A DNA stretch of 64,000 nucleotides from a virus. The position numbers and the translations under genes were made by a program. The notes under the pieces are model-generated. The model was not told where the DNA came from, made no database searches, and worked only from the letters and a program-made list of their open reading frames with translations. Position 1 is the stretch's first letter, and every line of letters starts with the position of its first letter. Below, one piece after another: positions 1 through 64,000 of the stretch. The DNA lies in the IMG/VR virus record IMGVR_UViG_3300037628_000362, positions 1 to 64,000 of that record; one strand, written 5' to 3'.

Positions 1-224
1 TGATATGATACCTCAGCAAAACCAAGGATGGTGGGTAAAGATGGAAAAGGAACATCCCAAGGAGTTTGAGTGGCTGGATGACTACTGCCGCCGCAACCTA
101 TGGGGGCCGCGCGCCGCCCTCAGGAAGCACTGTAATCAGCACCTAATATACGGATGTCTTGGTCGCGACATAGGGGAAACGTCCTTCACTCGTTGGATAC
201 ACCTACTGCAATCAGAGGACCGCC

Positions 225-1421
225 TTGGACAAGAAAAAGAAAAGTAAGAACCCGCTCGACTCTTCTGTGATTCCACCCCGAAACGCCAAAGTGCATCTTG
301 GTGATACGATCGACCAGGATCTATCTCCGGGCAAGAAGGGCACTGTTACTGAGGTGTCTACTGAGCCGTTGACGGAGGCTAAGGTTCTCTCTGATGCCGG
401 GATTGACTTGTCTGAGTGGGAGGTCGGGAGGGCTGAACCAGGACAATGGCAAGGATACGCAAAACTTAGTGATGATACAATCGTTATCACTACGCTGTAT
501 CGGATGAAGCTAACCCTAAGGCCCCGCCCGGATCGCTGGGCTATTGAGGCAACTGACCTTTTTACTAAGGCAATGAAGGACCATAGGCCGGATTACAGTG
601 GATGGAAGCCGCCGCGAAAGACGCAAGGGGAGTGGCTGGCGATCGTCGGCTTGTACGATGTCCACTTTGGAAAACTTTGCTGGGCACCGGAGACGGGGAC
701 ACACTATGACCTCAAGATTGTTCGCAGACTCTACCGGGATGCGATTGAGCGCACGATGGCAGCGTGCTGTCCATACAAGATAGATCGCTGGTATTTACCT
801 ATCGGCCAGGACATGTTACAGTGTGATGGTATAGCATCAACTACGACGGCCGGAACACCGCAGGACGTAGACGGACGCTATCCGAAGATTGTTGCAGCTT
901 GCGAGGAGACGTTAATTGAAGCGATTGACAAGCTGGTCAAGGTAGCCCCGGTTGAATGCAGTTATCATGCCTCAAATCATGATCGTCATGCCGCATTTCA
1001 TATAGCCCGAACACTCGCGGCACATTACCGAACGGTAAAATCCGTTACGGTCGACGCTGACTGGAGGGCAAGGAAGTACATGCAGTACGGCAAGACGCTT
1101 CTTGGATTTTCCCATGGCGACAAGATTAAGCCAGCCAAATTGGCTACGCTGATGCCGCACGAAGCGCCAGAAGCGTGGAGTAAGACTACTTGCCGTGAAT
1201 TTCTAACAGGCCATATCCACCATGAGCGCGTAATGACTACCGCGGCAGACCAAATGGGTTCAGTTACTGTTCGCAGTCTTCGCAGTATGTCCGGTCATGA
1301 TGCATGGCACTACGAAAGCGGCTGGGTTTCAGACCGTGCCACAGAGGCTCACCTGTATCATAAGTTAGGGAAAGATCAGCTTCATTTTACATTTGGTGTC
1401 AAAGAAGAGAGCAGCGCATGA
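225..1421 (+). CDS. Calcineurin-like metallophosphoesterase
   Basis: Ordered motifs DVHFG, GQD, SNHD, SHGD and GHIHH are typical of the family. Confidence 0.85.
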   Translation: MDKKKKSKNPLDSSVIPPRNAKVHLGDTIDQDLSPGKKGTVTEVSTEPLTEAKVLSDAGIDLSEWEVGRAEPGQWQGYAKLSDDTIVITTLYRMKLTLRPRPDRWAIEATDLFTKAMKDHRPDYSGWKPPRKTQGEWLAIVGLYDVHFGKLCWAPETGTHYDLKIVRRLYRDAIERTMAACCPYKIDRWYLPIGQDMLQCDGIASTTTAGTPQDVDGRYPKIVAACEETLIEAIDKLVKVAPVECSYHASNHDRHAAFHIARTLAAHYRTVKSVTVDADWRARKYMQYGKTLLGFSHGDKIKPAKLATLMPHEAPEAWSKTTCREFLTGHIHHERVMTTAADQMGSVTVRSLRSMSGHDAWHYESGWVSDRATEAHLYHKLGKDQLHFTFGVKEESSA

Positions 1422-2203
1422 AAGTAATTGACATGACCGGAAAGCGATTCGGACTACTGGTAGTCATTAGCCGGTCAAAAGCCGTCAGCGGAGAGGCACG
1501 CTGGAAGTGTAGGTGCGATTGCGGGGGTTCGGCTGTTATGCGAGGAAATAGATTAAGAAATGGAAAACTTCCATCATGCGGCTGTCGCCCTAAAGGCTCG
1601 AAATCGAGGAGCCTGATTGGAGACCAGTTCGGGCTTTTGGTTGTTATTGATCGGGCTGAAAATTCAAAATACGGAAAGGTGCGATGGAAGTGCCTTTGTA
1701 ATTGCGGAAATATTTCTATTATTCAAGGGAACGCACTCCGTGGTGGTCAAAAGTCATGCGGTTGCCAGCAAGGCAGTTATACGCACGGAATGTCGTATAC
1801 CGGAACATATAATTCATGGAGAGGAATGCTTGAGAGATGCACGAACCCGAAACACATCAGCTATTACTTATACGGTGGCCGTGGAATTCAGGTGTGCCAT
1901 CGATGGAAGAAGTTCGAGAACTTTCTGACTGACATGGGAGAAAAACCGAACGGCAAGTCCATAGATCGTATTGATGGAAATTTCGGCTATAACCTTGCAA
2001 ATTGCAGATGGGCAACTTGTGTTGAGCAGAACAGCAACGCACGCAGTAATCGCTGGATTGAAACACCCCGCGGACGCCTGACCATCACGGAGGTCGCCAG
2101 TATCGTCGGCTGCACTTATAACACAATCCAATCTCGACTCAACCGCGGCTTCACCGGCGAGAAACTCTTCGCGCCACCAAGATCCCAAAAGCACCACAAA
2201 TGA
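1418..2203 (+). CDS. HNH homing-type endonuclease with duplicated N-terminal Cys-rich module
   Basis: Two G.RFG.L.V...W.C.C.CG repeats, YGGRGI.VC.RW and SIDRIDG..GY...NCRWAT; AT-richer than neighbours. Confidence 0.85.
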   Translation: MKVIDMTGKRFGLLVVISRSKAVSGEARWKCRCDCGGSAVMRGNRLRNGKLPSCGCRPKGSKSRSLIGDQFGLLVVIDRAENSKYGKVRWKCLCNCGNISIIQGNALRGGQKSCGCQQGSYTHGMSYTGTYNSWRGMLERCTNPKHISYYLYGGRGIQVCHRWKKFENFLTDMGEKPNGKSIDRIDGNFGYNLANCRWATCVEQNSNARSNRWIETPRGRLTITEVASIVGCTYNTIQSRLNRGFTGEKLFAPPRSQKHHK

Positions 2204-2300
2204 AACTCGACCCAATCATCATCCAGTACGCTCTTATGGTTTCAGGTTGTCTATGCTTCCTCGTAAGCAGCCTCATCGGTCTCGCGAACCACCTAAAACA

Positions 2301-4244
2301 ATGACAGCCGAACACGACTACTACAGCGACGTGCCCCTCGACCTCGCCGGCAATCTGGCGTTCCGTCTCGATCTGCGCCGCCGGTGCGCAAAGTCCGCCT
2401 CGCTGCGAGCTGCCGTCATGGAAGCCTGCCGCACAGATGTCATGTTTTGGCTAGCAGCGTTTTGCTGGCTGTACGAACCCCGCGTGCGCTTCGACGACAA
2501 CGGCCGGAGACTTCCGAAGCAGATTCCATTTATCCCGTGGGATCACCAACCGGCAATCATTCGAGAAATCAAGAAGAACCTTGGCGTCATCGATATAGGC
2601 GTCGAAAAGTCTCGCGGAGAGGGCCTAAGCTGGATCGCTTTACTCCTTGCGCTCCACGACTGGCTGTTTAATCCGTTATCTAAAGTCGGTATCGTTTCTC
2701 GTAATGAGGCAATGGCCGACACTCCTGGGAACATGGATTCCCTTCTGGCCAAGCTGGACTGGGAGCTAACTAAGCTCCCGAAGTGGATGGTTGGCACAAG
2801 GAATACAGACTGGTGTCGGAATCGGGCTGACCACTCTCTTGTTAATCTTCGCAACGACGCTCAGATCAATGCCTTTGCATCAACTGCCGACGCTGGGCAT
2901 GCCGGCCGGTATGAGTGGTTTTTTTGTGATGAAATGGCACTGTGGGATGCCGGGAAGGATACGGCTTTCCTGAATGGGCTCCGAGAGACCACGTACTGCC
3001 GACTTGTAGTCTCGACGCCCCAGGGGCCGACCGGCGCGTACTACGAGTTTATGCACAACCCGAGTGGTGCGATCGTTCGGATTAGAGTCCACTGGAGTCA
3101 GAATAACTCGAAGAACCGGGGGCTGTACAAGCTGGATAAGGAGGGCGTCCCGATCGCCACTGATCCAGAAAATAAACCCCTGCCGTCTCACTATTCGCCA
3201 CCGAGTCAGGACGTGCTCGACCTATACTCGCGACTGCGGGCCAAGGGGTTCGTCTTAGGGGCGCGCCTCCGATCTCCGTGGTACGACCAGCAATGTGACA
3301 GAGCAGATGCAACACCTAAGAACATCGCCCAGGAGCTCGACATCGACTACGCCGGCTCTATGTACCGCTACTTCCGCGAAGAGTTCATGCAGACGGCCGA
3401 GTCGACTATACAGACACCGCAATCCAGGGGCGACATCACCTATAATCCAGAGGATCTCGACTTCACCTTCGACCGATCTGCGAACGGGCCACTGAAGATA
3501 TGGTGTGCGCTGGATCACAAAAATAAGCCACCTCGTCGACAGTACGCACTTGGAGCCGATGTCGGGACCGGACTTGGTGGCTCACATACCTCGAACAGCA
3601 CGGTCGTAGTGATCGACCTGCTGACCGGCGAGCAGGTTGCGGAGTTCGTGTCAAACACAATGGGCCCGAACGATTTCACGGATTACTGTATCTGCCTAGC
3701 CAATATGTTCCACGGTGCCTACTTGGCATGGGAAAATAACATGATAGGAGGGGTCTTCACAAAGCGCATCTTAGACCGCGGCTATCCGGACATCTATATG
3801 CGTACGATCCTCCACAAGCGCAGTAAGAACAGGACTAAAGAGGCCGGCTGGCGGACAACCCCGCAGAATAGGCCGATCATGTTTGCCGCTGTCTACAACG
3901 ACGTGAAGAAGGAGAAGCTCATTGTTCGGTCTGATGCGATACTGGCTGAATTCGGTCAATATGTCTACATTGGCGGGAAAATCAAGCATATTGGGGCAGA
4001 GCGCACTGATGACGACAGCGCCAAGGGTGAGGCTCACGGGGACCGGGTAATAGCCCTCTGTGTCGCTTGGCAGGCAGCGAAAGACCGTCCGTTGCCAGAA
4101 AAACTGCCCGAGGCCCCGACAAAAGACCCCCCTGTGGATACCCTGGCCTTCCGCGATCAGATGCACGAAAACGCCCGTTCTAAGGGAAATAGCGACTGGG
4201 ATGAAACGACCAACGAGTCCCTCGCCAGTGGCCGGAACTTCTAA
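2301..4244 (+). CDS. terL: Terminase large subunit
   Basis: EKSRGEGLSW Walker A-like, FFCDE Walker B, VSTP motif III, GADVGTG and DRVIA RNase H-like nuclease acidic motifs; upstream of portal (ORF open from 2247). Confidence 0.92.
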   Translation: MTAEHDYYSDVPLDLAGNLAFRLDLRRRCAKSASLRAAVMEACRTDVMFWLAAFCWLYEPRVRFDDNGRRLPKQIPFIPWDHQPAIIREIKKNLGVIDIGVEKSRGEGLSWIALLLALHDWLFNPLSKVGIVSRNEAMADTPGNMDSLLAKLDWELTKLPKWMVGTRNTDWCRNRADHSLVNLRNDAQINAFASTADAGHAGRYEWFFCDEMALWDAGKDTAFLNGLRETTYCRLVVSTPQGPTGAYYEFMHNPSGAIVRIRVHWSQNNSKNRGLYKLDKEGVPIATDPENKPLPSHYSPPSQDVLDLYSRLRAKGFVLGARLRSPWYDQQCDRADATPKNIAQELDIDYAGSMYRYFREEFMQTAESTIQTPQSRGDITYNPEDLDFTFDRSANGPLKIWCALDHKNKPPRRQYALGADVGTGLGGSHTSNSTVVVIDLLTGEQVAEFVSNTMGPNDFTDYCICLANMFHGAYLAWENNMIGGVFTKRILDRGYPDIYMRTILHKRSKNRTKEAGWRTTPQNRPIMFAAVYNDVKKEKLIVRSDAILAEFGQYVYIGGKIKHIGAERTDDDSAKGEAHGDRVIALCVAWQAAKDRPLPEKLPEAPTKDPPVDTLAFRDQMHENARSKGNSDWDETTNESLASGRNF

Positions 4245-4305
4245 AACACCGTGACATTCGAGCGGCTGGTTGGTACACTAATTGGATGCAGAAGAACACA
4301 AATAC

Positions 4306-4452
4306 TCGGCGGCAGCGTGGAAGGACATGCAGCGTTTGTGTCGGGGAGCGTCAGCAGCGGCCCCATACCGCTAGACCCGACCCCACAGTGACTGATGGCG
4401 TCACGTAAGTTGGACGAAATAGCTGAGTCGGTATCGAATCCGGCCCGCCGAT
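4306..4452 (+). ncRNA. tRNA-like RNA with enlarged central domain
   Basis: TCGGCGG/CCGCCGA 7-bp acceptor stem, D-like arm with GG, T-like arm GTCGG-TATCGAAT-CCGGC, ~95-nt structured insert, followed by T6. Confidence 0.6.
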
Positions 4453-4476
4453 TTTTTGAAACAGGAGCAATCAAGA

Positions 4477-6255
4477 ATGGACCCAAATAACTCCACAGAC
4501 CGAGACCGTCTATTCAGGGCTGTCGAAAGTTCCTTCCGTTCCCTTGAGCCGTTTCGTAAGCTGAACCGGGGACTGGTTGAAGATTACGCTGGCGCCGGGT
4601 ACGGGGACACGAAGCCCCATCGGCGTGAGATGCACCTGAACCTGATGAATCAGGCCGTCGACGCATACACAATGACGCTCGCCGCCAACCGCCCCAGGGT
4701 GCTGATTACCACGAAACAACAGCAATTCAAGCCGTTCGCCAAGCGTTTTGAGATCGGCATCAATAACATGATCTCAGAGATTGGCCTGGAGTATACCCTC
4801 AAGCAATGGGTGATGGATGCCTTCTTCTGCATGGGCATAATTAAGGTGCATCTTGCCGATTCCGGCCAGGTCGAGCTTGAGCCGGACCTCTGGATGGATC
4901 CGGGCACTCCGTTCGCCTCAAACGTCAGCCTGGATAACTGGGTGCATGACGTGACGGCCCCTAAATACGAACAAGTGAAGTTCGCCGGCGACAGCTACAG
5001 GATGTCGTTCAAGGATGTCACAGAATCAGGGATCTACAAGGCAACAGAGGATCTACAGCCAACCTCAAAGGTAGCCGGAGGGGGCGACGAGAGGCTCGAC
5101 GCATTCGCATCTGGTACAGAGGTTGATGCCGACGAATTCGAGCCCATGATTGATCTGTGCGATATCTGGATTCCCCAGGACAATATGATTTACACGTTCG
5201 CTGTGAGCGATCGGAACTTCATGCAACTCAAGGGTGAGCCCCTGGCCGAGATGGAGTGGAACGGCCCAGAGTTCGGTCCGTATCATCTGCTCGGATTCAA
5301 CGATGTCCCGCAGAATATTATGCCGACTTCTCCGGCCTCGCACCTGGCCAGCCTGAACCGGATCATAAATAACATCATGCGGAAGCAGGCTCGCCGGGCC
5401 AGGAACACAAAAAAGGCCCACACGTACCCGCCCTCTGGAGACCCGGACGCCAAGAAGCTCGCTATGTCTTCCGACGACGACTGGGTCCAAGTTACGGACC
5501 CCTCGCAGATCGGCGAGGTGCAGATCGGCGGGGTCGACCCAAATCTCCAGGCGTTTATGATCGACTCGATCGATAAGTTCGATCGTATGGCGGGTAATCT
5601 CACCGCGATGATGGGCTTGGGTGTGCAGGCTGACACGGCCACCCAAGAGAACTTGATACATAAGGCCGCCAGTAAGAAGGAAGGCCAGATGTCGTACAAG
5701 GTTCTAGATGGTACGCGCGCGGTCATACGGGATCTCGGACAGCTTCTCTGGAATGACGAATTCAAGATCCTCCGCGGTGAACTTGCGATCCCGGGCACTG
5801 ACATGGTTGTCCAGGCAGACTGGACCCCAGAAGACAGGGAGGGCAATTTCCTGGACTACAATTTTGATATCGACATATTTTCGATGCCGTACCAGAGTCC
5901 CGGGCAACGGGTCCAGTCAATCATGCAGTTCCTCACTCAGATTTACTTCCCGGCAATCCAGGAGTTCCAGGCTCAGGGCGCCAACCTGAACGCGCAGCTT
6001 TTGACGGAAATCATGTCCGATCTGTCTAGTACGCCCAGAATTAGGGATTTGATCCAGTTCTCGTCACCATCCCTGGAGCAGGATCCGGGCCCGCAAACCA
6101 GTGTACATCCCGGCAATACGACGAGCACTTCCACGAGGCAGAATATCCCTACTGGCGGCACGACCGCCTCTCGCAGTACCGTAGCTCAGCAGGCGTGGCT
6201 TGGCCAATCACCGAACCCTGACCAGATCGCCTCGATGAACCTGCCACCGGCCTAA
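4477..6255 (+). CDS. Portal protein
   Basis: ~590 aa immediately after terL, TATQ motif, Gln/Pro-rich C-terminus, AGGAG RBS. Confidence 0.85.
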   Translation: MDPNNSTDRDRLFRAVESSFRSLEPFRKLNRGLVEDYAGAGYGDTKPHRREMHLNLMNQAVDAYTMTLAANRPRVLITTKQQQFKPFAKRFEIGINNMISEIGLEYTLKQWVMDAFFCMGIIKVHLADSGQVELEPDLWMDPGTPFASNVSLDNWVHDVTAPKYEQVKFAGDSYRMSFKDVTESGIYKATEDLQPTSKVAGGGDERLDAFASGTEVDADEFEPMIDLCDIWIPQDNMIYTFAVSDRNFMQLKGEPLAEMEWNGPEFGPYHLLGFNDVPQNIMPTSPASHLASLNRIINNIMRKQARRARNTKKAHTYPPSGDPDAKKLAMSSDDDWVQVTDPSQIGEVQIGGVDPNLQAFMIDSIDKFDRMAGNLTAMMGLGVQADTATQENLIHKAASKKEGQMSYKVLDGTRAVIRDLGQLLWNDEFKILRGELAIPGTDMVVQADWTPEDREGNFLDYNFDIDIFSMPYQSPGQRVQSIMQFLTQIYFPAIQEFQAQGANLNAQLLTEIMSDLSSTPRIRDLIQFSSPSLEQDPGPQTSVHPGNTTSTSTRQNIPTGGTTASRSTVAQQAWLGQSPNPDQIASMNLPPA

Positions 6256-6257
6256 AA

Positions 6258-6272
6258 GTGACAACGTGTCAC
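6258..6272. promoter_or_regulatory. Palindromic site GTGACAACGTGTCAC (copy 1)
   Basis: Exact 15-mer recurring across the window; just after the portal stop codon. Confidence 0.85.
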
Positions 6273-6305
6273 ATTGTACTTTTTCAGCAGAAACGGAGAA
6301 AAATT

Positions 6306-6635
6306 ATGAGAGATTTGAAGATTCGTGCTCATAAAACGCACTGCATTGGAGAAACGATTGAACTGACGGCCGGTTTTATCGATCAAGGCGATGTCAGAAC
6401 GGCTGTACCATTTGAGTTTGAAAAGCGCGGCCTTTACGAGGTAATCCCGGCATTCGCGACAATTGATGCAACAAACGCCCAGGTCCTTATGGATTCGCTC
6501 TGGGACTGCGGGATCCGGCCGACCGACGGAACAGGCAGTGCAGGCTCCCTGGCGGCCACTCAGCGTCACCTGGACGACATGCGCAATCTGGTAGGAAAGT
6601 ACAGTGGCATCAGGTTTGCGGAGGGATTGAAATGA
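6306..6635 (+). CDS. Hypothetical accessory protein
   Basis: ORF with GGAG RBS between portal and head genes. Confidence 0.65.
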   Translation: MRDLKIRAHKTHCIGETIELTAGFIDQGDVRTAVPFEFEKRGLYEVIPAFATIDATNAQVLMDSLWDCGIRPTDGTGSAGSLAATQRHLDDMRNLVGKYSGIRFAEGLK

Positions 6636-7105
6636 GCGACAGATACCATTTCCGCAGAGAGGATAACGACAAGATTGTCGTCGTCGACTGGGAAACCATG
6701 ATGGGAATGGACGGGCTCGGGTGTGTCGAGTTGCCGGACGGGGTGATCGCTAAACGGGTACGAACGAGCGAAAAGAATCTCGGAAAAAGCCCCGGGCCAG
6801 GATTCGTAAATGGTCCACCAATCATCAGTGATTCGATGGGGTTTGGGGAATGCCAGTTCCATGAATTCCAGGAACATCTTGACGCGGCCAAGAAAAATGA
6901 CCCCAGAGTCGGTGGGGTTGAGTTCAAAAAAGACCCTATTGTGCCTGAATACTATCAAGTTCATTGCGATTCCCCGGGGTCCTGGAAAGCATACATGAGG
7001 TCAAGGGGCTTCCATGACCATAACTCACGGAACGGCTCTGGGGCCATGATTTCAGCGGAGCAGTTAGAGGATGCAAAGAGACTGATCCTCGAAAAATTCC
7101 CATAA
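6632..7105 (+). CDS. Hypothetical head-cluster protein
   Basis: 157 aa, ATGA-coupled to upstream ORF. Confidence 0.65.
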   Translation: MSDRYHFRREDNDKIVVVDWETMMGMDGLGCVELPDGVIAKRVRTSEKNLGKSPGPGFVNGPPIISDSMGFGECQFHEFQEHLDAAKKNDPRVGGVEFKKDPIVPEYYQVHCDSPGSWKAYMRSRGFHDHNSRNGSGAMISAEQLEDAKRLILEKFP

Positions 7106-7188
7106 CAGACTATTGACAAGCGTATTGGCTGCAATAATGATAGGAGAATCAAGACAAGCCAATACGTCAATAGCGGAGGGAGTTTTTC

Positions 7189-8259
7189 ATGCCCGACCCA
7201 GACGCGCCTGAAAAAATTGAACTGAACGAGAGAGAGATTGCTATCGCTCAGGGTACTGACCCTGATGAGCCGTCGGAAGAGCCGGATCCGCAACCGGAGG
7301 CGCAGGTCGATGAGACGACCGACCCGCTGTCCGAAGAGCCCCAGGAGGAGACCGGGGACACTTCTGATAAGCCGTCTGATCCAGAACCGGAATCTGAACC
7401 GGTCGCAGAGGAGCAGCCCGAAGAGTGGGTCACGGGCCCGATCCGCGATCTCGCCGTAAGCTACGGCATGAATGAAGACGAGTTGAAAGACTTCGGCAGT
7501 GAAGAGGCATTCCGTAAGACTGCCGTTCTGTTCGATCGACATCTATCCGCTCCCCAGAAACAAGAGGAGCCACAACAGCAGGCTCCCCCGGCGGACCAGC
7601 CGCAAAAAGAAGAGACGCCTGCCCCCGAGAAGTTCGACATGGCGAAACTCCGTGAGTTGGACTATGACGCAGACAGCCTGAAGCTCTTTGAGCGTGCGGA
7701 TGCTGACCGGGAGACGATCGAGCGGCTTGAAGGGGCTGTCAAAGAAATGGGGCAGTTCATTGAGGCGCAGCGTGAATCCCAGAGGCAGGAATCCTCACGA
7801 CGGCTCTGGGATGAATTCCACGGCGCTGTTGACAATCACAACGAGGGTCGTTATGGTAAAAGTGTCGTCGACGGACATCCAACTGCTCTCTTAGTAGCGC
7901 ACGAGGACGCACGACGCAAGCTGTTCGATTCGATGGAGACAATTGTCGTTGGCCTCACTGCGAGGGCAAAGGACGCCGGTAAAGAGCCGGATATCCCGCC
8001 AATAGCGACCCTGATCGATCGGGCAGACATGCTGGCGTTCACTGAGGAGAACCGGACGGCAGAGATGAAGAAGATTCAGGAAGCTGCTTCGAGGCAATCG
8101 AGTAAGAGACGACCCGTAAGCGGAAGTCGGCCCGCAGCGAAGCCGGCACCGAAGCGGGAGCTTGAAGCTGGGGGCGACCCAGCCCAGGAATTGTACGACA
8201 ACCCGGAAATCAGCGCAATGTACGCGAAGCTACAAGAAGAGGAAGGCATGAAACCCTGA
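7189..8259 (+). CDS. Capsid scaffolding protein
   Basis: Acidic Pro/Glu-rich N-terminus, helical body, directly before the capsid gene. Confidence 0.75.
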   Translation: MPDPDAPEKIELNEREIAIAQGTDPDEPSEEPDPQPEAQVDETTDPLSEEPQEETGDTSDKPSDPEPESEPVAEEQPEEWVTGPIRDLAVSYGMNEDELKDFGSEEAFRKTAVLFDRHLSAPQKQEEPQQQAPPADQPQKEETPAPEKFDMAKLRELDYDADSLKLFERADADRETIERLEGAVKEMGQFIEAQRESQRQESSRRLWDEFHGAVDNHNEGRYGKSVVDGHPTALLVAHEDARRKLFDSMETIVVGLTARAKDAGKEPDIPPIATLIDRADMLAFTEENRTAEMKKIQEAASRQSSKRRPVSGSRPAAKPAPKRELEAGGDPAQELYDNPEISAMYAKLQEEEGMKP

Positions 8260-8329
8260 ATCTTACATAGTGTCACATCGAAAAGAACCTAACCGTTGCG
8301 GAGGGCGGTAGCAATAAGGAGGCCAGAAC

Positions 8330-9373
8330 ATGGCATTGCTCCCCCACCAAGTCGACGACTTCGTGAACTTGACCATTGATAACTTCAAGCGTACCAAGTG
8401 GACCGATCTCTCGCTGGAACACCAGGAGTATTGCGTCGCCGCAATTATGACTGATCGCAAGATCATCGAACGCGGCGGCCCGCAGATCAATTTCAAGGTC
8501 CAGACCAAGAATACCGGTACCGCCAGACCCACTGGTCTCTTCTCGGTCGATCAAACGGCCGTCGAGGACCTGACGATCGAGGGCACCGAGACTTGGACCG
8601 CCACCACGGCGAATTGGTCTTACGACATTTACGAAGACCTCTTCCAAACCGATAAAGAGACGATCATCCGTGAACTGGTTGTGCGTGAGCACGCCTGCAT
8701 GAACGATCTGATCGAGTTGGCCGAACAGCAAATCTGGACTGAGCCGACGGGCAGCGAAACTGATGCACCGCCGAAGGGTATCCCCTACTGGATTCAGAAG
8801 GACGCCACCACCACTCCTGGAGGGGCGTTTAATGGCGGCAACCCGTCCGGCTTCGCTGCTGGTTGTGCAAATATCTCCAGTCTTACCGTGCCCCGTTGGA
8901 GAAATTGGACATTCGGGTACACCTCCATCACTTCCGATGATCTGGTGGCCAAAACCAAGAAGGCTATTACCTTTACGCGGTTCAGGGCGCCGAATCCGCA
9001 CCCCGAACTCGCCTTCGGAAAGGGCGACCAGTCTGCTATCTACACCACGTACCGAGTCCTGGAGCCTCTCGAAAGATTAGCCGAAACCCGGAACGACAAT
9101 CTGGGTAAGGATGTGGCCAGGTATATGAATCAGGTTGTGATCGGTGGAGTTCCGATTAAGTGGGTTCCGTACTTGGAAGCGAACGACAGCACGGACCCCC
9201 TGTACGGGGTACAATGGAGTTCACTGCGACCCTATTTCAAGCGCGGAGCAAATATGCGGCGAACGAAGAAGGATGCCCCGCGGCAGCGTAATGTTCGCGA
9301 AGTCCATTACGATAGCTGGTACAACTACATCTGCACCAATCGTCGACTTAATTGGGTCGGGAGCACCTCGTAA
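8330..9373 (+). CDS. Major capsid protein
   Basis: 347 aa after scaffold, strong TAAGGAGG RBS, GG..I motif, G.P...VP and NRR C-terminal pattern of HK97-fold capsids. Confidence 0.85.
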   Translation: MALLPHQVDDFVNLTIDNFKRTKWTDLSLEHQEYCVAAIMTDRKIIERGGPQINFKVQTKNTGTARPTGLFSVDQTAVEDLTIEGTETWTATTANWSYDIYEDLFQTDKETIIRELVVREHACMNDLIELAEQQIWTEPTGSETDAPPKGIPYWIQKDATTTPGGAFNGGNPSGFAAGCANISSLTVPRWRNWTFGYTSITSDDLVAKTKKAITFTRFRAPNPHPELAFGKGDQSAIYTTYRVLEPLERLAETRNDNLGKDVARYMNQVVIGGVPIKWVPYLEANDSTDPLYGVQWSSLRPYFKRGANMRRTKKDAPRQRNVREVHYDSWYNYICTNRRLNWVGSTS

Positions 9374-9425
9374 GGGTCCATTGGCCTTCACATACACATT
9401 CAAATCTCCATAAGGAGCTTAACAA

Positions 9426-10331
9426 ATGAACGGTCTGAGTATCTTAGGAAACACCCTGTTTACGGGTCACATGGGTGAGTCTGGCCGTGGCCCGTCGCCC
9501 CGGTTGTGGCGGAAGGCCCACGCGGCCCTGGTCGACCCCGTCGGCGATGACATGGCAACGATGATCTTCAATGACTTTGACAACATCAATACGGTTACTG
9601 CAACCACGGCCGCGGCCGTTATTGGCCCTGGACACGGATATCACGCCTTCTTCGAGGACACGGGCGACCTTGACGACATTACCCAGCTTGGCAATACTCG
9701 CGACGGCGTGATTCGGATTAGCGCAGGTGACGGCGCCGATGATGACTCGGTGGCCATTATGACCGGCGGTGGTCGGGGAAGCGTCGGCACGATCAGCAGG
9801 GCGGCAGCCGCCGCAAGGTTGACGATTTGCGAATTCCGATTCCGCAAGACACTCGTTGCCAATGACAAGGGTTCGGTATTTCTGGGCCTCGGCGAACAGC
9901 CTGCCAGTGCCATAGCCCGCGCCGGCGTAGCCGATGGGATTATCGGCGCTGACGACAATCTCGCCGATGACGACTCGATTGGGTTCCTGATCGATTCTGT
10001 CGATGGCGACGCACTTTCCTTCCGCTATATGAAGGAAAGTGGCACGGAGACGATTGTCATTGCCAGCGCCCAGACGTTGGTCGCCAACACGTTTTACAAA
10101 GTCGGGTTCATCTACGACCCCTCGGCACCGGAGTCTCAGCAGATCGCCATCTACATAGACAACGTGGAGCAATCCACCTACGTCACGGGCACGCTAATGG
10201 ATGTCTCGGCCGACTTCCCCAGTGGTGAGTTCATGAATATGTGTGTCATCAACAAGGGATCGGTCGGAACAACGCCCGACGATATCGAACTCGACTGGTG
10301 GAGCTTCTATCAGTCTGGAAAACTCAGCTAA
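9426..10331 (+). CDS. Probable capsid decoration/structural protein
   Basis: Beta-rich 301 aa co-transcribed with capsid, strong RBS, followed by terminator. Confidence 0.6.
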   Translation: MNGLSILGNTLFTGHMGESGRGPSPRLWRKAHAALVDPVGDDMATMIFNDFDNINTVTATTAAAVIGPGHGYHAFFEDTGDLDDITQLGNTRDGVIRISAGDGADDDSVAIMTGGGRGSVGTISRAAAAARLTICEFRFRKTLVANDKGSVFLGLGEQPASAIARAGVADGIIGADDNLADDDSIGFLIDSVDGDALSFRYMKESGTETIVIASAQTLVANTFYKVGFIYDPSAPESQQIAIYIDNVEQSTYVTGTLMDVSADFPSGEFMNMCVINKGSVGTTPDDIELDWWSFYQSGKLS

Positions 10332-10367
10332 GCGTATCGTAAGCGAGCGTGCTAGCCACGCATGCTT

Positions 10368-10410
10368 GACGGCGTCATTGCTTCCTCCGTGGCGTGGCGC
10401 CGTCTTTTTT
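10368..10410 (+). terminator. Intrinsic terminator
   Basis: GACGGCGTCA/TGGCGCCGTC stem plus T6. Confidence 0.75.
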
Positions 10411-10454
10411 ATTGACCCGACGGAGGGAACTCACATTAACGGAGGACAAACCTT

Positions 10455-11123
10455 ATGATCCACGTTCACGAAGCGGACTCTGAAGACCTGGCCCGTATCC
10501 TTGGGATAGAAGAGGGGCTATTGCCGAACGATCTGCGAGAAGAGGTTGCGCTTTGCACCCACGCCTTACATCGCGCCGGTGCGAGTGGCCGACTTGGTAC
10601 GATATCACTCATCGCCGCCTGCCGTAGACTCGGTTATGCCCCGCCCGAGCCGGCGACTGGTATCACCGGCCGCATTGACTGGCGCAAGATCCCGACTGAC
10701 GGCCGCGCTCTTGTCTACGTGGACATCAGCGAAGAAGAGAAGTCGGTGCCCGGTATCTACACCGGTCCGATTGCCTGCGGCACACTGGGCGTCCGCGTGA
10801 ATGGCGCTGAGAAGATTACTGAGTTCAATCGAATTCATGTGGCGCTCAGTGATGTTTACGACGAGCCGATCACCGACCTGGAAAGCATCTTTGGCGGGCC
10901 GCCTGACGCCGTGGATGATTCCCTGAAGTGGGAGGATGTCGAGGAAGGCGCTCCGCTGTTGGCCGAGATTGACGAAGAGGCCAAAGATGCGCGTTTCGTC
11001 AAGCACATTGACGAGGACATTGTATCCGTCAGAATCGATGGAGAGCACAAGAATAGGCGCCTCCCGAAGGATTCCGTGGCGATCGTTTCAACATTAGATG
11101 ATCGAATTAAGGAGGCCGTGTAA
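10455..11123 (+). CDS. Hypothetical protein
   Basis: 222 aa, GGAGG RBS. Confidence 0.7.
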   Translation: MIHVHEADSEDLARILGIEEGLLPNDLREEVALCTHALHRAGASGRLGTISLIAACRRLGYAPPEPATGITGRIDWRKIPTDGRALVYVDISEEEKSVPGIYTGPIACGTLGVRVNGAEKITEFNRIHVALSDVYDEPITDLESIFGGPPDAVDDSLKWEDVEEGAPLLAEIDEEAKDARFVKHIDEDIVSVRIDGEHKNRRLPKDSVAIVSTLDDRIKEAV

Positions 11124-11656
11124 TGCAGACAGCCTATCCCCTGCGTAGAGCACTGGTCACCAACTCCACTGTCACGACATTCCCTGGAAAGTTGCCGCTG
11201 ACAGCAGCCCCATCAGGGGACGGTATTTTTGATATTTTCGATAAGAATCTTGTGCCACGCTTAGCTACGGACACGTATATGCCAGAGCAGATCGCGCTGA
11301 TCCCATTTGGCACCAACAATGACGATGAGACGTTTGATATGCGCCTCTGGGGGTGGAGTAAGGTACAGGGATCTGATATCTGGATTCCGCGACTGATCGC
11401 ACAGTTGGCCATCATCCTCGGTGATATCGCTGCGAATGCTGTGGGGACACTGCATTTTCTCGCCAACACAATCACCGTAACCGATGGGCCCTCCGACACC
11501 TCTCTGTACGAGTTAATTACACCCACCGCTCTTGAAACAGCGGCGTCAATCATCCTGCCGCTCGGCGGCGTACAGCACTTTGAGTTCGACTTTGACATTG
11601 GCACGGCCGCGACTGCCAACTGCTACTGGCGAGCGGTAGACAAGAGAAGGCAGTAG
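11123..11656 (+). CDS. Putative structural protein
   Basis: 177 aa, TAATG coupling, in virion cluster. Confidence 0.6.
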   Translation: MQTAYPLRRALVTNSTVTTFPGKLPLTAAPSGDGIFDIFDKNLVPRLATDTYMPEQIALIPFGTNNDDETFDMRLWGWSKVQGSDIWIPRLIAQLAIILGDIAANAVGTLHFLANTITVTDGPSDTSLYELITPTALETAASIILPLGGVQHFEFDFDIGTAATANCYWRAVDKRRQ

Positions 11657-11673
11657 CGGATAGGAGTGAGGTC

Positions 11674-12126
11674 ATGCCAGTCGACATCGATCGATTACGC
11701 GATGAGCTAACTGACGACCCAGTAGCCATGGGCTACTCTGGTATGAATGACGTGTCGGCGACTGAGGCCCTTAATAGCCAAGATCGCGACATGCTTGGTC
11801 CGGTGGGCATGACAGCGCTGCGAGAGTGGGCCGCGATTGGCGCCCGCGCTTTCAAGGTCCGCCGAGGGATCGCCGACCCAGCCTTGTCGAACCAAGTAAG
11901 GAGCCTTTGTATCATCGCCGACCAGCTACTGGGAACTGATGATGGCGTACTTGACCCATCTAATCAGAAACATCTTGATCTCGTGAACGAACTAGTTGCT
12001 GCCGGCGTACTCTCGGCCACCGACCGAACGGCACTTGCACAGAAGGCCACGACTATTGTGAGCCGAGCAGCAGAAATAGGTCTACCACGAATTCGGTCTG
12101 GCAACGTCATGGAGGCGAGGTTATAG
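11674..12126 (+). CDS. Putative structural protein
   Basis: 150 aa, RBS present. Confidence 0.6.
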   Translation: MPVDIDRLRDELTDDPVAMGYSGMNDVSATEALNSQDRDMLGPVGMTALREWAAIGARAFKVRRGIADPALSNQVRSLCIIADQLLGTDDGVLDPSNQKHLDLVNELVAAGVLSATDRTALAQKATTIVSRAAEIGLPRIRSGNVMEARL

Positions 12127-12128
12127 TC

Positions 12129-12677
12129 ATGCCAAATGAAATTCTTACCAAGTACGGAACGGCGATTGTCTGGGCTGACACCACCGACTACAGTAGCACC
12201 GTCAGCGGATTAGCTAGAACAGACCAGTTGGATTTAACCAGCGTCGCTCCCGCCGCCGCAAGACAAGGGGCCAAAAAGGATCTAGGGGCTACCCGGGCAA
12301 GGCAATATGCCGTCCTGGTCGGCTTTGAAATCGGAGCCAGCGCTGCAAGTGACGAGAATATTATAGTTTACTGGGGAGGTTCACCTAGTGCAACGGCCGC
12401 CAACGCGAATCCAGGCCAATTAACCGGTGCTGATGCTGATTATACCGGAACTACCGGCGACACACTAATGGACTCACTGAAGCAGCTCGAAGAGGTTGGT
12501 CCACTGGTCACCACTTCCGACAATACAACGGACGTACAGTACGGTCAGGTTGGTGTCCTCACGGACATTCCGCGATATGGCATGCCTGTTGTACTCAATA
12601 ATTCTACTGGATCACTGGTAGGTGATGCAGTAGAAATGTACGTTGCGTTGATCCCGCTGATTGACGAGGTGCAATAG
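12129..12677 (+). CDS. Putative structural protein
   Basis: 182 aa, Ala/Thr/Gly-rich. Confidence 0.6.
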   Translation: MPNEILTKYGTAIVWADTTDYSSTVSGLARTDQLDLTSVAPAAARQGAKKDLGATRARQYAVLVGFEIGASAASDENIIVYWGGSPSATAANANPGQLTGADADYTGTTGDTLMDSLKQLEEVGPLVTTSDNTTDVQYGQVGVLTDIPRYGMPVVLNNSTGSLVGDAVEMYVALIPLIDEVQ

Positions 12678-13558
12678 TGCTCCGTCAGCCGACATACAAG
12701 AGCGGAATAGCAAAACGCGGGATGTGCCAGCGGCCGGGCGATTGGCGGGAATTTTACACAGGATACTGTACGGCGCTGGGTCCAACCGATGACGTTCTTG
12801 TCGATCAGGGAGGACGAAAGCGTAACGGCGTATTGACTGGAATGGATCCGCCGACAGATTGGGTATTCGACGGAGGCGAAGGGTATTACGGGCTGGACTT
12901 AGACGGCACTAATGACAACATCGATTTTACCGGAACAGGATTCGGTAAGGTTGCCACATCGATACCCGGAACATGGTCTATGTTGTTCCGGTTCAAGATG
13001 ACCTCTTCGGCAGCGACACGGATATTCTCTGGGACCGGGACTGGCGGGACAGCACCGTTTATGTTCATTGGTCTTAATCAAGGCGGGGGCGATCCGGCGA
13101 CGAGCATTCGGGTTCAGCTTCGAGACACGTCTGGTAATATCCTGTCTGAAAGAACAGGGTCGACGAGTCCTCAAATCAACGACGGAAACGTTCATAGTAT
13201 GGGGGTCGTGAAGACCAGTAATAGCGCCGGGGGAATCGCGGTCTGTATCGATGGTGTGCCTCAGAGCATGACCAACCTCACCGATACCGGATTTGCCAAC
13301 CAGCCGAACTGGGATACTGGCATTCGCTTCGGAACAAACTCTGGTGCAACGGTTCAGTTTTTTGCTGGAACTCTATTCGACTTTCGGGTACTGACTCGCG
13401 AAGTGTCCGTAAATGAACTGATTGCCTATCATCGCGACTTCAGGGCTACCTACCGTCGGCGACGCACAGTGTTGTCTAGGCCCAGAATTGGCGGACCATT
13501 CCCGCACTATATTCATCGGGCTAATTCCCTAGGCGGAATGCAGGGGCTGGGCCTATGA
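12677..13558 (+). CDS. LamG/ConA-like lectin-fold virion protein
   Basis: LDLDGTND, INDGNVH, IDGV and F.G.L.DFRV..R pattern. Confidence 0.75.
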   Translation: MLRQPTYKSGIAKRGMCQRPGDWREFYTGYCTALGPTDDVLVDQGGRKRNGVLTGMDPPTDWVFDGGEGYYGLDLDGTNDNIDFTGTGFGKVATSIPGTWSMLFRFKMTSSAATRIFSGTGTGGTAPFMFIGLNQGGGDPATSIRVQLRDTSGNILSERTGSTSPQINDGNVHSMGVVKTSNSAGGIAVCIDGVPQSMTNLTDTGFANQPNWDTGIRFGTNSGATVQFFAGTLFDFRVLTREVSVNELIAYHRDFRATYRRRRTVLSRPRIGGPFPHYIHRANSLGGMQGLGL

Positions 13559-14286
13559 GTCTCATATCGTACACGCACGACCAGGATTCGGTGATACTAC
13601 GGGTTAAGATCCTGGATTCCTCCGTCAGCACAGGGGCTGGGAAAACCGGGCTTCTGTTCTCATCTGCCGGTCTCATTATCGGCACGATCGCCGACAAAGA
13701 AGCTACTACGACAGCATATACGCAAGCCGGGAGTACAATTGAGACAATCGTAGCCTTAGGGACCTACTCTCCACCGGCTGCCACTAAGTGCCGGTTCAAG
13801 GAGATTGACGGCACGAACCATCTGGGCGTGTACGAAATTCATTTAGCTGATGCTCGGTTCGCGGTGGCTTCAGCCAAGTCGCTGCTGGTGAGCATTAGTG
13901 GTGCGGCGAATGCGGCCGAGTGCGACGTGCTGATCCCGCTTACACAAACAGACCCGTATGATAATGTACGGGGTGGCATAACTGCATTACCAAATGCAGC
14001 AGCAGATGACGCGTTCGGATTGCCCATCAGCGACGCCGGTGGCCTGGACCTGGATAACATGGTTGCGAATGAGCTTAACGTGACGACTTACGCCGAGCCA
14101 TCGTCGGTCCCGGCTGCTACGGCTTCTATTCGGGCGATGGTTCACTGGCTCTTTACTTTGTCTCGCAATAAGGGCACGCAAATATCCACGACAAAGACGC
14201 TCCGTAATGATGCGGACGGCGCTGACATTGGAACTTCACCGATGAGTTCAGACGGTACGACCTTCACTAGGGGAAAATGGAGCTAG
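13555..14286 (+). CDS. Putative virion fibre/baseplate-associated protein
   Basis: 243 aa with G.YE motif; shares LP.SDAGGLD.DN motif with 15858-17432. Confidence 0.55.
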   Translation: MSLISYTHDQDSVILRVKILDSSVSTGAGKTGLLFSSAGLIIGTIADKEATTTAYTQAGSTIETIVALGTYSPPAATKCRFKEIDGTNHLGVYEIHLADARFAVASAKSLLVSISGAANAAECDVLIPLTQTDPYDNVRGGITALPNAAADDAFGLPISDAGGLDLDNMVANELNVTTYAEPSSVPAATASIRAMVHWLFTLSRNKGTQISTTKTLRNDADGADIGTSPMSSDGTTFTRGKWS

Positions 14287-14288
14287 CT

Positions 14289-15635
14289 ATGGCGGATAAC
14301 ACTACACTGCCGGGGACAGGAGAAGTCTACGCCGCGTCAGAAAAGACGTTCGGGGGCGTCCTGGCAAAGCACCAACGAGTTGACATAAATTTCTATGACG
14401 GGCCGTCTTGTGACGCCTTTGGTCGGATTCGTACATCAGATCCAGAAACGATTTTCGACAGCAAGCTTCTCCACGCAGACGATCAATCTCTGCTATGGGA
14501 CGAAGAGCTGATCTCCGGTACGATGGCCACTGCCGCCCCGACTGCCGCCAAGCCGTTTATCGACTTCACTAGCACTAACGTGACCGCAGGACGGAGAGTC
14601 CGGCAAACCTTTCAGAGGTTTAATTACCAACCGGGGCATAGTCAGCTAATTTTAATGACGGGGGTTCTGGAATTGGCTTCCGGCACTAAGACGGGGTGTG
14701 AGCGTAGGTTTGGCCAGTACGACGATGACAACGGAGTATTCTTTGAGAGCGATGCAGGAACGATTGCATTTACCATCCGAACTAACGACACCGGGTCCCC
14801 TGTTGACACTACCGTCGCACAGGCGAGTTGGAGTCTGGATACTCTTGACGGTGGCGCCGACGCCTCGAACCCTTCCGGCCTAACACTGGATGCGACAAAG
14901 GCACAGATTGTCGTATTCGACTACCAGTGGCTTTCAGTCGGTCGCGTAAGGGTTGGCTTCCAGATCGGCGGAATCACTCATTATGTTCACGCATTTAATG
15001 TCTCAAACACTTTACAAATACCCTGGACTAGTACGCCCAACTTACCGCTGCGATATGAGATTGTCACGACGACATCGAGTGGCGTATGTTCAATGCGCTG
15101 TATCTGTGGTTCCGTGATATCCGAAGGTGGTGTCTCGGATCGCGGAATTGTTCGCTACCGAAGCACGTCTGGCGCGGCGGTAACGAGTGCCGTCGAGAAT
15201 ACGCTTTATGTCCTAGTGGCGGTTCGGCTTAAAACTACTCATCTAGGAGGTTCTGTCAGGCCGATTTCCGCCAACATATTTATCGAATCCGCCAATGAAA
15301 AAGTTGAATGGGTGTTGCTCCACGGGGACAAAAACAACCCGCTAACAATCGGCGGATCACTAACCTACGCGGACTTCGCTGAAAGTATTTGCCAGACCGC
15401 TCTTGGGGCTACGGCCAATACTGTGTCGGGAGGTGTAGAAATTGACGGCGGATATTCGTTCAGCGGATCAGGAGGAGGAGGAGCAGGAGTTGCCGCCGGA
15501 GACACTCATTCGACGCTCCCACTTGGCGCGGCAATCGATGGCACTCGAAGCGAGCTTGTCCTGGCGTTCCGCCCGATCGGAGGAGTGAGCGCAGCAGATG
15601 TCGAAGGTTCCTTGAAGTGGCGGGAGATCACTTAG
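14289..15635 (+). CDS. Putative virion structural protein
   Basis: DAFGRIRTSDP, YQPG, WLSVGRVR and PNLPLRYEI motifs resemble a common phage structural family. Confidence 0.65.
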   Translation: MADNTTLPGTGEVYAASEKTFGGVLAKHQRVDINFYDGPSCDAFGRIRTSDPETIFDSKLLHADDQSLLWDEELISGTMATAAPTAAKPFIDFTSTNVTAGRRVRQTFQRFNYQPGHSQLILMTGVLELASGTKTGCERRFGQYDDDNGVFFESDAGTIAFTIRTNDTGSPVDTTVAQASWSLDTLDGGADASNPSGLTLDATKAQIVVFDYQWLSVGRVRVGFQIGGITHYVHAFNVSNTLQIPWTSTPNLPLRYEIVTTTSSGVCSMRCICGSVISEGGVSDRGIVRYRSTSGAAVTSAVENTLYVLVAVRLKTTHLGGSVRPISANIFIESANEKVEWVLLHGDKNNPLTIGGSLTYADFAESICQTALGATANTVSGGVEIDGGYSFSGSGGGGAGVAAGDTHSTLPLGAAIDGTRSELVLAFRPIGGVSAADVEGSLKWREIT

Positions 15636-15636
15636 G

Positions 15637-15858
15637 ATGCCACTTATACCTATATTCGTTCAGAATGCCTTAACAGCCAGCGATAGTCTGTTATTGTCAG
15701 CTTTTAACTTTTGCGATCCATTCGATCATGTTCTTCCTTTTTCGGATGGGACGATCGACAGTGCTGATCGCGCTCACTTATGGGGCATGTATAGTGGCAT
15801 AGCTATCTCTGGAGGCATAGTTCCGGTTTGGGCCATTTACGCGGGGGCCAACACCTGA
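15637..15858 (+). CDS. Small hypothetical protein
   Basis: 73 aa, coupled to both neighbours. Confidence 0.55.
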   Translation: MPLIPIFVQNALTASDSLLLSAFNFCDPFDHVLPFSDGTIDSADRAHLWGMYSGIAISGGIVPVWAIYAGANT

Positions 15859-17432
15859 TGGCTACGCGAGCAGCAGCATTCACGGCGACGTTCTTAGCTT
15901 GGGATACGCTCGCCAATGCGCCGAAAACCGGCGACACGGCAAACATTACACCACGGATTCTCAAAGACGGGACTTCGGCCGCCCTGACAGTCGCTACGGT
16001 AACTGAAGCCGACGCCACGAATCTCAAGGGGCTGTATAAGGTTGCCGTGAATGCGACCGAAGCTGATTTTGCTCAGATTGTAGTGGGTGGATTTAGCTCT
16101 ACGTCAGACGTAGAAATTATCCCCACTACATACCAGATGGAACGGCTTCCTGATGCCGCGCCAGATGAAGCTGGTGGACTTCCGGTCAGTGATGCCGGCG
16201 GGTTAGACATAGACAACCGGATGCTCGACGCCGGGACGGTGACGAATCTTAACACGATCTACGACGGAGTTGAGGGATTTGCCGGGGCTTATGCAGGTCC
16301 GCGGGGGCCAGGCGTCTATTATAACGATGCTGCGGCGAATACGAACACAGTCAACGGAACCGACGGTACTTGGAATAATCATGTTAGCACTCCCGCTACT
16401 GCGAAGACCATTGCCGACAGTCTTGGCATAGATCGTATCTATCTCGTTAAGAATTCGTCTTTCACTGTACCTGCGGCAATGGAGGATTACGAGTTCTTTG
16501 GCATCGGCGAGATGATGGCGAACACAATCGTTCTTAACTCGCAAGATGTAGATAACAGCTACTTCGAGAATGTGTTAATTACAGGAGATCAGGGCGGTAC
16601 GGGCCGGATGCAGGCCGAGGGTTGCGTTCTTTTATCTATTACCTCAATGGAGATTACGGCACTTCGACCTATATTGGCCGCGGGCACACTGACGCTGCGT
16701 AATGATTGCGCGTTTGATTTCTGGTCGTCTGCGGTTTCCGGTGGCGGCACTCCCATTATAAACATCGATTCTGTTGCTAACGTAAACACATATTTCCGAC
16801 ACGGTTCAGGGGGGCTCCAGGTAAATAACGCAGTGGCGACGACCGTCATGTCCGTTGAGACAGATGGACAGCTCATTATAGACGCGACTTGCACGGGCTT
16901 AACAATAGTCCCGCGCGGCAATTTATCGATTACAGATAATGGTACGTCAACGAGTCTGGATCGGGATGCAGCGATTAGCCGAACGGGCCTTCTTGGCGCG
17001 GACAGCACGCTGCCTGCAACAACGTTTTTCTCCGGCGTCACGGACTTAGGAGAATGGCTTGGCCTGATGGCCGGTAAGCAGGTCGGAGATGCCACTGCAC
17101 GCACAGAGATACGTGCTACCGGCGCAGGCTCTGGCACCTACGACGAGACGACTGATTCACTGGAGGCCGCACTCGATAGCCAGGACCACGGCGGAACCGG
17201 TGCCGATGCTGTAACGATCAATCTGGACGCCGCTGGAGACGACTTGGCCGACGCGGACGTTTGGATTTCAAATGACTCTGCCGGCACTAACGTGATCGCC
17301 GGAACACTCCAGAGTGACAGTAATGGAAACGTGACATTCCAGCTCGACGCCGGGAATACCTACTATTTATGGGTACAGAAGGACGGTGTCAAGTCAATCC
17401 AGGGCACACAATTTGTAGCCGTAGCGGACTAA
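15858..17432 (+). CDS. Putative tail fibre/spike-like protein
   Basis: ~524 aa Gly/Ala/Thr-rich, beta-helix-like middle, C-terminal Ig/carboxypeptidase-regulatory-like segment (SDSNGNVTF.LDAG). Confidence 0.55.
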   Translation: MATRAAAFTATFLAWDTLANAPKTGDTANITPRILKDGTSAALTVATVTEADATNLKGLYKVAVNATEADFAQIVVGGFSSTSDVEIIPTTYQMERLPDAAPDEAGGLPVSDAGGLDIDNRMLDAGTVTNLNTIYDGVEGFAGAYAGPRGPGVYYNDAAANTNTVNGTDGTWNNHVSTPATAKTIADSLGIDRIYLVKNSSFTVPAAMEDYEFFGIGEMMANTIVLNSQDVDNSYFENVLITGDQGGTGRMQAEGCVLLSITSMEITALRPILAAGTLTLRNDCAFDFWSSAVSGGGTPIINIDSVANVNTYFRHGSGGLQVNNAVATTVMSVETDGQLIIDATCTGLTIVPRGNLSITDNGTSTSLDRDAAISRTGLLGADSTLPATTFFSGVTDLGEWLGLMAGKQVGDATARTEIRATGAGSGTYDETTDSLEAALDSQDHGGTGADAVTINLDAAGDDLADADVWISNDSAGTNVIAGTLQSDSNGNVTFQLDAGNTYYLWVQKDGVKSIQGTQFVAVAD

Positions 17433-17436
17433 AGCC

Positions 17437-18117
17437 ATGACCACAACCCTCGAACTTGATTACGACAGTATCCGCAGGGAACTGGGGCGATTCTTATTCG
17501 GCGGCACCAACCGAACTCCGTCAAACTGGGACACCACAGAGGCCCAGGACGCCACTGACGTCATCGCCGCCGGCCTCCGGTCTTTCTACTGGCTCACGAC
17601 GGCCACTGAGCTTGGGAACCACTCCTGGTCGTTCCTGCGCCCAGTACGGTCGATCACAACGGCCGCCAGCACAGGGACATACCCCCTGCCGACTGACTTC
17701 GCCGCGATCATTGGCGACTTCACGTTTGCGGCTTCGAGCAATAAGGGCCGGATCGTGCGGATCGACGACGCGGATATCCGCAGCTTGTACGCCGGTGCTG
17801 AACTCTCCAGGGCCCCGGTATACTATTCGGTGCGGCCAAAGGAAAATCTTGGAGACAGGACGCTCTGGGAGGTCGTGCTTTACCCCGTGCCAGATAAGGT
17901 GTACGAACTCAGCTACCGCAGCGTAATCGAGCCTGCCATGCTCGACCAGGCTAACCCGATCCCTCTTGGTGGGGCCTCGCACGCAGAGACGATCCTGGAG
18001 GCAATCCTGGCCGCAGCAGAGAAGACCATGAAGCCGGAGAGCGGGGAAACCCTCCACCAGCAGAGATTCCTGCAACTTTTGGCGGCCTCTATACAAAGAG
18101 ACCAAGAGATTACATAA
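17437..18117 (+). CDS. Head-tail adaptor-like protein (copy 1)
   Basis: WSFL, Y.LP.DF, P.YY and LYPVPDK.Y motifs. Confidence 0.75.
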   Translation: MTTTLELDYDSIRRELGRFLFGGTNRTPSNWDTTEAQDATDVIAAGLRSFYWLTTATELGNHSWSFLRPVRSITTAASTGTYPLPTDFAAIIGDFTFAASSNKGRIVRIDDADIRSLYAGAELSRAPVYYSVRPKENLGDRTLWEVVLYPVPDKVYELSYRSVIEPAMLDQANPIPLGGASHAETILEAILAAAEKTMKPESGETLHQQRFLQLLAASIQRDQEIT

Positions 18118-18124
18118 TGGAAAA

Positions 18125-18139
18125 GTGACACGTTGTCAC
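18125..18139. promoter_or_regulatory. Palindromic site (copy 2, reverse orientation)
   Basis: GTGACACGTTGTCAC in intergenic space. Confidence 0.85.
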
Positions 18140-18156
18140 ATTTGAAGGTGAAACTC

Positions 18157-18483
18157 ATGCCATATCCAGTAAAAGACATCGAGCACGGCACTTACGAGTG
18201 GCTGGTACGCGAAATTGCGGGCTATTTATGGGGAAAGTACGACGAAGCCACGCTGGATCACGAGAAGCGCGGAAAGGTTCACTCGATCATCACCAGCGGG
18301 TATCAGCAGTTCCAGAGCCCCCCGCCAATGCCATCCGAGAACGAGCACAAGCCTGCGTCGCCTCCACACCAATGGACTTTCATGCAGCCGCTCGCTGAAA
18401 TCGCGCTGGTTCAGGACCAAAAGGAGTACGATCTGCCTGATAATTTCTCGGGTGTAGTCGGTGAATTCACGGTGAGACCATGA
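18157..18483 (+). CDS. N-terminal half of adaptor-like domain (copy 2)
   Basis: WTFM and YDLPDNF align with the first half of 17437-18117. Confidence 0.65.
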   Translation: MPYPVKDIEHGTYEWLVREIAGYLWGKYDEATLDHEKRGKVHSIITSGYQQFQSPPPMPSENEHKPASPPHQWTFMQPLAEIALVQDQKEYDLPDNFSGVVGEFTVRP

Positions 18484-19766
18484 TGGTAAACACATTCTCA
18501 ACAACCTACGCCTCCGCGGCAATCGTGCCCTCCCCAGGGACCGTGACGGATAAGCATGGCGGCCCGAGTGCCATTGCCATCGTCGATGAGCGGGAGATAC
18601 GTCAACTATCCGCGAACAAGCCCCAGACCGGAACACCGCGGTACTGTGCCCTTCGACCGCTCTTTAGTGATGGCGCGGGCCCACAGAAGTGGGTGGTCGT
18701 ATTCTACCCGACACCTAATAAGGACATGGCCGTCGAGTTCCGATACGGAGTTACTCCGCAGCCGCTGTCTGCGGATAATCCGTACCCGATTGGCGGCCGA
18801 CAGCACGCCGAGACTCTCTTACAGTCGTGCCTAGCAGTCGCCGAACTACGTGAACAAAAGGAGGCCGGAGCCCAGTCGGCCCGGTTCATGGCAAGCCTGG
18901 CTTCCTCGATCAAGCTCGACTTGGCTACAGCGGCCCCGACCGCCCCCGGGACATGGCCGTTCGAGGATATGCCGGACAGTCTGACAGTCACCAGGGCGTA
19001 CCTGAAGCGCCGTGCTGGGCTCCATATGGGCATCGGGGCGAATCAGGGCACCTGGAACCACCACCAGGCCCAGCAGGTCGAACTGGCTGTCCAGACCGGC
19101 TTGCGTCGTTTTTATACGCCTATTCCATTGCCGGGCGAAAAATCCGCATGGGAGTGGTCATTCTTGTTTCCTGAGGGTAATCTAACGACCGTGACGGCCA
19201 AGGGCGATTACGATCTCCCGGAAGACTTCGCCATGATAGACGGACCAATGACGTATGAGCCCGAATCAAACGTCCTGTACCCAGAGGTCATTCATGTCGG
19301 AGAACACCAATTGCGGTATCGCCGACAGCGTACCCAGGTGAGTAATCGGTCGGAATTGTTCGCGATACGGGTGAAAAACCCTGATGCCGGTACTGGCACC
19401 CGGTATGAGCTGCTTCTCTGGCCGACGCCTGACCAGGAGTACAATATAAAATATCGTTACAAGATTAACCCTGGTTCGCTGTCTGATGATACAGCGCAGC
19501 CGCTCGGCGGGCAACCCCATATGGAATGTGTCATCGCCTCGGTCCTTGCCGCCACAGATGAGATACTAGAGCGCAAGAGCCAATGGGACGCGCGGTATTT
19601 GCAGTCACTGGCCGCGTCCGTAAGCCACGACAGGAGAGTTAATGCTGCTGGAAGTTACGGCAGGAACGTAGACCGGTCCGACAGGCCATTGCAATTTAGT
19701 ATGCCCGATTGGCATGAATGGGACGACAATTTGACCCCGATTAACGGCGTCAGCGGTTACGCCTAG
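18480..19766 (+). CDS. C-terminal half of adaptor domain 2 fused to complete adaptor domain 3
   Basis: FYPTP...PIGG.QHAET, then WSFL, YDLPEDF, WPTPD and PLGG.PH. Confidence 0.7.
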   Translation: MMVNTFSTTYASAAIVPSPGTVTDKHGGPSAIAIVDEREIRQLSANKPQTGTPRYCALRPLFSDGAGPQKWVVVFYPTPNKDMAVEFRYGVTPQPLSADNPYPIGGRQHAETLLQSCLAVAELREQKEAGAQSARFMASLASSIKLDLATAAPTAPGTWPFEDMPDSLTVTRAYLKRRAGLHMGIGANQGTWNHHQAQQVELAVQTGLRRFYTPIPLPGEKSAWEWSFLFPEGNLTTVTAKGDYDLPEDFAMIDGPMTYEPESNVLYPEVIHVGEHQLRYRRQRTQVSNRSELFAIRVKNPDAGTGTRYELLLWPTPDQEYNIKYRYKINPGSLSDDTAQPLGGQPHMECVIASVLAATDEILERKSQWDARYLQSLAASVSHDRRVNAAGSYGRNVDRSDRPLQFSMPDWHEWDDNLTPINGVSGYA

Positions 19767-19770
19767 TCGC

Positions 19771-19799
19771 TTGCAACTCCTGGCGATCCCGTTTAGAAT
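19771..19799 (+). promoter_or_regulatory. Sigma70-type promoter candidate
   Basis: TTGCAA-N17-TAGAAT in intergenic space. Confidence 0.55.
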
Positions 19800-19824
19800 A
19801 ACAGAATACCGAAAGGAAGAAAAC

Positions 19825-20193
19825 ATGGCCAATGAAATCACCGTCAGCGTGTCGCTCAATGGCGAGAAAGGCACGAAAAAGGACCGCCGCGCCTTTGGGG
19901 GTTTGCAGTTCGATATGGCTGGAAATAATTTCATCCATCACACACAGTCAATCGGCACATCCGAAGAGGCACTCGTTATGAGCGGAGATGTTACCGTTCC
20001 TGGGTGGGCCGTTTTCTTCAACCACGATGACACGAATTTCGTGGAGATCCGGCCAGCCACTGGGGTTGCCGACCTCGTTACCGTTCCGCCACAAGGCCCG
20101 GCGTTATTTAAGTTTGCATCGGACGCGACTGCGCCTTTCGCAATCGCTGACACTGCGACTTGTGACCTCGAATATTTGATCTTCGAAGCGTAA
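19825..20193 (+). CDS. Small virion structural protein
   Basis: 122 aa beta-rich, RBS present. Confidence 0.65.
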   Translation: MANEITVSVSLNGEKGTKKDRRAFGGLQFDMAGNNFIHHTQSIGTSEEALVMSGDVTVPGWAVFFNHDDTNFVEIRPATGVADLVTVPPQGPALFKFASDATAPFAIADTATCDLEYLIFEA

Positions 20194-20240
20194 CCACTAC
20201 CTGCGCCACACCTGAGCGCATTACCAAAAAGGAAAACCCT

Positions 20241-20939
20241 ATGTCCTCACCACATGGAATTCTGAAACGACTGCACACCGAGAAAGTCGGCTACAAGCAA
20301 CTCGACCCTGGCGACGCTGGAACTATTCAGCCCGATCGCCAGTTCTCATACTTTCCCGTCGTAAGCGGGGCGTCGGGCCAGACCCTCACGCTGGCGGATC
20401 CGGACTTTGCTGGCCAGGTCACAACTGTCGCCATGAAGACCGATGGCGGCGGTGACATTACAATCACAGCCGACTCGGCCTTCGATCAGGTCGGCAATAC
20501 CTCGATTGTGCTAGGTGACGTAGGGGACTCGATTACCCTTGTCGGCATCGAGGACGGCTCAGACCTGGAATGGCGGACTCTGGCACAGCACGGCATCGCT
20601 ATTTCCGTACTGGGATTCACTCTCGACGATGGTGAGAATATCGCCGTTGGCACGTCTACTGGCACTGAGATTGGCACTGCGGCTGCACAGAAGATCGGCT
20701 TCCATGGGGCGACGCCGGTGATCCAAGCTTCAGCAATGACGGCCGGACATGCGACGGTCACTCAAGCCGGGACTGATAGCGGCGACGTGGCGATCCAGGC
20801 CGCGGTGCAGAATACGGGATACGGGTTTGTTGATGCGGCCGAATTCGAGGCGATTGTTGCGATGGTAAGAAATAATAACGTACGGATGCTAGAGGTAGAG
20901 AATATCCTGGAAGGTAAAGGATTCGTCGCGGCAAACTAA
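20241..20939 (+). CDS. Putative structural/head-fibre protein
   Basis: GT.IGTAAAQKIGFHGATPV motif, G..A C-terminus. Confidence 0.65.
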   Translation: MSSPHGILKRLHTEKVGYKQLDPGDAGTIQPDRQFSYFPVVSGASGQTLTLADPDFAGQVTTVAMKTDGGGDITITADSAFDQVGNTSIVLGDVGDSITLVGIEDGSDLEWRTLAQHGIAISVLGFTLDDGENIAVGTSTGTEIGTAAAQKIGFHGATPVIQASAMTAGHATVTQAGTDSGDVAIQAAVQNTGYGFVDAAEFEAIVAMVRNNNVRMLEVENILEGKGFVAAN

Positions 20940-21071
20940 TAACGTCAATTAGCCTGAGCGCTGAACCGGGGCCTTGCGGCGAGTGCGCAACTGCCCGGCA
21001 ATCAGAACAGGCGGCAGAGGATAATGGATCCGGGCACTCGCCGGGTCCATTCCTTTGTTCAGGAGGCCCGT

Positions 21072-24000
21072 ATGGCCGAAGAAGGCATCAGGATCCCGTT
21101 CCCGGTCAAGGGCCTGGTCGAGAACTACGCTTTTGAGGAGCAGCCCTCGGGAACCACCGTGGACTGCGAGAACGTCCGCGCCTACGATCCAACGACAGGC
21201 CGCAGCAGGGGCGGACAGCGTGCCGGAACTAAGAACGTTCTCTCTTCAGCGATCGCCGCCGGTGACATTCAGGCGATTTCCAGCGTCACCTATAATCCGG
21301 CTCAGTCGAACACCCCAGGCACGACGCTGGAGACCCCAGGCAACCTCGTATTCGAGGACATTGCGTTCAAGACCGATGGAACCAAGCTTTATATCCTCGG
21401 AAGTGACGCCACCCTCGTCGAGCAATACACGATCACCGCCTGGGATGTTTCCACTGGATCGGCTGACAGTAAGACGTTCGATGTGTCCAGCGAAGAAGGC
21501 ACGCCAACCGGCCTGTTCTTCCGAGATAACGGCTCGAAGATGTTCATCGTCGGTCGGGCGCAGAGTAAGGTGTTTCAATACACCCTGGATACCGCCTGGG
21601 ATGTAAGTACGGCTGTTTACGACTCCGTGAGCCTGGATGTATCTGGCCAAGTCAGTACCATTGATGGAATTTTCATCGGATCTTCCGGATTAAGGATGTA
21701 TCTCGTCTCCGGAAGCACAGTTTATCAGTACAGTATGATTACGCCGTGGGATCTAAATACGGCCGACTACGATAATGTGAGCCTCTCTGTCGGGTCAACC
21801 TCGTACGGGCTGTACTTCGAGGATGACGGCACGACGATGTTCGTGGCTCGTTCCACCAGTGTCGCACAATACGCCCTCTCTACGGGCTGGGCCCTGAGCA
21901 CGGCCACCGCACTCGGGTCCATTAACGTCAACGAGGACGACTCGATTCGCGGCATAGCGTTCCAGAGCGACGGCACCACCTTTTACTTGGTTGGCAGCGA
22001 GAATGCCAGGATTTACGAGTACGAGTCCAACGCTGCCTGGAACCTTACTGGTTTCTCGACCTCCGGCACGACGGCCGTGTCAACGTTCGCGTTTGGTGTC
22101 GACGACGTGTTTTTTGACGCCAGCGGGTTACGTATGTACGTGGTGTCGTCAGGGGATGCGGCGGTCTACCAGTACGACCTGACCTTAGCATGGGACGTGA
22201 GTACGGCCAGCTACACTGAGTTGTCGAAGTCTGTGAGTGCCGAGGACACCGCGCCTACCGGGGTATACTTCAAGAGCGATGGCCTGGTAATGTGGATCGT
22301 CGGCGACACTAATAATACGGTGTACCAGTACACACTCAGTACCGCGTGGGATGTTTCCTCGGCCAGCTATGCTTCCCTGAGCTTCTCTGTGGCGACTCAG
22401 ACGACATCACCGTCCGGGATCTGGATTCAGTCTGACGGTTCGAAGATGTTTGTATCCGGAACGGCTGGTGGACTCGGTGCCGGCATTTACCGTTATAGTC
22501 TCTCGCCGGTATGGACTTTCAGTACGCCACCGTCGTATGACACTAATACGCTTGCCGTGGCGGGCGCCCACGACATATACATAAAGGGCAATAATGGCCG
22601 CCAAATATATGTCCTAAAAGACGACGGTCTGACGTACTACAATATGTCAACGGGCTTCGATTTGTCCACCGCAACCGAGTTCACTGACATTAAGATAGGG
22701 AACGCACAAACATATCGCGGACTCTCTTTTAAGGATGACGGGGGTGCCTTCTTTATCGCCGGTGGAACCACCGAATCTATTTACGGCTATACGCTTGAGA
22801 ACAATTGGGACATAAGCCTATACGAGAGCAAGTCGCTTGATGTATCGCCTGACGACACCGACCCAGAGGGACTGACATGGGGCGATAGCGGTAATTCGTT
22901 ATACGTCATTGGTAATCAAAACAACCGTGTGTATCGATACACTTGCAGTACGGCATATAGCGTAAATACAGCCTCTCTTGACAGTAACGCCAATACGACG
23001 GCGAGTGGCCATGGCGGAATAGCCTGGAGTGATGACGGGCTTCAAATGTTCTTCACCGAGACAGGGGGCACTACTGTTCAGCAATGGACGAGCACGCTAC
23101 CATGGGTATTTGGATTACCAAATAAAAGCAAAGACATCTCTGGTCAGACTAGTACCGCAGCAGACCTGGCATTCGGTGATAGCGGGAAGAAGCTGTATAT
23201 CATTGATGCGACTAAGGTTTACCAATACAACCTCTCTAGTGCGTTTAATATTGACACGGCCACCTACGTCTCAGGCAATGACCTCTCTATCGCCGCCGCC
23301 CAGGACACCGCTGCCACTGGAGTCGCCATAAGCTCCGACGGATTAAAGCTGTTCGTAGTTGGAACGTCTAATGATAAGGTCCACGAGTATACCCTAACCA
23401 CCGCATGGGACTTATCTACCGCCATCTATTCCAACTACTCGTACGATGTGAGTGAGGAGGACGGGACGCCAACTGGCATTACTTTCAAGTCGGACGGGTC
23501 GAAGTTTTACATTTCTGGGACAGGAAATGACGGGGTATTTCAGTACGATACCCGCAATAACTGGAGCACAGCCGTCCATACCGTACTGACTACATTACCA
23601 CTGGATCTCTCGACGCCACTCCGTAGCGACATTACGTTCAAGACTGACGGAGCAAAGGTTTATGTCGTTAGCGCTGGGAGCGGGATTATCGACGAGTATA
23701 ACCTTACTACGCCGTGGCTCGCTAGCACTATATCCGCCTCTATAAATAGTCTGAATGTACGATCGGAGGATATTAACCCGTCCGGCGCATTCCTGAAGGC
23801 AACCGACGGTACGGAAATCTACGTGCTCGGAAAAACGAATGCTTCCGTTTACCAGTATCACCTGTCCTCTGGCTGGGATCTGTCATCGGCAGGAGCCGTT
23901 ACGGATACCTTTAGTGTAGCGGCCCAGGATGGTTCTCCGGAAGGAATTTTCATCGGAGACTCTGGTACGAAGATGTATATTCTGGGTGGCTCCGGAAACC

Positions 24001-26417
24001 GAGTATATCAATACACCCTCTCGGTGGCCTGGGAATTAAGCACAGCACCGACGTACGCCAATAAAGCGATCTCACTCGCGGCCGTTGAGACATCTGCGAC
24101 GGGCATCTACTTCGAGGACGATGGCACGACAATGTTCATCATCGGGCAGGCGACGGGTGCGGTTCATAGATACACCTTGTCTGTTGGCTGGGATGTGAGT
24201 ACGGCAACCTACGATGGTCAGGCGATAGATGTCTCTGCCGAGGAAACAGCACCCACTGGTGTAGGTTTCCATTCAGACGGAAGTAAAATGTTCACCATCG
24301 GGACGGTCGGCACGAAGCTGTATGAGTACGGTCTGTCATCTGTCTGGGACCTTATTGACTTCACAGACGAGTTTACTGACATCGTTGAAACAGTCCCAAC
24401 TGGCATTGCCTTCAGTGCGGACGGCCTAGTGCTGTACGTTGTTGGTAGCGACACAGCAAAGGTGCGCCAGTACGACCTCACGACTGCCTTTGATACGCAG
24501 ACTGCCACCTACGACGATCTGTTTGATCTATCCACTGAGGGCACGAACCCTCAAGCCGTCTCTGTCAATGCGGCTGGTACTAGGCTGTTTATCCTGGATG
24601 GCACGAATGCCAGTATTCAGCAATACACGATATCAAGCGGCGATGTCGCTACGGCCAGCGTTGATGCCGCTGACGTTCTGGACGTGTCTGGTGATGACAT
24701 TGCACCAACTGGCATGGTGTTCGGATCGTCCGGCACGAAAATCTATGTCACGGGCCCCACGACTACTGCCACGGTTTACGAGTATACGACAACCGCCGAC
24801 GATCTGAGTACCGCTACGGCAACCGGCGAATCAAAGGTTGTCTCAGCCGAAGACACTTCGCCACAGGCTATAGCCCTGAACACCGACGGGACGAAGATGT
24901 TTGTCCTAGGAAGCCAAAACAATCGCGCCTACGAATACGCACTCGGAACGGCCTATGATCTGAGCGGAACGGTAACGTACAGCAATGCCAATCATTTCGT
25001 CGGAGGTCAGGATACGTCACCCACCGGACTGGCCTTTAATGCCGTCGGGGATCGGATGTTCATGATCGGCACAGTCACCGCTCAAGTCTGGCAGTATTCT
25101 GTCATAGCCTTCGATTTTACCGCCTTCCGGCTCCGGAGTATCCTGGCGGTTCACGAGGGAGACATCTACCGGGTCGAGTCAGGAACGGCCCTTCTTGCCG
25201 GTGGCGGGAGCGACGCACTAGACGATACGCTCAACGTGTACGTCTATGGCCAGGAGTTCTTTGGTTCGGTCTACTTCGTTGACGGCACAAACTACGTCGT
25301 GCATAACGCGGCCGGGGACACTACATTGACCTGGACTGCAACCGCCGGAACGCTGCCGGTCAATAGCACTGCGACTGCCCGCCTAATCGCCCTATACCGT
25401 GGCCGACTTGTTCTGTCCGGCGTAGTAGGAGACGATCACAACTGGTTTATGAGCGCCGCGGGAAATGCACTGGACTTCGACTACAGCCCGTCGACCGTAA
25501 CACAGACCCAAGCGACATCCGGAAATAACTCTCCGGCGGGCCTCGTCGGGGACGTTATCACTGCCCTAATCCCGGTGACCGACGATCTGCTGCTGTTCGG
25601 ATGCGATCACTCGATTTGGAGAATGACTGGCGACCCTATGGCTGGTGGCCAGATCGATCTAGTGAGTGACATAACTGGCATGAGCTTCGGGCGGGCTTGG
25701 TGCAAAGACCCCAGCGGGAGAGTGTACTTCTTTGGCAGGCGGGGCGGCGTCTTCTACACTAACGGGAGTGAGGTAAAGCGGATCAGCTCCCAGGCAATTG
25801 AGGAGCGGCTCGCGGTTATCGATCTCTCGGATCACCGAGTCGTCATGGTGTGGAACGACAGGTTCATCGGTCTGGACGTGTTCATAAGCCCGAACGTCGC
25901 TGCAAGCTCCACCACCCACTATTTCTACGATGTTCGGAACGAGTCATGGTGGCCGGTGGCGTTCACTGACACGGACCACAATCCCCTTGTGGCGGTACTG
26001 ATGGACGGGGACGACATTGACGATCGTGCCGTCTGGATGGGTGGTAGAGATGGCCAGATCCGCAGTTGGGACGCGACGGCCGACGACGACAACGGCACTG
26101 CGATCAGCAGTTACGTGGTTTTGGGCCCCATTGGAGCTACTGACAGAGAGTCTATTATCACAGAACTTTCCTGTGTCCTTTCACAAAACAGTGACACTGT
26201 GCTATACTCGGTTTTAGAGGGGAACTATGCTGAAGTGGCCTCGGCGGCCTCGGCGTCGTTCTCAGGGTCGTTTACGGCCGGCAGAAGCACATTCCATTAC
26301 CCCCGCACGAAGGGGTATTCACAATACGTTAAACTGGAAAACTCGACCCTCAACACCGCATGGGCGATTGAGGAGATTCGGGCAAGGCTGGCTCCGGCCG
26401 GCAGAAGGACATTCTGA
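21072..26417 (+). CDS. Tail nozzle/stabilization-like protein with large beta-propeller repeat insertion
   Basis: Non-repetitive N- and C-termini resemble podovirus nozzle proteins; >20 ~50-aa repeats (F..DG.KM....V.QY.LST.WD.STA); AGGAGG RBS. Confidence 0.7.
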   Translation: MAEEGIRIPFPVKGLVENYAFEEQPSGTTVDCENVRAYDPTTGRSRGGQRAGTKNVLSSAIAAGDIQAISSVTYNPAQSNTPGTTLETPGNLVFEDIAFKTDGTKLYILGSDATLVEQYTITAWDVSTGSADSKTFDVSSEEGTPTGLFFRDNGSKMFIVGRAQSKVFQYTLDTAWDVSTAVYDSVSLDVSGQVSTIDGIFIGSSGLRMYLVSGSTVYQYSMITPWDLNTADYDNVSLSVGSTSYGLYFEDDGTTMFVARSTSVAQYALSTGWALSTATALGSINVNEDDSIRGIAFQSDGTTFYLVGSENARIYEYESNAAWNLTGFSTSGTTAVSTFAFGVDDVFFDASGLRMYVVSSGDAAVYQYDLTLAWDVSTASYTELSKSVSAEDTAPTGVYFKSDGLVMWIVGDTNNTVYQYTLSTAWDVSSASYASLSFSVATQTTSPSGIWIQSDGSKMFVSGTAGGLGAGIYRYSLSPVWTFSTPPSYDTNTLAVAGAHDIYIKGNNGRQIYVLKDDGLTYYNMSTGFDLSTATEFTDIKIGNAQTYRGLSFKDDGGAFFIAGGTTESIYGYTLENNWDISLYESKSLDVSPDDTDPEGLTWGDSGNSLYVIGNQNNRVYRYTCSTAYSVNTASLDSNANTTASGHGGIAWSDDGLQMFFTETGGTTVQQWTSTLPWVFGLPNKSKDISGQTSTAADLAFGDSGKKLYIIDATKVYQYNLSSAFNIDTATYVSGNDLSIAAAQDTAATGVAISSDGLKLFVVGTSNDKVHEYTLTTAWDLSTAIYSNYSYDVSEEDGTPTGITFKSDGSKFYISGTGNDGVFQYDTRNNWSTAVHTVLTTLPLDLSTPLRSDITFKTDGAKVYVVSAGSGIIDEYNLTTPWLASTISASINSLNVRSEDINPSGAFLKATDGTEIYVLGKTNASVYQYHLSSGWDLSSAGAVTDTFSVAAQDGSPEGIFIGDSGTKMYILGGSGNRVYQYTLSVAWELSTAPTYANKAISLAAVETSATGIYFEDDGTTMFIIGQATGAVHRYTLSVGWDVSTATYDGQAIDVSAEETAPTGVGFHSDGSKMFTIGTVGTKLYEYGLSSVWDLIDFTDEFTDIVETVPTGIAFSADGLVLYVVGSDTAKVRQYDLTTAFDTQTATYDDLFDLSTEGTNPQAVSVNAAGTRLFILDGTNASIQQYTISSGDVATASVDAADVLDVSGDDIAPTGMVFGSSGTKIYVTGPTTTATVYEYTTTADDLSTATATGESKVVSAEDTSPQAIALNTDGTKMFVLGSQNNRAYEYALGTAYDLSGTVTYSNANHFVGGQDTSPTGLAFNAVGDRMFMIGTVTAQVWQYSVIAFDFTAFRLRSILAVHEGDIYRVESGTALLAGGGSDALDDTLNVYVYGQEFFGSVYFVDGTNYVVHNAAGDTTLTWTATAGTLPVNSTATARLIALYRGRLVLSGVVGDDHNWFMSAAGNALDFDYSPSTVTQTQATSGNNSPAGLVGDVITALIPVTDDLLLFGCDHSIWRMTGDPMAGGQIDLVSDITGMSFGRAWCKDPSGRVYFFGRRGGVFYTNGSEVKRISSQAIEERLAVIDLSDHRVVMVWNDRFIGLDVFISPNVAASSTTHYFYDVRNESWWPVAFTDTDHNPLVAVLMDGDDIDDRAVWMGGRDGQIRSWDATADDDNGTAISSYVVLGPIGATDRESIITELSCVLSQNSDTVLYSVLEGNYAEVASAASASFSGSFTAGRSTFHYPRTKGYSQYVKLENSTLNTAWAIEEIRARLAPAGRRTF

Positions 26418-26641
26418 TGAGAATTCCTGAGGAAAATGAAGACCTTACTGGCAAGGTTTGCGTATGCTCGATCGGGCGTCTAGGGCTGGTAGTTGGCAGG
26501 GAAGATATCGGCTGGGGTTTAACGTACGTTGGTTTGGCCCTGGATACACGAGAGTGCAGAACATGGGCTAGCAGACACCCGGTTGTAATCGCCGATAACC
26601 CCTTCGAGTATTACCGCCGCCTCAAGCCGAAGCAGAAATAG
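26417..26641 (+). CDS. Small inserted hypothetical protein
   Basis: 74 aa flanked by 11-bp direct repeat ACATTCTGATG. Confidence 0.65.
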   Translation: MRIPEENEDLTGKVCVCSIGRLGLVVGREDIGWGLTYVGLALDTRECRTWASRHPVVIADNPFEYYRRLKPKQK

Positions 26642-26653
26642 GAGAACATTCTG

Positions 26654-27721
26654 ATGGCAAAATACTTACAACCGAGCGCGGCCCCGCTATTTCAGGGCAC
26701 TGTTGGCGGGGCTGGCCCTACACCGTCTGTCGGGAAGCCGAAGCAATATCAGTACCGTGGCGGAGTCTCGGACCGCGGGACCAACGCGCTGCTTGCACAG
26801 ATGCAACAGGCTTACAATGCCGCCAATACGGCGAACTACGATCGGTACGGGCAGATCCTCGGTGGCTACGACCAGTTAGCCCAGGACACCCAGCAGCTCG
26901 CCGGCACTCAGCGGCAACAGGCTTTACAGCAGCAGGCCGGGGCTGCTCAGAGAACACTGTCTGATTTCGACGTGACCTCGGGGCAGATCGGGCGCGGATA
27001 TCAAGATCGTCTGGGCCGGAACCTCGGGTACGTCGAGGATGTGGGTGCGTACGAGCGGGACCGGATCGCCAGGTCATCCCAACAAGGCCAGGCTCGGGCC
27101 GACCAGAGTGCGATCAACCGAGGGCTGTATAATACGACCGTAACTGGGGCCATGCAGCGTGGAGTCCAGTCTGACGCGGCCCAACAGAACCTTGCACTTT
27201 CCGACCAGTTAGCCAGGATGCGAGCGGATATCGACACTCGACTGTCCGGTGACGCGCTGTCAGCCCAGCAGAGCCAGCAGCAGCAGCGGCTTGGGTACAT
27301 GAGCCAAGCTTCAGGACAGCAGGCCCAGACTCAGCGATTCTACGATGAAATGCTGGGGCGCGTGTCCCAACAGGTCCCGTCCGAACGGCTTCGTTTCATG
27401 GAGGCCAGGACTGACGAGGGGCCCAGCCAGGAATCTATGGCGAATATCATGCTCCAGGCTGGTCAGCAGGAACAGGCCCAAAAGCAGGCTGACCGGGATC
27501 GCTGGCTCGACTGGGCGAAGGTAGGGGTGGCAGGAATTGGCGCTCTCGTACCGGGTGGCGGAGCGATGTCGACGGTGATGCAAGGCATGATGCCGGGGGC
27601 GCAGACGAGGGTCCCGCCGCCATATATGTCGCCGAACGCGATTCCTTCGCCGTCTACTGGCCGTACGCAGCAGTACCGTGGCTACGTTCCTGATTTCTGG
27701 CCCAATACGATGATCGCGTAA
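26654..27721 (+). CDS. Internal virion/DNA ejection protein
   Basis: Gln/Ala-rich helical, position after tail genes. Confidence 0.65.
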   Translation: MAKYLQPSAAPLFQGTVGGAGPTPSVGKPKQYQYRGGVSDRGTNALLAQMQQAYNAANTANYDRYGQILGGYDQLAQDTQQLAGTQRQQALQQQAGAAQRTLSDFDVTSGQIGRGYQDRLGRNLGYVEDVGAYERDRIARSSQQGQARADQSAINRGLYNTTVTGAMQRGVQSDAAQQNLALSDQLARMRADIDTRLSGDALSAQQSQQQQRLGYMSQASGQQAQTQRFYDEMLGRVSQQVPSERLRFMEARTDEGPSQESMANIMLQAGQQEQAQKQADRDRWLDWAKVGVAGIGALVPGGGAMSTVMQGMMPGAQTRVPPPYMSPNAIPSPSTGRTQQYRGYVPDFWPNTMIA

Positions 27722-27789
27722 AGTTTTTGATACTTATGGCACTTATATACTTGACTCATCATATCCGGCAGGCACGAAGGGAACCTTAA

Positions 27790-28047
27790 ATGCCCAGACG
27801 TAAACGCTGTGCTCGGTGTCATCGTATTGTGGTGAAACATTTTCGGCGTACCAAATTACCCGTGACCGTGAAGCGTGATTACGAGATTGGCGAGATGGTT
27901 GACTTTCAAGCGTGCTCGATCTTTTGCGTGATGTGCCTCCATTCGTTGTCGACTACACTATACGGCGGCACATCGGAAGGCCAGAACGTTCACGTGCAAG
28001 CTTCTTCTTATGAATTTTTCCGAGTTGATGGTCAGCAAGTAGCATAG
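27790..28047 (+). CDS. Small Cys-motif hypothetical protein
   Basis: CxxC...CxxC; flanked by a 13-bp inverted repeat. Confidence 0.5.
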   Translation: MPRRKRCARCHRIVVKHFRRTKLPVTVKRDYEIGEMVDFQACSIFCVMCLHSLSTTLYGGTSEGQNVHVQASSYEFFRVDGQQVA

Positions 28048-28079
28048 TGAATAATGAGTCAAGTATCTAAGGTTTTGAT

Positions 28080-28661
28080 ATGACGCATCTCTTCGAGAAA
28101 CTGCCACTCATCGCTGACACGAAGGTTGACGTGAAGGTGCGCCGGTTCATCGCTGTCCTGCGCCAGGCTATCATCGATGGGGATTTACTTGATGAAGATG
28201 TCACGTACACCGCCGGCGGAATGATTCTCGGCGGGCTTACGGCGGGAGAACTGGTCACATCTGATAGCTCAGGAAAACTGATTTCATCGGACACAGACGA
28301 GGTTATCGACGATCGGGTGTCTGCGTTAATTCAGGACGGAACGGGCATTACGTGGACTTATGTAGATGCGTCAGACTCCCTAACGGCTGACTTACAATCC
28401 GCGACGACGGCAACTCTCGGCGGCATTCGGAAAGGGGATGCAGTCGATGATTCTGAGCAATCCGCGATAACGCTGACTGCTGTTACTGATCCTGCCGACA
28501 CTCCGGCGTCTGCGGATGCACTGCGGGACGATCTGGTGGCCAATACGATTCCTGACCTCAAGACCAGGGACACTGAACTGGAAACCGCGATTGAGACGTT
28601 GGCCGGAGAAGTTAACGATCTCCTGTTTGAACTCCGCAGCGGCGGGATTCTGAGTACGTAA
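28080..28661 (+). CDS. Putative virion fibre/needle protein
   Basis: IDDRV..L...GTGITWTY.D and AT...LGGI..G fibre-type motifs. Confidence 0.6.
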   Translation: MTHLFEKLPLIADTKVDVKVRRFIAVLRQAIIDGDLLDEDVTYTAGGMILGGLTAGELVTSDSSGKLISSDTDEVIDDRVSALIQDGTGITWTYVDASDSLTADLQSATTATLGGIRKGDAVDDSEQSAITLTAVTDPADTPASADALRDDLVANTIPDLKTRDTELETAIETLAGEVNDLLFELRSGGILST

Positions 28662-28678
28662 ACACGAGGGAGTCAATA

Positions 28679-29854
28679 ATGCCGATCACGATCAAGCACG
28701 GGGCCGACCCGGCTCTCCTTGGTAGCCTCGCCTATAGGACAGGCCAGTCTAAGGCCACCACTCAGGGACATGACCAACGCAGCCGTCAGTTCACTGACCT
28801 GGCGAACATCATCAACCAGACCGTCGAGGGCCGCTCTCGTCGGCAGTACCGCGAGGGTATTCAGGAACGTCAGGACCGGCAGTTCCAATACGGGGTTTAC
28901 CGGGACGCGATGGGTCGTGAAGATAAAGAGCGGGCGCGGCAAGACCTGTTCACGAAGGAATCAAACAAGATGTCCGGGGCCCAGTTAAGTGAAATCTCCG
29001 GCCAACTCGCACAGGCCCAGATGTCTGATCGTAAAGACGCCGACAACTGGCGTGCCCGGCTTAAACAACTCAGGGCGACTGCCCTTACTCCAGGGCAGCT
29101 CCGTGAAGGTTACGCCACACTGGCCACCGATCTTGAACGCCTCGGGATCATGCAGCAGATCATCAAGCCATTAACTAAAGACCAGAAATTCGACCAGACC
29201 GTCGTAGAAAGGGATGGAAGACAGTTTGCATTAGGCATGCGCAATGGCGAGCAGACCGTTACGCTGATCCCAGACCCGAAGACCGAGAAGGACGATGAAT
29301 TCCTGAAGGCATTTGAAATAATCCTCAGGCAAAAGGAGCTGGGCTTAAAGGACGGCGAAGTTCTCAATTACGGCGCCGCAGCCAAGGAAACTGCCGCACT
29401 TATGAGGGCAATGGCTATGTTCAAGGAAAGCCTCAAAGGTGGCGTGGAGTCCCAGTCGGCGGCGATCCCGATGCTCAATACGTTATTCCCGAACCTAGAT
29501 CAGGCACCGGTAGGCGTGCCGTCGCCGATAATGCCAGATGGCCAAGCTCCGTCGCCACCTGCTACTCAACAGCAGCAAATCGGCCCCCGCCGTGCAACGA
29601 TCAAGAAGAAGCCGGGCGTCCCAGAAGAAATCTCACGGCTTGGAATGTGGAAGAAACGTCTCGATAAGATGTCAGCAAAGATTGCCAAACCGATCGCGGA
29701 AATGAACGTAAAGGAAAAGAAGACATTACGTTCCGACTTAGATATGTTCTTGCGTGAGATAATGGAGTCGGAAGAGGCCGTACAATTAAGCGCAGAGGAA
29801 ATGGAGTTAGCCGAGCAAGTCATGGCAATCTATAAGCAGGCGGGGGATCTATAA
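28679..29854 (+). CDS. Internal virion/ejection protein
   Basis: 391 aa helical, between ejection-type genes. Confidence 0.6.
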   Translation: MPITIKHGADPALLGSLAYRTGQSKATTQGHDQRSRQFTDLANIINQTVEGRSRRQYREGIQERQDRQFQYGVYRDAMGREDKERARQDLFTKESNKMSGAQLSEISGQLAQAQMSDRKDADNWRARLKQLRATALTPGQLREGYATLATDLERLGIMQQIIKPLTKDQKFDQTVVERDGRQFALGMRNGEQTVTLIPDPKTEKDDEFLKAFEIILRQKELGLKDGEVLNYGAAAKETAALMRAMAMFKESLKGGVESQSAAIPMLNTLFPNLDQAPVGVPSPIMPDGQAPSPPATQQQQIGPRRATIKKKPGVPEEISRLGMWKKRLDKMSAKIAKPIAEMNVKEKKTLRSDLDMFLREIMESEEAVQLSAEEMELAEQVMAIYKQAGDL

Positions 29855-29855
29855 T

Positions 29856-32800
29856 ATGGGCCTTGCTGATGACTTTGACGCCTGGAAATCAAAGCCAGCC
29901 GCGACCGACAAGGGCAGTGAAGTACCTATCGATACACTTGTCGAGAAGTTCGAGCGATGGAAAGCCCCGCGGGCCATAAGCGAGCCTCTGCCTGCACCAC
30001 TATCGCCCACTCAACCCGGGCAGCGACCTTTGCCGGAGCCCGGGTTTGCGCCGAAGACCGCGGAGACAGTGCCCGCCGCATCGGCTCAGATTCCGAGGTC
30101 CATGCAACCAGAGCAGCGCACATTAAGCCCGGAGGAACAGCGGCAGTGGATTTCCGATAAAGATAAGCGAGACCGGAAGCTTGCCGAGGAGTACGTGGCA
30201 AGTGTCGTAGAATCAGGCGGAATTTTGCCCGAGGACGATATCTATACTGAACCTGACCCCGGCCCTATTAGTCCGCAGGAACAGGCACAGGCAGTGCATA
30301 GAAACTTGCGAGAAGGATTGCCTGGGTATAAGAACGCTCTTGTCAGAACTATTGGGCAGGGCCTCGCTGGCGCAGGTAGTCAGTTCGCATCGCTGGCCAG
30401 TCGACTAGAAGGCGAAGATGTAAAGGCTGACGAAATAAATCGCCTTAATCAGATGTCCGAGCAAGCTGCCGCAATGGAAGATAAAAACTCTATAATCAAC
30501 AGGAGACTTCTTTCTGGCGGTCGGAGTGCCGTAAATTCCCTGGCGACGATGATTATCGGTAGGGCAGCCGGCCTTCCTGGCATGATCGGGCTATTTACTG
30601 CTGAGTCAGTAAATCAAGCCATCACTGATGGTCGGGATGCTGGGCTCTCAGGAAGTAAGTTGGTCGCACATGCGGCAACGCAAGGGGCCATTGAGGGAGT
30701 CGTTACGTGGATATTCTCAAAAATTGGTCTCGGTGGCGTTGAATCAAAGCTGGCTTCCCGAGCGATCCTTAGTGCGGGCCTGAAGGAGGCAGCCAAAAAA
30801 ACAGGTAAAACTGTCGGCGGCGAATGGACAGAGGAACAGATTATATTATTCGGACAGAGCCTAACGTCCTCCCTCGCTGGCGTACAAGACCCTATGACTC
30901 TTGTGCATGAGGATGGAAGCTTTCGCGATAAAGACGGAAATTTCACGCCGTACATCGAGTCTGTAATTGACACGTCTGTCGCGGTCTTCATTATGTCCGG
31001 CACTGTCAGTGCCCCAGATATCGCATCCGCTGGAATGCGACAGATTGGTGGCCGGAAGCGTAAACCACTTGGCGAACCAGAAGGAGAAACTGATGTTTCA
31101 GAACCAACTAAAGTCGATGAGCCCGTGGGAGAGGACCCTACTAGTCAGCCAATTACTCCACAAACTCAACTGCCGGATGACGGAACGACAGTGGAACGTC
31201 CTCCCAGTGAACCTGGAGCAGTCGATGAGCCAGCAGTTATTCCTGACGAAGCCGAGCCTGCCCCGGAAGAAGAAGTACCGGCCGGGGACGGGGAAGCGGT
31301 ACTAGAACAAGCCCGGTCACAGCCTGGGGTTTGGACGCGGGTGCCTGCGGGCGCGGCGCCACCCAGCTTGCCGGGCATTGAAATAAAGAAGACGATCGAC
31401 GGTACGTACATTCGTTTCACAGAAGGAGAACCTGATGCCCAAGAAACTCCACCAGAAGTTGTCCCGCCAAGCAGCGAAGAAGGGCTTGAAGGGCAGCAGC
31501 CAGAAGGCGTACGTGTACGGGACGCTGCGGAAGCAGAAGAAGAAGGCCCGGGGAGGGTAATCGGTCCCCAGTTGCCAGCACAACCGGAACCAGAGGTGCC
31601 AGCGGCCGAGGTGCCCCCAGAAGCTCCTGTGAGGTCCGTAGACGAGCCCGAGGTAATCCGGGCAAGGTTTATCGATGATCTGGAACGTGAGGGCGTGGCT
31701 GTCGCACCAGACGGATCAACGGTTAAGATAGTGCCTGATCCGGGCAAAAAGGGCCGTTTTATAGTTGAAACAGCAACGGCCAGCGGAAGTTCCATAACGA
31801 AAGGCCCATGGAGGGGGTATACGCGCGACCAAGCCATCGAAATCGCCGCCACTGGGATTGATTTCGCTAAATCTCAAGGCGCTGGGCCAGAAGAAGCAGG
31901 GCCGCCTGGTCAGCCATCTCCGCTCGCCGCCGGCGCCATTTCTCAAGAGTTACAGGACATACTTGACGCCGGCAAGCCGGAGAAAATCGTTGTCGAACCA
32001 ACTGAGCCAACCACAGAATTGGCATTTCAGCCTGAAACCCCTGAGAAACCACTAAGTGACACGTTGTCACAACCGGCAGAGACGCCCCTTGAGCCTGAAA
32101 GGAGGACAGAATGGATTGCTGATCGCGGCATGGAACACATAGCGACCGCGGCTGACGGCTCTGAGGTGTACATAAAAGCCGATCCGACGAATGAAGGCCG
32201 GTTTGTAGTGGAAGTCGTCAAAGACGGCATGCGCGAAATAAAGAGAGACCCGAAAGAGGGATATGCCTTTAAGGGATACACTCGCGAAGAGGCCGTGAAG
32301 AGGGCCCACGAAGAGGCTGGTGTTTCAGAAACACCGAAGAAGAAGTCAGTCGGAAAAAAGAAGCCAGTCAAGAAGAAGAAGTTGTCACCGGCTGCTAAAC
32401 GGGACGTACGGATCAAGGAATTGCGACGGAAGAAAGAAGACGCCAAAAGGGCCATAGAGAAGACTAAGGAGACTAAGGAAGCGGCAGAGAAGCCCGTCAA
32501 GAAAAAGAAGTCGGACAGTGACGCCGGAAAATCCACGCGGATAGGTGCCACTAGAAAAAAGCGGCTGGGCAGTAAGATCACTCGGTCCTCGCTAGCCAAG
32601 ACATTTCCTGGAGCAAAGATAAAGCCAGCCCCTAATGGTTGGCACGTGGAGATCGGCGATTCATTTTTCACAGTCGAGCTGACAGACGAGGTGGCTCCAG
32701 TTGATTGGAAGGCAATAGAGGCTTCTGGCGTAAAGGTGTCGGCAAAGCTGCGAGGCCAGATAGCTGTTGCCGGATCATTTTCGCTGAAATTACCGGACGG

Positions 32801-35800
32801 GACTAAGCATAGTGGGCTTGGCTTAATTCGCCTACTGAGTGGCCTGGCCGATGAAGCAACCCTACGGCACGAGGCTTTACATCTGGCCCGGCAAGCTGGA
32901 CTTCTTGGGGAAGCTGAATGGCAAGCCCTTGTAAAAGAGCACGCGCCGGATTCTAAGGTTCAGGAAATCCAGGAAGAGCGGGTCGCCAATGCTCGTGAGA
33001 TCGAGCGTACGGTTCCAAATATTTGGGGTCGGGTGCGGTCATGGCTTCGACGCCTGCTCTCAAGTATAGGAGTAACAGAATATCAGTCTCGTGACATCCA
33101 TCTACTGCTTGGCGAATCTGGATTCTGGCACCGACCGGCAAAACCGCGAGGCGATGTTACCGTAAGGTACCAGCTCCTGAGAGGTCGCCCTGATTTAGCG
33201 AATCCAGCTTACGATCAGCCTGCCCGGGATCTAGTGACCGAGGCAGATGAACAACGCAAACTGGAGGGTAGTCCGGGCGTGCGCTCGGACATTGAGGTAC
33301 AGGCGAACGCCGACGCCCGGCTAAAAAATGATTATTCTCGTGAACGGGCCAACTTATTGGCTAAGGGTCGAAGCGGGCGGATGCTAGATGATGTGGAAAC
33401 CGTGATAGCTAAGTCGATCGTCAACCGTGAGGCAATGGAGGCGATTCAGTCTGGCGATATTGGACGCAAAGAGGATACTATCGCAATAATTGAGTCCTAC
33501 CGGAACACAGGGACCGAACAGGCACGAGCTTTCCGCCAGCGAGTAGATCCAGTTGAGTCCCCGGCCGAGCGAATAGCCAGGGCACTGACTGAGGCAATTT
33601 TCAGTCCGCCTACTAAACAGCGGAACCGTCGCGACAAAGACCGTAGCAAGGGGAGAAACGAAGAGGCGGATAAGATTAACCGGGACTGGGCCAATAAATT
33701 CGATGAGCTAAAGAAGAGGCTGGCCCTGCTGGGTATCGACATCAATGAACTGCACCGTCTCGGATATTCACGTCGCCAAGCTGCTCGCGCATTACAGGTG
33801 ATTTCCCAGGCACGCGCGGACGGGTGGGATAAAGTTTACGAATACTGGCGCAACTCAATACTATCGGCACCTACGACCCAGATGGCCAACCTGACCGGAA
33901 ACTTTGGAAACGCCGTATGGTCATTGACTGCGGAACGACTGACCGAAGCGTTAGCGAATTCCGTTATCGGCCGCCCTGAGGGGGCGCAGTTTGGTGAATA
34001 CAAGCACATACTAGCAGGACTCCTTCCAGGGCTCTCGCGGGCGTCGCGTAACTTTTTCATTACATTTGACACGGAAACTCCGACGTTCGAGGACCAACTT
34101 GGACGTGCAGGGAAGTTTCGTATTGAAGACCCTGACACTAAGATTTCTGGTGATAAAGGGCGAACTATTCGGATGCCGCAGCGACTATTACTGGCCGTGG
34201 ATGACTTCGCCAAGACATTGTTCGCCACTATGGAAGTTGGAGCTAGGGCCTACAGGATAGCAAAGGACGAAGGGCTTAGTGGCGATAAAATGCGGATACG
34301 TATGGCCGAGCTAACTGACGATATCGAATCACCGGCATGGGAAGCGGCGTATAATTCCTCGCTAGAAATGGCTTTCCAGCAGAAAGGCACCCAGCTTGGC
34401 CAGAAGATTAAGCGGCAGGTACTGTCGGGGAGAAAGGATGTTCCTGCAATACGGTATGTGCTTCCATTTGTGATTACTCCGATCAATATCTTTGAAACCG
34501 GCCTCAAAAAATCTCCACTAGGATCGCTCGGCATAGGAATGCGGATGTATCAGAACTACCGGGCAGGGGAGCCAGTTCTAAAGAACACGAGTCGGGAAGT
34601 AGCACAGCAAATATTAGCCTGGGGTTTAGTCTTGCTCTTAATGGGAAACGATGATGATGATCCCTGGATTACTGGCGCTGAGGAGTTAACTGGAGCACGC
34701 GAGGTAGGCTACCGCACAATTCCGAAACAATCAATAAAGTTCGGTAACACTTGGCACAGTTATCATCGCATTGAACCGTTTGCGACAACACTTGGACTTG
34801 CCACGGATTGGGTCAACGCGGTTCGTAGTGACGATCCTGGACGACAGTTGAGCACTCCGTTCCGCTCGCTGGTCGGGCAGATGAAGGAAAAGACGTTTTT
34901 GACAGGAGTCGGAGATATCATTAAGGCGTTTGAGGCGGAAGATCCAGAGGAGAAAGCAGCTCAGTGGGCCAGTAATTTCGCGACTAGCTGGGTTCCGAAT
35001 ATCATTCGCTCGCAAGATCGTGCAATGGATAATTTCTACTATAATCGGCGCGTCTGGGGTAGTGGCAATGATTGGTGGGCTAGTCTCGGAAAACGTACAC
35101 TGCAAAAATCTGAACTGCCACTTAGTATTCAGGAGTACCCAATTTATGATGTTTGGGGTCGCCCAGCCGCCCGTTCCGAAGTTTCTGAATTCCCTGGAGC
35201 AGATTTTCTTTACAGGATGTTCGTTCCCGTGAAGTTGCGACAGGAAGACATTTTCATCGCCGACCGGTTACTGATGAACTACAATAATATGTCACCAGAC
35301 GAAGCCCGTTATCCACGGACACCCCGTCCGTATTACCGTAAGGGGCGAGAGACGATTTACATGAGCGATGGTCAGTATGCCGATTATGTTCGCTTGGCCG
35401 GCGAGACAGCCAGTTCCGCACTTGAGTTATTTCCACTGGACCCAGAAAATCCAACTCGAACAGACGTAGATATCATCGGCGATGTAGTATCTGGATCACG
35501 CCAACGTACGAGGGATCTCCTGGTGAAACACTGGAAGGATAGAGACGGTGATATAAATGATGTTCAGCGTAAGTTGATAGAGTACGCCGACACGCAGGCA
35601 AAAAAGACCGTAAAGAAAATGGCCAAGACTGCCTTACTTGGCTACCGGTATCCAGGGAAAGATAAGGACGAAACGGAGGCCGAGTATAGAGAGCAAGAAC
35701 GAGAGTACCTAGAAGCCGCGAAAAACGACCGCGACTGGCTCCGTAAGCACCAAGATAAGCCGGTTGTGAAAGGGGTTCTGTCGAGCACTTGGCGGACAGA

Positions 35801-35897
35801 CAGAGCCAAGCTGCTCGGCTCTAATCTCACGGGGCGCGGACAATCAAGGCAGATCCAACGGAAGAAACGGAACTTGGCTAAAAAATGGCTTGACTGA
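29856..35897 (+). CDS. Large (2013 aa) polyvalent internal virion/ejection protein
   Basis: Size and position; low-complexity Pro/Glu linker, Lys-rich tract, HEALH zincin-like motif, PFV.TP.N C-terminal motif. Confidence 0.75.
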   Translation: MGLADDFDAWKSKPAATDKGSEVPIDTLVEKFERWKAPRAISEPLPAPLSPTQPGQRPLPEPGFAPKTAETVPAASAQIPRSMQPEQRTLSPEEQRQWISDKDKRDRKLAEEYVASVVESGGILPEDDIYTEPDPGPISPQEQAQAVHRNLREGLPGYKNALVRTIGQGLAGAGSQFASLASRLEGEDVKADEINRLNQMSEQAAAMEDKNSIINRRLLSGGRSAVNSLATMIIGRAAGLPGMIGLFTAESVNQAITDGRDAGLSGSKLVAHAATQGAIEGVVTWIFSKIGLGGVESKLASRAILSAGLKEAAKKTGKTVGGEWTEEQIILFGQSLTSSLAGVQDPMTLVHEDGSFRDKDGNFTPYIESVIDTSVAVFIMSGTVSAPDIASAGMRQIGGRKRKPLGEPEGETDVSEPTKVDEPVGEDPTSQPITPQTQLPDDGTTVERPPSEPGAVDEPAVIPDEAEPAPEEEVPAGDGEAVLEQARSQPGVWTRVPAGAAPPSLPGIEIKKTIDGTYIRFTEGEPDAQETPPEVVPPSSEEGLEGQQPEGVRVRDAAEAEEEGPGRVIGPQLPAQPEPEVPAAEVPPEAPVRSVDEPEVIRARFIDDLEREGVAVAPDGSTVKIVPDPGKKGRFIVETATASGSSITKGPWRGYTRDQAIEIAATGIDFAKSQGAGPEEAGPPGQPSPLAAGAISQELQDILDAGKPEKIVVEPTEPTTELAFQPETPEKPLSDTLSQPAETPLEPERRTEWIADRGMEHIATAADGSEVYIKADPTNEGRFVVEVVKDGMREIKRDPKEGYAFKGYTREEAVKRAHEEAGVSETPKKKSVGKKKPVKKKKLSPAAKRDVRIKELRRKKEDAKRAIEKTKETKEAAEKPVKKKKSDSDAGKSTRIGATRKKRLGSKITRSSLAKTFPGAKIKPAPNGWHVEIGDSFFTVELTDEVAPVDWKAIEASGVKVSAKLRGQIAVAGSFSLKLPDGTKHSGLGLIRLLSGLADEATLRHEALHLARQAGLLGEAEWQALVKEHAPDSKVQEIQEERVANAREIERTVPNIWGRVRSWLRRLLSSIGVTEYQSRDIHLLLGESGFWHRPAKPRGDVTVRYQLLRGRPDLANPAYDQPARDLVTEADEQRKLEGSPGVRSDIEVQANADARLKNDYSRERANLLAKGRSGRMLDDVETVIAKSIVNREAMEAIQSGDIGRKEDTIAIIESYRNTGTEQARAFRQRVDPVESPAERIARALTEAIFSPPTKQRNRRDKDRSKGRNEEADKINRDWANKFDELKKRLALLGIDINELHRLGYSRRQAARALQVISQARADGWDKVYEYWRNSILSAPTTQMANLTGNFGNAVWSLTAERLTEALANSVIGRPEGAQFGEYKHILAGLLPGLSRASRNFFITFDTETPTFEDQLGRAGKFRIEDPDTKISGDKGRTIRMPQRLLLAVDDFAKTLFATMEVGARAYRIAKDEGLSGDKMRIRMAELTDDIESPAWEAAYNSSLEMAFQQKGTQLGQKIKRQVLSGRKDVPAIRYVLPFVITPINIFETGLKKSPLGSLGIGMRMYQNYRAGEPVLKNTSREVAQQILAWGLVLLLMGNDDDDPWITGAEELTGAREVGYRTIPKQSIKFGNTWHSYHRIEPFATTLGLATDWVNAVRSDDPGRQLSTPFRSLVGQMKEKTFLTGVGDIIKAFEAEDPEEKAAQWASNFATSWVPNIIRSQDRAMDNFYYNRRVWGSGNDWWASLGKRTLQKSELPLSIQEYPIYDVWGRPAARSEVSEFPGADFLYRMFVPVKLRQEDIFIADRLLMNYNNMSPDEARYPRTPRPYYRKGRETIYMSDGQYADYVRLAGETASSALELFPLDPENPTRTDVDIIGDVVSGSRQRTRDLLVKHWKDRDGDINDVQRKLIEYADTQAKKTVKKMAKTALLGYRYPGKDKDETEAEYREQEREYLEAAKNDRDWLRKHQDKPVVKGVLSSTWRTDRAKLLGSNLTGRGQSRQIQRKKRNLAKKWLD
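32056..32070. promoter_or_regulatory. Palindromic site (copy 3, intragenic)
   Basis: GTGACACGTTGTCAC inside the low-complexity linker of the large ORF. Confidence 0.8.
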
Positions 35898-35944
35898 TGG
35901 CATGCATGAAGTACAGTGGTAGTATCATCCCGTTAACTTGACCT

Positions 35945-36217
35945 ATGGGATTTCCTATGAAAAAAGCCAAGAACGAAAAAGAAGCGCGGAAAATACAGGA
36001 GACCTATCAAGGCAAGCCTCATGGCTGGATACAATGGAAGGGCACGGATGTCTGCATGGACATTCACTGCAAATGCGGATATCAAACACATATAGATGGC
36101 GATTTCGTGTATTCAGTCAAATGCCCAAAATGTGGGACAGTCTATAACTGTAACGGGCATATAGAGTTCATTGAGCTAGAAGAGCCTGAAGAATTTGTTA
36201 GCACGCCCTATCCTTAA
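35945..36217 (+). CDS. Small zinc-ribbon hypothetical protein
   Basis: WIQWKGTDVCMD.HCKCG...CPKCG. Confidence 0.7.
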   Translation: MGFPMKKAKNEKEARKIQETYQGKPHGWIQWKGTDVCMDIHCKCGYQTHIDGDFVYSVKCPKCGTVYNCNGHIEFIELEEPEEFVSTPYP

Positions 36218-36235
36218 CTACGGAGGACATTTGAC

Positions 36236-36655
36236 ATGCTAGACAAGATAAATTGGGACGGCGACCCCGCTGATTACAAGACTCGTGACGGAGCTGATAT
36301 TATCGCGTTTGGTCGTTACGCCCTTCCCTTACCTCGCGGCGAAACTCACTGGGCCGTACCTGTAGGTACTTTCCCGCGGTCCTATTACTTCAATGGCCTA
36401 TACGTAAAGAGCGTCGAGCACGGCGTAGACATCATTCTTAAGATAAAGCCAATGCCGTCCTGTGTGGTAGCAGTCGTTGAAGGTACTCTCGGACTTTTCA
36501 TTCAGCCACTGTCGTGGATTAGTCCAGCGTATTCCAACAGCACCCGCTATAAATTCCAGGCACAGCGGGTCGGAGATCACTGTGCTTGCTGCAACGGACA
36601 TGGCATAATGATCGACGAGGGCCTGATACTCGGCGTGCCGGAACCTGGCGCTTAA
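36236..36655 (+). CDS. Hypothetical protein
   Basis: GGAGG RBS, YKTRDG motif. Confidence 0.6.
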   Translation: MLDKINWDGDPADYKTRDGADIIAFGRYALPLPRGETHWAVPVGTFPRSYYFNGLYVKSVEHGVDIILKIKPMPSCVVAVVEGTLGLFIQPLSWISPAYSNSTRYKFQAQRVGDHCACCNGHGIMIDEGLILGVPEPGA

Positions 36656-36690
36656 TGGAGGATTTCTGCGTAATACAGCAACTATGCCGC

Positions 36691-36729
36691 CCCGTCACGA
36701 GTCTTCTCTCTGCTCGTGACGGGTTTTTT
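36691..36729 (+). terminator. Intrinsic terminator
   Basis: 11-bp stem CCCGTCACGAG/CTCGTGACGGG plus T6. Confidence 0.8.
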
Positions 36730-36811
36730 CTTGCGCCGGCTTGACTTTCTGCCAAGCAAACCTAGTGTTGATTGCACTAGGATATCACCTGTTCTTTCTT
36801 AGGATGTAGCT

Positions 36812-37069
36812 ATGGGCAAAACCGTCAATGATCGTTGCTGGGCGGCTCTCTGGAGATCGCGAAATAAGCTTGACGGAGAAATCAGCCACTTAATGACCGT
36901 CCACTGCGTTCCCGTGTTATTCAGGACAGCCAGGGCCACAACGGAATGGATCCGGGAGCATTACGGGTACATCGCCACTCGAAAGGATTTACGGGCGGAG
37001 CCGTATGGATGGAGAATGCCGATTCCTGTCCGTGTTGAGATCACCGTAAACTCAGGGAGTAAAAAGTAA
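36812..37069 (+). CDS. Hypothetical protein
   Basis: 85 aa, RBS present. Confidence 0.6.
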   Translation: MGKTVNDRCWAALWRSRNKLDGEISHLMTVHCVPVLFRTARATTEWIREHYGYIATRKDLRAEPYGWRMPIPVRVEITVNSGSKK

Positions 37070-37389
37070 TGGCTATTCGACCGGTGAGGGTAAGAACGTT
37101 CACGCTCAGCATCAATCAGCGCTGGTGGGAATCACCTGGTGGTGTTGATCTCTGCCGTTGCATCCTGGAAAAGTTTGTGGTATTGCCGAAGCATCTTGAG
37201 ACTTTGGAAGTTCGGATTTTCCGACAGGCGAAAAAAGGGGCATTCAGGCTTGCTAGCGATTATTGGCGGCAGTGGGGTGTCGACGGTGAACGAATAGGGT
37301 TTATTATGAATGTGGAAGTCTACCTTTCTGAGGTCAGTGAGTATACCCGTAGACCCCTGTACGCTGAAATTTGGTACGACGAACCGTGA
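37069..37389 (+). CDS. Hypothetical protein
   Basis: 106 aa, TAATG coupling. Confidence 0.55.
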   Translation: MAIRPVRVRTFTLSINQRWWESPGGVDLCRCILEKFVVLPKHLETLEVRIFRQAKKGAFRLASDYWRQWGVDGERIGFIMNVEVYLSEVSEYTRRPLYAEIWYDEP

Positions 37390-37425
37390 ACCCAGTAATA
37401 ATTTCACTATTTTTGAAAGGTAGAA

Positions 37426-37764
37426 ATGAAAAGATCCTACTCGAACGTGATGTACGTTACGCCACACGATTTTGACTTGGTTGTAAATGGCACCTCGACT
37501 GCGACCACCAGAATCGGAGACCGGCGTAAAATATGGCCAGTCCGGCATCGCCTTGTGATCGTCGATAATACAAAAAATGATCGACGGCTGGAGGCTGAAA
37601 TCGTCTATAATGAGTTAATGAATCTTCGAGATGTCTCCAGAACTCAGGCCGGGACCATCGGCGGGTACGGAATTAAAGAACATTACGATGATTTCACTTC
37701 TATTTACTCTGGTTCTGATGACAGCACTATTTTAAGCCTGGTTGGATTCAGGGTACTGGCGTAG
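37426..37764 (+). CDS. ASCH/PUA-like domain protein
   Basis: V.G..T.T.R motif and 112-aa size. Confidence 0.6.
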   Translation: MKRSYSNVMYVTPHDFDLVVNGTSTATTRIGDRRKIWPVRHRLVIVDNTKNDRRLEAEIVYNELMNLRDVSRTQAGTIGGYGIKEHYDDFTSIYSGSDDSTILSLVGFRVLA

Positions 37765-37806
37765 GGTAGCTTTTATTCCCCACCCGTGTTATCGTAGATG
37801 TAGAAA

Positions 37807-37821
37807 GTGACAACGTGTCAC
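37807..37821. promoter_or_regulatory. Palindromic site (copy 4)
   Basis: GTGACAACGTGTCAC; flank ATTGYACTTTT shared with copy 1. Confidence 0.85.
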
Positions 37822-37854
37822 ATTGCACTTTTCCCCGCAATCGGAGGATGAAAA

Positions 37855-38514
37855 ATGAAGCGCTTTTGGCTGACACTGCTTTTGGTAGGTCTTCTTTCAC
37901 ACGCCACTCAGGCCGCTCAGGGCTACATCGTCATCGACGGACTCACTCCAGGCCGGCATTACGTGGCCTTCGAGATCGCCGTTGGCTCCGATGGCACTGT
38001 CACCGCTGTTCCTCTGAAGCAGATTGGCAATATTGCCCTGAAACCCCCTGTTATCGAGATTCCTCCTCCGGACGGGTTCCGTGCATCGATCAAAAACCTC
38101 GCCGCCGCAGTCCCGGCACACGATCATAAGGACCGGGTGGCGGCGGGGCTCTCGGCCGTCTATATGGCCGTCTCAGCGAAGCTGGGGTCTGGTGAGATTA
38201 CAGCCCAGCAGGGGCTCCAGGCGATCGACGAAGCCAGTGACGTGATTCTGGGGGCCCTTGACTCCACGGATCACTGGACAGAGTTCCGGGCCGGCCTAAA
38301 GGTGGCGATTAACAACCTGGAACTCCAAGAGCCTAATGACCTGGCGATCGCCCTGGTAGTGGCAGCCGAGGTGCTGTCTGGTAATCAGTCGGTTGCCGAC
38401 CTTCTGCCCATGATCACCATGTTAATCGACGCTATCGTAGATCCGGATCGTCGCCCGTTTCTTAACATGATCCTAAAAGCTGTAATCTCTATCCTGCTGG
38501 TACGGGGGCTGTAG
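37855..38514 (+). CDS. Exported/membrane protein, candidate lysis accessory
   Basis: N-terminal signal peptide (..ATQA), hydrophobic C-terminus. Confidence 0.65.
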   Translation: MKRFWLTLLLVGLLSHATQAAQGYIVIDGLTPGRHYVAFEIAVGSDGTVTAVPLKQIGNIALKPPVIEIPPPDGFRASIKNLAAAVPAHDHKDRVAAGLSAVYMAVSAKLGSGEITAQQGLQAIDEASDVILGALDSTDHWTEFRAGLKVAINNLELQEPNDLAIALVVAAEVLSGNQSVADLLPMITMLIDAIVDPDRRPFLNMILKAVISILLVRGL

Positions 38515-38516
38515 AG

Positions 38517-39563
38517 ATGAATCCAGTTCAAGAAGCAAAGGCCGGCGGCAACCTAATTGGCATAGGGCTCTGGGATCTCGCAAAACTTCGGGCCAACATG
38601 GCTCTCGAAGACCCTCGTGCCGGTCCCGAGAAACTACTCGGTACGCCGCCTGCTTGTAAATGCGGATTCCCTGACGCCGGCGACCCAGAGATTGCAGAGG
38701 GCGATGTCGATGTGATCCAGCGGTGCCTCGACTGCGACGAAGAGCATGCCATAGCACTAAAGAAGGCCCATGCTAGCCGTCTGGCCAGAAAGGGGTCTGG
38801 TTCGTGGGGTCACTGCGTAACGGGATATCCAGATTATCACTCGACAACGTACGGAGTGGATATTCTTTCATTTCCGACGCGCTACTTCCGTGAACTGACT
38901 GATAAAGAGAAGAGAAGCCTGTCGTGGCTGGATAGCCCATGGTGGGGCTGGAGTGTCCCAGAGGTCATGGATAGGTTTTCCGGAAAAACAGTCTTAGACG
39001 CCTGCCTGATGATCGGGATCGAGGAGACGTACCGCCGCGTTGGATGCGCTCATGTCCGAGTGGACAGTAAAAAAGAAGCCAGTATCTGGATAAAGGCCCG
39101 ACCGATGCCCGGAAGCCAGACCGGCATTGGATGGTTCCCTGAGCCAGGGTGTCGGTCTAAGGTCGAGTTCCATATCGACAGCTTATGGAACCCAAGAGAC
39201 TTACACTCTCTGATTTGTCTGTTCGGCCATGAGTGCGGCCACTGTAACGGCCTGGAGCACACGTTCGCTGGTCAGGCTCGACATCACGGCGTCATGGGCT
39301 ACGACGACAAGACTCCCTACGAGGGATTCAGTACCGGCCAGGGGGCGCACACGCTTCCGCGGGACCCAAGCCGGGATGTTCTGGAAAGATTTTACACGCC
39401 ATCTACGGTTCCTCCTCTCAACGGGCCCGAGCCTCCACTCACGCAATTGACTCGCAGGCCCAGCGAGGAGGAATTCGACGCACTTCAGAATCGGATCGGC
39501 CTGGAGCTGGCAGATTTCCGCGGGCAATATTACGGGACAGAGAGCGGCCCGATAATCTGGTAA
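38517..39563 (+). CDS. Matrixin-like (metzincin) zinc metallopeptidase
   Basis: HECGHCNGLEH (HExxHxxGxxH), Met-turn VMGY, cysteine-switch-like KCGFPD. Confidence 0.8.
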   Translation: MNPVQEAKAGGNLIGIGLWDLAKLRANMALEDPRAGPEKLLGTPPACKCGFPDAGDPEIAEGDVDVIQRCLDCDEEHAIALKKAHASRLARKGSGSWGHCVTGYPDYHSTTYGVDILSFPTRYFRELTDKEKRSLSWLDSPWWGWSVPEVMDRFSGKTVLDACLMIGIEETYRRVGCAHVRVDSKKEASIWIKARPMPGSQTGIGWFPEPGCRSKVEFHIDSLWNPRDLHSLICLFGHECGHCNGLEHTFAGQARHHGVMGYDDKTPYEGFSTGQGAHTLPRDPSRDVLERFYTPSTVPPLNGPEPPLTQLTRRPSEEEFDALQNRIGLELADFRGQYYGTESGPIIW

Positions 39564-39585
39564 TAGGAAGTGAGATAACTAAGCC

Positions 39586-39873
39586 ATGCAAGAAAAGCAA
39601 CCTATTGGCCCGCGCGAGTTCCAGTGGCATTTTGGATGGTACAGCACTAAGACTCACGCAGTTCATTTCAAGACGGCGGGAAAGGCAAAATATAATCAGT
39701 CGGTTAGGAGTCTTTGCGGTGCGTTTGTATATCCGTTTTCACCTCCGAGTGGAAAATGGTCCGAGTTTCAGGAGCGAGCACAGGCAAGGAGCCAAGGTGC
39801 TGGTTCGATGTGTAAACATTGCATGAAGCGTGTTTCGGCAATAACGAATGAGCATAAACCAGAGGGGGCATAA
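39586..39873 (+). CDS. Hypothetical protein
   Basis: 95 aa, H..LCG..CxxC. Confidence 0.55.
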   Translation: MQEKQPIGPREFQWHFGWYSTKTHAVHFKTAGKAKYNQSVRSLCGAFVYPFSPPSGKWSEFQERAQARSQGAGSMCKHCMKRVSAITNEHKPEGA

Positions 39874-39875
39874 AC

Positions 39876-40097
39876 ATGAACCTACACATCGATCTTGACG
39901 CCGCATTAGGCATCGCTGGGCTGGCAATTACAGTCATTGGGGCGTGTCTGGGAGCCTGCTGGATTCTTTGCAAGCGCCTGACTAAACTTTCTGGCTCAAT
40001 CGACAAACTCGGTGCCCTACTCGACCTTCGCATCGATAACCTGGAGAAAGAGTTACGGAAGCTCTGGGATATCGTGAACACAAGAAAAGTGAAATAA
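39876..40097 (+). CDS. Small single-TM protein, holin-like candidate
   Basis: One hydrophobic helix, coiled coil, basic C-terminus. Confidence 0.5.
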   Translation: MNLHIDLDAALGIAGLAITVIGACLGACWILCKRLTKLSGSIDKLGALLDLRIDNLEKELRKLWDIVNTRKVK

Positions 40098-40171
40098 TTC
40101 TTGCACTTCCCGAAACACAACCTACGTTTGTTTGTCGTCAAACTATTACTTGACTCATCAACGGAGAAATA

Positions 40172-40660
40172 GTGATGAACGGAAAAGTAAAGCGGTTCCC
40201 GTTGCGGGATATCTTATCTGTCACGACAGGCCGTTTACTGACCAAAGGCAACGGTCCTAGCGACAACGGCATCGGAGCCCTGTATGACTTATTAGGACAC
40301 ATGACCGGCGGTTCGCCATTCACACATCAGTTACCGCGGTTCGCCGAAGAGTGTAAGCCCTGGCTGTATCGTTGGTTTCCGGAGCTGGCCGCGGCAGAAT
40401 CAGGCTCCGCGATGAAAAGCCTTGATCTTTGGGTCAGCAAAGCCCCGTCGTGCCCGGACGAAGGTGTTAAGATGTGGCTGGCGGAACTCAAAATGATGAA
40501 CCCGGATCTTCAGGACGAGTACGACGTGGGGCAAATTCAGGCCGACGACCACGACACTAGGGACCCGCTCGATGAACTTGTCGCAATGCGCGGGTCCGAC
40601 GAAGGAATCTTTCCCGTTCTTGTAAGTCCTAACGAGCCAAGTACGTCAGTCCTAAACTAA
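40172..40660 (+). CDS. Conserved-looking phage hypothetical protein
   Basis: DILSVTTGRLL...MTG...FTHQLPR. Confidence 0.65.
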   Translation: MMNGKVKRFPLRDILSVTTGRLLTKGNGPSDNGIGALYDLLGHMTGGSPFTHQLPRFAEECKPWLYRWFPELAAAESGSAMKSLDLWVSKAPSCPDEGVKMWLAELKMMNPDLQDEYDVGQIQADDHDTRDPLDELVAMRGSDEGIFPVLVSPNEPSTSVLN

Positions 40661-40686
40661 AACGCTCACACCAGAGCACCAAGTAG

Positions 40687-41583
40687 ATGAAGTGTACAAC
40701 TGATCTCATTGAGCCAGTAGCCCGTCGTTGGCGTGCTCACGTAAAGGAAGTAATCGAGGGTCTTCCGTTCGCCGATTACTGCGAGATCGTGGCAATGAAC
40801 TCCTCGACGATCGTGGAGGGGATCAACGACGATCACGAACTGTCGATGCATCATCTTCGCCATGCGTGGCTGAATCCGTTAAAGGACACCCCGGCGCGTA
40901 AGTGGGGCAGGATGATGCATACGCTGCTGTTCGAGCCGCATGAGTTCGAGGAGAAGTACGCGATCTGGAACGACGGCCCGAAGGTCGGGCTGGGCTACAA
41001 GAATTGGAAGCACGAGAACCGTGGTTGCGAGATCATCGGCTGGAAGGAGCAGGTTGATTGCGTCCACGCCGCTGCCGCATTCCTCCAGAATAATAAGATT
41101 CAGGAGATCATCAAGGACTGCGTTCCAGAACTGACGCTCTTGACACCGACAGATGGCATCCAGTGTAAATGCAAGATCGACTGCACTACCACGGATCGTA
41201 GACTCGTTGACTTCAAGACGACCAGAAGGAAAAGTGCCGCCGGATTCGGGCGGGATTTCTTCGGCTACAAGTACGACATCAAGCTCGGCCTGTACCGCTA
41301 CTGGCTCCGGCAGCATTACGAAGGCGACTGGCCGTGCGAAGTCATTACCATGGAGAACGAGCCCCCGTTCTACACTCGCGTCATACCAATACCTCACGCC
41401 GTCCTGGACCGCGGTGAGGAGATCGGGCTCAAGGTGATCCGTGCATTGCGTGAGGCGATCGACAGTGACTCTTGGCCGGGCTGGGATAACGGAGAGTACA
41501 CTGATCTCGTCGTTCCGATCTGGAGTATGCCCGACGATGAAGTTGATTACGAAGGAGTACAGGAGATCAAACATGGAGACTGA
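40687..41583 (+). CDS. RecE/ExoVIII-like PD-(D/E)XK exonuclease (DUF3799-like)
   Basis: G...H..L.EP..F, KCKID, VDFKTT, Y...Y, WPG. Confidence 0.85.
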   Translation: MKCTTDLIEPVARRWRAHVKEVIEGLPFADYCEIVAMNSSTIVEGINDDHELSMHHLRHAWLNPLKDTPARKWGRMMHTLLFEPHEFEEKYAIWNDGPKVGLGYKNWKHENRGCEIIGWKEQVDCVHAAAAFLQNNKIQEIIKDCVPELTLLTPTDGIQCKCKIDCTTTDRRLVDFKTTRRKSAAGFGRDFFGYKYDIKLGLYRYWLRQHYEGDWPCEVITMENEPPFYTRVIPIPHAVLDRGEEIGLKVIRALREAIDSDSWPGWDNGEYTDLVVPIWSMPDDEVDYEGVQEIKHGD

Positions 41584-41953
41584 ACAATTCACCGGCGCAT
41601 CTTCCGTAATGAAGGGCGATACGCCCTGGCTTGCGTCAGAGGATATTATTGATGCCGGTGACGTGATCGTGGAAATCGAGGGGATTTACCTGCATCGTGA
41701 CGCAGTGTTTGATGATGGGCGCAAGGAAGATGTGTACGCCCTGGGTTTCGTGGGTAAAAAGAAACATCTAATCCTGAATGCCACAAACCGCCAGCGGATA
41801 GTAAAATTGACCGGCACAGGTAAAACAGCATCCTGGATCGGTCAAGTGATCGCCCTGTACGTTGAATACGGAATCCGGAAGCCAGGCGGCGTGAAGGGCG
41901 AGACGACGTGCGGGATCAGGATTAGGGAAAAGGTGCCTGTTCAAGAAAAGTGA
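41573..41953 (+). CDS. Putative ssDNA-binding/recombination partner
   Basis: LILNATN...WIG..I.L...GIRI motif, position after exonuclease. Confidence 0.55.
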   Translation: METEQFTGASSVMKGDTPWLASEDIIDAGDVIVEIEGIYLHRDAVFDDGRKEDVYALGFVGKKKHLILNATNRQRIVKLTGTGKTASWIGQVIALYVEYGIRKPGGVKGETTCGIRIREKVPVQEK

Positions 41954-41964
41954 CAACGTGTCAC
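41950..41964. promoter_or_regulatory. Palindromic site (copy 5)
   Basis: GTGACAACGTGTCAC overlapping the upstream stop codon. Confidence 0.85.
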
Positions 41965-41991
41965 ATTTGTAAACCTAAAACGGAGGAAACC

Positions 41992-43317
41992 ATGAAAGTT
42001 CTGCGCTACACCGTCCACAATTTGATGCGGATTTCCGATCTCGACCTGGACCTCGAAGGCCGCCACCTGTTCGTGATCGGCGGAAAGAACGGCGAGGGCA
42101 AGACCTCCGCCACTTCCGCTCTCCTAATGGCCCTGTGCGGCCGATCCGGGATGGACTGGCCTGAAGTGGCACTGCGTGAAGGGCAAGATGAAGGATGGGT
42201 GAAGGTCGAACTGGCCGGCGATGCCGTACTCGAAAATTACACGGTTGAGTTGAACCTCAAACGTCGTCGCGGCGGGACTGTCATTGAGGGCCTGAAGATG
42301 ACGGACTCGGACGGCAAAACGCTCACCGGACCTCGTGATATACTGAAACAACTGTACCACAATAGGGCGTTCGATCCACGGGAGTTCGAGACCGCACCCA
42401 AGAAGGCCCGCCGGGAGTGGCTGATGTCCCTAGCCGGTCTGGACTTCAGCGAGGATAAGGCTAAGCGAAAGCGGATCTTCGATGAGCGAACCGTCGTCAA
42501 CCGAGACGTGCATAAGGCCAAGGCCAAGCTGGAGGACATGGCGTTTCACAGTGACGCGCCGGAAAAAGAGGTCTCGTCGTGGGACAGGATGCAGGAAGTC
42601 GATCGGAGGCAGAAGCATAACGCGAAGCTCGACAGCCTGAATGAAAAGTTCGCTGGGTGCCAGCGTAGTATCGAAGAGTCAATGGCAGCCGCCCGTAGAC
42701 TCGCCGATGAGATCGAAAAAACCGAGGCCCTTCTTCGTGTCAGGCAGAGTCATTTCAGGTCGAACGCCAGTGAGCAATCGGCACTCCAGGACTCCATTGA
42801 TTCGATCAAGTACGACATAGACCATTTTGTGCAGCTCGATGTTGAGGAGATACGGGACAAGATCAAGACGGACGGTGAGAACAACCAGAAAGTCCGCGAG
42901 AACGTCGTTCGTGCGGCCCAAAAAGAAGAGCTGACCGACCTATCGACAAAAGTGTTCGATCTCACTGATGCTATCCATGCCATCGACGACAAGATTCAGA
43001 ACGCCCTGAACGATGCCCAGTTCCCGGTCGCCGGGCTGTCAGTCGACGACGACGGGGTTCTCTGGAATGGTCTACCGTTCGAGCAGGCGTCCCAGAGCGA
43101 GCGGATTGTCGTTTCAGCCAAGATCGGACTGGCGGCCAACCCAGAGCTTCCGCTGCTTGTGACTCAGCATGGCTCGGATCTCGACAGGGATACGCTCAAG
43201 AGCCTGGAGTCGTTCCTGGCGGAAGAAGACGCCCAGATGATCTTAGAGGTCGTGACACGCACAGAGGAGGATGAAGAACTATGCTCGCTGGTCATCGAGG
43301 ACGGTAAAGCCAAGTAG
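41992..43317 (+). CDS. SMC/SbcC-like coiled-coil ABC ATPase
   Basis: GKNGEGKT Walker A, central coiled coil, ASQSE signature, degenerate Walker B/D-loop (GSDLD). Confidence 0.85.
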   Translation: MKVLRYTVHNLMRISDLDLDLEGRHLFVIGGKNGEGKTSATSALLMALCGRSGMDWPEVALREGQDEGWVKVELAGDAVLENYTVELNLKRRRGGTVIEGLKMTDSDGKTLTGPRDILKQLYHNRAFDPREFETAPKKARREWLMSLAGLDFSEDKAKRKRIFDERTVVNRDVHKAKAKLEDMAFHSDAPEKEVSSWDRMQEVDRRQKHNAKLDSLNEKFAGCQRSIEESMAAARRLADEIEKTEALLRVRQSHFRSNASEQSALQDSIDSIKYDIDHFVQLDVEEIRDKIKTDGENNQKVRENVVRAAQKEELTDLSTKVFDLTDAIHAIDDKIQNALNDAQFPVAGLSVDDDGVLWNGLPFEQASQSERIVVSAKIGLAANPELPLLVTQHGSDLDRDTLKSLESFLAEEDAQMILEVVTRTEEDEELCSLVIEDGKAK

Positions 43318-43388
43318 TTGAAGCCATCTGAGTAGCCAGGCTATAATGGAGTCTCATTTCAAACCCTAGTAAAACGGAGGATCTTTTA

Positions 43389-43757
43389 ATGACCGACTTG
43401 AAAGTAGCAGCGTTCCCGGATGACGGGCCACTCGTTCCACATCCGCTGACCTTGGAGAACCTTCCTATCCCACTCGGCGACTTCGTGCTGATCGAGCCGA
43501 TTGACCAGACTGTCTCGGACGGCGGAATCCGGCTGCCAGAGGGCGCAGACATGGGGCCTAACCGCGGCCGTGTCTTGGCTGTTGGCCCAGGGCGATGGGA
43601 GTTCGGCGCACTGATTGAGCCAAAGGTGGAAAAGGGAGACTTGGTTCTACTGTTGTTCGCCTACGATCGTCCAGCCGAAATCCCGCATAACGGACAGAAG
43701 TTGATTATCATTCGTGAGAGGGCGATCATCGCCAAACTGAACCCAAGGAGCCTGTAA
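43389..43757 (+). CDS. groES: GroES/Cpn10 co-chaperonin
   Basis: PLGDFVLI, GGIRLP mobile loop, GRVLAVGPG, V.KGD.V. Confidence 0.88.
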   Translation: MTDLKVAAFPDDGPLVPHPLTLENLPIPLGDFVLIEPIDQTVSDGGIRLPEGADMGPNRGRVLAVGPGRWEFGALIEPKVEKGDLVLLLFAYDRPAEIPHNGQKLIIIRERAIIAKLNPRSL

Positions 43758-43815
43758 AACGGAGATGGTGGCGGGGACGTTTTGCCGTGGTCCCGGGCTA
43801 ATACGGGGCAGTTAT

Positions 43816-43903
43816 GGCCAAGCATTATGGTTGTGGATCAGTCGTCACAGGCCGAAGAGGCAGATGATGGATGATTGGCGGGTTCGATTCCTGCCCTTGG
43901 TCC
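43816..43903 (+). ncRNA. tRNA-like element A
   Basis: GGCCAAG/CTTGGTC acceptor stem, T arm with TTCGATT loop, long non-canonical central hairpin. Confidence 0.55.
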
Positions 43904-43907
43904 TTAT

Positions 43908-43977
43908 GACCAAGCTCGTGATTGGGTCCACTGTGCCCCGGGCCGTGGATGGCGGGTTCGATTCCTGCCCTTGGTCC
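43908..43977 (+). ncRNA. tRNA-like element B
   Basis: GACCAAG/CTTGGTC acceptor stem, same 30-nt 3' end as element A, TCCAC/GTGGA central stem. Confidence 0.55.
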
Positions 43978-43981
43978 TTGA

Positions 43982-44052
43982 TGTGGGCTAGTGTAATGGT
44001 AACATACGGGCCTCATACGTCCGTGCTATCGGTTCGACTCCGGTGCCCACCA
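43982..44052 (+). tRNA. tRNA with CAT anticodon (Met or Ile2)
   Basis: Cloverleaf: GTGGGC/GCCCAC, D arm GTGT/ACAT, CGGGC-CTCATAC-GTCCG, ATCGG-TTCGACT-CCGGT; 1:72 mismatch. Confidence 0.85.
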
Positions 44053-44114
44053 TTTATAAGCACAAACACTAATGAGATCCCTGGCGGCCGGCGGCGGGGA
44101 CGTTTTGCCGGTGC

Positions 44115-44172
44115 ATACGCCAATGTTCTAAGGCGGGCGATAGAGACTCCAGTTCGATTCCTGGGGCGTATA
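44115..44172 (+). pseudogene. Truncated tRNA-like element
   Basis: ATACGCC/GGCGTAT stem and GTTCGATTCC, but too short for a full cloverleaf. Confidence 0.4.
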
Positions 44173-44522
44173 CTAGAACCCGTGAGAAGGCCCTTAACCG
44201 GATTCTAGTCACTGAAGGTGAGGCTTTGAAATCCAGTAGACTGCTGGGTTCATTTACGCTGGGTAATGACCGTCGCGGGAAGCACCCGCCGCTAAATTAC
44301 CTGGGGCCGTTATTTTACCTCAACCAGGAGGATTTAATGAGATTGGCAGCTATCGAAAAACTTGTCGTCGCGCTGATCGTCGTTATGGTGTTACTGATCG
44401 CCGGATCCGTGGGATGCTTCGTGTATGTCATCAGTGAAGCCGGTGGCTGTAGGGGAGTTGTAATTGAGGTCGGCAAGGGGATTAAGGACATATCCAGCGA
44501 GATCAATAAGGACTAACTTATT

Positions 44523-44717
44523 ATGAATAAAAAACAACTTCTAGTGGATGCAATAATTGGGCGTGGCTTCCGGAGCATACAACATTCCGTGGCTATGACA
44601 GAAGAGGGACTCGCTCGATTCAACGGAAATCAACATAACGAATCTTGGGAATGGAAACGTAATAGCCTTATGGAAATGGAGACGACTCAACTGAAAGCAA
44701 TCTACTGCGAGGACTAG
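44523..44717 (+). CDS. Small hypothetical protein
   Basis: 64 aa between coupled genes. Confidence 0.55.
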   Translation: MNKKQLLVDAIIGRGFRSIQHSVAMTEEGLARFNGNQHNESWEWKRNSLMEMETTQLKAIYCED

Positions 44718-44718
44718 T

Positions 44719-45486
44719 ATGAAGCTGAATATCGACCCCGATCTTGAGAACTACCTGACTCAGCCTAAGTCGCCAACAGACGACATGCTGACCGCTCTCA
44801 TTAAGCGTGACGGTGGAGTAGGCCACGAGCACGCTATCACCGTCTGGGAGGGCAAGGGAGTCATTGTCGACGGGCATCGTCGCTATCGGATCTGCCAGGA
44901 ACTCGACCTCCCGTTCGCTGTCGTCGAGCAGAAGTTCAAGGACATCGATCAGGTTAAGTCTGAAATGCGACAGATCCAACTCAGTCGCCGCAACTCGACT
45001 GGCCGCGTACGAGATTCCCTGATGACAGAGGAGCTTGAGTACCAGCGGTCCATGGGAGCCGGAAAAGGGGATTCACTCCAGGCCGTAGCGGATAGTGTCG
45101 GGACGACGACTCGCACCGTTCGCCGAGCCAGTAAGCGCACCGAGGCCGAGAAGAAGCTCCCGCAGGAAGTGTCAGACCGGATCAAGTCCGGCGACCTGAA
45201 GGCGTCCCAAAGGGATGTTATCGCCCTGGCTGCGAAAGACCATACTGAGATCAAGGAAGCAGTTGCTACAGTGGATTCCGGCGACTGTAAGACAATCCAC
45301 GAGGCGCTTCGGCAGATGGACGACACGCCGGAGTTTAATATCAGGCAAGTCAAGTCAGATGCACGGGCGGCGGCTGTCACGCTACTAAAAGCTCTCGACG
45401 CTCTCCAGGAGCTTCAGAGTAGCCCTCGGCACCAGAGCGTAATCCGAAAGGCAAAGAGTATTCTGGAGTGTTTGGATAAGTGGTAA
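44719..45486 (+). CDS. ParB/Srx-like N-terminal domain protein with HTH
   Basis: IVDGHRRY, QLSRRN, VADSVGTTTRTVRR helix-turn-helix. Confidence 0.8.
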   Translation: MKLNIDPDLENYLTQPKSPTDDMLTALIKRDGGVGHEHAITVWEGKGVIVDGHRRYRICQELDLPFAVVEQKFKDIDQVKSEMRQIQLSRRNSTGRVRDSLMTEELEYQRSMGAGKGDSLQAVADSVGTTTRTVRRASKRTEAEKKLPQEVSDRIKSGDLKASQRDVIALAAKDHTEIKEAVATVDSGDCKTIHEALRQMDDTPEFNIRQVKSDARAAAVTLLKALDALQELQSSPRHQSVIRKAKSILECLDKW

Positions 45487-45507
45487 CTCGAATGAAAGGA
45501 GCAAATA

Positions 45508-45783
45508 ATGGGCGAACCTATTTTCCATAGCCATTTGACTGACGAGCTTCCGCAAGATCATCCACTTGCCAATGAAGATGTATATTGCCAAACACACAGA
45601 TCACTTGGCTGCTGCGACTCCTCTATGCTTCACGCATTTAATAACGAGTGCATGAGGACATGGGTGGAGTTCGCTGACAAAACTGTCTGTGCCGAAAGCT
45701 TTGCGAAGTTTCTTTTACGAGGGAATGGCGTCCTTAGCGACGCTGCCTTTGTATCCTTTGTCTCTAAATATTCTGACAAATAA
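45508..45783 (+). CDS. Hypothetical protein
   Basis: AAGGAG RBS, 91 aa. Confidence 0.6.
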   Translation: MGEPIFHSHLTDELPQDHPLANEDVYCQTHRSLGCCDSSMLHAFNNECMRTWVEFADKTVCAESFAKFLLRGNGVLSDAAFVSFVSKYSDK

Positions 45784-45797
45784 CTAAGGAGTAGGAT

Positions 45798-46196
45798 ATG
45801 ACGTGCCTCGGCAACTTACTGGTCCCAAGCGAACAACAGTTTGAATCAAGACGAGTATGCGAACTGATCGTGTATTTATTTAAGCGGATCTCAATACATC
45901 CGCCATATTGGGTGATTGATGCCGCGAACGAATGCTACGGAGACGTCAGGCGGCTCGATGAAGCTACTAAGATTCTCTGCGAAGCTTGCCGCAGTCTAAA
46001 TGAAGGCCAGGTCAACGTGTTCATCTACGACGGAAGAAATGCTGGGGCACGTAGATTGGCTGACTGGTGGGATCGACACCAGGAATTGGATCGACGTAGA
46101 GTTGACGAGGAGGAGAAGTCTCGCAATAAGATTCTATTAAGGGCTCGTGCGATCAGAAAATTGACAGTAGAGGAAAGGCAGGCGATAGGTCTGTGA
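45798..46196 (+). CDS. Hypothetical protein
   Basis: AAGGAG RBS, 132 aa. Confidence 0.65.
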   Translation: MTCLGNLLVPSEQQFESRRVCELIVYLFKRISIHPPYWVIDAANECYGDVRRLDEATKILCEACRSLNEGQVNVFIYDGRNAGARRLADWWDRHQELDRRRVDEEEKSRNKILLRARAIRKLTVEERQAIGL

Positions 46197-47728
46197 TAAC
46201 CTTACCAACCCTCTATGACCACCAGGCCACCCAGGTCAACGATGTTCGCAATGCGTTCCGACGCCATAAGGGCGTGATATTATGCGCCCAGACAGGCGAG
46301 GGAAAGACGCGCGAGGCAAAGCACATTATCGGTCTAGGCGTCAACCGCGGGCCATCTAAGGGACAGAGTGGTAACTTCCTGTTTACTGTCCGCCGCCGTG
46401 GTCTGGTCGATAATGCCAGTAATTCATTCAACGAATATCCCGTGCTCCCACACGGCGTCATTATGAGCGGAAAGGAAACATCTTTCGATCGTAATGTACA
46501 AGTGGCGTCGATTGACACGCTTCTTTCGTGGTGGGCAGAGGATGGGCAGTATAGCGGACCGCTCACTTTTGATATGATTTGTTTTGACGAGTGCCACGCA
46601 CATCACTCGAAGCTAGCCACATTTCTGAAGGCCCACAGGACAGAGCGTCGCAGACTGGGCCTTATGCCTGCTTATGTGCTTGGGCTCAGTGCAACTCCAT
46701 ATGCCAAGGGTCTATGTGATGTATACGGAGAGATCGTTAAAGGGGCGAGGGTTGATTGGTTGATACAAAACGGATTCCTCGTACCCTACCGGTACTTTGA
46801 AGGCACGAAAGGAAAGCTTGATCTCCTAGTTAAGCAGGGAAACGGGTTCACTCGTGACAGTAATTCCGCCGCCATGGGCGGCCTGTCCGGTACTATGGTC
46901 CGCGACTGGCTCCGGCTTGGCGAAGGGAGACCGACAATCGGGTTCTTTTTGCGGCGTCAGCACGCACGTGATGCCATGGATGAACTTGAAGCGGCTGGTA
47001 TTGACACTCGCTACGTTGACGGCGACACTAGCGATACTATCCGGAGGTCCCTGTTTTATGGATTAGGTGAGGGCCACTTTAATTATCTAACAAACGTCGA
47101 CGTTGTAGGACGCGGAACAGATATCCCGAGGGTATCCTGTATTCAACTTTGCTTAGGGATTGGCAGCGTTGTTCAATTTCGGCAAAAGATTGGTCGCGGA
47201 AGCCGCGTGCATCCGCTGAAGAAAGATTGCATTGTAATCGATCACGCAGACAATGTACATCGCCTCGGTTACTTTGAAGACGATGTTGACTGGACTATCG
47301 ACGCCACGCGGGATACTGTAAAGGACCATGAGGCCCGCCCTTCTATCACCTGCCCGAAGTGCAAGGCCGTGTACCGAGGCGGGAAATGCCAGATGTGCGG
47401 TTATGAACCAACACAGCGCGAGCGGAAGCAGCAGAAGCTTCAGTTCGACGGCACCGAACTTCAGGAAATCAACCGCAGCACTCACAAACGCGGTGAGTAC
47501 AGCCACGAGAAGTTAATGGTATCGAAGCTTTTTATGGCTGGTCGCGCTGGCCTTACATTCAAGGCGGCGGTTGCAATAGCCGGACAAGAGGCTGCTAAAA
47601 AAGGCCAGAAATTCCGAGTGCCACATAAAGTCAAGATAGCCGGCCAAGATTACTACATGCCGGAATACGGCTCGCCAGACGGTGAACGACGAGTCCGGGC
47701 TCTGTTCCCAGTTACAGCGGGGAGATAA
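46193..47728 (+). CDS. Superfamily 2 helicase (RadD/ResIII-like) with zinc finger
   Basis: TGEGKT, DECH, SAT, G.D.P, Q.IGRGSR, CPKC..CQMC. Confidence 0.9.
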   Translation: MITLPTLYDHQATQVNDVRNAFRRHKGVILCAQTGEGKTREAKHIIGLGVNRGPSKGQSGNFLFTVRRRGLVDNASNSFNEYPVLPHGVIMSGKETSFDRNVQVASIDTLLSWWAEDGQYSGPLTFDMICFDECHAHHSKLATFLKAHRTERRRLGLMPAYVLGLSATPYAKGLCDVYGEIVKGARVDWLIQNGFLVPYRYFEGTKGKLDLLVKQGNGFTRDSNSAAMGGLSGTMVRDWLRLGEGRPTIGFFLRRQHARDAMDELEAAGIDTRYVDGDTSDTIRRSLFYGLGEGHFNYLTNVDVVGRGTDIPRVSCIQLCLGIGSVVQFRQKIGRGSRVHPLKKDCIVIDHADNVHRLGYFEDDVDWTIDATRDTVKDHEARPSITCPKCKAVYRGGKCQMCGYEPTQRERKQQKLQFDGTELQEINRSTHKRGEYSHEKLMVSKLFMAGRAGLTFKAAVAIAGQEAAKKGQKFRVPHKVKIAGQDYYMPEYGSPDGERRVRALFPVTAGR

Positions 47729-47729
47729 C

Positions 47730-48140
47730 ATGAAACACTTCAGGATAAAATCACTACGGAACACCATCACAAAGTGGCACAGGAGGCTGACGAGCTTCGT
47801 GGTGACCAGGAAGCGATTCGAGAGTGAGTTGGCTCGACGTGATGGAGCTATCTGTGAGTTAAGAAGTAGATACAAGCGAGAGATTACGGATAGCATTAAG
47901 ACGGCGCAAGCAATTATCAGAAGGTGCTCGCGTATCGACTTTCAACAGCGGGATTGCACTGACACGTACGCAGTCACAGTGTCATTCGACGCAAGAATGA
48001 TGAGTCTCGGCCACCCGGATCAGCGTGAATTAGCAATGATCGCCCAGTGTGTAGGTAGAGACGTGGAGTGTGAAATTTCCCGCTCCAGGTTTATTCAACC
48101 GCCTGAATCGAGACGGGAGCATTCGCGGCTGCGGAGATGA
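47730..48140 (+). CDS. Inserted hypothetical protein
   Basis: 136 aa flanked by GGAGATRACATGA repeats. Confidence 0.6.
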   Translation: MKHFRIKSLRNTITKWHRRLTSFVVTRKRFESELARRDGAICELRSRYKREITDSIKTAQAIIRRCSRIDFQQRDCTDTYAVTVSFDARMMSLGHPDQRELAMIAQCVGRDVECEISRSRFIQPPESRREHSRLRR

Positions 48141-48141
48141 C

Positions 48142-49041
48142 ATGAGCAACGAAGTATGGCGACAAGCCTCGAAGCGCGAACCGTGCCCGATCTGTGAGAA
48201 GCCAGATTGGTGTTCGCTCACCGGTGTCGAGGGTGCGATCGAAGTGGTCGTTTGTATGCGAGTCGAAAGCGACAAGCAATGCAAAAATGGCGGTTGGCTG
48301 CATCGGCTGCGAGAATCCACTGGCCAGTATTCGCCTCCCCCAGCTAAGCCGAAGACAATCTATGACACCGCCAATGCCGCGGTATCGTCCCTGGAAGTCA
48401 ATCGCGGTAAACGTTCGGCCCTGTGGACCTACCACGATATCGACGACGATCCGGTGGGCGTGATCGTGCGATGGGATCGTCCCGACGGCAAAGACATCCT
48501 CCCAGTGTCCCGCAACGGCATGGGCTGGGTCATCGGCGGCATGACTGAACCGAGGCCCCTTTACTGCCTACCGGACCTAGCCGGAGCGGATCGGGTGTTT
48601 ATCTGCGAAGGCGAAAAGGCGGTAGACGCGGCCCGTTCGATCGGGTTGACAGCCACTACATCACCTCACGGTAGCATGAGTGCCGCCAAAGCCGACTGGA
48701 CTCCGTTAGCTGGCAAAGAATGTGTGATCCTGCCTGACAAGGACGAGCCGGGTTATAAGTATGCCGACGATGTGGCAGCGATCCTGAAAACCATGAAGCC
48801 ATACCATAAGATCCAGATAGTTCACCTGCCTGGCCTGGGCGAACACGGTGATATAGTAGATTGGTTGGCGGGGCGACCGGATGCCGTCGCAGCTCGCCGG
48901 CAAGTGGAAAGCCTGGTCGCCGACGCCTCTGGTCTAAATGATTCCAGAATAGACCGCATAGTGAGTCTGACTGAAACCGTATTTGATCGGTGCTCGGAAC
49001 TAAAGACTCTGGTTGATGAGCTACGTGACGGGGGGGAATAA
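48142..49041 (+). CDS. Primase-like protein (Zn-binding + Toprim)
   Basis: CPIC...DWC...CMR, CEGEK, PDKDEPG, GDIVDW. Confidence 0.85.
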   Translation: MSNEVWRQASKREPCPICEKPDWCSLTGVEGAIEVVVCMRVESDKQCKNGGWLHRLRESTGQYSPPPAKPKTIYDTANAAVSSLEVNRGKRSALWTYHDIDDDPVGVIVRWDRPDGKDILPVSRNGMGWVIGGMTEPRPLYCLPDLAGADRVFICEGEKAVDAARSIGLTATTSPHGSMSAAKADWTPLAGKECVILPDKDEPGYKYADDVAAILKTMKPYHKIQIVHLPGLGEHGDIVDWLAGRPDAVAARRQVESLVADASGLNDSRIDRIVSLTETVFDRCSELKTLVDELRDGGE

Positions 49042-49397
49042 TGGGAAGGGCAGTTGAAAAGCCATTTGCCGGGGGAACGTGGTCAAAGGCCAAGTTCTTT
49101 GGGTTCCTGCGCAGCAACCTACGCAAGACTAGCCGTAAGTTCCCGGCGAAGCGGCAGGCCGAGGAAGCCTGTAGGAGAAAGCTGAAAGTCAAGATCGGAA
49201 ACCAAGTATGGGAGTACCAGTGTGCCGGGTGCGGCCACGGGTATAAGCGAAGTGAAGGAAACATGCACCATATCACGTCGGCTGGCAGCCTGAAGTCGTT
49301 CAGGGATCTCCCTGGCTTTGTTAAGCGGCTATTCTGTGAGGCTGACGGGTATCATTTTCTGTGCGAGGAGTGCCATGACAAAATCCACAAAAAGTAA
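49041..49397 (+). CDS. HNH endonuclease
   Basis: CAGC...HHI...LCEECH. Confidence 0.75.
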   Translation: MGRAVEKPFAGGTWSKAKFFGFLRSNLRKTSRKFPAKRQAEEACRRKLKVKIGNQVWEYQCAGCGHGYKRSEGNMHHITSAGSLKSFRDLPGFVKRLFCEADGYHFLCEECHDKIHKK

Positions 49398-49558
49398 CTT
49401 CGAGATCGGCTGGGACGCCTACGCAGCCGGCAAGACGATACTCGACAATCCAAACGAGTATCTCACGCCCAAGTGGGAGTGGCACCGTGACGGATGGTGG
49501 GCAGCGTACGAGTGGCAGCGTAAAACTAGTTTATTCACCAAAAAAAGGAGAAAATGAA

Positions 49559-49825
49559 ATGCCGGAATACGACAACAATATGAGTGGAGTTCTGCGCAGG
49601 GACGATGCGCCAAAGCGTGAAGGCAAGAAAGATCGGGACTTCAGCGGCTGGTGTGAGATCGATCATACGGAGTATTGGATTAGCGGATGGACAAAGACTG
49701 CTGGCCCGGAAGCAAAGCAGCCCGGCCGCAAATTCTTCTCGCTATCCTTTGAGCCGAAGAAGGAACAGGCCCAGCAGCAAGCACCGGCCAGCGAACCAGG
49801 GACTGATGACGACATACCGTTCTAA
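49559..49825 (+). CDS. Small SSB-like protein
   Basis: YDN..SG.L, YWISGW, acidic DDDIPF tail. Confidence 0.7.
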   Translation: MPEYDNNMSGVLRRDDAPKREGKKDRDFSGWCEIDHTEYWISGWTKTAGPEAKQPGRKFFSLSFEPKKEQAQQQAPASEPGTDDDIPF

Positions 49826-49960
49826 GGGGAAGTGAAATGAGTGAGAACCATGTCGTCACCGTGACATTCGGGACGTGGCGCCTTCAATCGTATGCAACCA
49901 CCGACAACCTGCCAGATGCCGAGCGGCTACGTATACGCGCACGAAAACAAGGGTACACTG

Positions 49961-50377
49961 ATGCAAAGATCGAGACTCAGAAGGACTTCCGCAAAAAGAC
50001 GAGACAGGGAGACGGAAGCGTGGGAGTGGCGCAGCAGGCTAGTGGCTCGTATCGGGAAATGCGAGGCGTGCGGACACAACCTAGTACATCCGTGGCGGGA
50101 CAAGCCGCGGCATCTAAGCCTCCTGTGCGTCCACGAGATCGCGTGCGGGCCGTTGCGTCAGAAAGCGATCGACAAGCCATACGCAACGCTAGTGACTTGT
50201 CATTGGTGCAATTGCGAGAGGATGACCGATCGAACTGAGTGGCCCGAGGCTCGGCAATTGGCCACGCTGAAGCGGTCCAGACCAGATGACTACGACTTGG
50301 TGGCGTACAACCGCCTAGTAAACCCAAACGCCCCTGAGCGGATAACCCAAGCGGAGGTAGATGAGCATGAAAATTGA
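49961..50377 (+). CDS. HNH-like zinc protein
   Basis: CEACG...HEI...CHWC. Confidence 0.55.
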   Translation: MQRSRLRRTSAKRRDRETEAWEWRSRLVARIGKCEACGHNLVHPWRDKPRHLSLLCVHEIACGPLRQKAIDKPYATLVTCHWCNCERMTDRTEWPEARQLATLKRSRPDDYDLVAYNRLVNPNAPERITQAEVDEHEN

Positions 50378-50627
50378 AACCGGCGTAATGGTAATGAAAG
50401 ACGGGAAGGCGTGGGGGATCGTCTACGAAGATGGCCAAAGTGCCTGCTCTGGATGGATTGATGTTGAATCAGCTCCGATTCACGATCCGAAATACTGCAA
50501 GAAGACAACCGACGTTACCTTTGAGCACAGTCACCACACGACGGAGTTGGAAACGGCAAAACTTGTTGAAGTAAAAAGGATAACGACCGTGGAAATTCTC
50601 GAACAGAACGATGAGGGAAGTAGCTAA
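50361..50627 (+). CDS. Hypothetical protein
   Basis: GGAGG RBS, 88 aa. Confidence 0.6.
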   Translation: MSMKIETGVMVMKDGKAWGIVYEDGQSACSGWIDVESAPIHDPKYCKKTTDVTFEHSHHTTELETAKLVEVKRITTVEILEQNDEGSS

Positions 50628-51229
50628 TGCCTAGCTTCACCCAATACATGACGCTCAATGAGATCCACACGGTCCTAGAAGACCTCCGCCTGCGGTCTAT
50701 CTGGAGCGTATCGTCGGCCGTCAACCGGATCATCGTGCGGCTCTCGCTCGGCGCTGGGCTCCGCTGCATGGAAATCGTTGGCCTCAATGTAGGTGATCTC
50801 GTTCTCGGTGGAAGTTGCCCGGTCATCAACGTACGTGGCGAGACAGCGAAGGGCGGCAAGCCGAGAAAGGTGCCCTTGTTCTGGGACCGGCAGACACTTG
50901 CCGACCTGGCTAACTGGCAACGGCACCGCACTGAGGTCATGGGTGCCACGCGTGGAGATCCATTCGTTTGCGGAGTCTGCCAGACAAATCGAGGTGGCCG
51001 GCTGATACGGTCGATGGCGGCAAAGCGATGGAAGACAGCGATTAAGTGTCTGGGGACCGATCGGGTGTCTCAACTGTCGATCCACTGCGGCCGGCACAGC
51101 TTTGCCTCGCACGCCGTTCGAGCTGGTCGTACACCGGCAGAGTTACGCGACGCCCTGGGCCACGCGAATATCACCACCACTGAAACCTACCTGCACTCGA
51201 TCCCGACTGAGTGTGGGGATTTATTCTGA
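50627..51229 (+). CDS. Minimal tyrosine recombinase (catalytic domain only)
   Basis: GLR..E, K, HCGRH, LGHANITTT..Y catalytic residues; 200 aa. Confidence 0.9.
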   Translation: MPSFTQYMTLNEIHTVLEDLRLRSIWSVSSAVNRIIVRLSLGAGLRCMEIVGLNVGDLVLGGSCPVINVRGETAKGGKPRKVPLFWDRQTLADLANWQRHRTEVMGATRGDPFVCGVCQTNRGGRLIRSMAAKRWKTAIKCLGTDRVSQLSIHCGRHSFASHAVRAGRTPAELRDALGHANITTTETYLHSIPTECGDLF

Positions 51230-51241
51230 AGGAGAATCGAT

Positions 51242-51709
51242 ATGAGCGAGAATGACCGGAGTTATTTTGCCACACCACTGGCCGACGTTCCGCCGGCAAT
51301 AAATAGCACGTCCTGGTACCCTCCTGTTCACATGGAATCCGGCGACACACAACAGCAGTTCTCGACCGGCGCCGTACGCGACCAGGTAGAAGACAAGCCT
51401 CGGCCTGATCTGATCTCGCCATTCGCAGAAGAGCGGCTAGGTGAGTGGTTGCGCCTCGGCGCAATTAAGTATTCCGAGCGTAATTGGGAAAAGGGGATTC
51501 CGAACGCTAGGTGCTTCGCGTCATTGAAGCGCCATGTAATGTGGTTCAATCAGGGGGACACGAAAGAAGATCACCTGGCAGCCATTATTTTCAACGCAAT
51601 GGCGATCATTCATAATCAAGAGATGATCGATCGTGGAGTCCTGCCGGCGGAACTAGACGACATGCCGAGGTATGTCACGGTCACAGAAGGTTGCGAGACG
51701 CTCAGGTGA
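51242..51709 (+). CDS. dATP/dGTP diphosphohydrolase-like (DUF5664)
   Basis: FSTGAVRD, KPRPDLI, GAIKYSERNWEKG, EDHLAA. Confidence 0.85.
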   Translation: MSENDRSYFATPLADVPPAINSTSWYPPVHMESGDTQQQFSTGAVRDQVEDKPRPDLISPFAEERLGEWLRLGAIKYSERNWEKGIPNARCFASLKRHVMWFNQGDTKEDHLAAIIFNAMAIIHNQEMIDRGVLPAELDDMPRYVTVTEGCETLR

Positions 51710-52003
51710 ATCTATAACCCACTGAGCTTTTGCCTTATATACAGTCGTCAAGCCATTTTCTCGCGAAATTGTGAAATAAGTTCCGTATTTACTCCAAGTC
51801 AGGCTACCCACTTCCTTACGGACTTCAGGCTCCGCGTCATTCGTGACCCAAATCGGTGGCCACGGCTCGGGCTCAGGTCGGCAGACGGGCTTCGTGATTG
51901 TAATGACGATGAAGTCTCCATGGTCGACGACTTCGTATTCATCTGCCCCAAAGACAGACTCGTCATCATCCTGATTGGTTATTGAAATACGGTACTTACT
52001 CAT
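51653..52003 (-). CDS. Hypothetical protein
   Basis: 116 aa, GGAG RBS, converges with the + strand operon. Confidence 0.55.
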   Translation of the reverse strand: MSKYRISITNQDDDESVFGADEYEVVDHGDFIVITITKPVCRPEPEPWPPIWVTNDAEPEVRKEVGSLTWSKYGTYFTISRENGLTTVYKAKAQWVIDSPERLATFCDRDIPRHVV

Positions 52004-52025
52004 TTGCGTGTCTCCAGAAAAAAAC

Positions 52026-52314
52026 GAATGGCGTCAGGGTGGTGGTTAGTCGGAATTCTCTTAGTCGGGCTTAGTGATTCGGGTATTCGGATTAGTCGGA
52101 TATGAGTGGTTCTGAATTCGGGTATTCGGAGTTCCCCGGCCGTTTAGTGTCCGCCCGGACGACTGGCTTTCGATACTGGATTTGAACCAGTAACATCAAG
52201 ATTGATATTCTTGCGCTCTACCACTGAGCTAATCGAAAAAAAACGCAACGGTGAAACCGGTTACACCTACGGCTTTGGGTGCCGTGCGAACCCTTCACCC
52301 TACGCACGCCATTC
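52026..52314 (-). ncRNA. End-paired structured RNA containing a tRNA and a short-repeat tract
   Basis: 52026-52041 pairs with 52296-52314; T7 tract follows on the - strand; internal CCGACTAA x3 and TCCGAATACCCGAAT x2. Confidence 0.65.
52164..52238 (-). tRNA. tRNA-like gene, anticodon ATC (nominal Asp), encoded CCA
   Basis: TTTCGAT-TA-GCTC-AGTGGTA-GAGC-G-CAAGA-ATATCAA-TCTTG-ATGTT-ACTGG-TTCAAAT-CCAGT-ATCGAAA-G-CCA; all four stems pair perfectly. Confidence 0.85.
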
Positions 52315-52330
52315 TGTATTCTCGGACTCC

Positions 52331-52672
52331 TTATGCTGTGGCCTCAATCTTAGCCTGGGCCTCAACCTTAGCCTGGGCCTCATAAAAATCTGTCGTCACG
52401 ATATCTCCAACGTCGATCACCGTTCTCCAGTTGGCCTGTTGGATCGCGGAGTCGACCATCCTCAGTCGCTTGGCGCAGTAGTCGTACTCGCGAGTCACTT
52501 GCGAGAGTGTCAGCTTCGGAACCTGGGCGACAACGTCATCGATCCCATCTTCAACACGCTGTCGCCTGGCCTTGACCTCGAACAGATCCCGGTCTTTGAT
52601 GCTACCGATCTGATCGACCTTTTTCTGAAGTTCCTTGCGTATTAGCAAAGCTTCAGCCAATTTGACATTCAT
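52331..52672 (-). CDS. DIP1984-like helical protein
   Basis: KLAEALL.RK.L N-terminus and D.AIQQANW.T C-terminus. Confidence 0.75.
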   Translation of the reverse strand: MNVKLAEALLIRKELQKKVDQIGSIKDRDLFEVKARRQRVEDGIDDVVAQVPKLTLSQVTREYDYCAKRLRMVDSAIQQANWRTVIDVGDIVTTDFYEAQAKVEAQAKIEATA

Positions 52673-52749
52673 CGGGATACTCCTCTATTGGCAGGGTAAT
52701 GCGCCGGTAGTATCACCCCTGAGTGGTTATTATGGCGTTCCGGCGCCGC

Positions 52750-52989
52750 CTATGCGGCCTTACGTGGCCGACGTGATTTGAGACGATCGAGGGGAGCAAA
52801 AGCGCCCTCTATGATCTTGGCCTTGAGTGGCTTACATCCGTACTGAGCCATGTACACCAGCACGGATGCTAGGCTTTTTGGATTGACATGGCCGCGGTGT
52901 CGATGCTGCTGGACCGTGTTGACTGTTTGCCCTGTCAAGCGGGCAATTTCACGGTAGTTGTAACCGAATTCGCTGGCATCCCGCGACAT
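52750..52989 (-). CDS. Small HTH-like DNA-binding protein
   Basis: YREIARLTGQTVNTVQQH. Confidence 0.6.
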   Translation of the reverse strand: MSRDASEFGYNYREIARLTGQTVNTVQQHRHRGHVNPKSLASVLVYMAQYGCKPLKAKIIEGAFAPLDRLKSRRPRKAA

Positions 52990-53047
52990 GTTATCTCCTC
53001 GAAAGAGTTGTGATATTACTATCATCGCCAGTATGACACCGTGTAGT

Positions 53048-53311
53048 TCACTTTTTTTGTTCGCCTTCGACCGGTAATTGGGGCACAGCGGTGTCGGGTT
53101 TCGGCCCGGAAACCGCTGCTATGACATTACCACCCCGATCGACCCACATATCGCTCTCCTGGCCGGCTCCAGGAATGTAGTTGACGTATTCGCCTCGTCT
53201 CCGCCTGATAGTCACTTCCCCAGGGATCATCCTGGCGCCCTTTGCGAGATCGACAGCGTCTTCACTGTCACCTCCGAGCGCTATTGCCATTATCGCGAGA
53301 GGGTCAAGCAT
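53048..53311 (-). CDS. Hypothetical protein
   Basis: 87 aa. Confidence 0.5.
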   Translation of the reverse strand: MLDPLAIMAIALGGDSEDAVDLAKGARMIPGEVTIRRRRGEYVNYIPGAGQESDMWVDRGGNVIAAVSGPKPDTAVPQLPVEGEQKK

Positions 53312-53397
53312 GCTTCTTTCCTTCCGTAAGTGTAAGTAAGTAGAACCAGGACAGCGCTGGCAGGCGTGACTCCCGCCAGCGCTGGGTCCGATCCTAC

Positions 53398-54021
53398 TTA
53401 CTCTCCAACCGGAGGTAAAGGACGAACACTTTTGCCGACCGCCTCACCAACAGGAGGCAATCTGGTGACAGAGAGGTCGGCAGAGTCAATCGGAACAAGG
53501 TACGCAGCAGTAGTCGGCTTCGGAATCCGACGCGGGCCGTCCAGCCGCTTTAGGATGGCGTCGAGGGTCTTTTCCAGGTCTCGCAGTTTGCGTTCCTCGG
53601 GCGTCTCATTAGCGGCAGGGGAGCCACATTTCTTCTGCTCCGGCGCCCGCTTGGCCGTCTCGGCATAGGCGTGAGTCGATGCGGACAGATGAATCCGCGG
53701 CGTTGTCTCAAATGGCGTAAGTCCAGGGAGCTTGAGTGACGGCAGCCCAAATCGAATCTCGGGAATCACCACCTCGGCCCCGGCGATTCCCCAGCCCCTA
53801 GTCGGCCCTTCGATCTCACCGTAACGGGCTGCCGGGATGTCGAAAGTTTTGGCCTCACGCTTTTTTGGCTCGGCCTTTTTCTTGCTCTTGACGGCGCATC
53901 CACAAGTAGCTGCCGGACGATCGCAAGACTGCTTGTGCTTCAGCCAAGCGAACCACTCGGCCCCGGCGCGCCCGGTCAATAGCAGGACCGCCGCGGCAGT
54001 GAAAAGGATCGTTCGTTTCAT
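53398..54021 (-). CDS. Secreted hypothetical protein
   Basis: Signal peptide MKRTILFTAAAVLLL..AGA, GGAGG RBS. Confidence 0.65.
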   Translation of the reverse strand: MKRTILFTAAAVLLLTGRAGAEWFAWLKHKQSCDRPAATCGCAVKSKKKAEPKKREAKTFDIPAARYGEIEGPTRGWGIAGAEVVIPEIRFGLPSLKLPGLTPFETTPRIHLSASTHAYAETAKRAPEQKKCGSPAANETPEERKLRDLEKTLDAILKRLDGPRRIPKPTTAAYLVPIDSADLSVTRLPPVGEAVGKSVRPLPPVGE

Positions 54022-54070
54022 CTTTCTGGCCTCCGTTTGAGATGTGTGAGTAAGACAACCCCAGGCCGAG

Positions 54071-54355
54071 CTACCGGCCCGTGGCAGTGCTACTCGCTTG
54101 CATTTCATCCAGTACGGCCTGAATTGTACCACCAGTCCATTGACTGTCGTGGTCGTCAGCGAACCAGCCGATCCATTGCGAACCTGACCGCTCAATGTAC
54201 GCTAGCCGTCCACCGAGATTGTATTCCCGGCCATTAGGGCGGGCCCTGCCGTAGAAACGACTCCGCTTTGGCCGACCGTAAGACGTGTGTTTGGTACGCC
54301 GCTTAGCTGGCCGGGAATTCGCTTCCTGGTCTGCTCGGATTTGCTTGGTCTCCAT
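54071..54355 (-). CDS. Hypothetical protein
   Basis: GGAGG RBS, 94 aa. Confidence 0.55.
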   Translation of the reverse strand: METKQIRADQEANSRPAKRRTKHTSYGRPKRSRFYGRARPNGREYNLGGRLAYIERSGSQWIGWFADDHDSQWTGGTIQAVLDEMQASSTATGR

Positions 54356-55207
54356 GGTTTCCTCCTACGCATCGAGCATGATATGAACGAACCCGTCATG
54401 CTCGGCACAGGGGTTTCGTTCTGGTTTGCCTGCTAGTGCCTCCGAACCTTCCCGTCGGATCTGCCACCCGTTTTCGGTTCCACAGGGGTTTCGGAGTTCG
54501 GAAAATGTAACGACATCTTCGTCGCTCCAGTGTACAGGAACGCAGACTTGACAGTCCAAGGCTCCACTGTGTGTTACGGCTGGGAGGTTCATGTTACTTC
54601 TTATCGGCGATCGGGCCGAGTGACAACATGTCATATTGGCTTATTCGGCGGTTCTGTGCCTGATTTGAGTTTTTCTGCGACCACCTCTTTCAACCTGGCG
54701 ATCTTTGCTCGGACATTCTTAATATCTGCGTTGGAAAGTTCACCGTATGTAGGCTCGACGCCGAGATCCCGCGCAATCGTAGGTCCTGCACAAATGTTCG
54801 TTACACAGGCTCTTATTGTTTTCGCGATCAACCAAATTGCGCCCAGTATGACGATATTTCTAATGCAGTCTGTCGCGAAATCCTTAGCCAGATACCAGAT
54901 GGCGAAGGTGAAAGCCCCGTCCCCTAGCTTATCGAGACTTTCCAGAATCAGCTTCAGTTCGTCAAACATCGTTTTCTCCTTGTTTTGATCGAAATTTACA
55001 CGTGTCAATTTCTGCCAATCCGCCGGATTTCAGTGATATCACTCAGCGTCCCCAGGAGCCCGTATTTGGCGTTTCGTGCTCTCAGGGGTCAAATGACACC
55101 GATAATAGGCCCAGATTGCCAGGAACCGGCCGGCTTGCGACCTGCGAGTTGTGTTAGCGAGGTTTACGGCGTCGGAGCGGCATCGTGTCGTCCGCTAGGT
55201 TAGCGCG

Positions 55208-55774
55208 TTATTCTAGACCATTGACGCCGAATTTCCTTCCTGCCAAGGCTAGAATCTCGTCGCTAAATGCGTCCTGTTCATTCGGGCTGGATAAGTTATT
55301 CACCCAGGACACGGCGCAATCCACCGAGGTTTTGATTTTTTCTCTATCGACACGCTCTCTCATCTCGTCCCCCATTGCTGAGATCAGGGCGAGAGCTAGG
55401 TGATAGGCCCTTTGTGATACTGGGCTTAGATTTTTGGAGTCGCGGCCTTTGCCTTGCTCTGGATTATTCCAGTACATATATCTCACTTCCTTTCTAATAA
55501 TCACGATTCCGAGGAGGTGACATAATTGCCACTCCATGTCATGTCGCTCGAAAAACTCGCCCAACGTGTCGCTGCCGCAACATTCACGGACAAATCCGTA
55601 CTTTGGCGGATCCCTGGCGTCATCTGGTAGGTTTCTGGCCCGCCTTAAGGAATCCGCAGCAGCCTTTTTCATCTTCGCAAAGAGATCCTTCACCCAGTCG
55701 TCGCCGCGTGGCGTGGATTCAAAACAAATCCATGTCGGCTTCGGTCGTCGAAAGTAGCCTGTTATCCAGTTCAT
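55208..55774 (-). CDS. Hypothetical protein
   Basis: 188 aa, coupled to upstream gene. Confidence 0.55.
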   Translation of the reverse strand: MNWITGYFRRPKPTWICFESTPRGDDWVKDLFAKMKKAAADSLRRARNLPDDARDPPKYGFVRECCGSDTLGEFFERHDMEWQLCHLLGIVIIRKEVRYMYWNNPEQGKGRDSKNLSPVSQRAYHLALALISAMGDEMRERVDREKIKTSVDCAVSWVNNLSSPNEQDAFSDEILALAGRKFGVNGLE

Positions 55775-56049
55775 TTTGGCGGCCTTTTAATCGATATCCC
55801 GTTGATTATTGAGATGGTGCCCAGCATGACGAACACCCAAGCGGTCCAGTCAGGTGGGCTGATCCAGCGCCGGCCGCCAGTCTCGCCGAAGAGACCGCCC
55901 TGTGTGGGTGCCGGAGGGATCAGGCCGACCTTAGCTACGATCCGCTCGGCGTTCTCGTGCAGCGTGAACGCATCGACAGCGTGTAGCTGAATACCAAGGA
56001 TCAGGGCCAGGATTCCGAAGATCAGGAAGTGATTGCGCGAGATATCCAT
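55771..56049 (-). CDS. Two-TM membrane protein, Planctomycete-type
   Basis: MD..RN.F...G...L.LG.Q....PP.W..W pattern. Confidence 0.65.
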   Translation of the reverse strand: MDISRNHFLIFGILALILGIQLHAVDAFTLHENAERIVAKVGLIPPAPTQGGLFGETGGRRWISPPDWTAWVFVMLGTISIINGISIKRPPK

Positions 56050-56154
56050 ATTCTACCTCAGTGCCAATCGAAAAGAGCCGCGGCCGGCCAGGAAGTGGAG
56101 CTACCGACCGACCGCGGCTCAGCGTCTAACTACCATTGCTATTCATCGGCGATA

Positions 56155-56944
56155 TGACGCGGTGACATCATTGAAAATGCCTACGCAGCGGCGCGCCTGG
56201 CCCGCAAGGCACTTTGCGAATTTTTCCCCAATATCCATATCGGACTAGCCGCCTCAATCTCGATCTGAAGACTCTCGGGCAGTTGCGCATTCGCCGTGGC
56301 CCACTGCGAGATAACTGACAGTAGTACATCGTCTGGAACCTCAGAAAGAGTTCTGCAGAGCAGGGACCGGGAATCTTTGAGTTCTTTATTTTCCAGCCGC
56401 AGATCGTCGAGCTCGCCGACGGTATTTTCTGTTACCAGTAAAAGACGAGCTGACGACACGGCCAGGTCTTTCTCTTTTTGCTTCCGACTCTCCAGGGCCA
56501 GGTTAATTTTTTCCTTCCTCGCTGCAATCCGCTCCATCGCCGCTAATATCGCCTGTTCAACCTCGCCTTGCGTAGGCTGCTCAGAGTCCACGATAAATGG
56601 TTCGTTTCCCTGACAGCCGCTGGCATTGAGCACGCCGTCGGATGTGAAGTTGAATCCGCCGAGAGGGCCGTAATGTCCGTCGCCATGCTGCAACAGCGCC
56701 CGGCGGATCGGCTCCGACAATCTGGTCACTTCCACTGCCAGATCCACCCTTCTGGGGATATTATTCCCAGTCCTTAATCGTTCGTCATGCACCCATTTGT
56801 CTGATCGGCAAACCTTGACAGTGATTTCCATCATAACCTCCGTGTAAAGTAGGTGTCCGGGCCAACATAGTGTTGGCCCTGTGTATCCCAGATCGGCATT
56901 CTCAAACGTGACGCGGTGACATCATTGAAAATGCCTACGCAGCG
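56155..56944. repeat. 36-bp direct repeat at the 3' ends of two paralogues
   Basis: TGACGCGGTGACATCATTGAAAATGCCTACGCAGCG at 56155-56190 and 56909-56944. Confidence 0.9.
56181..56834 (-). CDS. Hypothetical protein, paralogue A
   Basis: MEIT...R.D.W...E.LRT; end-to-end similarity to 56935-57570. Confidence 0.75.
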   Translation of the reverse strand: MMEITVKVCRSDKWVHDERLRTGNNIPRRVDLAVEVTRLSEPIRRALLQHGDGHYGPLGGFNFTSDGVLNASGCQGNEPFIVDSEQPTQGEVEQAILAAMERIAARKEKINLALESRKQKEKDLAVSSARLLLVTENTVGELDDLRLENKELKDSRSLLCRTLSEVPDDVLLSVISQWATANAQLPESLQIEIEAASPIWILGKNSQSALRARRAAA

Positions 56945-57570
56945 TTCCTGATCTCCACGGTGCCGAAGACCCATTTTTTCGGCGACGCATCCTCAATGAT
57001 TTGCATAACTTCTTGCTTCGACTTCCCACTGGGATTCGGCACCTTAGAAACCGCGTCCAACTTAACCTCTTTCGGGACGCCGGAAAGGAACTCAGAAAGG
57101 ATGTTTCGCTGCTTTTCGATCTCAGCAGCGGCTTCTTCGGCATGGCCTCTGTGCTTTCGTAGAGCATCAAGCTCCTCGGCCAATAAAACGCGAGCCGTGG
57201 CCAGGTCTTCGGCAATCTTCGCCTCGGCGACCTTTGCGCCGAATGCCTTTTCTTTCCTCAGCTCGATTCGCCTGTAGGCGTCGAAGATTGCCCGATCAAC
57301 CTGGCCAGTAGTAGCCTCAATGGCGTCCAGGATGAAATGCTCGATTCCCTGGCCAGCGGTAATGGCGATCCGGTAGTCCTTGTCGTAGTTAAGGCAACCG
57401 ATACTGCGATACTGACCGCCGGATGCTGACAGGAGAATCTGTCGCGAAGGTTCGGTAAGATTCGAGACCTTAACGACCTTTAGATAATCCTTGTTCGTAT
57501 TTTCGCTAGTCCTTAAATTTTCCCTCTCAATCCAATCGTCGGTCCGTTGCAGCGTAATCGTGATTTCCAT
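56935..57570 (-). CDS. Hypothetical protein, paralogue B
   Basis: GGAGG RBS; similar to 56181-56834. Confidence 0.75.
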   Translation of the reverse strand: MEITITLQRTDDWIERENLRTSENTNKDYLKVVKVSNLTEPSRQILLSASGGQYRSIGCLNYDKDYRIAITAGQGIEHFILDAIEATTGQVDRAIFDAYRRIELRKEKAFGAKVAEAKIAEDLATARVLLAEELDALRKHRGHAEEAAAEIEKQRNILSEFLSGVPKEVKLDAVSKVPNPSGKSKQEVMQIIEDASPKKWVFGTVEIRNAA

Positions 57571-57738
57571 ATCAATCCTCCAAGAGAGTAGGAATCGAGG
57601 CCGGCGACATGCTAGCCCCTCGATGATAGTATCGGTATCTGCCATGGTGTCACATTACAAAGAGTGCGCATAAAGAACCCCCGGCCAAGCGGTGGAGCAG
57701 GCCGAGGGTTGAAAGGAAGTGACAGTATTTGTTATCGG

Positions 57739-58338
57739 TCAGGTGCCGTCCGGGACTTCAGTCGTTTTGTGATCGGGCTCATCCTCGCCGTTACTGCGGC
57801 TGGTGAATCCGGCGAGATCGGCGGCATTACTAAGATCCTCTGCACAACGATCGCATACGAAAAGCCCTTCGTCATCAGTCACAATCGCGTTCGTCTGGCC
57901 GAGATGGCACCCACATTCGTAACAGTCGACCGGTTCAAATGGTCGGTCGTATATGACTGGCTCATCCGTCTCGATATCAGCGGGGCAGGGCTTTACTGGC
58001 TCGAGGGCCTTCCGCGCTGCTTCCTCAGTCCGGCGGCGCCTAGTCTCTCGATTCCGCCCTGCTTCATACCCTTCGCCCCAGAATGAAAGCGAGAATAAAA
58101 ACGTCGCCCATGTCCATCCCTGGTCGCGCGGCAGAAGTGCCACGACATCTTCCCGGTCCCTGCTCTGCCCCCGTTCTTTCCAGCCGCCATCCCCGTCGTC
58201 TTCGTCGATGTAGATTCCATGCGGGCCGAGGTGGATCTGGTGACGTGTTTCGCCAGATGACGAATCACGGCAGACGAATATCGCATGGGCATAAATCAAG
58301 GAATTACTGGCGTCGATAAACGTTACTCCGGCGAACAT
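57739..58338 (-). CDS. Hypothetical protein with C-terminal CxxC pair
   Basis: AAGGAGG RBS; CYEC...CDRC. Confidence 0.65.
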   Translation of the reverse strand: MFAGVTFIDASNSLIYAHAIFVCRDSSSGETRHQIHLGPHGIYIDEDDGDGGWKERGQSRDREDVVALLPRDQGWTWATFLFSLSFWGEGYEAGRNRETRRRRTEEAARKALEPVKPCPADIETDEPVIYDRPFEPVDCYECGCHLGQTNAIVTDDEGLFVCDRCAEDLSNAADLAGFTSRSNGEDEPDHKTTEVPDGT

Positions 58339-58363
58339 CGCTTTCCCTCCTTTTAGTGGTGAT

Positions 58364-58576
58364 TCAAATATCGTCCACTAGCCCAAGCCGCTCTGTGACG
58401 ACGCGCACCGTATCTACGATCGACACGTCTGGTTTGTCATCTCCAGAGTGGTTATAAACCCATCGGGACGCGATGTGGCACGCTTCAACCACTAAGCACA
58501 TATTGATAGTGGACCGGGCGGCCGCACCGACTAATGCGATGGCTAAGTCGGCAACCTTTTCTTCTGGTGTTTTCAT
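58364..58576 (-). CDS. Small hypothetical protein
   Basis: 70 aa in - strand operon. Confidence 0.5.
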   Translation of the reverse strand: MKTPEEKVADLAIALVGAAARSTINMCLVVEACHIASRWVYNHSGDDKPDVSIVDTVRVVTERLGLVDDI

Positions 58577-58585
58577 GGCATTTTC

Positions 58586-59086
58586 TTACCGTGAGAGAAT
58601 AAGGCGAGCCACATCTTGCAGTGTGCCGTCAAGAAGAATCGTTTGTCCCGAGCATGTCCGGCCCCACCAATCCCCGTATTTGTTGCGCAGCAGGGGTTGG
58701 TCTAGCTCGTCCAATTCACGGGCCAGTTGTTCCGAGATGAGCCACCACTCTAACACTTCTTTCGGGTCGAGATCAGAAATTGCGGCCCGGTAATCATCTA
58801 GGCCAGTAAGATCCTCGTGACCGTCACGGTGGATATCCAAATACTCGCGACATTGCGACACGGTCCAGTCAGACGGATCAGGATGGAGGTTTTCTACCTC
58901 GTCCCAGGAGAACGCTTCGCCGACCTCGCCGCCGTCCACTAGACAGCCGCCGGCCGCACCTGATAACATCAGTAGGCCATCAACCAGCGAGGACTGGCAA
59001 TAATAAACATCGTTTCGTAAGAGTGCTTTGGCCCGCTCTTCTACGTCTTCATCGGTCACGTCTGGTCTGGTTGCTAGTTCGGTCAT
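58586..59086 (-). CDS. Phage early hypothetical protein
   Basis: EVLEWWLIS..LA..L...WWGRTCSGQ.I.LD; GGAGGTGA RBS. Confidence 0.75.
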   Translation of the reverse strand: MTELATRPDVTDEDVEERAKALLRNDVYYCQSSLVDGLLMLSGAAGGCLVDGGEVGEAFSWDEVENLHPDPSDWTVSQCREYLDIHRDGHEDLTGLDDYRAAISDLDPKEVLEWWLISEQLARELDELDQPLLRNKYGDWWGRTCSGQTILLDGTLQDVARLILSR

Positions 59087-59152
59087 CTCATCACCTCCGT
59101 TATAGGGAATAGGAACAGGCCAAGGCGGTCAAGTGACAGCCCTGGGCTGTTG

Positions 59153-59389
59153 CTACTTGGCTTGAGCCGCCAGGTATTGCCGTAAGGGCACCTCGCAGTC
59201 CTCGCGGAAAGGTACGTCAAGAAACTCTTTCCTAGTCCAGATATCAGCCGGGACGGTACTCCATACTTTTCTGAATCCTACGCTTCGAGCACGTAGCCAG
59301 TTCTCAATTACCTGTTGTTCTTCATTAGTATCAGGCAGGATATACAGATTATCAAGGCCATTGCCATTCCCGTGTGTGCTGGTTTGCAT
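59153..59389 (-). CDS. Hypothetical protein
   Basis: GGAGGTGA RBS. Confidence 0.65.
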   Translation of the reverse strand: MQTSTHGNGNGLDNLYILPDTNEEQQVIENWLRARSVGFRKVWSTVPADIWTRKEFLDVPFREDCEVPLRQYLAAQAK

Positions 59390-59441
59390 CTCGTCACCTC
59401 CCTGAGTTAGAAAACATCAAGAACTACTGGCAATATCGGAA

Positions 59442-59456
59442 TTGACAACGTGTCAC
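59442..59456. promoter_or_regulatory. Palindromic site, 1 mismatch
   Basis: TTGACAACGTGTCAC. Confidence 0.75.
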
Positions 59457-59519
59457 ATTGAGTATTTCGGCTGAAATAGGTCGATTTTTGCCTAAAACTG
59501 GATTGTCTGGGTCAGGTGC

Positions 59520-59548
59520 TTGCCAGGTCGGGCGCCGTGTGCTATACT
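59520..59548 (+). promoter_or_regulatory. Sigma70-type promoter
   Basis: TTGCCA-N17-TATACT with TG extension. Confidence 0.65.
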
Positions 59549-59551
59549 GGT

Positions 59552-59955
59552 GTGAACGACATAGCCCCAGATTGGGCAAGGAGTGAGGGAGCACGACGCA
59601 ACCATAGGCTATTGCCACTCCAGGACGAGCGACCGAGAATCGCGTTCGAGTCCATCGCAGTAGAACAAACCCGAAACCACGGGCGCGACCTTTGCCAGGT
59701 CGAAGAGCCTGAGCGGCGACCGGACGAAGTGTCTGCGGTCGTAAATGGCTGAGTATCGGGAGCCCGAGGGCCGGCGCGTCAAAACCGTCGGCGAGCGTGC
59801 GTGGGCTATAAATTTCGCGGGTACGGGGGTTGTGCGCTTACAGGTGGCCTATCTAGTCCCAGTTGGTACAAGTGAAACGTTCACCATCTTGATGTGGCAG
59901 CGCACAGTTCACGTATGGTTTAATAGGTTAGCCGAATAGTAGGCGTAACCATAGA
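59552..59955 (+). ncRNA. Candidate large structured RNA
   Basis: Nested long-range stems downstream of the promoter; no convincing ORF. Confidence 0.45.
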
Positions 59956-60144
59956 AATAGCAAGAACATAGAGAAGGGGCGCAATGAGTTACCTGGCATC
60001 ATCGGCACCGGTCTGTCTACTACGAGGGATGACGCTCTTTCCAGTTGCGGTCCGGTTCTTCTAGGCCGTTTTCTATCCTGTCGTCGAATAGAATCTGCCA
60101 TGCTTCTACGTGGCTGGCCGTCAATTAACAGCCCGGCCCGGTTA

Positions 60145-60489
60145 CTACGTGGCAGCCAATTCCTTTAGACGTTCCTCGGCCTCCGCTTCCCAGTCTTCCG
60201 CTTCTTCTTCCCTGCCGTACATTTCCAAAAGGCTCTGGATAGCCTCTTGTTCCGTGTCGTAGGCGCTGGTGTCAGTATAATCTAAGTAGCCCGGCGCCGA
60301 CAATCGGCACAACCAGCGTACTTGTGGCTCGGGTAGCTCGTCATTGAGTGGCCTACCGCTGAGGTAGTCGGCCAGGCCGGCCGTCGTCTTGACTAGGCCG
60401 GACACGGCAGTTTCGACCACATCGAGCCCTTCGGTCGTCTCGATCTCATAACACTCGCTTTTCCAAACATACGGTTGCATGAACGACAT
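60145..60489 (-). CDS. Phage early hypothetical protein
   Basis: RLSAPGYLD.TD motif; GGAGGTGA RBS. Confidence 0.75.
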   Translation of the reverse strand: MSFMQPYVWKSECYEIETTEGLDVVETAVSGLVKTTAGLADYLSGRPLNDELPEPQVRWLCRLSAPGYLDYTDTSAYDTEQEAIQSLLEMYGREEEAEDWEAEAEERLKELAAT

Positions 60490-60586
60490 TTGTCACCTCC
60501 ATTGTCGTGGTGTATCCTGGGGACCATCCCCACTAATGTCATCGGCCGGATATCCTGACGGTGTGAGATATTCGGGCTGGGCGCAT

Positions 60587-60621
60587 AAAAAACCCCGGCG
60601 CCATGAAGCTGACCGGGGTTC
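60587..60621 (-). terminator. Intrinsic terminator
   Basis: AACCCCGG/CCGGGGTT stem with adjacent A tract on the + strand. Confidence 0.6.
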
Positions 60622-60626
60622 TGGGG

Positions 60627-60941
60627 CTAGATATCACATTGTACCGCGCGGCCGGCAGCTAACTCCACGCATGCGATATGTGCCCGGGCGATTCGGTCGC
60701 CTACTCCCGTTGTATCTGGTGCCTGTATCCGAGCCAGCCCGGCCAGTTTATCCAATACGGCAATCATCACTGGGTGTTGGTTCCGTAAATCCGGACCGCG
60801 GTTTGGCGTCGTGTCGATAAATAAGACAAGGTTTCTTAGTATAGCACGAATATTATCGGTACATTGGACATCAATGGCCCACTGTGCCGCTATCTTCGTA
60901 GCCTCGTCTGCTTCGATATGTATACGTGTCGCGGTTGCCAA
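60627..60941 (-). CDS. Hypothetical protein
   Basis: GGAGGTGA RBS, TTG start. Confidence 0.65.
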   Translation of the reverse strand: MATATRIHIEADEATKIAAQWAIDVQCTDNIRAILRNLVLFIDTTPNRGPDLRNQHPVMIAVLDKLAGLARIQAPDTTGVGDRIARAHIACVELAAGRAVQCDI

Positions 60942-60944
60942 AAG

Positions 60945-61522
60945 TCACCTCCTGTTCGAGTTGAGAAAGATCAATATACCGGTTGTATCGACTCAATCAG
61001 GCCGGCGTCTTGGCCAGAATGCCATAAAACGCGATATTGACGAGAAGGGCCCTGGCTGTCCGTTTATGGCCCTCGGCGCGTTTCGGGTAACATAGTGAGC
61101 CGATATCTGGTCAATTGGGCGTGGCTGGCTGGTGAGTGAGCGCAAAAAGCAACCCCAGGGCAACGTTGGGCTGGCCGGGGGTTGTGAGATCAAACCGAGG
61201 CAAGAGGTATATGCTCGTTTAGCGCAGGGAATTCCTCGTCTTGATGAGCCTCAATAAAATCGTAAGCTTCGGCGATCATGTCGGACGCGGTGCGATTACA
61301 GCCCTTGCAATCCACCGTTCCGTCGGTGCGTCCACAAAGGCACGGTTGCCACCCCATCCCGCACGCGACACCTGGAAAGTCCCAATCAGAATCGATTAAG
61401 AGAGTTTCGTCTGCGTAAGGATCGCCGCCCTTCTCTACGATCAAGAAACCGACTGGAGCGTATTTCCTATCGAAGTACACGCTTGCCATAAAATCACCTC
61501 CGTTCGAGTTGAGAAAGATCAA
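60945..61522 (-). repeat. Duplicated ~30-bp leader/RBS block
   Basis: TCACCTCC(T)GTTCGAGTTGAGAAAGATCAA at 60945-60974 and 61494-61522. Confidence 0.85.
61190..61489 (-). CDS. Phage early hypothetical protein
   Basis: DWDFPGVA...GW..C.C..TDGTVDC..C. Confidence 0.7.
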   Translation of the reverse strand: MASVYFDRKYAPVGFLIVEKGGDPYADETLLIDSDWDFPGVACGMGWQPCLCGRTDGTVDCKGCNRTASDMIAEAYDFIEAHQDEEFPALNEHIPLASV

Positions 61523-62123
61523 ATCCGGTTTGTGGCTTCGGTTCGATCGGCCGGCTGAGTCCAGCTATTCCGGCCGGAAGATCGGATTGACCTGATGGAC
61601 CAGCCCCACAAAGCACGTATAGCGGGCAAGGAAGTAAGGGAGGGAGGGAGCTAGGGCGAAGCCCGAGGACAGGCTATGCCATAACGTGCTATGTGGTAAC
61701 AGGTTAGGTCAGATCATGGTGTGAAATACGGTGCGGACGGTAGCAACCATGCGATATGAGCCCAGCCCGGCCAGAGTGTAGTCAATGTGATCACACGAGA
61801 TCAAATGTGTAGTCAATGTGATGACACATAGGCACGATCACTACACGCGCCCGCACGCACGCATGTACGCGCATGTATAGTGGCCCTACAGCCCACCAAT
61901 ACTGGTCGACTTGGTGTCATATTGACCAGTATGCGTAGAGTATGAGGGTTAGGCATGACGTAACGTGTGGGTAGCACAGGGGTTATGGGTAAGATAAAAC
62001 GATAGGGGCCCCATGGGGTCGTCATAATCGATCCACACCCCCCGACCCCGTCTCCGTACGGATGTTAGTTAGCCACCATCTAACTCTGTACCCTATTTTG
62101 AACCACTACCCCCCGATTATAGC

Positions 62124-62750
62124 CTATCGGATAGTACCGGTCCTGGCGATATCCAGCAGTAGATCACGGAACTCCCGCGGCGTCGCCCCGCGTATCCTGG
62201 TCTTATCTTTCCCGCCAATCATCGCCATAACGCCGATCCTGCGTGCTTTCTCGTATCCGTACCGCTCTAGGGCTTTTGGATGAATCCTCTGTTTTGCCCT
62301 ATCCCAGTTAAGCTCCGGACGATCAATGCCAACGACGTACAGCCAAGTCGGTTTCCTGCTTATGTGGCCGTAGTGGCCCTGCTCGACATAGCAAGTCCAC
62401 CCGTCGTAATCATCGGCCTCGATCCATCCTTGGCCTATTTTCGGGGGTTTCAGGCCGAAATACTTCCATGCCTTAGAATAGGCCGGGTGCTCTAAAACAC
62501 CGCAGTAGTTACGGATAGCAGTTAAGGCCGAAGAAAAGCAGCCTTCGTCCTCGCCGAGCCTGAATTGGTGTGGTTTCCTAGTGGATCCGTGCCAGAATCG
62601 ACCCCATCTCTTGCATGGTGGATGTGCGATTACAGGGTGTGGACCGGTGTATTTTCTGGCGTCCCTGGACTCATCCCAAGGATCGACATCGGGAATCCCG
62701 TAGTAGGCACCACCTGAATCAACGAAAAGTGCGACAACTGTTATTTCCAT
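62124..62750 (-). CDS. Short C5 DNA cytosine methyltransferase-like protein
   Basis: ALF, DAR.Y, AHPPC (catalytic PC), LEHP, Q..YGH..RK.TWLY, R..TP..F. Confidence 0.7.
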   Translation of the reverse strand: MEITVVALFVDSGGAYYGIPDVDPWDESRDARKYTGPHPVIAHPPCKRWGRFWHGSTRKPHQFRLGEDEGCFSSALTAIRNYCGVLEHPAYSKAWKYFGLKPPKIGQGWIEADDYDGWTCYVEQGHYGHISRKPTWLYVVGIDRPELNWDRAKQRIHPKALERYGYEKARRIGVMAMIGGKDKTRIRGATPREFRDLLLDIARTGTIR

Positions 62751-63057
62751 ACGTAACTGTAGGTTACGCTATCAAGAACTTCAAGCGGACGGCCACCGAC
62801 CCCCGCACCGTATTTCACACCTATACCCCCATATCAGAGCTTATCGAGTAGTTTCTGCCAGCCACGGTGGCTATCTTCTATCAGCCCTTCTAAAGCCTCT
62901 ATTGCGTTCAGTGCCTCCTCTAGGCAGTCTGTCGTGGCGTCCAGGGCCCTTTCGCAGTAATCTCGGCATAACCGGCGACAGCCAAGATTAGCACACTCCC
63001 GGTTTTCCTTAATCAGCTCTCTGACTCCTTTATACTTCATTTCGGTTCTCCTGTTTT

Positions 63058-63072
63058 GTGACAACGTGTCAC
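63058..63072. promoter_or_regulatory. Palindromic site (copy 6)
   Basis: GTGACAACGTGTCAC directly upstream of a - strand RBS. Confidence 0.85.
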
Positions 63073-63290
63073 ACGGGCTTTTCCAGCGGTGCTGGCCGGA
63101 TCTGCCAAAGCGGCACGGTCAGGATCTTGGTCTCCGTCCCTGGTCCGTATTTACCAAACGCCTTCACATCGGCGTACTCTCCTGATGTGCTGAGCACGAC
63201 GCCAGTGAGCGGATACCCTCTGGCATTCTGGAGGTTGCTGAAAATAACGAGATCGTCTTTTTTAATCATCATGCTCTCCTTTTGTGACAC
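63069..63290 (-). CDS. Small hypothetical (SH3/KOW-like) protein between two palindromes
   Basis: IKKDDLV..., true start probably ~63272 after AAGGAG. Confidence 0.55.
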   Translation of the reverse strand: MSQKESMMIKKDDLVIFSNLQNARGYPLTGVVLSTSGEYADVKAFGKYGPGTETKILTVPLWQIRPAPLEKPV

Positions 63291-63298
63291 GTTGTCAC
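63284..63298. promoter_or_regulatory. Palindromic site (copy 7)
   Basis: GTGACACGTTGTCAC directly upstream of a - strand RBS. Confidence 0.85.
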
Positions 63299-63323
63299 AT
63301 GCCCATAACTTCCGTGATTTCGA

Positions 63324-63536
63324 TCAGTTTGGCCGCTCAACGCCCCGAAGCAGCCCCGCTGCCCATTGAAGCTTACTGCCGACTTCCTTGATTTTGGCTG
63401 CACTTATCGGAAATACGTGGATCTCCGTGCTGCCGATTTGGAGGATAAGTTTTCTGCCGCCCTCGGGACCGTCGTGCGGGTGGATCGTGGCGCAGATATA
63501 CTCCGGCTTCTCGTCCAGTAGAATTACAGTGGCCAT
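63324..63536 (-). CDS. Small hypothetical protein
   Basis: TAAGGAG RBS. Confidence 0.6.
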   Translation of the reverse strand: MATVILLDEKPEYICATIHPHDGPEGGRKLILQIGSTEIHVFPISAAKIKEVGSKLQWAAGLLRGVERPN

Positions 63537-63637
63537 TTTTGGTTCTCCTTATCAACTAGATTTGCAGGTTTTCCTCGTGTCATCCCGAACACTATGCCCG
63601 CTATTTGCGTCAAGTCAAATCGCGCACTAGTGGAAGA

Positions 63638-63856
63638 TCAGATATTTTCATGGACATCCTCTCGGTGAAACTCAATATCAGTCACCTCAATTTCCTCGGC
63701 GACAAACTCTCCTTTACCAGCTTTCACGAGGCGATGTGCGTCATCGGCGCTCTCGGCTGTGATTATGTACTCCTGGATTCCGTGAGCTTCCTTAACTGTT
63801 CCCGGTACGATATATTCTTTCATCTTTCGTCTCATGGTTCTGGTTAAAAGTGACAA
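63638..63856 (-). CDS. Small hypothetical protein
   Basis: I.AESADDA motif; degenerate palindrome upstream (63850-63864). Confidence 0.5.
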   Translation of the reverse strand: MSLLTRTMRRKMKEYIVPGTVKEAHGIQEYIITAESADDAHRLVKAGKGEFVAEEIEVTDIEFHREDVHENI

Positions 63857-64000
63857 TGTGTCATCTTGACCTGCTTTCCGGCCGCCAGTTCCAGACCGGA
63901 GGCTTGCCTGAGATTTCAGGCAGAAATATGCCGTCCGCCTTATCTGGCCGAACCCACTTGGCCATGAAGTCTAGTTTACCATTTCGTTCGACCCGGTAGA

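What the first reader, a model, noticed from the sequence alone, without database searches (positions are those of the whole stretch)
6258..63864. Genome-wide 15-bp palindrome GTGACA-ACG-TGTCAC at 10 sites: an unannotated operator or parS/matS-like system
Seen: exact copies in either orientation at 6258, 18125, 32056, 37807, 41950, 63058 and 63284, plus near copies at 54620, 59442 and 63850. Nine lie at gene boundaries, usually between a stop codon and the next RBS and often with AAAA...ATT flanks. One lies inside a disordered linker of the 2013-aa ORF. They occur in late, replication and early modules alike. Known: dispersed palindromes are bound by ParB (parS) and MatP (matS GTGACRNYGTCAC, same arms with a shorter spacer), and dispersed repressor sites act as mycobacteriophage stoperators. 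Inference: the ParB-HTH protein (44719-45486), which has no ParA partner in the window, or the small HTH (52750-52989) binds them to silence or organise the whole genome.
Basis: partly seen in the sequence, partly recalled or inferred. Interest (0 to 1): 0.8.

Follow-up and report, generated by a model that had tools for sequence, protein, structure and literature searches.

The report
Phage palindromes matching an orphan ParB
An uncultured marine-sediment phage carries the same 15-letter DNA palindrome at about a dozen gene boundaries, and comparison with other phages suggests it is the docking site of the phage's own partner-less ParB-type DNA-binding protein, an arrangement known from plasmids and bacterial chromosomes.

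Summary
Observation confirmed. None of 100 shuffles gave a single exact copy. An eighth exact copy lies at 74648 of the 76,696-bp record, outside the window.

The core TGAC(A)-N3-(T)GTCA recurs in a patchy subset of relatives: 11 sites in a 28-kb contig and 57 on three contigs of a Planctomycetota MAG. Arms are constant, the spacer is genome-specific, and it occurs in both orientations.

It is not a host-genome motif. In the 6.8-Mb MAG, 26 of 32 strict sites lie on the phage contigs; the reversed control gives 7.

The motif follows one gene. All 5 motif-bearing genomes with a visible non-structural region encode a close homologue of the ParB-like protein 44719-45486, including 3 with unrelated virion genes. 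Six motif-free genomes lack it or carry a divergent 532-aa form.

The protein folds like Spo0J/Noc/KorB. No ParA was found. The small HTH is absent from a complete motif-bearing genome.

Binding and function are untested. An RNA-hairpin role is not excluded. This scan noted similar orphan-ParB palindrome sets on other DNA.

The parts
6258..6272 (.). Exact palindrome copy (spacer ACG on the + strand), between the portal gene stop and the next gene
8262..8276 (.). Degenerate copy CTTACATAGTGTCAC (2 arm mismatches) just upstream of the major capsid gene. Relative G001 has a perfect site at the orthologous position.
18125..18139 (.). Exact copy (spacer CGT on the + strand), 17 nt upstream of an ATG
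32056..32070 (.). Exact copy inside the 2013-aa internal-virion-protein ORF, in a Pro/Glu-rich stretch
37807..37821 (.). Exact copy, intergenic, 33 nt upstream of the ATG at 37855
41950..41964 (.). Exact copy. It contains the TGA stop of the upstream gene and lies 27 nt upstream of the SMC/Rad50-like ATPase gene.
41992..43317 (+). SMC/Rad50/RecF-like ABC ATPase (Pfam AAA_23, phrog_1499). It lies directly next to the ParB-like gene in G008, G009 and G010. It is a possible partner but not the reader of the motif.
44719..45486 (+). Orphan ParB-like protein, 255 aa, with a GHRRYR box and an HTH. It is the best candidate reader of the palindrome.
52750..52989 (-). 79-aa protein with a sigma-70 region-4-type HTH.
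54620..54634 (.). Near copy GTGACAACATGTCAT (1 arm mismatch) at the junction of two minus-strand genes
57639..57653 (.). Degenerate copy (2 arm mismatches), intergenic. Its minus-strand half-site GTGACA doubles as a -35-like hexamer.
59442..59456 (.). Near copy TTGACAACGTGTCAC (1 arm mismatch), 64 nt upstream of a promoter-like TTGCCA-17-TATACT
63058..63072 (.). Exact copy. It holds the TGA stop of the upstream minus-strand gene and lies 4 nt before the next RBS.
63284..63298 (.). Exact copy, 4 nt before the RBS of the minus-strand gene 63069-63272
63850..63864 (.). Near copy GTGACAATGTGTCAT (1 arm mismatch). It holds the stop of the RNA ligase gene.

Best explanation
The 15-bp palindrome (half-site GTGACA, 3-bp spacer) is a double-stranded-DNA docking site read by a symmetric dimer. 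The most likely reader is the phage's own orphan ParB-family protein (44719-45486), which has a ParB N-terminal domain with a GHRRYR box, an HTH and a helical C-terminus.

About a dozen sites are spread over the 76.7-kb genome. Almost all are squeezed into the short gaps between a stop codon and the next ribosome-binding site.

By analogy with KorB-OB on plasmid RK2 and Noc-NBS on the Bacillus chromosome, the protein would nucleate at these sites. It might then spread or slide, either to modulate transcription of neighbouring genes or to organise the replicating phage DNA. The SMC/Rad50-like ATPase that sits next to the ParB gene in relatives may take part.

Shown here:
- the sites and their enrichment;
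- their conservation with a free spacer;
- their absence from the host-type genome;
- their co-occurrence with the ParB-like gene;
- the ParB fold;
- the absence of ParA.

Inferred: binding by ParB, any nucleotide dependence, and the downstream effect.
For: 1. Sequence-specific, orientation-free conservation.
- Arms are identical in 8 of 8 exact copies.
- The asymmetric spacer appears as ACG in 5 copies and as CGT in 3 on the plus strand, irrespective of gene direction or flanks.
- Relatives keep the arms but use other spacers, again in both orientations: G001 CAG/CTG, L095 CGG, L078 ACC.

2. Enrichment in relatives.
- TGACA-N3-TGTCA counts: 11 in G001 (28 kb), 5 in G002, 5 in G003.
- TGAC-N5-GTCA counts: 29, 20 and 8 on contigs C122, C493 and C210 of MAG G006.
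- Reversed controls give 0-2; chance expects at most 1.2.

3. Not a host motif. In the 6.8-Mb MAG, 26 of 32 GTGAC-N5-GTCAC sites are on the three phage contigs and 6 are elsewhere. The control gives 7.

4. Co-occurrence with the ParB-like gene.
- Homologues (29-35% identity) are present in 5 of 5 motif-bearing genomes whose non-structural region is held: G000, the G006 phage, G008, G009 and G010.
- G008, G009 and G010 share no portal, terminase or capsid gene with the window. They share only the ATPase/ParB-like/helicase module, and carry 5, 2 and 5 sites.
- Two further metagenome contigs of the G008 type also hold site plus ParB plus ATPase.

5. Negatives.
- G004 (complete) and G005, same virion family, have 0 strict TGACA-N3-TGTCA sites (G005 has 1 looser TGAC-N5-GTCA match, at chance level) and no ParB-like gene.
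- Three isolate phages have the ATPase homologue but no ParB-like hit, and have 0 sites.
- G011 has a divergent 532-aa ParB-like protein and 0 sites.

6. Fold. The AlphaFold model has pLDDT 79. Its best PDB matches are Spo0J, Noc, Caulobacter ParB and KorB over 195-235 columns; 28 matches have E <= 0.001. NCBIfam parB_part gives E 1e-4.

7. Proximity. A site lies within 120 nt of, or inside, the ParB-like gene in G008, G009 and G010 (P about 0.05-0.09 each), and 36 nt from it in C493.

8. Sites also occur inside genes. By a crude ORF model 16 of 29 sites in C122 are deep in coding sequence. That fits a DNA site better than a UTR element.
Against: - No binding data exist. All support is correlational and rests on about four independent lineages.
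- In the window itself the nearest site is 2.8 kb from the ParB-like gene (P 0.64).
- Pfam ParB_N does not hit the protein.
- The arginine box is GHNRYK in C493, so CTP use is uncertain.
- Recognition-helix sequences of the type xxRT(V/I)xR also occur in many ParB-like loci without the motif within 10 kb on either side.
- 80 more distant ParB-like viral loci show no dispersed palindrome.
- Among imperfect sites, the sense strand shows G-T more often than A-C: 36 against 20, binomial P 0.044. This weak bias is what an RNA hairpin would predict.
- Motif-bearing lineages are scattered on the portal tree. Module exchange would explain this but is not shown.
- G001 and G002 carry the motif, but the parts held show no ParB-like gene. 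Both records are incomplete (57% and 42%).
Confidence: 0.55

Rival explanations
1. The palindromes are operators or docking sites for a different phage DNA-binding protein. Candidates are the 79-aa sigma-region-4-type HTH (52750-52989), the HNH-like protein 49892-50377, or an unrecognised small protein travelling in the same module.
For: - The HTH has a homologue in the most motif-rich relative: C493, 42% identity, E 2e-11.
- The HNH-like protein is 46-55% identical in the G006 phage, G008 and G010.
- Co-occurrence cannot separate genes that are linked in one module.
Against: - The HTH has no homologue in G008 (complete, 5 sites), G009 or G010, even at E up to 20.
- The HNH-like protein is also present in the motif-free G004 and G005, at 31-32% identity.
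- Neither protein is known as a palindrome reader of this format.
Confidence: 0.15
2. The element acts as RNA. A 6-bp stem with a 3-nt loop sits in polycistronic transcripts just upstream of ribosome-binding sites. It would serve as a processing, stability or translational-operator signal read by a phage or host RNA-binding protein.
For: - In the window 9 of 10 sites lie between a stop codon and the next RBS, some only 4 nt before the RBS.
- The hairpins fold at -6.6 to -8.9 kcal/mol.
- Imperfect sites favour G-U over A-C on the sense strand, 36 against 20, P 0.044.
- Where relatives have the palindrome upstream of the portal gene, this phage has a tRNA-like element there instead.
Against: - Stem sequence, not just pairing, is invariant within a genome and nearly so between genomes whose portal proteins are only 42-52% identical.
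- The loop is conserved within a genome yet used in both orientations regardless of transcription direction, which gives two different RNA loops.
- About half of the sites in the G006 phage lie inside coding sequence by a crude ORF model.
- Fold z-scores are weak, -1.5 to -2.9.
- The motif tracks a DNA-binding ParB-like gene.
Confidence: 0.12
3. The sites are binding sites for a conserved host protein, either a transcription factor or a nucleoid protein, that the phages exploit.
For: - The core half-site is identical in phages with very different gene sets.
- Its distribution on the portal tree is patchy.
- The half-site resembles a -35 hexamer; 59442 reads TTGACA, and 57639 pairs with TACTAT at a 16-nt spacing.
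Against: - In the Planctomycetota MAG that carries the motif-rich phage contigs, only 6 strict sites lie outside those contigs in about 6.7 Mb. The reversed control gives 7.
- A second Planctomycetaceae MAG gives 5 against a control of 7.
- No -10-like element lies at a fixed distance from the sites.
Confidence: 0.05
4. The sites are intrinsic terminators or promoters.
For: The simple scanner lists 6258 (+) and 18125 (-) among its weak terminator-like hairpins.
Against: - No U-tract follows most copies.
- Flanks differ between the plus and minus gene blocks.
- Terminator-like and promoter-like counts do not exceed shuffles.
- A palindrome gives no direction.
- There is no room for a -10 box and a start site between the palindrome and an RBS 4-17 nt away.
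Confidence: 0.03

Closest known systems
KorB and its OB operators on IncP-1 plasmid RK2
   Same: - KorB is a ParB-family protein with an HTH.
- It reads a short palindrome present about a dozen times across a roughly 60-kb replicon, many copies away from promoters.
- The sites act in global gene control. The abstracts describe a CTP-dependent sliding clamp that silences genes at long range.
- KorB structures are among the fold matches here: 8qa9, 8qa8 and 1r71.

What I saw: for PMC11790492 and PMC13768133, the search listing and the start of each abstract only. The number and sequence of the OB sites are recalled.
   Different: - KorB has a ParA partner (IncC) and a co-repressor (KorA); this is recalled. 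No ParA is found here.
- The site sequence is unrelated.
- The replicon here is a phage of lytic-type gene layout.
- Binding and CTP use are untested.
Noc and its NBS sites on the Bacillus subtilis chromosome
   Same: - Noc is an orphan ParB paralogue without ParA. It reads many dispersed palindromes rather than an origin-proximal cluster. PMC12704722 names Noc as an orphan ParB (passages). The NBS details are recalled.
- Noc structures rank among the best fold matches: 7ng0, 7nfu and 7ol9.
   Different: - Noc tethers DNA to the membrane through an N-terminal amphipathic helix (recalled). That feature was not examined here.
- Noc is a host chromosomal protein, not a phage protein.
Cluster O mycobacteriophage 17-bp repeats (Corndog and relatives; PMC4351075)
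   Same: - Both are phage genomes of about 70 kb with an inverted-repeat site separated by 3 bp: 7-N3-7 there, 6-N3-6 here.
- There the arms are invariant and there are more than 30 copies.
- The central trinucleotide occurs in both orientations, unrelated to the direction of transcription.
- Many copies are intergenic or at the 5' ends of genes.
- The phage encodes a ParB-like domain protein and an AAA ATPase but no parAB system.
- The authors predict a dimeric DNA-binding protein and leave the function unknown (passages read).
   Different: - The sequence differs (TGTTCGG-NNN-CCGAACA).
- About a third of those sites lie within genes.
- The authors did not link the repeats to the ParB-like protein.
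- No homology between the two sets of proteins was tested here.
Cluster A mycobacteriophage stoperators
   Same: Both are many dispersed short sites in intergenic gaps of a phage genome. The comparison is made in PMC4351075.
   Different: Stoperators are asymmetric, oriented with transcription, and bound by the immunity repressor of a temperate phage (PMC4351075 passages). Here the sites are palindromic, free in orientation, and no repressor is identified.
matS / MatP of enterobacteria
   Same: I also recall that consensus; it comes from no call.
   Different: - The spacer between the pentamers is 5 bp here against 3 bp in matS.
- No MatP (PF06303) is found in the phage or in the Planctomycetota MAG.

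Membership tests
ParB/Spo0J/KorB/Noc protein family (for 44719-45486) | ParB N-terminal (CTPase-type) fold | tested here: met
   The Foldseek top hits are Spo0J 1vz0 (E 1e-5), Noc 7ng0 and 7nfu, ParB 6t1f and 7bm8, and KorB 8qa9. NCBIfam parB_part gives E 1e-4 but is below its cut-off. Pfam PF02195 gives no hit. Membership therefore holds at fold level only.
ParB/Spo0J/KorB/Noc protein family (for 44719-45486) | Arginine-rich box II (GERRxR type) | tested here: met
   GHRRYR in the window protein. The homologues have GHRRYK, GHRRYH and GHRRYG, but C493 and G011 have GHNRY. The canonical consensus is recalled.
ParB/Spo0J/KorB/Noc protein family (for 44719-45486) | Central helix-turn-helix DNA-binding domain | tested here: met
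   Fold alignments of 195-235 columns span the N-domain plus the DNA-binding domain of Spo0J, Noc and KorB. The DNA-binding-domain-only entries 6s6h, 1r71 and 3mkz also match weakly. The sequence is LQAVADSVGTTTRTVRR.
ParB/Spo0J/KorB/Noc protein family (for 44719-45486) | CTP binding, clamp closure and sliding | not testable with these tools
   This needs biochemistry.
ParABS partition system | ParA (Walker-type ATPase) partner, and a ParA-binding motif in ParB | tested here: not met
   PF13614 and PF01656 give no match in the 76.7-kb record or in the complete G008; positive controls matched in 14 of 14 genomes. The motif [LFI]G[KR]G[LFI], taken from PMC12704722, is absent from all 7 ParB-like sequences. 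The window's record is only 77% complete.
parS / OB / NBS type sites | Short palindrome bound by the cognate ParB-family dimer | tested here: inconclusive
   The palindrome and its enrichment are shown. Co-occurrence with the ParB-like gene holds in 5 of 5 motif-bearing genomes, against 0 of 5 motif-free genomes plus 1 divergent case. Binding is untested.
matS / MatP | 13-bp GTGACRNYGTCAC site together with a MatP protein | tested here: not met
   The spacer is N5, not N3. MatP is absent.
Cluster A stoperators | Asymmetric site oriented with transcription | tested here: not met
   The site is palindromic, and spacer orientation is unrelated to gene strand.
Intrinsic terminator | GC-rich hairpin followed by a U-tract | tested here: not met
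   The stem is 6 bp at -6.6 to -8.9 kcal/mol. No consistent U-tract follows. Scanner counts do not exceed shuffles.
Sigma-70-type promoter | -35 and -10 hexamers at a 16-18 nt spacing | tested here: not met
   No -10-like hexamer lies at a fixed distance from the sites. Only the degenerate 57639 copy pairs with TACTAT. The host's promoter type is unknown.

The most novel reading that the evidence does not exclude
A phage-borne chromosome-organising pair: the orphan ParB loads at 11 to 57 dispersed palindromes and recruits or cooperates with the SMC/Rad50-like ATPase. That ATPase gene is directly adjacent to the ParB gene in G008, G009 and G010. The pair would compact, align or insulate replicating phage genomes. 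It would be a viral counterpart of ParB-parS-SMC loading, it would move between unrelated phage lineages as one module together with its sites, and it is seen here in phages linked to Planctomycetota.
Probability: 0.15. Interest if true: 0.85.

Novelty: new variant of a known kind. Interest (0 to 1): 0.6.

Why it matters
Orphan ParB-fold proteins are common in phages, and a recent survey leaves their roles largely open (PMC12704722, passages). Dispersed palindromes such as the Cluster O repeats have stood unexplained since 2015 (PMC4351075).

This case supplies a specific protein-site pairing that can be tested directly. Its comparative signal is stronger than one genome can give. The same half-site follows the ParB-like gene into phages with unrelated virions. 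It is missing from close relatives that lack the gene, and it is absent from the putative host genome.

If binding is confirmed, KorB/Noc-type genome-wide ParB networks would be extended to phages of lytic-type layout. It would also give a handle on gene control or DNA organisation in phages of Planctomycetota.

Tried and rejected
- Near-identical DNA in GenBank phages: none.
- Terminase and virion-protein tblastn: only distant phages, below 40% identity.
- Exact 15-mer across IMG/VR: 67 stretches, none with more than 3 copies. That is roughly what I would expect by chance, on my own estimate of the collection's size. The window's own record is withheld.
- Single-protein locus search with the terminase: nothing.
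- Promoter reading: rejected. No -10 element at a fixed distance, and counts are not above shuffles.
- Terminator reading: rejected.
- Host-motif reading: rejected for the one putative host genome available.
- matS/MatP: rejected.
- Small proteins next to the site cluster at 63 kb and other neighbours: no informative Pfam hits in 10 proteins.
- Ten ORFs from the left arm of G001: no DNA-binding domain found.
- Small-HTH alignment A3 against IMG/VR: no relatives.
- Recognition helix against motif across 80 ParB-like loci: not informative, because similar helices occur without the motif.
- Broad ParB-like family: no general link to dispersed palindromes. No locus had 3 or more TGAC-N5-GTCA sites in 80 viral loci. 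The 80 metagenome loci gave 5 matches where about 7.6 are expected by chance.
- Portal tree: built on 51 sequences. 7 of the 57 loci were dropped because they had no portal ORF of 400 aa or more. It shows no single motif-bearing clade.
- Literature by sequence words: nothing relevant.
- Searches for orphan ParB plus dispersed sites in phages: no description found. Subscription journals and supplements were not searchable.
- Sequencing runs: one DNA run only, a marine sediment metagenome that may be the source. No RNA holder is listed.
- My ORF models are crude (longest ORF, greedy choice). The coding and intergenic counts are therefore approximate.
- Correction to my notes: note 2 gives the MAG split as 27 and 5. 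A recount gives 26 on the phage contigs and 6 elsewhere.

Full report
**The observation.** The window is bases 1-64000 of a 76,696-bp IMG/VR virus record, classed as linear with a CheckV completeness estimate of 77%. The one sequencing run that holds it is a marine sediment metagenome. GTGACAACGTGTCAC occurs exactly at the 7 stated places, and none of 100 dinucleotide-preserving shuffles gave a single match. The three near copies each differ by one arm base. An eighth exact copy lies at 74648, outside the window, and the reversed control pattern gives 0. With the arms alone and up to 2 mismatches the window gives 13 matches against a shuffle mean of 2.19.

**Where the sites lie.** The flanks and ORFs put 9 of the 10 window sites at gene boundaries.
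- Four of them (41950, 54620, 63058, 63850) use the TGA inside the palindrome as the stop codon of the upstream gene.
- 63058 and 63284 sit 4 nt before an RBS.
- The tenth site is in a Pro/Glu-rich stretch of the 2013-aa ORF. That ORF matches an internal virion protein family.
- The 74648 copy lies in the divergent gap between a DNA methylase gene and the plus-strand genes.

**Symmetry.** The 3-bp spacer is asymmetric. It reads ACG in 5 copies and CGT in 3 on the plus strand, and this has no relation to gene direction. For example, 18125 has the same AAAA...ATT flanks as 6258 but the opposite spacer. The flanks themselves differ between the plus-gene and minus-gene blocks. A reader that does not care which way the site faces fits a symmetric dimer on duplex DNA. 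It fits less well with a loop-specific RNA reader.

**Gene content.** Plus-strand genes run from about 74.9 kb, through the record's end, to about 52 kb. They are:
- an SbcD/Mre11-type exonuclease, an HNH endonuclease, the terminase, the portal and virion genes;
- a recombination and replication block: a PDDEXK exonuclease, an SMC/Rad50/RecF-like ATPase at 41992-43317, a Cpn10 homologue, the ParB-like gene, an SF2 helicase, a primase-like protein, an SSB-like protein, an HNH-like protein, a 200-aa tyrosine recombinase and a MazZ-like domain protein.

Minus-strand genes run from 52.7 to 74.6 kb. They are mostly small unknown genes, plus an RNA ligase, a 5'-3' exonuclease and a DNA methylase. 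No RNA polymerase or ParA was detected among the proteins scanned.

**Relatives.** No close GenBank phage exists. The portal protein has more than 400 homologues. An alignment of 21 of them retrieved 57 IMG/VR loci and two MAG contigs binned as Planctomycetota.
- TGACA-N3-TGTCA occurs 27 times in 8 of the 57 loci, which total 598,266 bp. Chance expects about 0.6. Six loci hold 2 or more copies.
- On whole records, G001 has 11, G002 has 5 and G003 has 5. The complete G004 (67.5 kb) and G005 have 0. Controls are 0.
- The Planctomycetota MAG G006 carries a related phage on contigs C122, C493 and the end of C210, with 29, 20 and 8 TGAC-N5-GTCA cores.
- The arms stay constant across all of these. 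The spacer is genome-specific and again occurs in both orientations (CAG/CTG in G001). The outermost pair changes on both sides together, G...C to C...G, in L095 and L097.
- Some positions are orthologous, for example just upstream of the major capsid gene: perfect in G001, decayed to 2 mismatches at 8262 here.
- On a portal tree of 51 sequences the motif-bearing lineages are scattered.

**Host motif or phage motif.** In the 6.8-Mb MAG G006 there are 32 strict GTGAC-N5-GTCAC sites. Of these, 26 are on the three phage contigs and 6 are elsewhere; the reversed control gives 7. A second Planctomycetaceae MAG gives 5 against a control of 7. The motif therefore belongs to the phage and is not a general host signal. 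The host assignment rests only on binning.

**Which gene travels with the motif.** I compared all ORFs of the window's record with the motif-bearing and motif-free genomes.
- Only two proteins are found in every motif-bearing genome whose non-structural region is held and in no motif-free member of the same virion family. They are the ATPase 41992-43317 (36-42% identity) and the ParB-like protein 44719-45486 (29-35%).
- The alignment-based locus search with the ParB-like protein led to G008 (59.6 kb, direct terminal repeats, 100% complete), G009 and G010.
- These three share no portal, terminase or capsid gene with the window. They share only the ATPase/ParB-like/helicase/SSB-like/HNH-like module.
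- They nevertheless carry 5, 2 and 5 sites, with controls of 0, 0 and 2. In G008 all 5 sites read ACTGAC-N5-GTCAGT.
- In G008, G009 and G010 the ATPase and ParB-like genes abut. A site lies within about 120 nt of the ParB-like gene or inside it.
- Two metagenome contigs of the G008 type repeat this arrangement.

**Controls.**
- Three isolate phages have the ATPase homologue (28-31% identity). They are not among the 17 records matched by the ParB-like protein, and they have 0 sites.
- G011 encodes a 532-aa ParB-like protein with a different HTH helix and has 0 sites.
- G004 and G005 lack both genes.
- The 79-aa HTH has a homologue only in C493.

The ATPase alone therefore does not predict the motif. 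The small HTH is not required for it. The ParB-like subfamily is the best predictor.

**The protein.** Its sequence shows IVDGHRRYRI followed by an HTH, GTTTRTVRR. PHROG "ParB-like partition protein" matches at E 1e-7. NCBIfam parB_part matches at E 1e-4, below its cut-off. Pfam gives no hit. An AlphaFold model from a 6-sequence alignment has mean pLDDT 79.4. Its best matches are Spo0J, Noc, Caulobacter and Myxococcus ParB, and KorB, over 195-235 columns. The ParA-binding motif is absent. ParA families are not found in this record or in the complete G008.

**Evidence on the other side.**
- Nothing shows binding.
- The association rests on about four lineages, and the genes are linked in one module.
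- The wider ParB-like family shows no general link to dispersed palindromes.
- Recognition helices do not map simply to the motif.
- Imperfect sites show a weak sense-strand excess of G-T over A-C, 36 against 20, P 0.044. An RNA hairpin would predict this. The tight placement before ribosome-binding sites in this genome would also suit an RNA element.
- Against the RNA reading: stem sequence is invariant, the loop is used in both orientations, folding energies are modest, and about half of the sites in the G006 phage lie inside coding sequence by a crude model.

**Comparison with what is known.**
- The closest mechanistic models are KorB-OB on RK2 (PMC11790492 and PMC13768133, listing and abstract starts only; site details recalled) and Noc-NBS (recalled; named as an orphan ParB in PMC12704722).
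- The closest phage parallel is the Cluster O 17-bp 7-N3-7 repeat. It has more than 30 copies and a spacer orientation unrelated to transcription. Those phages encode a ParB-like protein and an AAA ATPase but no ParA, and the function is unknown (PMC4351075, passages).
- ParB-like activators of phage thymine dioxygenases lack a DNA-binding domain and so differ from this protein (PMC13229309, abstract).
- I found no paper that links an orphan phage ParB to dispersed cognate sites. Supplements and subscription journals were not searched.
- Earlier notes of this scan describe similar orphan-ParB palindrome sets in other phage genomes. I treated them as leads only.

**Verdict.** The motif is a real, selected feature. 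It is most likely a set of docking sites for the phage's orphan ParB-type protein (confidence 0.55). Its function is open between gene control and DNA organisation.

Noticed in passing
window 41950-41964, 54620-54634, 63058-63072, 63850-63864: The TGA inside the palindrome arm (GTGACA) serves as the stop codon of the upstream gene at four sites. The site is therefore packed into a gap of almost zero length.
   Followed up: partly
window 51242-51709: This protein carries the dATP/dGTP diphosphohydrolase N-terminal domain (PF18909, E 4e-18), the MazZ-type domain I recall from aminoadenine (Z-base) phage pathways. No PurZ was looked for.
   Followed up: no
window 50627-51229: A 200-aa tyrosine recombinase consisting of the catalytic domain only (XerC/XerD-like). 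It is conserved at 38-42% identity in both motif-bearing and motif-free relatives.
   Followed up: partly
window 43389-43757: A Cpn10/GroES homologue (PF00166, E 6e-14) sits between the ATPase gene and the tRNA-like array.
   Followed up: no
L134 (G001) 1-216, minus strand: By eye, the ORF at the contig end reads like a CsrA/RsmA carbon-storage regulator (MLVLSRK...RIGLDAPKD). It lies next to a palindrome site at 202. It was not run against any library.
   Followed up: no
L138 (G004) 400-2710: The motif-free complete relative has its own repeated element: 6-7 copies of AAACGGTTAACA about 23 nt before a conserved CTTTAGGAGAT (RBS). They lie upstream of small early genes.
   Followed up: no
L148-L150 (G006 contig C122): A second over-represented palindrome, TGGAA-N4-TTCCA, occurs 7 times. 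The maximum in shuffles is 3.
   Followed up: no
L049 848-1058 (IMGVR_UViG_2878801562_000005): An unrelated 9.4-kb viral contig holds three exact copies of the 15-mer at 98-bp spacing, that is, inside a tandem repeat.
   Followed up: no
window 59520-59548: A promoter-like TTGCCA-17-TATACT with an upstream TG lies on the plus strand, facing against the minus-strand early genes. It is 64 nt downstream of the 59442 site.
   Followed up: partly
L142-L145 (G005) about 19618-35415: The motif-free relative G005 has a single ORF of about 5265 aa. It was seen only as a subject name in a BLAST table.
   Followed up: no
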